IMG/VR virus record: IMGVR_UViG_3300037419_001523
Length of the DNA: 20,000 bases
Strand: one strand, 5' to 3'
Source: an uncultured virus (IMG/VR IMGVR_UViG_3300037419_001523)
Taxonomy: Duplodnaviria; Heunggongvirae; Uroviricota; Caudoviricetes
A model generated the notes under the pieces. It did not search any database and was not told where the DNA came from. It saw only the letters and a program-made list of their open reading frames with translations. Below, one piece after another: positions 1-20,000 of this stretch. A program made the position numbers and the translations under genes. The first letter of the stretch is position 1. Each line of letters starts with the position of its first letter.

Positions 1-795
1 TGCTTGATATTGTTGTGCTCGTTTTGTTGAATAATTCGTTATTAACACAGCAAAGTTAAAATGTAATTCAGGGTTAGTTTGTAATGCTTGTTGAGAGGCT
101 AAACAACGATGGTATCCATCCACAATATCTAACTTGGTACCTTTTGTTATAGTTAATTCCATTTTTTTAGGGTCAAAAATTAATTCAGTACCGCTTTCAG
201 AACTTCGAGTAGCAGCGTTAAATACTAATACTGTTGGAACTAACGTACCTTCTAACAAATGATCTGTTATTTCTTCTATATTCTTTTTATTTGTAGTAGG
301 CGAAATAGTAACAGTTTCTTTTTGTCTCTTATAGGTAGCTTCTCTTTGTAAGTCATAATTATAATGTAAGTTCTGTGAACGAATTAACTTATCAATTGTT
401 TGAATATCCATTGTCACCATATAAGCACTGTTTCCAACAATTGTTGAATGAGTAAAATTAACTGGAAATTCAATTATTTTTTCTTCTAATAAACCACTGA
501 ACTGTCTTGAATTTTTCATTTCCACATCTGTAAAGAAATTTTTAGGATTAATCATTGGTAATTCATCATATTTGACATATATTTGTTCAGTAATTAAAAA
601 TATTTCACGGATGTCTAGTTTAGGTAATTCAGTAGCAGGATCATTAATAATGCTTTGTACTTTACCGGACGAAATTTCATAATTCTCAAGTAAGTGACTT
701 TTGATTTCTTTGATGATTTTCTTTTTTGTGCCTAACTTAGAAGTCTCAATTACTTCAATTAAATTTTTTTCTAATTCTTCTCTTGGTTTTAACAT
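1..795 (-). CDS. yopQ: YopQ/SroE-like protein with DGYHR motif (DndB/DGQHR, ParB-like); C-terminus runs off the window
   Basis: Not in the ORF track. Manual translation from ATG at 795 (RBS GAAGAGGTGG) gives MLKPREELEKNLIEVIETSKLG...YNYDLQREATYKR...LDIVDGYHRCLA..., open to position 1. It lies directly downstream of a YopP-like recombinase, as in the SPbeta sro operon. Confidence 0.75.
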   Translation of the reverse strand, partial: MLKPREELEKNLIEVIETSKLGTKKKIIKEIKSHLLENYEISSGKVQSIINDPATELPKLDIREIFLITEQIYVKYDELPMINPKNFFTDVEMKNSRQFSGLLEEKIIEFPVNFTHSTIVGNSAYMVTMDIQTIDKLIRSQNLHYNYDLQREATYKRQKETVTISPTTNKKNIEEITDHLLEGTLVPTVLVFNAATRSSESGTELIFDPKKMELTITKGTKLDIVDGYHRCLASQQALQTNPELHFNFAVLITNYSTKRAQQYQA

Positions 796-926
796 AATTT
801 CCACCTCTTCCAGCATAAACAAATTTATACTTACTTTAATAATAAGATTTTTAGTACATTTTGTAAATAATTATTTTCGTTTAATTGAGTCAATTGCTAC
901 GTTTATTCTTCACAAAGTTTTGTATT

Positions 927-1964
927 TTATTTCCCCTTCATAACTTCCTGTATCTTCATATTAAGTATCAATTGTAAATCCTTCTTACACATTGATATAG
1001 CTTGTAATAGTGTATCTTGATCCACTTTCTTATACAATTCCATATCTAAATTCCCTTTAGATGAAACTGCACCGATTAGTCCATAATCTTCATTCTCTAA
1101 ATAAATCTGTGTAGTTGAAACTGATGAATGATTAGCTGCACGTTTAGCCTCTAAAATGTCTCCTGTAATGCGATAACGGAATGTTACTCCGGTCTTTCTT
1201 ATACTATGGAAGACAATGTTACGATCAGATGAGATTCCTATTTTAGTTTTCAATCGTTTAAAAGTATCATTTAGACTATCTGAAGAAATGTCGAATACTT
1301 TGTCGTCATCTTTTTTAATTGTTAATAACTCTTTATAGAAATCATGTGAAATTAATTGTCTCATTTCTTTATTACCTTTATCAGTAACCTTAATCATTAC
1401 TCCTTCATCACGTTCTAAAAAGTCACTCCATTTCAAGTTAAGAAGGGCATTTTTACGTATACAACTATCTAAGGCTAAAAGAATTAAAAGTCTTTTAATT
1501 TCACCCTTCTCTCGTTCTTCTAGAGCAAGATTCGCCATCTGTAATACCTCATCCACAGATAAAACACCGTATGAGTTTTTAGCCTCTGGCAATGAATCAA
1601 TCAATTCCATATAAGAAACATCATCCACTATCTTTTTTCCTGCAAGATATCTTAAAACCCCCCTGACAGCACTAACTTTCCTGTTTATTGTCTTATTTGA
1701 ATATATTCGATTTCCTTCGTCATCTATTGCTTTATATAACCTCTCAATAAAATCTTCGAAATCATCGAGTGTTATCTGTACATCTTCTCTTGTTAGGTAT
1801 TGAATTTCTTTTTCTTTAATCAACTTAAAGAATAACATAATATCTTTTCTATAAGCCTCTTCCGTACAATTTGAATTATAACTGTGTTTAGTTAAATATT
1901 TTTTAATCTGATCATATACCTTTGTGTTATCCAACTTAACTAACTTATGAGCGTTTGCGTTCAT
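927..1964 (-). CDS. yopP: Tyrosine recombinase/integrase, SPbeta YopP (SroD)-like
   Basis: 345 aa. N-terminal core-binding domain (TEEAYRKDI...SNKTINRKVSAVRGVLRYL). Catalytic motifs SCIR, DKGNK, FHSIRK, ANHSS and TTQIY. Syntenic with the YopQ-like gene. Confidence 0.85.
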   Translation of the reverse strand: MNANAHKLVKLDNTKVYDQIKKYLTKHSYNSNCTEEAYRKDIMLFFKLIKEKEIQYLTREDVQITLDDFEDFIERLYKAIDDEGNRIYSNKTINRKVSAVRGVLRYLAGKKIVDDVSYMELIDSLPEAKNSYGVLSVDEVLQMANLALEEREKGEIKRLLILLALDSCIRKNALLNLKWSDFLERDEGVMIKVTDKGNKEMRQLISHDFYKELLTIKKDDDKVFDISSDSLNDTFKRLKTKIGISSDRNIVFHSIRKTGVTFRYRITGDILEAKRAANHSSVSTTQIYLENEDYGLIGAVSSKGNLDMELYKKVDQDTLLQAISMCKKDLQLILNMKIQEVMKGK

Positions 1965-2096
1965 TTAAACCACCCCTCTCAATTTTTGTTGTAGTAATTT
2001 TTCTATCTGTTTAATTTCGTTTAATTCTTTCTTGATTTGAAACTCATTCATTTTCCGCACGTTTCGCTTGTAGTAGCCTAACAAATCTGTAAGCAC
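1965..2096 (-). CDS. Small coiled-coil protein (43 aa), translationally coupled to the recombinase
   Basis: GTG start with RBS GAAGGGAG; MLTDLLGYYKRNVRKMNEFQIKKELNEIKQIEKLLQQKLRGVV; the stop abuts the recombinase ATG. Confidence 0.65.
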   Translation of the reverse strand: MLTDLLGYYKRNVRKMNEFQIKKELNEIKQIEKLLQQKLRGVV

Positions 2097-2202
2097 TCTG
2101 ATCATCTCCCTTCTTTACTATCTTATTTGTAGTTATTAATATTTATAACCTTTTATCTATATATCTATTCTTAAATGTTTGATTAAGTTTGTTTATATTC
2201 AT

Positions 2203-2231
2203 ATTATACAACTATTAGTTTTCGTTGTAAA
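2203..2231 (-). promoter_or_regulatory. sigmaA promoter for the recombinase operon
   Basis: TTTACA-17 bp-TATAAT on the - strand. Confidence 0.7.
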
Positions 2232-2244
2232 GAACAATTTGCAT

Positions 2245-2275
2245 AAAAAATAGAGATATTTTAAAAAATATCCCC
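2245..2275 (-). terminator. Intrinsic terminator closing the small-gene array
   Basis: - strand GGGATATTTT/AAAATATCTC stem followed by TATTTTTT. Confidence 0.65.
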
Positions 2276-2289
2276 ATAAAAAGTGACTT

Positions 2290-2481
2290 TTAATTGTATA
2301 TCTCAGTCTCAAATATAACTTCATTTGGTAATAATCCTTCTTTTTGAACCCAGTAACCCATATAAGGATACTGTTTAGGGAAAACTCTATGCCAAGTGCC
2401 ACCTTTATGTCTTCTATAAGACTTTAATTTAGATAAGTAATATTCAATTGTAAAAGTTAAATGCTCATATAACCAATACAT
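2290..2481 (-). CDS. Hypothetical phage protein (63 aa)
   Basis: ORF track; RBS GGGAGG; the stop lies in a junction site. Confidence 0.75.
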   Translation of the reverse strand: MYWLYEHLTFTIEYYLSKLKSYRRHKGGTWHRVFPKQYPYMGYWVQKEGLLPNEVIFETEIYN

Positions 2482-2484
2482 TTA

Positions 2485-2670
2485 TTAATCCTCCCACAAT
2501 TTTGTGTCATATTCTCCTCGTTCAAGATTCCCAATCCAAATTCTTAACTCTCTAATTTGCCCTAACTCTGTATGTAATCCTCCAGCAAAATCACGATCAT
2601 TTCTATTTTCAAGTGATTTTAAGCGTTCCTTCATATTATGCAGTAGAGACTTTTTATCAACTATATTCAT
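2485..2670 (-). CDS. Hypothetical phage protein (61 aa)
   Basis: ORF track; RBS GGGGAG; tightly packed operon. Confidence 0.75.
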   Translation of the reverse strand: MNIVDKKSLLHNMKERLKSLENRNDRDFAGGLHTELGQIRELRIWIGNLERGEYDTKLWED

Positions 2671-2675
2671 ATGTA

Positions 2676-2921
2676 TTACTCCCCTTGTTTTGAATATTTT
2701 CCTTTACCTAAATAAGCGTTCCAATATTCATTAATTACTGGAAAAATTACAGTTGAATAAAAAGCGTACTGTTTCAAAAATTCACCTTTATCTGTTTGAA
2801 CTAATCCTCCTGACCACTTCTCAACTTCTTTTTGATACTTTTCATATGCTTCATTAAATTCTTCATCAGTATTTTTCTTTTTATATTCTTTTAGTTTATC
2901 AATAATTTGATCAATCTCCAT
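2676..2921 (-). CDS. Hypothetical phage protein (81 aa)
   Basis: ORF track; RBS AAGGGAGG. Confidence 0.8.
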   Translation of the reverse strand: MEIDQIIDKLKEYKKKNTDEEFNEAYEKYQKEVEKWSGGLVQTDKGEFLKQYAFYSTVIFPVINEYWNAYLGKGKYSKQGE

Positions 2922-2948
2922 TATTATTCCTCCCTTAAAATCTACTTA

Positions 2949-3632
2949 TTATTGGATTTTTATTATTATGTATGACTTATAATCCTCATTTAACCACTTG
3001 TAAATTTTCTGTAATCTTTCATAAGAGTAAACAGTACACCACAATTCATTATTTGGTTTATACCAATCCTTAAGAACCTTGTTATGCTTACTTGTATTAC
3101 AACTCTTACAAGCTGGAACGCAATTGGATAAATCATTGGAACCATTATGGTCTACATGATCTCTATGGAAGTCTCCTAATTGTGTTTTTCCTCTGAAAAC
3201 TATGTAGTGTTCTTCAATTTTTAAATCACAATACGCACATCTATAATTGAAGTAATTCTTACAGTTTTCCCATTCTTTAGTGGTAATTTTATGTTCTTTG
3301 TTCATCTGTCTATCTTTAAACTGCTCATTTAATTTATCTTTGTTTTTTCTTTGCCATTCTTTTTGTTTACCGTTATCTCTTCTTTTCTTAGAATTTCTTC
3401 TATCCATTTCAATTCGCCATTCAGCATTTTTAAGGTAATAATGTATTCTTTCTTTATATTTCTCTGGATTGTCTTTCATCCATTGACTGTATCGTTGCTT
3501 TGTGCAAACTTTACATTCAGGATTATAATAAATCCATTCTCCTCGTTTCTTGCTTTGTTTCTTTTGTGAATAGAACTCAGTTAGTGGTTTTATTTCGTTG
3601 CAAACAGAACACGATTTACTTTCGATTTCCAT
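2949..3632 (-). CDS. HNH endonuclease with N-terminal zinc finger
   Basis: N-terminal CSVC...CKVC; C-terminal CAYC...HRDHVDHNGSNDLSNCVPACKSCNTSK. Confidence 0.9.
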   Translation of the reverse strand: MEIESKSCSVCNEIKPLTEFYSQKKQSKKRGEWIYYNPECKVCTKQRYSQWMKDNPEKYKERIHYYLKNAEWRIEMDRRNSKKRRDNGKQKEWQRKNKDKLNEQFKDRQMNKEHKITTKEWENCKNYFNYRCAYCDLKIEEHYIVFRGKTQLGDFHRDHVDHNGSNDLSNCVPACKSCNTSKHNKVLKDWYKPNNELWCTVYSYERLQKIYKWLNEDYKSYIIIKIQ

Positions 3633-3665
3633 ATACCAACCTCCTTTTAAGTTAAAAGAATCATT

Positions 3666-4001
3666 TTACCAGAACAAAAATCTTTTTCTGTTTATTATTT
3701 TCTCTGACTCAATTTTAGATTGTTCTGTTAATTTATCTTCGACTATTTTCACAAAATCAGTATAATAATTAACACTTCCATCTAAATTTCTTGCCCTGTT
3801 ATTAATATTTAGAGGCATGTTAGAAACATCTAGTTTTACTTTTTCGCCAAGTCCCAATAATGAATTAGGTATTTCTGCTTTTTCAATAAGAAAATAATCA
3901 ACAAACTCATTAGTTTTATATAATTTAGGTTTACTGAAACAAGAAACTCCATACTTAACTCTTTTTTTAATCCCATAAAAATACGCATTATGTTTTTCCA
4001 T
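3666..4001 (-). CDS. Hypothetical phage protein (111 aa)
   Basis: ORF track; junction sites on both sides. Confidence 0.75.
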   Translation of the reverse strand: MEKHNAYFYGIKKRVKYGVSCFSKPKLYKTNEFVDYFLIEKAEIPNSLLGLGEKVKLDVSNMPLNINNRARNLDGSVNYYTDFVKIVEDKLTEQSKIESEKIINRKRFLFW

Positions 4002-4033
4002 TTTCTTAACTCCACTCCTTTGAAACTGATATT

Positions 4034-4315
4034 TTATTTCTTTGTAGCAACTTTATACCACTGATCAATCAAATCTCTTCTGTCATTCTCAGCATTCAAT
4101 AACTCACTTGCAAAATCAAACTTAGCCATTTTATATCCTTCTATATATTTATTTTTGTTTTGATTCTGCAATTCTGTGATTGTTCTTAGTAAAAACGGAA
4201 CTGAATCAGCGACTTTACAAGGTAAATCAATATCTAAAAATTCACCTTCATATGCTGCTGAATATTTGTTATATTGCTTTTGTATCTTTGTTAACTTTAC
4301 ATCTAAACCTTCCAT
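4034..4315 (-). CDS. Hypothetical phage protein (93 aa)
   Basis: ORF track; RBS GAGGAGG. Confidence 0.8.
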   Translation of the reverse strand: MEGLDVKLTKIQKQYNKYSAAYEGEFLDIDLPCKVADSVPFLLRTITELQNQNKNKYIEGYKMAKFDFASELLNAENDRRDLIDQWYKVATKK

Positions 4316-4318
4316 TAG

Positions 4319-4837
4319 TTAATCCTCCTCGTAATCTCTATTTTTCTTAATCCAATCATACAGACGAGCAATAAAACTAATCTCCCCAAAATTAGCTATG
4401 TAAGCTGCGTTGTTTAAATAGTCTTCACGCTTTATGAGTTCCTTCTGCTCTTCACAGATTTTTTCATATTCATCGAACATAAAATTTTCAATTTCTTTGA
4501 AAGTTCTATTCCTAATCGTAGGTAACTCGACCTTTTCTTTAGGTTTTATTCGTGATGGTTTAATTGTTGCTATTACTTCCTCTTGTAAAGGTTCTTTTAG
4601 AGTTATTGGAGTTGTTTTCATGTTCAGATACCCAAACTTAACCTCACCCTTTACTACTTCTAAAATGTCATTTATTAAGTGTTTAAGAATAAAATCATAA
4701 TGCTGCTTATTTAGGAAATTGATATTTAATTTTCCACGTTCATCTTCAATGAAAAACAATGAATAAAATTCACCGGAATAATTAATCTTTTCTGCAAATA
4801 TTTGAGTTAGATTTTGAAATATTTCTTCCTTGTCCAT
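4319..4837 (-). CDS. Hypothetical phage protein (~172 aa)
   Basis: ORF track 4319..4846; start moved to ATG 4837 by RBS AAAGGTGA spacing. Confidence 0.8.
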   Translation of the reverse strand: MDKEEIFQNLTQIFAEKINYSGEFYSLFFIEDERGKLNINFLNKQHYDFILKHLINDILEVVKGEVKFGYLNMKTTPITLKEPLQEEVIATIKPSRIKPKEKVELPTIRNRTFKEIENFMFDEYEKICEEQKELIKREDYLNNAAYIANFGEISFIARLYDWIKKNRDYEED

Positions 4838-4892
4838 ATTGATCACCTTTATGTATTATACATTGTTGTAAACAGGAAATAAAACTAACTTT

Positions 4893-5270
4893 TTATTTTA
4901 ATTCTAGTGATTCTTTTGCTACCCTTGAACAAGTCTTTCCAAGCATATCAATACCACCATACTCAGCAATTTCCTTCAATGATTTTTCATAACGTTCATT
5001 AGTTTCTATGTGCCACTCAAGACAACCGTTTAACTCCTTTATTACATTTTCCTTTTGTTCAATCTTCTTCTTTATTTCATAATTCTCTATCAATACTTTT
5101 TCCCGATGTTCAGTAATTTTATCAAGCAAATCTCCAAGTTGTTCGTTTTCTTGTTCTAAACGTTCAACTTTTTTATCTAAATCCATCAAATGAATACATA
5201 AGCAATCATATAAATATCTATCAGTGTGATATAAAATTTTAAGTGTTTCATTTAATTCTGATTCAGTCAT
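4893..5270 (-). CDS. Hypothetical coiled-coil phage protein (125 aa)
   Basis: ORF track; heptad-rich KKVERLEQENEQL. Confidence 0.8.
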   Translation of the reverse strand: MTESELNETLKILYHTDRYLYDCLCIHLMDLDKKVERLEQENEQLGDLLDKITEHREKVLIENYEIKKKIEQKENVIKELNGCLEWHIETNERYEKSLKEIAEYGGIDMLGKTCSRVAKESLELK

Positions 5271-5506
5271 TTTTTCTCCTCCATCATCAAAGAAAATTTA
5301 TCATCTTCACTAAATCCTCTTGGTTCATCAAATTCCTCGAATTCAATTTCTCTTAAATATGTTACATGCACTTTATTATCAGTTAAGGATTCTTCATACA
5401 CAATCCAACCATCTGATTCCATTTCTTCATTACCTTGTTTTCTCTCTTTACTTGAGTTGTACCAAGCCTTTATCATTTCTACATATCCTTGATAAGTAAT
5501 ATTCAT
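5267..5506 (-). CDS. Hypothetical phage protein (79 aa)
   Basis: ORF track; RBS GGAGG; ATGA overlap with the next gene. Confidence 0.8.
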   Translation of the reverse strand: MNITYQGYVEMIKAWYNSSKERKQGNEEMESDGWIVYEESLTDNKVHVTYLREIEFEEFDEPRGFSEDDKFSLMMEEKK

Positions 5507-5532
5507 TTAATTCCTCCATTAAAATTTAGTTT

Positions 5533-5796
5533 TTATTTCAAATCAAAGTATTCAATAAATTCATCAATTGTGACAACATAAGCTACCAATCCTGTAACAC
5601 CTTCATTCATCTTTCCTTCGTTCACCAATGGTTGCACAACAAATTCAAGATCGTTACTATTTAATCTTCTAACAAATTCTGTGACAACCCATGTATCGTT
5701 TAAACTAAACATAAAAGATACTGCGTTATCAGGTTTCTTATTGGCTTTTAACTTTGTTTGCCATAATTGAACTTCGTTTGCTTCGAATTTATTCAT
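5533..5796 (-). CDS. Hypothetical phage protein (87 aa)
   Basis: ORF track; RBS GAGGTGA; junction sites on both sides. Confidence 0.8.
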   Translation of the reverse strand: MNKFEANEVQLWQTKLKANKKPDNAVSFMFSLNDTWVVTEFVRRLNSNDLEFVVQPLVNEGKMNEGVTGLVAYVVTIDEFIEYFDLK

Positions 5797-5826
5797 ACTC
5801 TCACCTCATAAAAGTTAATTTTTATT

Positions 5827-6198
5827 TTATTTTAATAACTCTCGATTTTCGTATATATTTCCAATTACTTTCCCATTTACTGCTTCTTTCATATTAAGAT
5901 GATCTTCTTCATCCCCTTTAGGATCATGACAGTAAAAACCTGAATACTCATCATCCCATTTTATTATTAAAGGGTATTCTCCGTAACTATCACCTATAAT
6001 AATGTCTCCTTCATAAATTTCCTTACCGTTTTTATCTCTCAATCCTGTAAATAGCATCAAATCATATCTGTTATCACCAATTGTTAAAATAGATGGTGGA
6101 TTAACTGAAGCTGATACTGGAACTTCTGATAGTTGTTGATTATGATCAGCCCATCTATTTTCTTGTTTATCCCAAGTTCTATATTTAATTTCCCTCAT
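5827..6198 (-). CDS. yopX: YopX family protein
   Basis: Signature MREIKYRTWDK...LMLFTGLRDKNGKEIYEGDII...VIGNIYENRELL. Confidence 0.92.
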   Translation of the reverse strand: MREIKYRTWDKQENRWADHNQQLSEVPVSASVNPPSILTIGDNRYDLMLFTGLRDKNGKEIYEGDIIIGDSYGEYPLIIKWDDEYSGFYCHDPKGDEEDHLNMKEAVNGKVIGNIYENRELLK

Positions 6199-6320
6199 TA
6201 TTCTCCATCCTTTTTGTTAATTTCATATTTATCCTTTACATAATCCTCACCGTTACAATGTGGAAGTTTTATATTTTTACAAAAACTATAGAAGAAACAA
6301 GTTTCACACATTTCATCCAT
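6198..6320 (-). CDS. Small Cys-rich protein (40 aa)
   Basis: RBS AAAGGAGG; MDEMCETCFFYSFCKNIKLPHCNGEDYVKDKYEINKKDGE; TAATG coupling to yopX. Confidence 0.7.
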   Translation of the reverse strand: MDEMCETCFFYSFCKNIKLPHCNGEDYVKDKYEINKKDGE

Positions 6321-6350
6321 TAACTATAATCCTCCTTTAAAACCTTCGTT

Positions 6351-6704
6351 TTATGTTAAATATACTTGATAAATTATTCCTTCTTTATCTGGATATAATT
6401 CATAATATAGTTTTAAGTCTTGTTCAGAATACTTTCTAACAAGGTAATAATAATTTCTATGAATAGGCATTCTATGATGGTTTATAATATCTTCATACAC
6501 AGATTCTTCGAATCCAATTGGACTGTTTCTTTTTATGATCTTATATTGATTCAATATCATTTGAGCATCTTCAAATGTAACATCTGAATTGTGTTCATAT
6601 TGTAATTCCTCAAACAATATTTTACTTGTATATTCAGTAAGTATTGCTTCACCAATTTCAAATCTCAAATTTTCACCTCCAGTACACTGAATGAATTTCT
6701 TCAT
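6351..6704 (-). CDS. Hypothetical phage protein (117 aa)
   Basis: ORF track; the stop lies in a junction site; weak RBS. Confidence 0.7.
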   Translation of the reverse strand: MKKFIQCTGGENLRFEIGEAILTEYTSKILFEELQYEHNSDVTFEDAQMILNQYKIIKRNSPIGFEESVYEDIINHHRMPIHRNYYYLVRKYSEQDLKLYYELYPDKEGIIYQVYLT

Positions 6705-6715
6705 TTATTATGTAT

Positions 6716-6862
6716 TTATTTATTCTTGGTTGTTATTTCCTTCGTTACTCCAGCAAAATGAAGCCCTTTCTTTTTTAACTCTTCAAATAATTCATTGAGT
6801 ATTTCTAGGTGATCATGTTCATCATATGTAGTTAATTCTCCACGAATTTCAAACACTTTCAC
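6716..6862 (-). CDS. Small hypothetical protein (48 aa)
   Basis: RBS AGGAGGTGA + GTG; MKVFEIRGELTTYDEHDHLEILNELFEELKKKGLHFAGVTKEITTKNK. Confidence 0.7.
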   Translation of the reverse strand: MKVFEIRGELTTYDEHDHLEILNELFEELKKKGLHFAGVTKEITTKNK

Positions 6863-6874
6863 TGTTTTCACCTC

Positions 6875-6997
6875 CTATCCAATCTTAACTTTCTTAACTG
6901 TATCTGAATGAAACCAGTTAAATCTCTGGTTGCTTGAATAAAATTCTTTGTACATCTTAATATATTGTAATTCTTTGAGCGTTATCACCTTCTCCAT
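6875..6997 (-). CDS. Small hypothetical protein (40 aa)
   Basis: RBS GGAGGAG; MEKVITLKELQYIKMYKEFYSSNQRFNWFHSDTVKKVKIG. Confidence 0.6.
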   Translation of the reverse strand: MEKVITLKELQYIKMYKEFYSSNQRFNWFHSDTVKKVKIG

Positions 6998-7040
6998 TGC
7001 TTTTCTCCTCCATTGTAATTAATTATTTATTATTAACTCC

Positions 7041-7069
7041 ATTCTATCATAAATTTTCCCAAGTGTATA
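7041..7069 (-). promoter_or_regulatory. sigmaA-type promoter driving the 6997-2290 gene array
   Basis: TATACA-17 bp-TAGAAT with extended TGn; AAAAATAATT element upstream. Confidence 0.55.
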
Positions 7070-7097
7070 TATTTATATTCAATTATTTTTGAATATA

Positions 7098-7140
7098 AAG
7101 CAGAAAATATCTAGTTGTTTAAACTAAATACTTTCTGCTT
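7098..7140 (-). terminator. 19-bp hairpin/terminator after the aimX-position ORF
   Basis: AAGCAGAAAGTATTTAGTT/AACTAGATATTTTCTGCTT; both mismatches are G-U pairs only on the - strand. Confidence 0.7.
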
Positions 7141-7147
7141 CATTAAA

Positions 7148-7345
7148 TTATACATTATAAATTTCCTCTGCCGTAAGATTAATAAATGGATCATTCTTTA
7201 CTGATGTATTTGAACCACAACCACAGTTATTTTCCCAACACAGTACACACTGGTTATCATTATTGACTTCTTTCATACTGTAAGGAATAAAAGCCATCTG
7301 CATTTGTTTTAAAATCATTGAGTAGTTTCTTTCCATTCTCAACAT
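7148..7345 (-). CDS. Putative arbitrium effector in the aimX position (65 aa, Cys cluster)
   Basis: RBS AAAAGGGAGAG. First ORF after aimP and its hairpin, bounded by its own terminator. Carries CxxC-x4-CxC. Confidence 0.65.
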   Translation of the reverse strand: MLRMERNYSMILKQMQMAFIPYSMKEVNNDNQCVLCWENNCGCGSNTSVKNDPFINLTAEEIYNV

Positions 7346-7405
7346 CTCTCCCTTTTCGTTCCGATTTTGTGATTTTGAAAAATTGGAATTTTCTTTTTAA
7401 ACTAG

Positions 7406-7439
7406 AAATGGACATTACCCCGAAGGATAACGTCCATTT
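7406..7439 (-). terminator. 15-bp C(UUCG)G hairpin between aimP and the aimX-position ORF (probable AimR-controlled terminator)
   Basis: AAATGGACGTTATCC-TTCG-GGGTAATGTCCATTT with two G-U pairs valid only on the - strand; weak U-tract. Confidence 0.7.
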
Positions 7440-7497
7440 GCTGATGTAATTTAAATAATATGTAGTTATTTTTGATTAAAGCTTACAACGGGGAGCA

Positions 7498-7653
7498 TTA
7501 TGCTCCACCGCCACCCGGATCAACGTAAGAAGGAGATACAGTTGTAATTGTAGCAACAACTTGTGTTTCCTTGCTTACATTTGGTTTTGCAACCAACGCT
7601 CCAATCAATAACAAACCTGATAACGCAATAATAGAAATTATTTTTTTAATCAT
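7498..7653 (-). CDS. aimP: Arbitrium signal peptide precursor AimP (51 aa)
   Basis: Not in the ORF track. Perfect RBS AAAGGAGGTGA; MIKKIISIIALSGLLLIGALVAKPNVSKETQVVATITTVSPSYVDPGGGGA (Sec signal peptide plus C-terminal DPG/GA peptide); immediately after aimR. Confidence 0.9.
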   Translation of the reverse strand: MIKKIISIIALSGLLLIGALVAKPNVSKETQVVATITTVSPSYVDPGGGGA

Positions 7654-7685
7654 TCAGTACTCACCTCCTTTCAAAGACACCATAG

Positions 7686-8819
7686 TTAAGCACATAATAC
7701 ATTTATAATATAATCATTTTCACCCATTTTTTTAAGTTCCATAATTGGTAATAGTTTGTAAAACTTTTCTCCTGCTTTGATGAAATATTCAACAGATTTA
7801 TAAAAATAGGATTTTTCTTGAAACAATAAACCCCGATAAAACATATTAAATGCCTTTCCATGAACGCTTAATTCATCAAAATTAATTTTGTTCAATGTTT
7901 TCTCAGCCATTCCTTTATTGCCTGATTTAATATAGTAAAAAAGTTCGTTACTCGCTGTTCCATCACTATTAAAATTTTCTAACCTATCCCATAATAAAGA
8001 AGTGAAGTTAATACTTTGTTTAATTTCATACTCAGACTTGATTGTTTTACATTCCAACGCTTTGTTAAAATAAAACATAGCTTTATCGTAATTTTTAGTC
8101 ATATACGAGTTTCCGACTTGTAAATAAACCATTGTTTTTGTAGGATCAGGAGCATTTTCAATCTGGAATAAACTTTCAATGAGTTTTCCAATCTCATCAG
8201 TGTGTAAATTAACGTCTACTTTCATTCGAAAAACTCGCCCTGTATAAGAATTTCTAATAAATTTATTCTTTATGGATTCGATTTCTTTTTCAATGTCTTC
8301 AATTCCGTAATTAATCATATTAATGTTTCTCATCATATAGTAGGAATAAATAATCCCAATTTTTGCAAATGTTCTAATTTCGATTTTACAATGAATAAAA
8401 GCATTGAGTGACTTAATTCCCTCTAATGGACTTATTTCTTTTGTTTGTACTTGTCTATGGATATCATAAACCGCTGCAAATTCTTCTGACTCCTTTTTAT
8501 CACTTTCTTTTAATCTATCAGTTATTATTTTCACCAAATCATATTTATAGTATAATGTTGCATATTCCAGTAGCATTTTAAGAGTCATTTTTTTAGGGTC
8601 TAGTTCATTGGCATACTCAACAAGTAACTCGTAACTAGTTTCAGGGAATAATTTCTCAATTACTTTTACAAATCCATCTAGTTTTTCAATATCTCGATTC
8701 TCTGTCAATGTTCGTTTGAAATTGCCACCATTTGAATATCCAGCTATTTCACCGAGTTCATTTTGAAATCCTCTAGGATTCTTTTCTAATTGATCAAGAA
8801 TTTTTTTGTAAACCTTCAT
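7686..8819 (-). CDS. aimR: Arbitrium receptor AimR (N-terminal HTH plus TPR domain, RRNPP family)
   Basis: Resembles SPbeta AimR (…YELLVEYANELD…LEYA…; C-terminal FYKSVEYFIKAGEKFYKLLPIMELKKMGEN). ORF track starts at GTG 8828; ATG 8819 fits RBS AAAAGGGTGA better. Confidence 0.92.
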   Translation of the reverse strand: MKVYKKILDQLEKNPRGFQNELGEIAGYSNGGNFKRTLTENRDIEKLDGFVKVIEKLFPETSYELLVEYANELDPKKMTLKMLLEYATLYYKYDLVKIITDRLKESDKKESEEFAAVYDIHRQVQTKEISPLEGIKSLNAFIHCKIEIRTFAKIGIIYSYYMMRNINMINYGIEDIEKEIESIKNKFIRNSYTGRVFRMKVDVNLHTDEIGKLIESLFQIENAPDPTKTMVYLQVGNSYMTKNYDKAMFYFNKALECKTIKSEYEIKQSINFTSLLWDRLENFNSDGTASNELFYYIKSGNKGMAEKTLNKINFDELSVHGKAFNMFYRGLLFQEKSYFYKSVEYFIKAGEKFYKLLPIMELKKMGENDYIINVLCA

Positions 8820-8852
8820 TAATTTCACCCTTTTTAATTACTTGTTACTGTA

Positions 8853-8881
8853 ATTATACCAAGGTTATCCAATTTTGTAAA
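8853..8881 (-). promoter_or_regulatory. sigmaA promoter of aimR
   Basis: TTTACA-17 bp-TATAAT with extended TGn. Confidence 0.75.
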
Positions 8882-8920
8882 TACTTATTTAATTATTTTT
8901 GTTTGAATTGTTGTATTTTC

Positions 8921-9148
8921 TTAGAAGTGTGATCTTGATACTTTGCAGGAATATGAGATGAGGTTATTATCTTGAATGAGTATTTTCACTGAATCGCCAA
9001 ATTCTTGTTTAAGTTGCTTCCATACACTTAATTTTTCTTTTTTATTTTTAAAGGAGATATATCCAGAAACAACATTAATATTATTTTCATCCATTAAATC
9101 ATATATTCCCTCTTTTGTTCTATAAACTGTACGGTCAGAAACAAACAT
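8921..9148 (-). CDS. Hypothetical phage protein (75 aa)
   Basis: ORF track; RBS AAGGAGAGG. Confidence 0.75.
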   Translation of the reverse strand: MFVSDRTVYRTKEGIYDLMDENNINVVSGYISFKNKKEKLSVWKQLKQEFGDSVKILIQDNNLISYSCKVSRSHF

Positions 9149-9212
9149 GCTAATCCTCTCCTTTTAATTATATTTGTTTATGTAGCCCTGCTACAGATAA
9201 TTTGCAGCAGGA

Positions 9213-9440
9213 TTAACTGTAAAATGCGCCCATAACCCTATTAATTTTCTTTAATGAATATTCAGGGTTATCTTTTAAAATTGCATATAAAAATTTATGT
9301 TTTCTAAGTTCCTCAAGTATTTTTAATTCTTCTGGTGTAGGTATTTCTGTTTTATAATCCGTATTCGATTCATTTTTCATCTCATCAATTATTCTAGGAA
9401 TAGATTTTTTCATAAGCTGTGCAATGTCTATGCTGATCAA
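9213..9440 (-). CDS. Hypothetical phage protein (75 aa)
   Basis: ORF track; RBS AAAGGAG, TTG start. Confidence 0.75.
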   Translation of the reverse strand: MISIDIAQLMKKSIPRIIDEMKNESNTDYKTEIPTPEELKILEELRKHKFLYAILKDNPEYSLKKINRVMGAFYS

Positions 9441-9459
9441 TTTTTTTACTCCTTTAACT

Positions 9460-9624
9460 TCAATTTTTTATTGCTAAAAAATATTCTATGTTTTCTCTTT
9501 TTAAAAAACCGACAACAATTCCTTTATCTTTTTCAAAAGAAATAAAATCATCTTTATAATAAACTATATCAACATTTTCTAATACAAATTTATCTTCATT
9601 AACAATTTTTACTATATAATTCAT
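9460..9624 (-). CDS. Hypothetical phage protein (~54 aa)
   Basis: ORF track 9460..9708; start moved to ATG 9624 (RBS AAAGGGAG) because the upstream part overlaps another ORF and a junction site. Confidence 0.7.
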   Translation of the reverse strand: MNYIVKIVNEDKFVLENVDIVYYKDDFISFEKDKGIVVGFLKRENIEYFLAIKN

Positions 9625-9655
9625 AATTGCATCTCCCTTTAAAACTAAGATTTTG

Positions 9656-9808
9656 TTAGGAATATTTCTCAATAAACTCCTGATAAATTCGTTCTCTAAT
9701 TTCTTCATATTCCTTAAATGTAAGTGTCTCAGCCATAACCATTTTAATATATGGCATCAAAGTCGCTTGAATTTCTGACCAACGATCAAAAGGTATTCCC
9801 TTTCCCAT
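9656..9808 (-). CDS. Small hypothetical protein (50 aa)
   Basis: RBS GGAGGGGG; MGKGIPFDRWSEIQATLMPYIKMVMAETLTFKEYEEIRERIYQEFIEKYS. Confidence 0.7.
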   Translation of the reverse strand: MGKGIPFDRWSEIQATLMPYIKMVMAETLTFKEYEEIRERIYQEFIEKYS

Positions 9809-9836
9809 AATTTCCCCCTCCAAATGAAACAATCCT

Positions 9837-10010
9837 TTATTTGCTTTTATCTAATGTTTCAATAAATTTCTTCACACCTGCATTGTCCGTTAACCATTTA
9901 CTATCCTTTTGTAGACCCTTGAGAATATTGGCTATTTCAGATGTATCTCCAGAAAATAAAGCATCATCAATCTTTTTCTTAGTTTCTACATATTTTTTAC
10001 CTTCTGACAC
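9837..10010 (-). CDS. Small hypothetical protein (57 aa)
   Basis: RBS AGGGGAGG + GTG; MSEGKKYVETKKKIDDALFSGDTSEIANILKGLQKDSKWLTDNAGVKKFIETLDKSK. Confidence 0.75.
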   Translation of the reverse strand: MSEGKKYVETKKKIDDALFSGDTSEIANILKGLQKDSKWLTDNAGVKKFIETLDKSK

Positions 10011-10040
10011 CTTAAAACCTCCCCTATTAAAAAATTTCTT

Positions 10041-10262
10041 TCATTCTTCCTCTTTCGGAATAAAGGTTACTTCCCCTTCTTTCCAAGTGAACCTGTCACT
10101 TCTTCCCTCAAATAATGCCATCAATTGTTGGTACAATTTTGTATTAACAGGGACATTTGCAAAGATATTTAATTCCTTATTGGCTAGAGAAATTCCACCT
10201 TTTCCATTAAGGATGATCCTCATTTCAGCTTGAATACTTTTACCTTGCTGCTTATCAGTCAT
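10041..10262 (-). CDS. Hypothetical phage protein (73 aa)
   Basis: ORF track; RBS AGGGGG; junction sites on both sides. Confidence 0.8.
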   Translation of the reverse strand: MTDKQQGKSIQAEMRIILNGKGGISLANKELNIFANVPVNTKLYQQLMALFEGRSDRFTWKEGEVTFIPKEEE

Positions 10263-10302
10263 TTAACTTCCCCCTATAATTCAAATGAAATGATTATTTT
10301 AC

Positions 10303-10566
10303 CTACTTCCAGTATTCATTATTGAAATGCTTTTTACCATACTCTTTTAATGCTTGAAGTTTCGCAATCATTTCATCTATATCACATATATGAATATATT
10401 GATGATTCTCACCAGTTGTATCTTCACTAGGCTTATAGCCATTCATACCCATTCTAAGATCAATACAACCGTCCCACTTCAATGTAACTTCGTCATACCC
10501 ATACTCTTCATCTTCTAATACAACATTTCTGCTTCCTTCATATTCTTTTACTTTTTTAAAAATCAT
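10303..10566 (-). CDS. Hypothetical phage protein (87 aa)
   Basis: ORF track; RBS AAGGGG; junction sites on both sides. Confidence 0.8.
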   Translation of the reverse strand: MIFKKVKEYEGSRNVVLEDEEYGYDEVTLKWDGCIDLRMGMNGYKPSEDTTGENHQYIHICDIDEMIAKLQALKEYGKKHFNNEYWK

Positions 10567-10591
10567 ATAAAATCCCCTTAAAATACTAGTT

Positions 10592-10783
10592 TTATTTTTC
10601 CTTCTTTTTCAATTGATCAATGCTATAAGTTCTAACTTCTCCACTAAGTTTTTCTAATTCCTCTTTAGTTAATTTTTCAGATTCAAAAGTTACATCTGGA
10701 GAACGATATTGATAAATTTGATGTCCTCTCCAACGTTCTCCATTTGTTCCGGCAGTCTTTCTTCCAGCTTTTCTAACTGACAT
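10592..10783 (-). CDS. Hypothetical phage protein (63 aa)
   Basis: ORF track; RBS AAAGGGG. Confidence 0.75.
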   Translation of the reverse strand: MSVRKAGRKTAGTNGERWRGHQIYQYRSPDVTFESEKLTKEELEKLSGEVRTYSIDQLKKKEK

Positions 10784-10800
10784 GTTATAATCCCCTTTAA

Positions 10801-10998
10801 TTACCGTTTTAACAAATTATAGCACATCTGCTTTAATGTGATATCTCCTGATTCAATTTCTTCTATTGCTTCATCTACAGTTAAATTCCCAAAATAACCA
10901 TCAGCCACAAAATCAAGAAAACATTCTTCTAATAACTTTTCAGTTGGTTCTCCTTCATATCCACAATGATCCAATACACGTTGAATAAGTTCCTTCAT
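10801..10998 (-). CDS. Hypothetical acidic phage protein (~65 aa)
   Basis: ORF track to 11007; ATG 10998 fits RBS GAGGTGA. Confidence 0.75.
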   Translation of the reverse strand: MKELIQRVLDHCGYEGEPTEKLLEECFLDFVADGYFGNLTVDEAIEEIESGDITLKQMCYNLLKR

Positions 10999-11028
10999 TT
11001 GTATCACCTCACTTATTTTGTTATCTTA

Positions 11029-11057
11029 ATTATATCAATTTATTTATCTTTATGCAA
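11029..11057 (-). promoter_or_regulatory. sigmaA promoter
   Basis: TTGCAT-17 bp-TATAAT with extended TGn. Confidence 0.7.
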
Positions 11058-11082
11058 GAAAAATTTACTAATTTATGTAAAG

Positions 11083-11104
11083 AAAAAAGCCATTAAGGCT
11101 CTTT
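11083..11104 (-). terminator. Intrinsic terminator
   Basis: AGAGCC-TTAAT-GGCTTTTTT on the - strand. Confidence 0.7.
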
Positions 11105-11116
11105 CCTGAATTACAG

Positions 11117-11557
11117 TTATTTCAATGGATCACTTGTAATAGAGGTAATTTTATAACTTGCCGCACCTTCTTGATACAAATCTAATTTCAATTTAAATGT
11201 TTGACCAGCTTTAACATCTGTAATGTTAGTAATGTTGTTTCCTAGTTTCGTTCCGTCTTTGTCAAATACATCTGCACTTAGTTGAATATAATCAAAGTCT
11301 TCTTTAGTGTCATTGGTCAATGTGTATGCCACTGTATGATTAAATTCGTCCTTAGTTTCTACTGGTTTAGGTGCTTTATCTAACATAGCCTGAAGTAAAG
11401 CATCTTTATTTTCTGTTTTCTTTTCTTCCTGTTTAATTGTTTTATCCACTGATTCAACTGCTTTTCCTGCTGTGAACAATGTTAATGCAATTCCTCCAGC
11501 AACCAATAAAAACCCTGCAATAACTACACCAATAATAATTTTAAAAACTGTTTTCAT
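11117..11557 (-). CDS. Membrane-anchored FxLYD-domain-like protein
   Basis: N-terminal TM helix; C-terminal LTNDTKEDFDYIQLSADVFDKDGTKLG...VKAGQTFK beta-sandwich pattern. Confidence 0.75.
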   Translation of the reverse strand: MKTVFKIIIGVVIAGFLLVAGGIALTLFTAGKAVESVDKTIKQEEKKTENKDALLQAMLDKAPKPVETKDEFNHTVAYTLTNDTKEDFDYIQLSADVFDKDGTKLGNNITNITDVKAGQTFKLKLDLYQEGAASYKITSITSDPLK

Positions 11558-11607
11558 TTACCCATCTCTCCCTTTTTGTTTGATTAATTTATATTTGAAT
11601 TACATTA

Positions 11608-11859
11608 CTACCATAAGATAAATATTGAATTTGAAGTTTCATTTATTTTATAACCTAAGTCTTTTAGATTGGTAATTAAATGATCTTTCTTTGCTTGATT
11701 TCCATCATACACAACAGAATCAAGTTCTATTTGATTAATTCCATTTAACGAATTATCTAAAATCATTTCAAACAACTCATATTTATACTTGATGAACCAA
11801 TTTTCCGCATTAATTTTTTCCCTGTTATCATATATCCTTCTAGCTTCTTCTGCTGTCAT
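11608..11859 (-). CDS. Hypothetical phage protein (~83 aa)
   Basis: ORF track to 11868; ATG 11859 fits RBS AAAAGGAG. Confidence 0.75.
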   Translation of the reverse strand: MTAEEARRIYDNREKINAENWFIKYKYELFEMILDNSLNGINQIELDSVVYDGNQAKKDHLITNLKDLGYKINETSNSIFILW

Positions 11860-11898
11860 TGTGATCATCTCCTTTTGAAACTTTTATTTTATTTTGTA

Positions 11899-12387
11899 TT
11901 AGCACCATTCAAGTTTATATGTTCCGTTTTCCAATTTTTCTTTCTTTTCTAGGAGATATTTCAATTCTGATTCAAGACTTCTGATTTTATCGTCAATTTC
12001 TTCAATGATTAAACTTTTACTTTTGGATGCGTCAATACTAACAAAATATTTCGGATATGACCAACCACCACTATCTATAGCCACCCTATAAGGATTTTCG
12101 TATTGATTGACTTCATCTTTCCTGACACTTTTAACTTTATCCCTCTCAAAAACTAATTCAAATTCGTCTATATTTTCATCCGTTAATGGAATATAAACGC
12201 TATCACCAGAACTCCAATAAGTATCTCTCATGAAATAATTACCTTCATGGTTCATATATACATCAAAAGTCCAGTTACAACAGTGATACAAATTATTTTC
12301 AAACAATTTCCCTCTGTATTTGACATTAGGTTTACAAGTGTATAAACCATTCATTTTTAACTTCTCAATATTATAATCAGATAGCAA
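11899..12387 (-). CDS. Hypothetical phage protein (162 aa) with C-terminal coiled coil
   Basis: ORF track; RBS AAGGAGG, TTG start. Confidence 0.8.
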   Translation of the reverse strand: MLSDYNIEKLKMNGLYTCKPNVKYRGKLFENNLYHCCNWTFDVYMNHEGNYFMRDTYWSSGDSVYIPLTDENIDEFELVFERDKVKSVRKDEVNQYENPYRVAIDSGGWSYPKYFVSIDASKSKSLIIEEIDDKIRSLESELKYLLEKKEKLENGTYKLEWC

Positions 12388-12416
12388 TTTTCTTTCCTCC
12401 TTTTGAAATGTTCTTT

Positions 12417-12719
12417 TTATAGTGTAATTGGTTTTGGTTTAATCTGCTGCCAAGCCTCTAATAATGCTTCATTAATCAATTCTACCGGACATACTTCTAA
12501 CATTTTATTTAATTCATATTTTCTTCTATCTTCCATGCTTAGTTTTCTATAAGAATAATCATTTGTCATACTTGATCCACATGTATAAGTAAATTTACGC
12601 TTTCCTTTTGGTTTAACTCCTATATCCTCTAATATAAATTCTCTTTCTGAAATTCTTATCCTTAATTCTAATTTTGTTCCATCTTCCCTGACTTTCTCTA
12701 TCCAAAATTGATTATTCAT
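12417..12719 (-). CDS. Hypothetical phage protein (100 aa)
   Basis: ORF track; RBS AAGGGG. Confidence 0.8.
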   Translation of the reverse strand: MNNQFWIEKVREDGTKLELRIRISEREFILEDIGVKPKGKRKFTYTCGSSMTNDYSYRKLSMEDRRKYELNKMLEVCPVELINEALLEAWQQIKPKPITL

Positions 12720-12745
12720 TTCTAGTTCCCCTTAAAAGATATTTT

Positions 12746-12856
12746 TCATTCTAATTCTACTTTACATGAACCTCCGCATACTTCACACAAAAATGTTCCT
12801 GTTCCGTCATCATTTGGATCAATACCTTGACCTCCACAGTTTTCACATTCTTTCAT
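12746..12856 (-). CDS. Mini DnaJ-type zinc-finger protein (36 aa)
   Basis: RBS GAGGTGA; MKECENCGGQGIDPNDDGTGTFLCEVCGGSCKVELE. Confidence 0.75.
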   Translation of the reverse strand: MKECENCGGQGIDPNDDGTGTFLCEVCGGSCKVELE

Positions 12857-12881
12857 CTATTCACCTCACAATTTCGTTTGA

Positions 12882-13001
12882 TTAATTATTTTCTCCAAAA
12901 AATTCATTTACTGTGTCTTTATTAATCCCAATCGCTTTAAATACAACTCCTACAACAATGAAAGCAGTAATTGCCCATCCAAGAAAACCTATGTAACCCA
13001 T
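12882..13001 (-). CDS. Small single-TM protein (39 aa)
   Basis: RBS AAGGGGGG; MGYIGFLGWAITAFIVVGVVFKAIGINKDTVNEFFGENN. Confidence 0.7.
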   Translation of the reverse strand: MGYIGFLGWAITAFIVVGVVFKAIGINKDTVNEFFGENN

Positions 13002-13015
13002 ATTATTTAACCCCC

Positions 13016-13177
13016 TTAACCCAATGATTTTTGTAAATCTGAAAATGAAATTTGTAAAATACTTAATAAATGACTTGTGGCTGTTACATATCCTAAATTA
13101 AAATCTTTACTTTCTTCCGAGCATTCGAACATTTTCATTATTTCTTCAGCTTGTGATTTTGTCAGTAGAATGTTTAT
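13016..13177 (-). CDS. Small hypothetical protein; start uncertain (ATA 13177 or ATG 13138)
   Basis: Open frame ...NILLTKSQAEEIMKMFECSEESKDFNLGY...KSLG; RBS GGGAGG is spaced for a non-canonical ATA. Confidence 0.45.
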   Translation of the reverse strand: MNILLTKSQAEEIMKMFECSEESKDFNLGYVTATSHLLSILQISFSDLQKSLG

Positions 13178-13277
13178 TTTAATAACCTCCCATGTTTTAT
13201 TAATTCCAAAAACCTACCGACAACACTGTTATGTAGTGTTAGTATATTTTGTTATAGGCAGGGCTTTAGGAATCAAA

Positions 13278-13490
13278 CTATCTGTACTCAACAAAGGATT
13301 TTAGTGTAAAATAATCGACAAATGGCTCAAATTTTACAGGAACTTCATTATAGGTATATCCTTCTGTTATAATTACGGCAGCATACCCATCATATTGTTT
13401 AACGTTTTCAGCTACTTGGACTATAGTTCCTTCTTTCACGAAGTCCTGTAGATCATTCAATTCACAATCGAACGCAAAGGTTAATTCCAT
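13278..13490 (-). CDS. Hypothetical phage protein (~70 aa)
   Basis: ORF track to 13499; ATG 13490 fits RBS AAAGGAG. Confidence 0.75.
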   Translation of the reverse strand: MELTFAFDCELNDLQDFVKEGTIVQVAENVKQYDGYAAVIITEGYTYNEVPVKFEPFVDYFTLKSFVEYR

Positions 13491-13533
13491 TTGTAACACT
13501 CCTTTGTTTTGTTATAGTTTATTATATGTTAAG

Positions 13534-13692
13534 TTATTTCTTTTTAGAACTAATTTCTTTAACCATCATAGGGACATTGAAAACTTTTTGTAGTTCAGCC
13601 ATTTTCACTCCAGCTAATTCCTTAGTTTCAAACTTTGTATTTACTAAGGTTGTTAAATGTCCGTTTGGTTGAAATGTAAATATTTGATACAT
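13534..13692 (-). CDS. Small hypothetical protein (52 aa)
   Basis: RBS AAGGGGG; MYQIFTFQPNGHLTTLVNTKFETKELAGVKMAELQKVFNVPMMVKEISSKKK. Confidence 0.7.
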   Translation of the reverse strand: MYQIFTFQPNGHLTTLVNTKFETKELAGVKMAELQKVFNVPMMVKEISSKKK

Positions 13693-13723
13693 GTTATTTC
13701 CCCCTTGAAATTGTCATATTAAT

Positions 13724-13864
13724 TCAATTCTTTAAATTTCTTTCAAACAATTCATCACTTATGATCTTTGCTAAATCATGATTGTCTACTGTAAATGCTT
13801 CGAATAATACTACATTCAATTCCTCTTTACTAAGAAACTCAGCCATCAACTTGAAATGTTCCAT
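13724..13864 (-). CDS. Small hypothetical protein (46 aa)
   Basis: RBS AAGGAGGT; MEHFKLMAEFLSKEELNVVLFEAFTVDNHDLAKIISDELFERNLKN. Confidence 0.75.
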   Translation of the reverse strand: MEHFKLMAEFLSKEELNVVLFEAFTVDNHDLAKIISDELFERNLKN

Positions 13865-13896
13865 TCTCGTTTACCTCCTTGTTATCTTATGAGTTA

Positions 13897-13925
13897 ATTA
13901 TAATCGAAAATAAACTAATATACAA
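13897..13925 (-). promoter_or_regulatory. sigmaA promoter
   Basis: TTGTAT-17 bp-TATAAT. Confidence 0.65.
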
Positions 13926-13956
13926 TACTTAAATTGAAAAAAATTCTAATTATTTT

Positions 13957-14148
13957 TTATCCCTCCCTAATCTTTCTAATTAATTCCATAGCTTCATGTA
14001 CCAATGGATCACCGTTTCTTTCGTAAAAATCAATTAATACTTTAATAACATCCTCTTCAGTCTTAACCCTTAAATCTAGTCTAAGTTGCTGAATTTTAAA
14101 TTTAGTATCCTCGTGTACGGCAATTCCAGTTCTTTTGTTATTTGTCAT
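13957..14148 (-). CDS. Putative ribbon-helix-helix DNA-binding protein (63 aa)
   Basis: RTGIAVHEDTKFKIQQL...KTEEDVIKVLIDFY fits the beta-alpha-alpha pattern; RBS AAGGAGG. Confidence 0.65.
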   Translation of the reverse strand: MTNNKRTGIAVHEDTKFKIQQLRLDLRVKTEEDVIKVLIDFYERNGDPLVHEAMELIRKIREG

Positions 14149-14187
14149 TGTATTTTCCTCCTTAAAATTAAAAAATAATAATTTTTA

Positions 14188-14217
14188 TTGTAATTTTATA
14201 ATTATCAAACATATAAT
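14188..14217 (+). promoter_or_regulatory. sigmaA promoter firing antisense into the small hydrophobic ORF
   Basis: TTGTAA-18 bp-TATAAT on the + strand. Confidence 0.55.
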
Positions 14218-14260
14218 ATTAGCAAGGAAAGGAGTTTTACCTCCCTTCCCTGTCCTTCAG

Positions 14261-14350
14261 TTATTTTTTCATTGAGAGGATGGCTGAAACAATCTCAACA
14301 ATGATATGAATAATCTGAAGGACTGCTAATATCACATGTAGCAGTTCCAA
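14261..14350 (-). CDS. Candidate type I toxin (29-aa hydrophobic peptide)
   Basis: RBS GAAAGGAGGT in a small hairpin; TTG start; MELLHVILAVLQIIHIIVEIVSAILSMKK (single TM plus terminal lysines). Confidence 0.65.
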   Translation of the reverse strand: MELLHVILAVLQIIHIIVEIVSAILSMKK

Positions 14351-14436
14351 AAAGGTTAAACCTCCTTTCATCGGATTACTACATTATATGTTGACGTGAT
14401 AACAAAATTGATAAAATATCAACAGAATAAAAAATA

Positions 14437-14462
14437 AAAATCCAGTCTTTTAGGCTGGATTT
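14437..14462. terminator. Bidirectional intrinsic terminator
   Basis: AAATCCAGTC-TTTTA-GGCTGGATTT flanked by A- and T-rich tracts. Confidence 0.7.
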
Positions 14463-14484
14463 CTTTAATGAAAGTTGCATTTTA

Positions 14485-14697
14485 TTAAACTTTTTTCAAA
14501 ACTTCCTCAGCAATACTTTGTAAATACACTTGAAAAGAGATTTCCCCACCATGCATTTCTTTAAATTCAAACCATTTTTCTATAGATGGATTAACAATTT
14601 CTCTTAATGCGTTAAGTAAAAGTTGATTTTCTTCCTCTAAATCACATATAGAGCAACTACGTCTTAAAAATCCATGCTCACAAACATTTTCTAACAT
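14485..14697 (-). CDS. Hypothetical protein (70 aa) with N-terminal CxH...CxxC motif
   Basis: ORF track; CEHGFLRRSCSIC; junction sites on both sides. Confidence 0.8.
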   Translation of the reverse strand: MLENVCEHGFLRRSCSICDLEEENQLLLNALREIVNPSIEKWFEFKEMHGGEISFQVYLQSIAEEVLKKV

Positions 14698-14724
14698 TCT
14701 TTCACCCCTTTTAAAATTCGGTTT

Positions 14725-14949
14725 TTATTGGTTATTATCCAAAAAATTATCTAATTCTTCTCGATCCATTTTCCACAAAGGTTTTTTACCAGTCAAATTA
14801 ACAAATTGTCTTGTATCTAAATTCTCATACCAAAATTCAACATTTGCAGAAAAATCACCCTCATAATTTAAAACATTAATATAAACATCATCGTCCACTT
14901 CTTCTAGTAATTCGATTAATTTCTTTTTAGTTAATAAACCCTCAAACAT
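14725..14949 (-). CDS. Hypothetical phage protein (74 aa)
   Basis: ORF track; RBS AAGGGGG; junction sites on both sides. Confidence 0.8.
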   Translation of the reverse strand: MFEGLLTKKKLIELLEEVDDDVYINVLNYEGDFSANVEFWYENLDTRQFVNLTGKKPLWKMDREELDNFLDNNQ

Positions 14950-15060
14950 TATTCTTCCCCCTTAAATCGTTGTTTTAACCAGTGATATTTCAGGCTTGCT
15001 GTTATATAGAACATGGAAGAAATGAAAGTCTAGTTCATCCCTCCCATGTTGTTATAGTGA

Positions 15061-16659
15061 TTATGAAGTAAGCCTTAGTAATTCCTCTGCTCTCAATATG
15101 TAGAATGATTGATTATTATATACTTTGTTGTATGATTCTTTACCTTCAAATTGATCAATAACTTCTTTTTCCTCGTTTGACATGTCTGTATATTTTTGTT
15201 TTCCATATGAAGGAGGAAGCCACATTTTAGATTTCGCTGCAGTCAAATTGAATTTATGCAATAAATCCATACTTTTGAATTCCAGATGACATGTTCCTTT
15301 TTTATAGAAGGTTAGAAAAAAGTACCGAGTTTCTATTTTCTTTGTTTTCCCTGTTTCTTCCGCATGTTTTAATACTTCTTTTAAGTCAATATCGTTTGTT
15401 GTACCATTATCTAAGTAACTGAATGTACGTTCAATATCTCTTAATTTATCATAGCATCTGTAGTGACTAGGCTCATATCTGCCCCAAGTATACTGCATGT
15501 CATAATATCCATTTAACGGAATTACTACACGCTTGTTAATTTTATAAGCACTATTACTCTTCCAACCGTTCCAAAGATGCACGTTTTTACTTGATTCATC
15601 ATAATAATGGTGTTTATGACTTAATTCCTCAAACAAATTTAAAATTGTATCCTCTACGCCCTGCACCATTTCTTTACTTAGTTGTATTCTTAACGTATAG
15701 ATATTATAGAAAGAAAAGTCATAATCCTTTAATTCTTCCACCATTTCGTTATATTTCTGTTTTAGATTTGACGTAAAAAGTCCCATAAATTGATCATTAT
15801 TAAATAACGCTTTCCAATACTTACTTCTAATTTGCTTAATATATGCGTTCTCTATTGTGCTGCTATCATCCTTGTAGTCCAATTCCAATTTGAGTACAGG
15901 ACTATCACTGTCAAAGCTTCTTAGCATTAATGGGCGGAGACTGTTATACTCATTAATTAACTTGAGTCCAGCTTTCACTTCATATTCATACTGTGATACA
16001 ATCCCTTTAATAAAATCAGATTCTATTAAATGAGTAGATTCATATTCTTTTACATTATGAATCTCTTCTTTTTTCAGTTCATTAATAATTGTACTGTCAT
16101 AGGGTTGTTTCTCAATGTGAATGGTCACAAGAGCCACAGTCACACCTGTTGAACGCTCACTGTTTACAAAAGCATTATCAATAAATTCCACTTCCGCATT
16201 ATACTTTTCCAATTGTCTAATTAATTCTTTTCTTGTATTACTGTATGGATTACGTAATGTATCTGCGTTAATTAATGCAACTATAGAGCCACCCCTTAGT
16301 TGAAGTCCAATTGAATGTAATAAACATTTATCCCCAATGCTAAACGGAAAGTTTGCAATAATACAGTCGTACTTTTTATATGAGTTGTACGTAAGGAAAT
16401 TGTCATGGGTAACTCGATAACCTTTTGATTTTAATATTGCCTGTAAATTAGGATCAATCTCCACACAATCCACATCATATTTCTTTGTATGTCTATATCT
16501 TTGAGTTAATTCAAATTGTTTTAAAATTCCCTCGACTAAATCCCCTTTTCCAGCAGATGGTTCTAAGCAACTTTTAACCTTCTCCCATTTAATTTTACTA
16601 AACATCTTTCTTTGTAAATGCAAAGGAGTTGGATAAAAATCAGGATTTTCTTTAAACAT
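15061..16659 (-). CDS. Class I SAM-dependent (N6-adenine-type) methyltransferase fused to a DUF4942-like domain
   Basis: FYPTP, LEPSAGKG, motif IV ANFPF; C-terminal NGWKSN...YFFLTFYKKGTCHLEF typical of DUF4942 proteins. Confidence 0.85.
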   Translation of the reverse strand: MFKENPDFYPTPLHLQRKMFSKIKWEKVKSCLEPSAGKGDLVEGILKQFELTQRYRHTKKYDVDCVEIDPNLQAILKSKGYRVTHDNFLTYNSYKKYDCIIANFPFSIGDKCLLHSIGLQLRGGSIVALINADTLRNPYSNTRKELIRQLEKYNAEVEFIDNAFVNSERSTGVTVALVTIHIEKQPYDSTIINELKKEEIHNVKEYESTHLIESDFIKGIVSQYEYEVKAGLKLINEYNSLRPLMLRSFDSDSPVLKLELDYKDDSSTIENAYIKQIRSKYWKALFNNDQFMGLFTSNLKQKYNEMVEELKDYDFSFYNIYTLRIQLSKEMVQGVEDTILNLFEELSHKHHYYDESSKNVHLWNGWKSNSAYKINKRVVIPLNGYYDMQYTWGRYEPSHYRCYDKLRDIERTFSYLDNGTTNDIDLKEVLKHAEETGKTKKIETRYFFLTFYKKGTCHLEFKSMDLLHKFNLTAAKSKMWLPPSYGKQKYTDMSNEEKEVIDQFEGKESYNKVYNNQSFYILRAEELLRLTS

Positions 16660-16691
16660 TTTAAATCCCCCTTAATTAACTTGTTACCTAT

Positions 16692-16720
16692 ATTTTACAC
16701 TTTATTTTATGTTATAGCAA
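16692..16720 (-). promoter_or_regulatory. sigmaA promoter of the methyltransferase operon
   Basis: TTGCTA-17 bp-TAAAAT. Confidence 0.65.
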
Positions 16721-16769
16721 GTTATTTATCTTTAAATTTCTAATACAATGTAAATTTTATAAGGTAAAG

Positions 16770-16796
16770 AAAAAAGCCAGTCTAAATTAGACTGGT
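16770..16796 (-). terminator. Intrinsic terminator
   Basis: CCAGTCTAA/TTAGACTGG inverted repeat plus - strand T-tract. Confidence 0.8.
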
Positions 16797-16798
16797 GT

Positions 16799-16945
16799 CT
16801 ATTTAATCCGTTTCGCAATTAAGTTGCCTATACCTACTCCAATTAGTGTAGCAATAAGAGAAATAATGTCATAGCCTCCACTATATAAACTTACCGCAAA
16901 CCAACCAACAATACCACCTATAAGTGAAAATAACAATGATTTCAT
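16799..16945 (-). CDS. Small two-TM membrane protein (48 aa)
   Basis: RBS GAGGAGGG; MKSLLFSLIGGIVGWFAVSLYSGGYDIISLIATLIGVGIGNLIAKRIK. Confidence 0.75.
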   Translation of the reverse strand: MKSLLFSLIGGIVGWFAVSLYSGGYDIISLIATLIGVGIGNLIAKRIK

Positions 16946-17137
16946 TTACTTTCCCTCCTCTTTAATAAATATATATTAAATATAATAATAAATATTCCTT
17001 CAATAAAATTTATAAGTATTAATTATTTTTGTTTTAATTTGAAATTGTGATTTTATAAGAAAAATTAGGCTCTCACGCTACATATAAGCCCCATACAATC
17101 GTGTTAGGATCAATCTAATACAATTACATATATAAAG

Positions 17138-17159
17138 AAAAAAGCCTTGTTATAGGCTT
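17138..17159 (-). terminator. Intrinsic terminator
   Basis: AAGCCT-ATAACA-AGGCTTTTTT on the - strand. Confidence 0.7.
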
Positions 17160-17196
17160 AAAATTTATTTCGTCATATGTTCGGATTGTGACATAA

Positions 17197-17364
17197 CTAA
17201 TCTTTCTTTTTTACCCATGCCAAACCCACTTGAAACGGACTGAAAAGGTTATCTTTTCTAACACCGACTATTGTTTCATTTTCCAAAATAGCTAATACAA
17301 TAGCCTCAAATGGTGGATTTTCATTATCATTGACTATAATTTCATCGCCTTTTTTAATTTCCAA
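17197..17364 (-). CDS. Small beta-rich hypothetical protein (55 aa)
   Basis: RBS AAGGAGTGA + TTG; MEIKKGDEIIVNDNENPPFEAIVLAILENETIVGVRKDNLFSPFQVGLAWVKKKD. Confidence 0.7.
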   Translation of the reverse strand: MEIKKGDEIIVNDNENPPFEAIVLAILENETIVGVRKDNLFSPFQVGLAWVKKKD

Positions 17365-17421
17365 TTCACTCACTCCTTATGTCGTAATATGATTCTATAA
17401 TCCAATAAGTGTTTAATTTAA

Positions 17422-17583
17422 TTAGAAAATTAATCCATCTTCTTTTATCTTCTTACACATTTGAACAATGAACAGACTTACTATTTGTTTGGTCTCTTCC
17501 TCTGATTTACCTTGTTTTCTTGAAGTATCTACAATGTTTTCAATTTTATCTTTTTGATTAAGTATATAAGTCATTCCGTACAT
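17422..17583 (-). CDS. Small hypothetical protein (53 aa)
   Basis: RBS GGGAGGT; MYGMTYILNQKDKIENIVDTSRKQGKSEEETKQIVSLFIVQMCKKIKEDGLIF. Confidence 0.7.
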   Translation of the reverse strand: MYGMTYILNQKDKIENIVDTSRKQGKSEEETKQIVSLFIVQMCKKIKEDGLIF

Positions 17584-17608
17584 AATTAACCTCCCAAGGA
17601 ATAGAGAC

Positions 17609-17803
17609 TCAATTATGAGCCTCTATGTAGTTAATTGCCTTTTGTGCAAATTCCATCATTTTTACATCATCTGATTTATAAGCAAATCCGAAAATTTGTA
17701 TTAGTTTATCTCTCAATGATAGTTCTAAGAAATATTTTAAAATCTCATTTGGCATAACTTGAGTTAAAAGATCGTTAACCTTGTTTTCGATTTCTTTAAT
17801 CAT
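17609..17803 (-). CDS. Hypothetical phage protein (64 aa)
   Basis: ORF track; RBS AAGGAGTGG. Confidence 0.75.
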   Translation of the reverse strand: MIKEIENKVNDLLTQVMPNEILKYFLELSLRDKLIQIFGFAYKSDDVKMMEFAQKAINYIEAHN

Positions 17804-17845
17804 TTCTTATCCACTCCTTAAAATATCATTTGTTTTATTAACTAA

Positions 17846-17874
17846 ATTTTACCACTCACTTTATTATATGTCAA
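17846..17874 (-). promoter_or_regulatory. Strong sigmaA promoter
   Basis: TTGACA-17 bp-TAAAAT with extended TGn. Confidence 0.75.
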
Positions 17875-17885
17875 TTTATTTTTGA

Positions 17886-18188
17886 TTAATAAGAGGAAAT
17901 TTTTATCAATTCATCAAATGTATTTAAAACATTTTCAGCCCATCTCATAGTATCAGAAACAGTCATTTCGGAAGTAGCATAATCAAAAGTCATATACCCT
18001 AAAAATTCTTTTATTCCATTAATTTTCTCTTTCATTTTTTCACCTCTGAAAAATTCATTCAATACATATATTTTCCCTGATTCATCTACTCCCATCAGTA
18101 AACTATATTCTCCATCTTGAGAAAATACAATTGTAAGTTTCTTTCCATTCAACCCTTTATAATTTAAAGGTTTAATATTCTGAAACAC
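17886..18188 (-). CDS. Hypothetical phage protein (100 aa), possibly two fused small genes
   Basis: ORF track; internal RBS AGAGGTGA with in-frame ATG at 18035. Confidence 0.7.
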   Translation of the reverse strand: MFQNIKPLNYKGLNGKKLTIVFSQDGEYSLLMGVDESGKIYVLNEFFRGEKMKEKINGIKEFLGYMTFDYATSEMTVSDTMRWAENVLNTFDELIKISSY

Positions 18189-18203
18189 ATTTTCTCCCTC
18201 CTG

Positions 18204-18923
18204 TTATGCTGATCTTATCCAGCTTCCTATTTTGTAATCTGTTATATATCCATCTTTTTCAATGGTCGCTGTTATGAGTTCTTTCAATTTATCCGAGTAA
18301 AGATTTAAAGTTTCCTGTAATGTATCCAGTGCATCTTTTTTAGTTCTTTTTACGTTAATTACTGTCTTTCCTGTACTCTTTTCATGAATTGCATAGTATT
18401 TACTTGATTGCACTAAGTAAAAATCAAAGTCATCAATTAAAATTCTTTTTCCTTCCCTTTCTTCCACTTTACCCATATAACCTCTAATAAGGATTGTTTC
18501 AGATTCTTTACTTACTTTGAAATTTCGGTGTTTAGTTTCTGTTATTGAATTATTTTCATTTACAATTTCAATTGTTTCTTGTACTGGTTCAAATTCTTCA
18601 TTTACTGGTGTTCCTGTTACTTCTTCAACTTGTTCAGGAATTTCACTTTCAATAGTTAATCCATAGATATTAAAAACGTCTGTTATATCAGATAAAAGCC
18701 CATCTTGCTTAGTTTCCATTGTGTTTAAATACTTTTCAACTTTGGTATGTAGTTCTGTTAAATCCATTGATGATATAGACTTTTTACCTGTTCTTTTGCT
18801 AGGATCAATTATGGTTGCCACATAACGAATTTCTTTAGTTTCACAATTTTTCTCTAATGAAATTTTAAATTGACCATTTTTACCAGCATTTCCTTTTCGT
18901 TCTGAATACCACGGATAACCCAT
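18204..18923 (-). CDS. Hypothetical phage protein (239 aa) with an acidic central linker
   Basis: ORF track; RBS AGGGAGG; E/T/P-rich middle segment. Confidence 0.85.
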   Translation of the reverse strand: MGYPWYSERKGNAGKNGQFKISLEKNCETKEIRYVATIIDPSKRTGKKSISSMDLTELHTKVEKYLNTMETKQDGLLSDITDVFNIYGLTIESEIPEQVEEVTGTPVNEEFEPVQETIEIVNENNSITETKHRNFKVSKESETILIRGYMGKVEEREGKRILIDDFDFYLVQSSKYYAIHEKSTGKTVINVKRTKKDALDTLQETLNLYSDKLKELITATIEKDGYITDYKIGSWIRSA

Positions 18924-18969
18924 TTTAAATTCCTCCCTAATGGATATGTAATAACTTATCTTTAATGTA

Positions 18970-18998
18970 ATTATAAACCATAAATATATAAAAGTAAA
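18970..18998 (-). promoter_or_regulatory. sigmaA promoter
   Basis: TTTACT-17 bp-TATAAT. Confidence 0.65.
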
Positions 18999-19092
18999 TA
19001 CTTTTGATTATTTATTTTTAAATTAATTCAGGTTATTTTTAATACTTTCTACATAAATTATAAATATTATCGAGAAATTAAAGGGTGAAAAA

Positions 19093-19260
19093 ATGGAGAA
19101 CATTATATCGAATTCATTTATATATGCATCAATGATAAAACACACAATGGCTATCATCGTTTGTCTATTATTTCAAGAGTATGGATTATTGTTTAGTGAA
19201 ACTTCCTATATGAGTATGTGGATGTTTTTAATCCTGCTTCTTAAATTAGCTGAAGATTAA
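19093..19260 (+). CDS. Small hydrophobic protein (55 aa), only plausible + strand gene
   Basis: RBS AAGGGTGA; MENIISNSFIYASMIKHTMAIIVCLLFQEYGLLFSETSYMSMWMFLILLLKLAED. Confidence 0.45.
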   Translation: MENIISNSFIYASMIKHTMAIIVCLLFQEYGLLFSETSYMSMWMFLILLLKLAED

Positions 19261-19333
19261 AGAAAAAATTTTGTGTATAAAAAATTTTAATCTTGTTTAT
19301 AATTTTCAAGACTGGTCATGTTGTTATGTATGA

Positions 19334-19504
19334 TTACCAATTATAATTATTTTCACGGTACATAGTTGTTAGCTGCTTTTCGATCTTCTTTAATTCATTT
19401 AAATTTTCATATGTATTTCTTTGTTGAAATATTTGCCGTTCTAAATAGTCCCATTCAAGTAATAATTTAACCGTATCAGATTTATTTTTATTGCTATTGT
19501 ACAT
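19334..19504 (-). CDS. Small hypothetical protein (56 aa)
   Basis: RBS GGAGGT; MYNSNKNKSDTVKLLLEWDYLERQIFQQRNTYENLNELKKIEKQLTTMYRENNYNW. Confidence 0.65.
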   Translation of the reverse strand: MYNSNKNKSDTVKLLLEWDYLERQIFQQRNTYENLNELKKIEKQLTTMYRENNYNW

Positions 19505-19736
19505 TGTAACTACCTCCAGTTATAAACCTTGATTTAACAACGTTTCTGCTAATCCGATTTCATGCAAGGGTAAAAAGAAATTGTGCAAAGGTGAAAAGAT
19601 TTAATGCAACATTGATTGGCATGTATATATAAATACTTTAATAATCAATAAATAATCATATAATAATCAGTATTTTCAAACGTCAATTAATTTCCGTTTG
19701 AGGATAAACTTTTTCAATTGTTATGTATAATTATCT

Positions 19737-20000
19737 TTATGATAAATTATCAACTAATACATGATAATGATTATTATATTTTGTAAATGTTATAGGCTCA
19801 TCCAATAAATTATATTCCCCTACATATTCAAGCTTATGTTTTGTTACCTTCAGCAGATTATTTTTTACTAATGTATCATTATATTTTGTTATGGTATCCT
19901 TATTTAATCCTAGAGCCTTTGAAGTTGTTTCAATTGCTGGATATGCAATTTGTTTGATCTGTTCATCTGTCCTATTTATAAATGAATTGTAATAGAAAAA
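19737..20000 (-). CDS. C-terminal part of a winged-helix DNA-binding protein (start outside the window)
   Basis: ...IAYPAIETTSKALGLNKDTITKYNDTLVKNNLLKV... matches the AYPSxxxxxxxxGxSxxT wHTH pattern. Confidence 0.7.
   Translation of the reverse strand, partial: FFYYNSFINRTDEQIKQIAYPAIETTSKALGLNKDTITKYNDTLVKNNLLKVTKHKLEYVGEYNLLDEPITFTKYNNHYHVLVDNLS

Follow-up and report, generated by a model that had tools for sequence, protein, structure and literature searches.

The attC sites of integrons are far longer imperfect repeats than a short palindrome, and are active as folded single strands. ParB-type proteins bind 16-bp palindromes. In the SPbeta phages, yopP and yopQ are described as conserved core genes that are transcribed in the lysogen (preprint 10.1101/2021.11.22.469490), and yopMNOPQR is named the 'SPbeta phages repressor operon' sroABCDEF (PMC10769878). 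A second repressor required for lysogeny is given as SroE (preprint 10.1101/2025.11.27.690993), and a ParB_N_Srx domain is recorded in YopQ (PMC8612738). MrpR/SroF, a sister protein with the recombinase fold, is presented as a pure repressor (PMC10516654). The layout of dif-type sites is described in PMC6449649.

Here we analyze a 20,000-nucleotide stretch of DNA (the window) from an uncultured virus of soil origin, which belongs to the SPbeta phage family as a distant relative of low GC content. A sequence-only reading had proposed that a palindrome at the borders of its small genes marks an integron-like cassette system. No published description of this dyad motif was found in the literature searched.

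Occurrence and register of the dyad in the window

The dyad consists of TAAAA, six free bases and TTTTA, and was searched for as TRAAA-N6-TTTYA. The window contains 16 exact copies, every one at the position originally listed, and their 16 centres are all distinct, as had been noted. Dinucleotide-preserving shuffles of the window gave an expectation of 1.74 (sd 1.22, largest 5), in agreement with the earlier estimate of 1-2 chance matches, and 0 of 200 shuffles reached 16. Any other spacing from 0 to 20 gave 0-6 copies vs 16 for a spacing of six, and the same arms in non-palindromic arrangements occurred 1-3 times per strand. The one-mismatch class as a whole was not enriched in the window (21 vs about 25 expected); dyads with at most one mismatch numbered 37 vs 26.8 expected, a count reached by 9 of 200 shuffles.

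All genes in the window lie on one strand, the minus strand. The dyads border units of one to three small, tightly coupled genes, as the sequence-only reading had held. In the usual register, the left arm contains the stop codon or comes right after it, and 0-3 nt separate the right arm from the ribosome-binding site (RBS) of the next gene. In 12 of the 21 exact or one-mismatch copies, the arm has the stop codon as its first three bases; these are the copy at 2936 and 11 of the 16 exact ones, which reproduces the earlier count.

Among the exact dyads with the stop in the arm, that at 2277..2292 ends the gene 2290-2481. The dyad at 3653..3668 holds the stop of 3666-4001, with the RBS of the HNH gene 8 nt on. 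The RBS follows after 2 nt at 4021..4036 (stop of 4034-4315), 5520..5535 (5533-5796) and 6338..6353 (6351-6704), after 1 nt at 10579..10594 (10592-10783) and 12733..12748 (TGA of a 36-codon ORF, 12746-12856), and after 3 nt at 12404..12419 (12417-12719), 14712..14727 (14725-14949) and, approximately, 10028..10043 (TGA of 10041-10262). At 4880..4895, the arm holds the stop of 4893-5270 and is followed by a -10-like TGTATAAT, found by eye, and then by the RBS of 4319-4846.

In other exact dyads the stop lies outside the arm: 2 nt ahead at 5809..5824 (YopX gene 5827-6198; RBS 1 nt on), 1 nt ahead at 10286..10301 (TAG of 10303-10566; RBS 12 nt on), 7 nt ahead at 11876..11891 (11899-12387; RBS 3 nt on), and abutting the arm at 14469..14484 (14485-14697), where a hairpin and T-run follow, by eye. 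The dyad at 17040..17055 lies in a longer intergenic stretch with no gene end inside, and has a terminator-like hairpin (17159-17142) upstream on the coding strand. By eye, a hairpin and T-run also follow the dyad at 2277..2292, which the terminator scan did not call.

The one-mismatch copies at 2936..2951 (TAATA arm, holding the stop of the HNH gene 2949-3632; RBS of 2676-2921 1 nt on), 9640..9655 (CAAAA arm, abutted by the stop of 9656-9832; RBS 2 nt on), 13706..13721 (TAATA arm, stop of 13724-13864 2 nt ahead; RBS 1 nt on) and 14962..14977 (TTTAA arm, 3' of the methyltransferase gene; RBS immediately next) share the register directly 5' of an RBS, and are plausibly genuine. The degenerate copy at 9825..9840 (ATAAA arm, overlapped by the stop of 9837-10010; RBS 3 nt on) is plausible by context only. 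The copy at 16744..16759, past a terminator-like hairpin (16795-16777) and outside any stop or RBS register, is doubtful. A fair tally is 16 sure and about five likely dyads, rather than the approximately 22 boundaries first counted.

The region 6354-10027, which holds aimR and aimP, contains no exact copy, and none is present at the yopP/yopQ junction; the sequence-only reading had likewise found no site at the aimR/aimP/aimX or yopP/yopQ junctions. The AimR (arbitrium receptor) gene is located at 7686..8828 on the minus strand (Pfam AimR, E 2e-56), and its product shares 22-28% identity with AimR of 24 SPbeta-like phages.

The fixed register of most window copies and the placement of all genes on one strand are what would be expected of a signal in the polycistronic mRNA, serving either for processing or, between a stop codon and the RBS after it, for coupling or translation. 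We regard this reading as very unlikely, given that the dyads at 2277 and 14469 precede terminator-like hairpins, and in view of the symmetry and distribution described below.

Symmetry of the site

In 193 unique sites, mirror-image base preferences were present at positions 0/17, 6/11 and -5..-3/20..22. The inner arms of 5 bp are strictly kept around a 6-bp centre of free sequence, and mirrored outer positions of weaker preference give a half-site of about 11 bp, consistent with the tyrosine-recombinase core-site geometry proposed earlier. The strictly kept arms, at just 5 bp, are short for a recombinase arm, and this counts against a reading in which strands are exchanged at the site. Complementary pairs showed no excess at the paired positions, save z = 3.0 at one pair, and positions 2 and 15 never vary jointly in the window copies. 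No stable arm hairpin is predicted in any of the 16 copies (+0.5 to +1.6 kcal/mol). Mirrored halves lacking covariation or a stable hairpin suggest that the site is read as double-stranded DNA by a paired protein, and the dyad is most likely the place where such a phage protein docks.

Mirrored preferences on both strands, together with the lack of a stable fold or pairing covariation, argue against the RNA signal. The fold and covariation tests also largely refute an integron-like system, in which the copies would be attC-type sites folding as single strands and an IntI-like integrase would capture free circular cassettes at attI. The position of the sites at gene 3' ends, often overlapping the stop, and the tyrosine recombinase gene adjoining the array are features that a true integron would share. 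Against it stand a site of 16-28 bp with neither stable fold nor pairing covariation, a recombinase whose best solved-structure match makes it Xer-like, and the fact that no attI/Pc-like arrangement was seen. The label 'integron-like' was therefore not upheld, and we consider a true integron extremely improbable.

Distribution among phages and hosts

The SPbeta genome contains 36 dyads vs 0-10 at other spacings, and phi3Ts contains 34 vs 5 for the reversed control pattern. In 27 IMG/VR loci with 154 dyads, a spacing of six was strictly the most frequent in 23 and tied in four. Enrichment was found in every SPbeta-like locus fetched, and two prophages (in G030 and G294) contain 36 and 19 dyads per 80 kb, respectively. 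No comparable enrichment was seen in the 4.2-Mb Aquibacillus chromosome (240 vs 165 for the control pattern) or in the Brevibacillus chromosome (112 vs 101). Of the 33 dyads in a 9.1-Mb assembly, 29 lie on a single 133-kb phage contig, and 3 dyads were counted across 246 kb from 18 unrelated phage loci that carry YopX. The motif is thus specific to SPbeta-like phages; host chromosomes and unrelated phages show no enrichment. In SPbeta, some copies lie between divergent genes and some past terminators, and these positions, like the lack of comparable enrichment in the host chromosome, are difficult to reconcile with an RNA signal.

Junctions in related phages

The DUF4942 DNA methyltransferase gene (15061..16659, minus strand) was used as an anchor for fetching relatives, and the junction 3' of this gene is the most variable joint in relatives from the B. 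subtilis group. Searches for relatives found none close to the window, and the joint behavior of its dyads is therefore carried over from the B. subtilis-group phages.

Among the relatives, 187 of 1536 homology ends (12.2%) fall within 15 bp of a dyad, vs 0.7% for random positions, and the ends cluster at both edges of the dyad, with sequence identity down to background at positions 0 and 17. Copies sharing a centre have diverse flanks: 4 upstream and 15 downstream flank clusters for TGCATA (24 copies), 5 and 11 for TCGTAC (22 copies), 8 and 8 for TCATTC (17 copies), and 8 and 6 for CAACAA (10 copies). Recurrent centres keep their order in all pairwise comparisons, with zero violations. In an unbiased scan, 79 of 54,409 shared 16-mers had at least three unrelated flanks on each side; among 60 of these 79 that were listed, 45 are dyads or overlap dyads, and 14 belong to a second repeat that lacks dyad symmetry and makes similar islands. 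The right-arm variant tracks the downstream flank, with 96% identity at position 15 if the flank is shared and 65-77% if it is not. At the TGCATA joint, the shared island extends about 15-25 bases past the dyad.

Breakpoints were present at 57 of 81 junctions with the motif vs 188 of 336 without it (rows not independent). Out of 51 indels, 19 have no dyad at either edge and only five have a dyad at both edges and also at the empty site; the latter are what a true integron would produce, and one of the five has its crossover in the ribosome-binding region, outside the dyad. Between SPbeta and phi3Ts, a dyad is found within 10 bp of only 9 of the 72 homology ends. In laboratory phi3Ts-SPbeta hybrids, the crossovers occur inside long identical blocks, and at least one falls within a 39-bp interval 7 kb away from the nearest dyad. 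The breakpoints at motif-free junctions and the 9 of 72 homology ends show that the dyad is a frequent joint, and not the sole joint.

The dyads of the B. subtilis-group phages are joints of gene-unit replacement that keep their own centre and order. In these relatives, the sites coincide with joints of gene gain, loss and replacement, and the sequence-only interpretation was in this respect supported. The joints behave as fixed and in constant order, and do not travel with free cassettes, which also weighs against a true integron.

Several of these observations would suit a passive linker, whereby no dedicated reader protein exists and the border word persists because homology-dependent crossovers there, by general or phage functions, leave genes intact. 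They include the many breakpoints at motif-free junctions, the indel crossover in the ribosome-binding region, the TGCATA island outrunning the dyad, the similar islands at the non-dyad repeat, and the long identical blocks in which the laboratory hybrids cross; yorG of SPbeta is annotated as a Sak4-like annealing protein. The passive linker does not account for why the arms are strict, the spacing is fixed at six and the outer preferences are mirrored, nor for why phages with an AimR identity of just 22-28% have the arms in common and host DNA and other phages lack the motif, and we judge it improbable.

Candidate proteins

The product of 927..1964 (minus strand) is a YopP (SroD) homolog with Pfam Phage_integrase and SAM-like N domains, and is a candidate for the protein acting at the site. 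It shares 28% identity with SPbeta YopP (E 6e-34), and comparison with YopR and YomM showed no likeness. Its best solved-structure match is XerA. The catalytic set R170, K196, H253, R256, H279 and Y288 is invariant or nearly so in 33 YopP family members; in SPbeta's own YopP, K replaces the second catalytic arginine. The recombinase noted earlier beside the array is thus Xer-like with its catalytic set intact, and a YopP family member also adjoins a dyad array in five further genomes (G001, G002, G003, G030 and G294). The second candidate, encoded at 1..822 (minus strand), is the N-terminal part of a ParB/DndB-like YopQ (SroE) homolog (Pfam DndB, phrog_5732), with 32% identity to SPbeta YopQ (E 3e-33).

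Either protein could act as a regulator, with the dyads serving as lysogeny-repression binding sites for YopQ/SroE or a non-cutting YopP/SroD that silence or insulate the long early operons of the prophage, exchange being incidental to a short shared sequence. Dyad symmetry without covariation suits a dimeric regulator, as does the presence in each genome of about 30-36 copies, placed in short gaps between genes. The core status and lysogen transcription of yopP and yopQ, their place in the repressor operon, the requirement for SroE in lysogeny, the ParB_N_Srx domain of YopQ and the 16-bp palindromes bound by ParB-type proteins, and the purely repressive action of MrpR/SroF point the same way. 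Brady et al. reportedly termed SroD (YopP) an auxiliary repressor in 2023, which would suit a regulatory role equally.

The regulatory reading leaves unexplained the constant 6-bp centre amid replaced flanks and the full catalytic set kept by the YopP family. The dyads fall outside the known MrpR operator: the SPBRE box derived here is a different word, a dyad lies within 40 bp of just one of the 16 SPBRE-like boxes, and the MrpR pull-down is described as giving ten peaks, each at an SPBRE promoter (PMC10516654). We consider an operator or roadblock role rather unlikely.

Discussion

We lean towards the dyad being a two-fold symmetric, double-stranded site at which a paired phage protein docks, and which is specific to SPbeta-like phages, lies at unit borders and acts as a joint in relatives. 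The docking protein would be either the YopP or the YopQ homolog, both of them conserved and encoded at the window's left end. More tentatively, the Xer-like YopP homolog may exchange strands across the centre, between same-centre copies on two co-resident phage genomes. Units would thereby be exchanged in register, and unlike centres within a single genome would block deletions. In the better-sampled relatives, the dyad marks points of gene-block swaps.

The operator or roadblock role would liken the dyads to the stoperators of mycobacteriophages. Compared with integron attC sites, which are far longer, the dyads span 16-28 bp and lack a stable fold. Their layout, in which 5-bp inner arms enclose 6 bp of free sequence and the outer positions are weaker, is like that of dif.

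Genes and affiliation of the window

All convincing genes of the window are carried on the minus strand. Family searches assigned a YopQ-like protein of the DndB/ParB type, which is homologous to YopQ and truncated at the window edge (1–822), an HNH endonuclease (2949–3632), YopX (5827–6198), the arbitrium receptor AimR (7686–8828), with a candidate aimP of 51 codons beside its gene (7498–7653), and a DUF4942 methyltransferase (15061–16659). The YopP homolog (927–1964) was recognized as a tyrosine recombinase through PF00589 and PF02899. No family was found for most of the remaining 25 scanned proteins of the window.

The AimR/AimP module, the yopP–yopQ pair, YopX and the dyad motif described below are all features of SPbeta-like phages. 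The window AimR shares 22–28% identity with AimR of 24 SPbeta-like Bacillus phages, the nucleotide match to known phages covers only 2% of the window (75.8% to phage SPR), and the GC content is 25–32%. The small nucleotide match, the low GC content and the AimR, YopP and YopQ homologs together mark the window as a distant low-GC SPbeta-like phage.

Queries with AimR, the YopP homolog and the HNH protein returned no close relatives in viral or genome collections, and the sole hit of a metagenome scan was a 1,670-bp contig with 59% identity. The nearest loci have the methyltransferase alone in common with the window (63–68%), and a protein search recovered YopP relatives at 72–74% identity. The stretch itself is present as contigs in 11 soil or rhizosphere metagenome runs, with no RNA run listed among them.

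A spaced dyad at the borders of small-gene units

A sequence-only reading had proposed that the palindrome TRAAA-N6-TTTYA, two 5-bp arms around a free 6-bp centre, marks about 22 small-gene boundaries of integron-like cassette arrays. The palindrome itself was borne out by counting: the window contains 16 exact copies, compared with 1.74 expected, and 16 or more copies were reached in 0 of 200 shuffles. A scan of gaps from 0 to 20 gave 16 copies at six and 0–6 at each other gap, showing that the enrichment is specific to the six-base gap, and the same arms in non-palindromic arrangements occurred 1–3 times. The centres of all 16 copies are distinct, with six unconserved bases.

Read along the coding strand, a stop codon typically overlaps or immediately precedes the left arm; the centre and the right arm come next, followed by a ribosome-binding site, usually 0–3 nt past the right arm. 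The stop codon lies within the arm in 11 of the 16 exact copies and also in the copy at 2936, in line with the overlap reported earlier. At copies 2277 and 14469, a hairpin and a T-run follow in place of the usual register, and copy 17040 lies within a longer intergenic gap. Four of the five one-mismatch copies listed in the sequence-only reading share the register, but as a class such copies show no enrichment (37 copies with at most one mismatch, compared with 26.8 expected). The absence of exact dyads around the arbitrium genes and between yopP and yopQ was also upheld: the stretch 6354–10027, which includes aimR, the candidate aimP and neighbouring small genes, contains the weak copies 9640 and 9825 only.

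The HNH gene (2949–3632), similar at the family level to SPbeta yoqL, forms a one-gene unit between copies 2936 and 3653. The window also contains three copies of an 18-base direct repeat (TATGTAAAGAAAAAAGCC and variants) at 11074, 16761 and 17129, two of which overlap terminator-like hairpins.

Occurrence of the dyad in phages and hosts

The dyad is a trait of the SPbeta-like phage family and not of the hosts. SPbeta contains 36 copies at a gap of six, compared with 0–10 at other gaps, and phi3Ts contains 34 copies, compared with 5 for the reversed control pattern. A total of 154 copies was found in 27 IMG/VR loci anchored on the methyltransferase, with six strictly the commonest gap in 23 loci and tied in 4. 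Two of three genome loci were enriched; the third, a 21.6-kb piece, was not (3 copies against a maximum of 4), and the whole 133-kb contig from which it derives contains 29 copies. Two more prophages, reached via their YopP homolog, contain 36 and 19 copies per 80 kb. The host chromosomes gave 240 copies versus 165 for the control pattern in an Aquibacillus genome (4.2 Mb), and 112 versus 101 in a Brevibacillus genome (7 Mb), while 18 unrelated phage loci bearing YopX (246 kb) contained 3 copies. The spacing scan, the host chromosomes and these 18 loci rule out an artefact of base composition or of a stop codon followed by a ribosome-binding site.

The 133-kb contig (C23 of genome G003, locus L032) is a low-GC SPbeta-like phage with a YopP homolog, found in a 9.1-Mb assembly titled Streptomyces. 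It is probably foreign to that assembly, through contamination or mis-binning.

A term look-up found no mention of the motif in the accessible portions of PMC10516654, PMC8270828 and the preprint 10.1101/2021.11.22.469490. Within the searchable literature, nothing relevant turned up, and the written motif matched solely an unrelated paper on an archaeal regulator (PMC5397151); Brady et al. 2023 and Lazarevic et al. 1999 lie outside the scope of this look-up, and may bear on novelty.

Symmetry of the site

Base preferences on the two sides of the site are mirror images of each other. Across 193 unique sites, the left arm tends to be preceded by A and the right arm to be followed by T or A; position 6 favours T, and position 11 favours A. 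Sites of the B. subtilis group show TYT at −5 to −3 and ARA at +20 to +22, and dyads in G030, a genome with a YopP homolog, show a similar mirror-image pattern. The outer preferences indicate a half-site of ~11 bp and a whole site of ~28 bp, of which the inner bases are the most conserved part. This is the layout of Xer/dif core sites, with inverted ~11-bp arms, a 6–8-bp centre and the strongest conservation at the inner bases.

Paired positions in the 193 sites showed no excess of complementary pairs (z −2.7 to 1.3, with one pair at 3.0), and the variable positions 2 and 15 never change jointly among the window copies. The energy of a hairpin formed by the arms is +0.5 to +1.6 kcal/mol in all 16 window copies, and 28-nt segments are no more stably folded than their shuffles. 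On the missing covariation and the positive folding energy, an RNA or single-strand hairpin was rejected. Mirror symmetry with neither covariation nor a fold favours a paired protein on duplex DNA.

Dyads as joints between relatives

All-against-all comparison of the loci yielded 1536 unique homology ends. A dyad is no more than 15 bp away from 187 of them (12.2%), compared with 0.7% of random positions, and the ends concentrate at both edges of the site. When gene borders were used as the control, the excess was modest, with breakpoints at 57 of 81 tandem junctions with a dyad versus 188 of 336 without. Among 51 unique indels, the empty site carries a dyad together with one edge in 15 cases and together with both edges in 5, and 19 indels have no dyad at all; within the group of five, one join falls exactly at the dyad and another in the ribosome-binding region.

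Grouping of the sites by centre showed that a few centres recur between loci, with many unrelated flanks: TGCATA (24 copies, 4 upstream and 15 downstream flank clusters), TCGTAC (22 copies, 5 and 11), TCATTC (17 copies, 8 and 8), ACACCA (15 copies, 5 and 2) and CAACAA (10 copies, 8 and 6). Both distal flanks are unrelated in 422 same-centre pairs, where base composition predicts ~7 by chance; the loci are kin, so that pair counts are inflated and the cluster counts are the safer figures. In these pairs, identity is at background up to position −1 and drops again from position 17, except at the outer half-site positions. No locus departs from a single order of the recurrent centres, although the distances between them vary several-fold. 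At orthologous diverged junctions, the centre is 97.8% identical versus 91.6% in the flanks, a comparison of 15 pairs that is too small to count.

A search of 54,409 16-mers common to at least three loci found 79 with at least three unrelated flanks on both sides. Among the 60 of these words that were listed, 45 are dyads or words overlapping them, including ~30 bases past the TGCATA dyad; this island exceeds the dyad in length. Another 14 come from a second, A-rich repeat, which thus also makes islands between unrelated flanks, and 1 is of another kind. The A-rich repeat, ArTAAAAATAAAAT, is intergenic, usually follows TTAG, and is conserved in SPbeta-like phages of the B. subtilis group, with ~10 copies per 21-kb locus and 11–12 in SPbeta (examples are in the relative loci L013 and L023 and at NC_001884 positions 113685, 132768 and 90639). 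It often directly precedes a ribosome-binding site or a promoter-like stretch. The window lacks it, with 1 match at two mismatches versus 0.87 expected.

The joint after the DUF4942 methyltransferase, with centre TGCATA, is the most variable one in the B. subtilis-group relatives (loci L004–L027), with 15 downstream neighbours in 24 copies. Its window counterpart at 14962 is a one-mismatch copy with a different centre in the matching place.

In the SPbeta–phi3Ts comparison, a dyad was found within 10 bp of 9 of the 72 homology ends (~0.7 expected), and in the accessory stretch 83.6–95.2 kb the proportion is 6 of 14. The crossovers of laboratory phi3Ts–SPbeta hybrids (MT366946–MT366948, compared with MT366945 and NC_001884) fall within identical blocks, which measure 1.4, 4.9 and 18.2 kb, or in short dyad-free intervals, and are uninformative on site-specific exchange. 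A dyad lies at the start or end of several of the blocks that phi3Ts and SPbeta share identically (104632, 106012 and 119045 in Hyb2; 31974 in Hyb1).

The dyad is thus a frequent joint in the relatives, and not the sole one. For the copies in the window, for which the searches found no close relative, the joint role is an extrapolation. The right-arm variant tracks the downstream flank (96% versus 65–77%); this tracking, and the ends at the site edges, are also compatible with short-homology crossovers.

YopP/SroD and YopQ/SroE as candidate proteins

The protein encoded at 927–1964 aligns with SPbeta YopP over its full length (28% identity, E 6e-34), and the gene that follows encodes a YopQ homolog, which places it in the YopP family. 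The small ORF upstream has no likeness to YopO, and no likeness was found between the 927–1964 protein and YopR/MrpR or YomM. It is Xer-like both by Pfam and by its best solved-structure match, archaeal XerA (E 3e-4), in which the box I arginine, the H-x-x-R motif, the late histidine and the tyrosine all line up. Among 33 aligned family members, drawn from Bacillaceae prophages and metagenomes, R170, K196, H253, H279 and Y288 are invariant, and R256 is present in at least 90%. The window protein has the complete catalytic R-K-H-R-H-Y set of a tyrosine recombinase; SPbeta YopP has K at the R256 position, where the window protein keeps R.

According to the accessible parts of PMC10516654, MrpR has lost recombinase function, and SPbeta integration is carried out by the serine recombinase SprA. 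The conserved active site of YopP is therefore left with no known substrate. A YopP family member adjoins the dyad-rich region in 5 of 5 genomes examined, an association confounded by common descent.

In excerpts of the literature, yopP and yopQ belong to the operon yopMNOPQR, renamed sroABCDEF (PMC10769878), a XerC-type domain is assigned to YopP and a ParB_N_Srx domain to YopQ (PMC8612738), and both genes are transcribed in the lysogen (preprint 10.1101/2021.11.22.469490). SroE is described in part of another preprint as a second repressor (10.1101/2025.11.27.690993). The main rival explanation, which we regard as rather unlikely, gives the dyads a role in repression or as roadblocks; as operators of the second repressor, they would explain the silence of the long early operons in a 130-kb prophage. 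SroD and SroE reportedly bind at multiple positions of the phage genome, and an auxiliary repressor role is ascribed to SroD, both in the 2023 work of Brady and colleagues. An orphan Xer-like recombinase, its active site intact, is conserved in the SPbeta-like phage family, and the dyad coincides with replaced gene blocks in the relatives.

Proposed role of the dyads

The earlier claim of recombination sites at the borders of exchanging units stands in part: the architecture of a recombinase-type site is supported directly, and the exchange is seen in relatives alone. On balance, the dif-like dyad is probably a docking site for a phage protein and a fixed joint at which units are exchanged. 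The mechanism that we prefer for this joint, exchange between matching centres catalysed by YopP, is offered tentatively. YopP/SroD would cut and rejoin DNA at the 6-bp centre of ~30 dyads per genome. Copies with like centres alone would recombine, making each centre an address, and co-resident phages or prophages could swap accessory units in register, with neither deletions nor loss of order. It is possible, though doubtful, that SPbeta-like phages in this way carry a natural recombinase-mediated cassette exchange run by YopP/SroD.

Phage genomes are mosaics, and the clean exchange of intact genes has been debated since the modular theory. The dyad is a defined and countable feature that sits exactly at unit borders, in a model family that includes SPbeta and phi3T, both amenable to genetics in Bacillus subtilis. 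If dyads and YopP do pair up, they would constitute a natural addressed cassette exchange and a possible tool for ordered multi-site DNA assembly.

Comparison with known systems

Integron attC sites are long imperfect inverted repeats that act as a folded single strand. They are recombination-type repeats at the 3′ end of a gene, often overlapping its stop codon, with an integrase gene at the end of the array. The dyads resemble them as inverted repeats at the 3′ end of small genes, often over the stop, with a tyrosine recombinase at the array end, but differ in size, single-strand folding and cassette mobility. A site of 16–28 bp, a positive hairpin energy in 16 of 16 copies and the lack of complementary-pair excess in 193 sites argue against attC identity, and the single order of recurrent centres in the relatives, with no violation, argues against cassette-mobile sites. 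The integron label is therefore not supported.

Short conserved elements also lie between the small non-essential genes in variable regions of T4-type phages, where the PeSLs, each a strong sigma-70-type promoter with a terminator stem-loop, recombine by homology of like copies (PMC2839356 and PMC4122927, in excerpt). As far as these excerpts go, related phages differ by insertions, deletions and replacements at such elements, as at the dyads. The dyad differs in having neither a promoter consensus nor a stem-loop, in its length of 16–28 bp, and in centres that differ within one genome. A scan for promoters and terminators contributed nothing further, promoter-like matches in the window showing no excess (107 versus 121 in shuffles), and the absence of a stem-loop in the site likewise speaks against PeSL membership.

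Two repeated protein-binding elements of temperate phages bear on the repressor explanation. SPBRE, the MrpR operator, recurs in SPbeta-like phages and is recognized by a protein with a recombinase fold, with about ten promoter copies in the accessible text of PMC10516654; of the ten promoter regions that this paper names, seven served to derive the word used here. The 15-bp word gave 16 matches with at most three mismatches in the window versus 10.4 expected, which is not significant, and 1 of the 16 SPBRE-like boxes has a dyad within 40 bp, equalled by 37% of random placements. Although SPBRE resembles the dyad as a repeated element with such a reader, it is another word, lacks the form of a free-centred dyad, and is not adjacent to the dyads; the differing word and absent adjacency rule out identity of the two. 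Genomes of cluster A mycobacteriophages carry some 25–35 stoperators each, short sites that a lysogeny protein binds in small gaps between genes, close to stop codons. Their number per temperate genome and their position in gaps near stops resemble those of the dyads, but stoperators are asymmetric 13-bp sites oriented with transcription, whereas the dyad is symmetric with a free centre.

Heterospecific lox and FRT sites, engineered for cassette exchange, have identical arms and different centres. The dyads share this arrangement, in which like-centre copies alone would recombine and in-register exchange free of deletions would be possible. No description of a natural phage array of ~30 sites of this type was found in the searchable literature.

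The dif and pdif sites have inverted arms around a variable 6-bp centre, with conserved palindromic inner bases and looser outer bases (PMC6449649, in part), and dif modules are found on Acinetobacter plasmids (parts of PMC6449649 and PMC13141974). Within the compass of these excerpts, the dyads share the inverted arms, the variable 6-bp centre and the conserved inner and looser outer bases, as well as the many copies per replicon beside small accessory modules in varying contexts, and a Xer-type tyrosine recombinase as the presumed agent. The arms of the dyad are alike, however, lacking the XerC/XerD asymmetry, and their strict part is 5 bp per arm. The candidate enzyme belongs to the phage-encoded YopP family and is not host XerCD, and the dyads are known here from sequence alone. 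A further difference is their location on phage DNA, with a stop codon directly ahead of them and the next ribosome-binding site directly behind; in the relatives, moreover, they hold a fixed order, each with its own centre.
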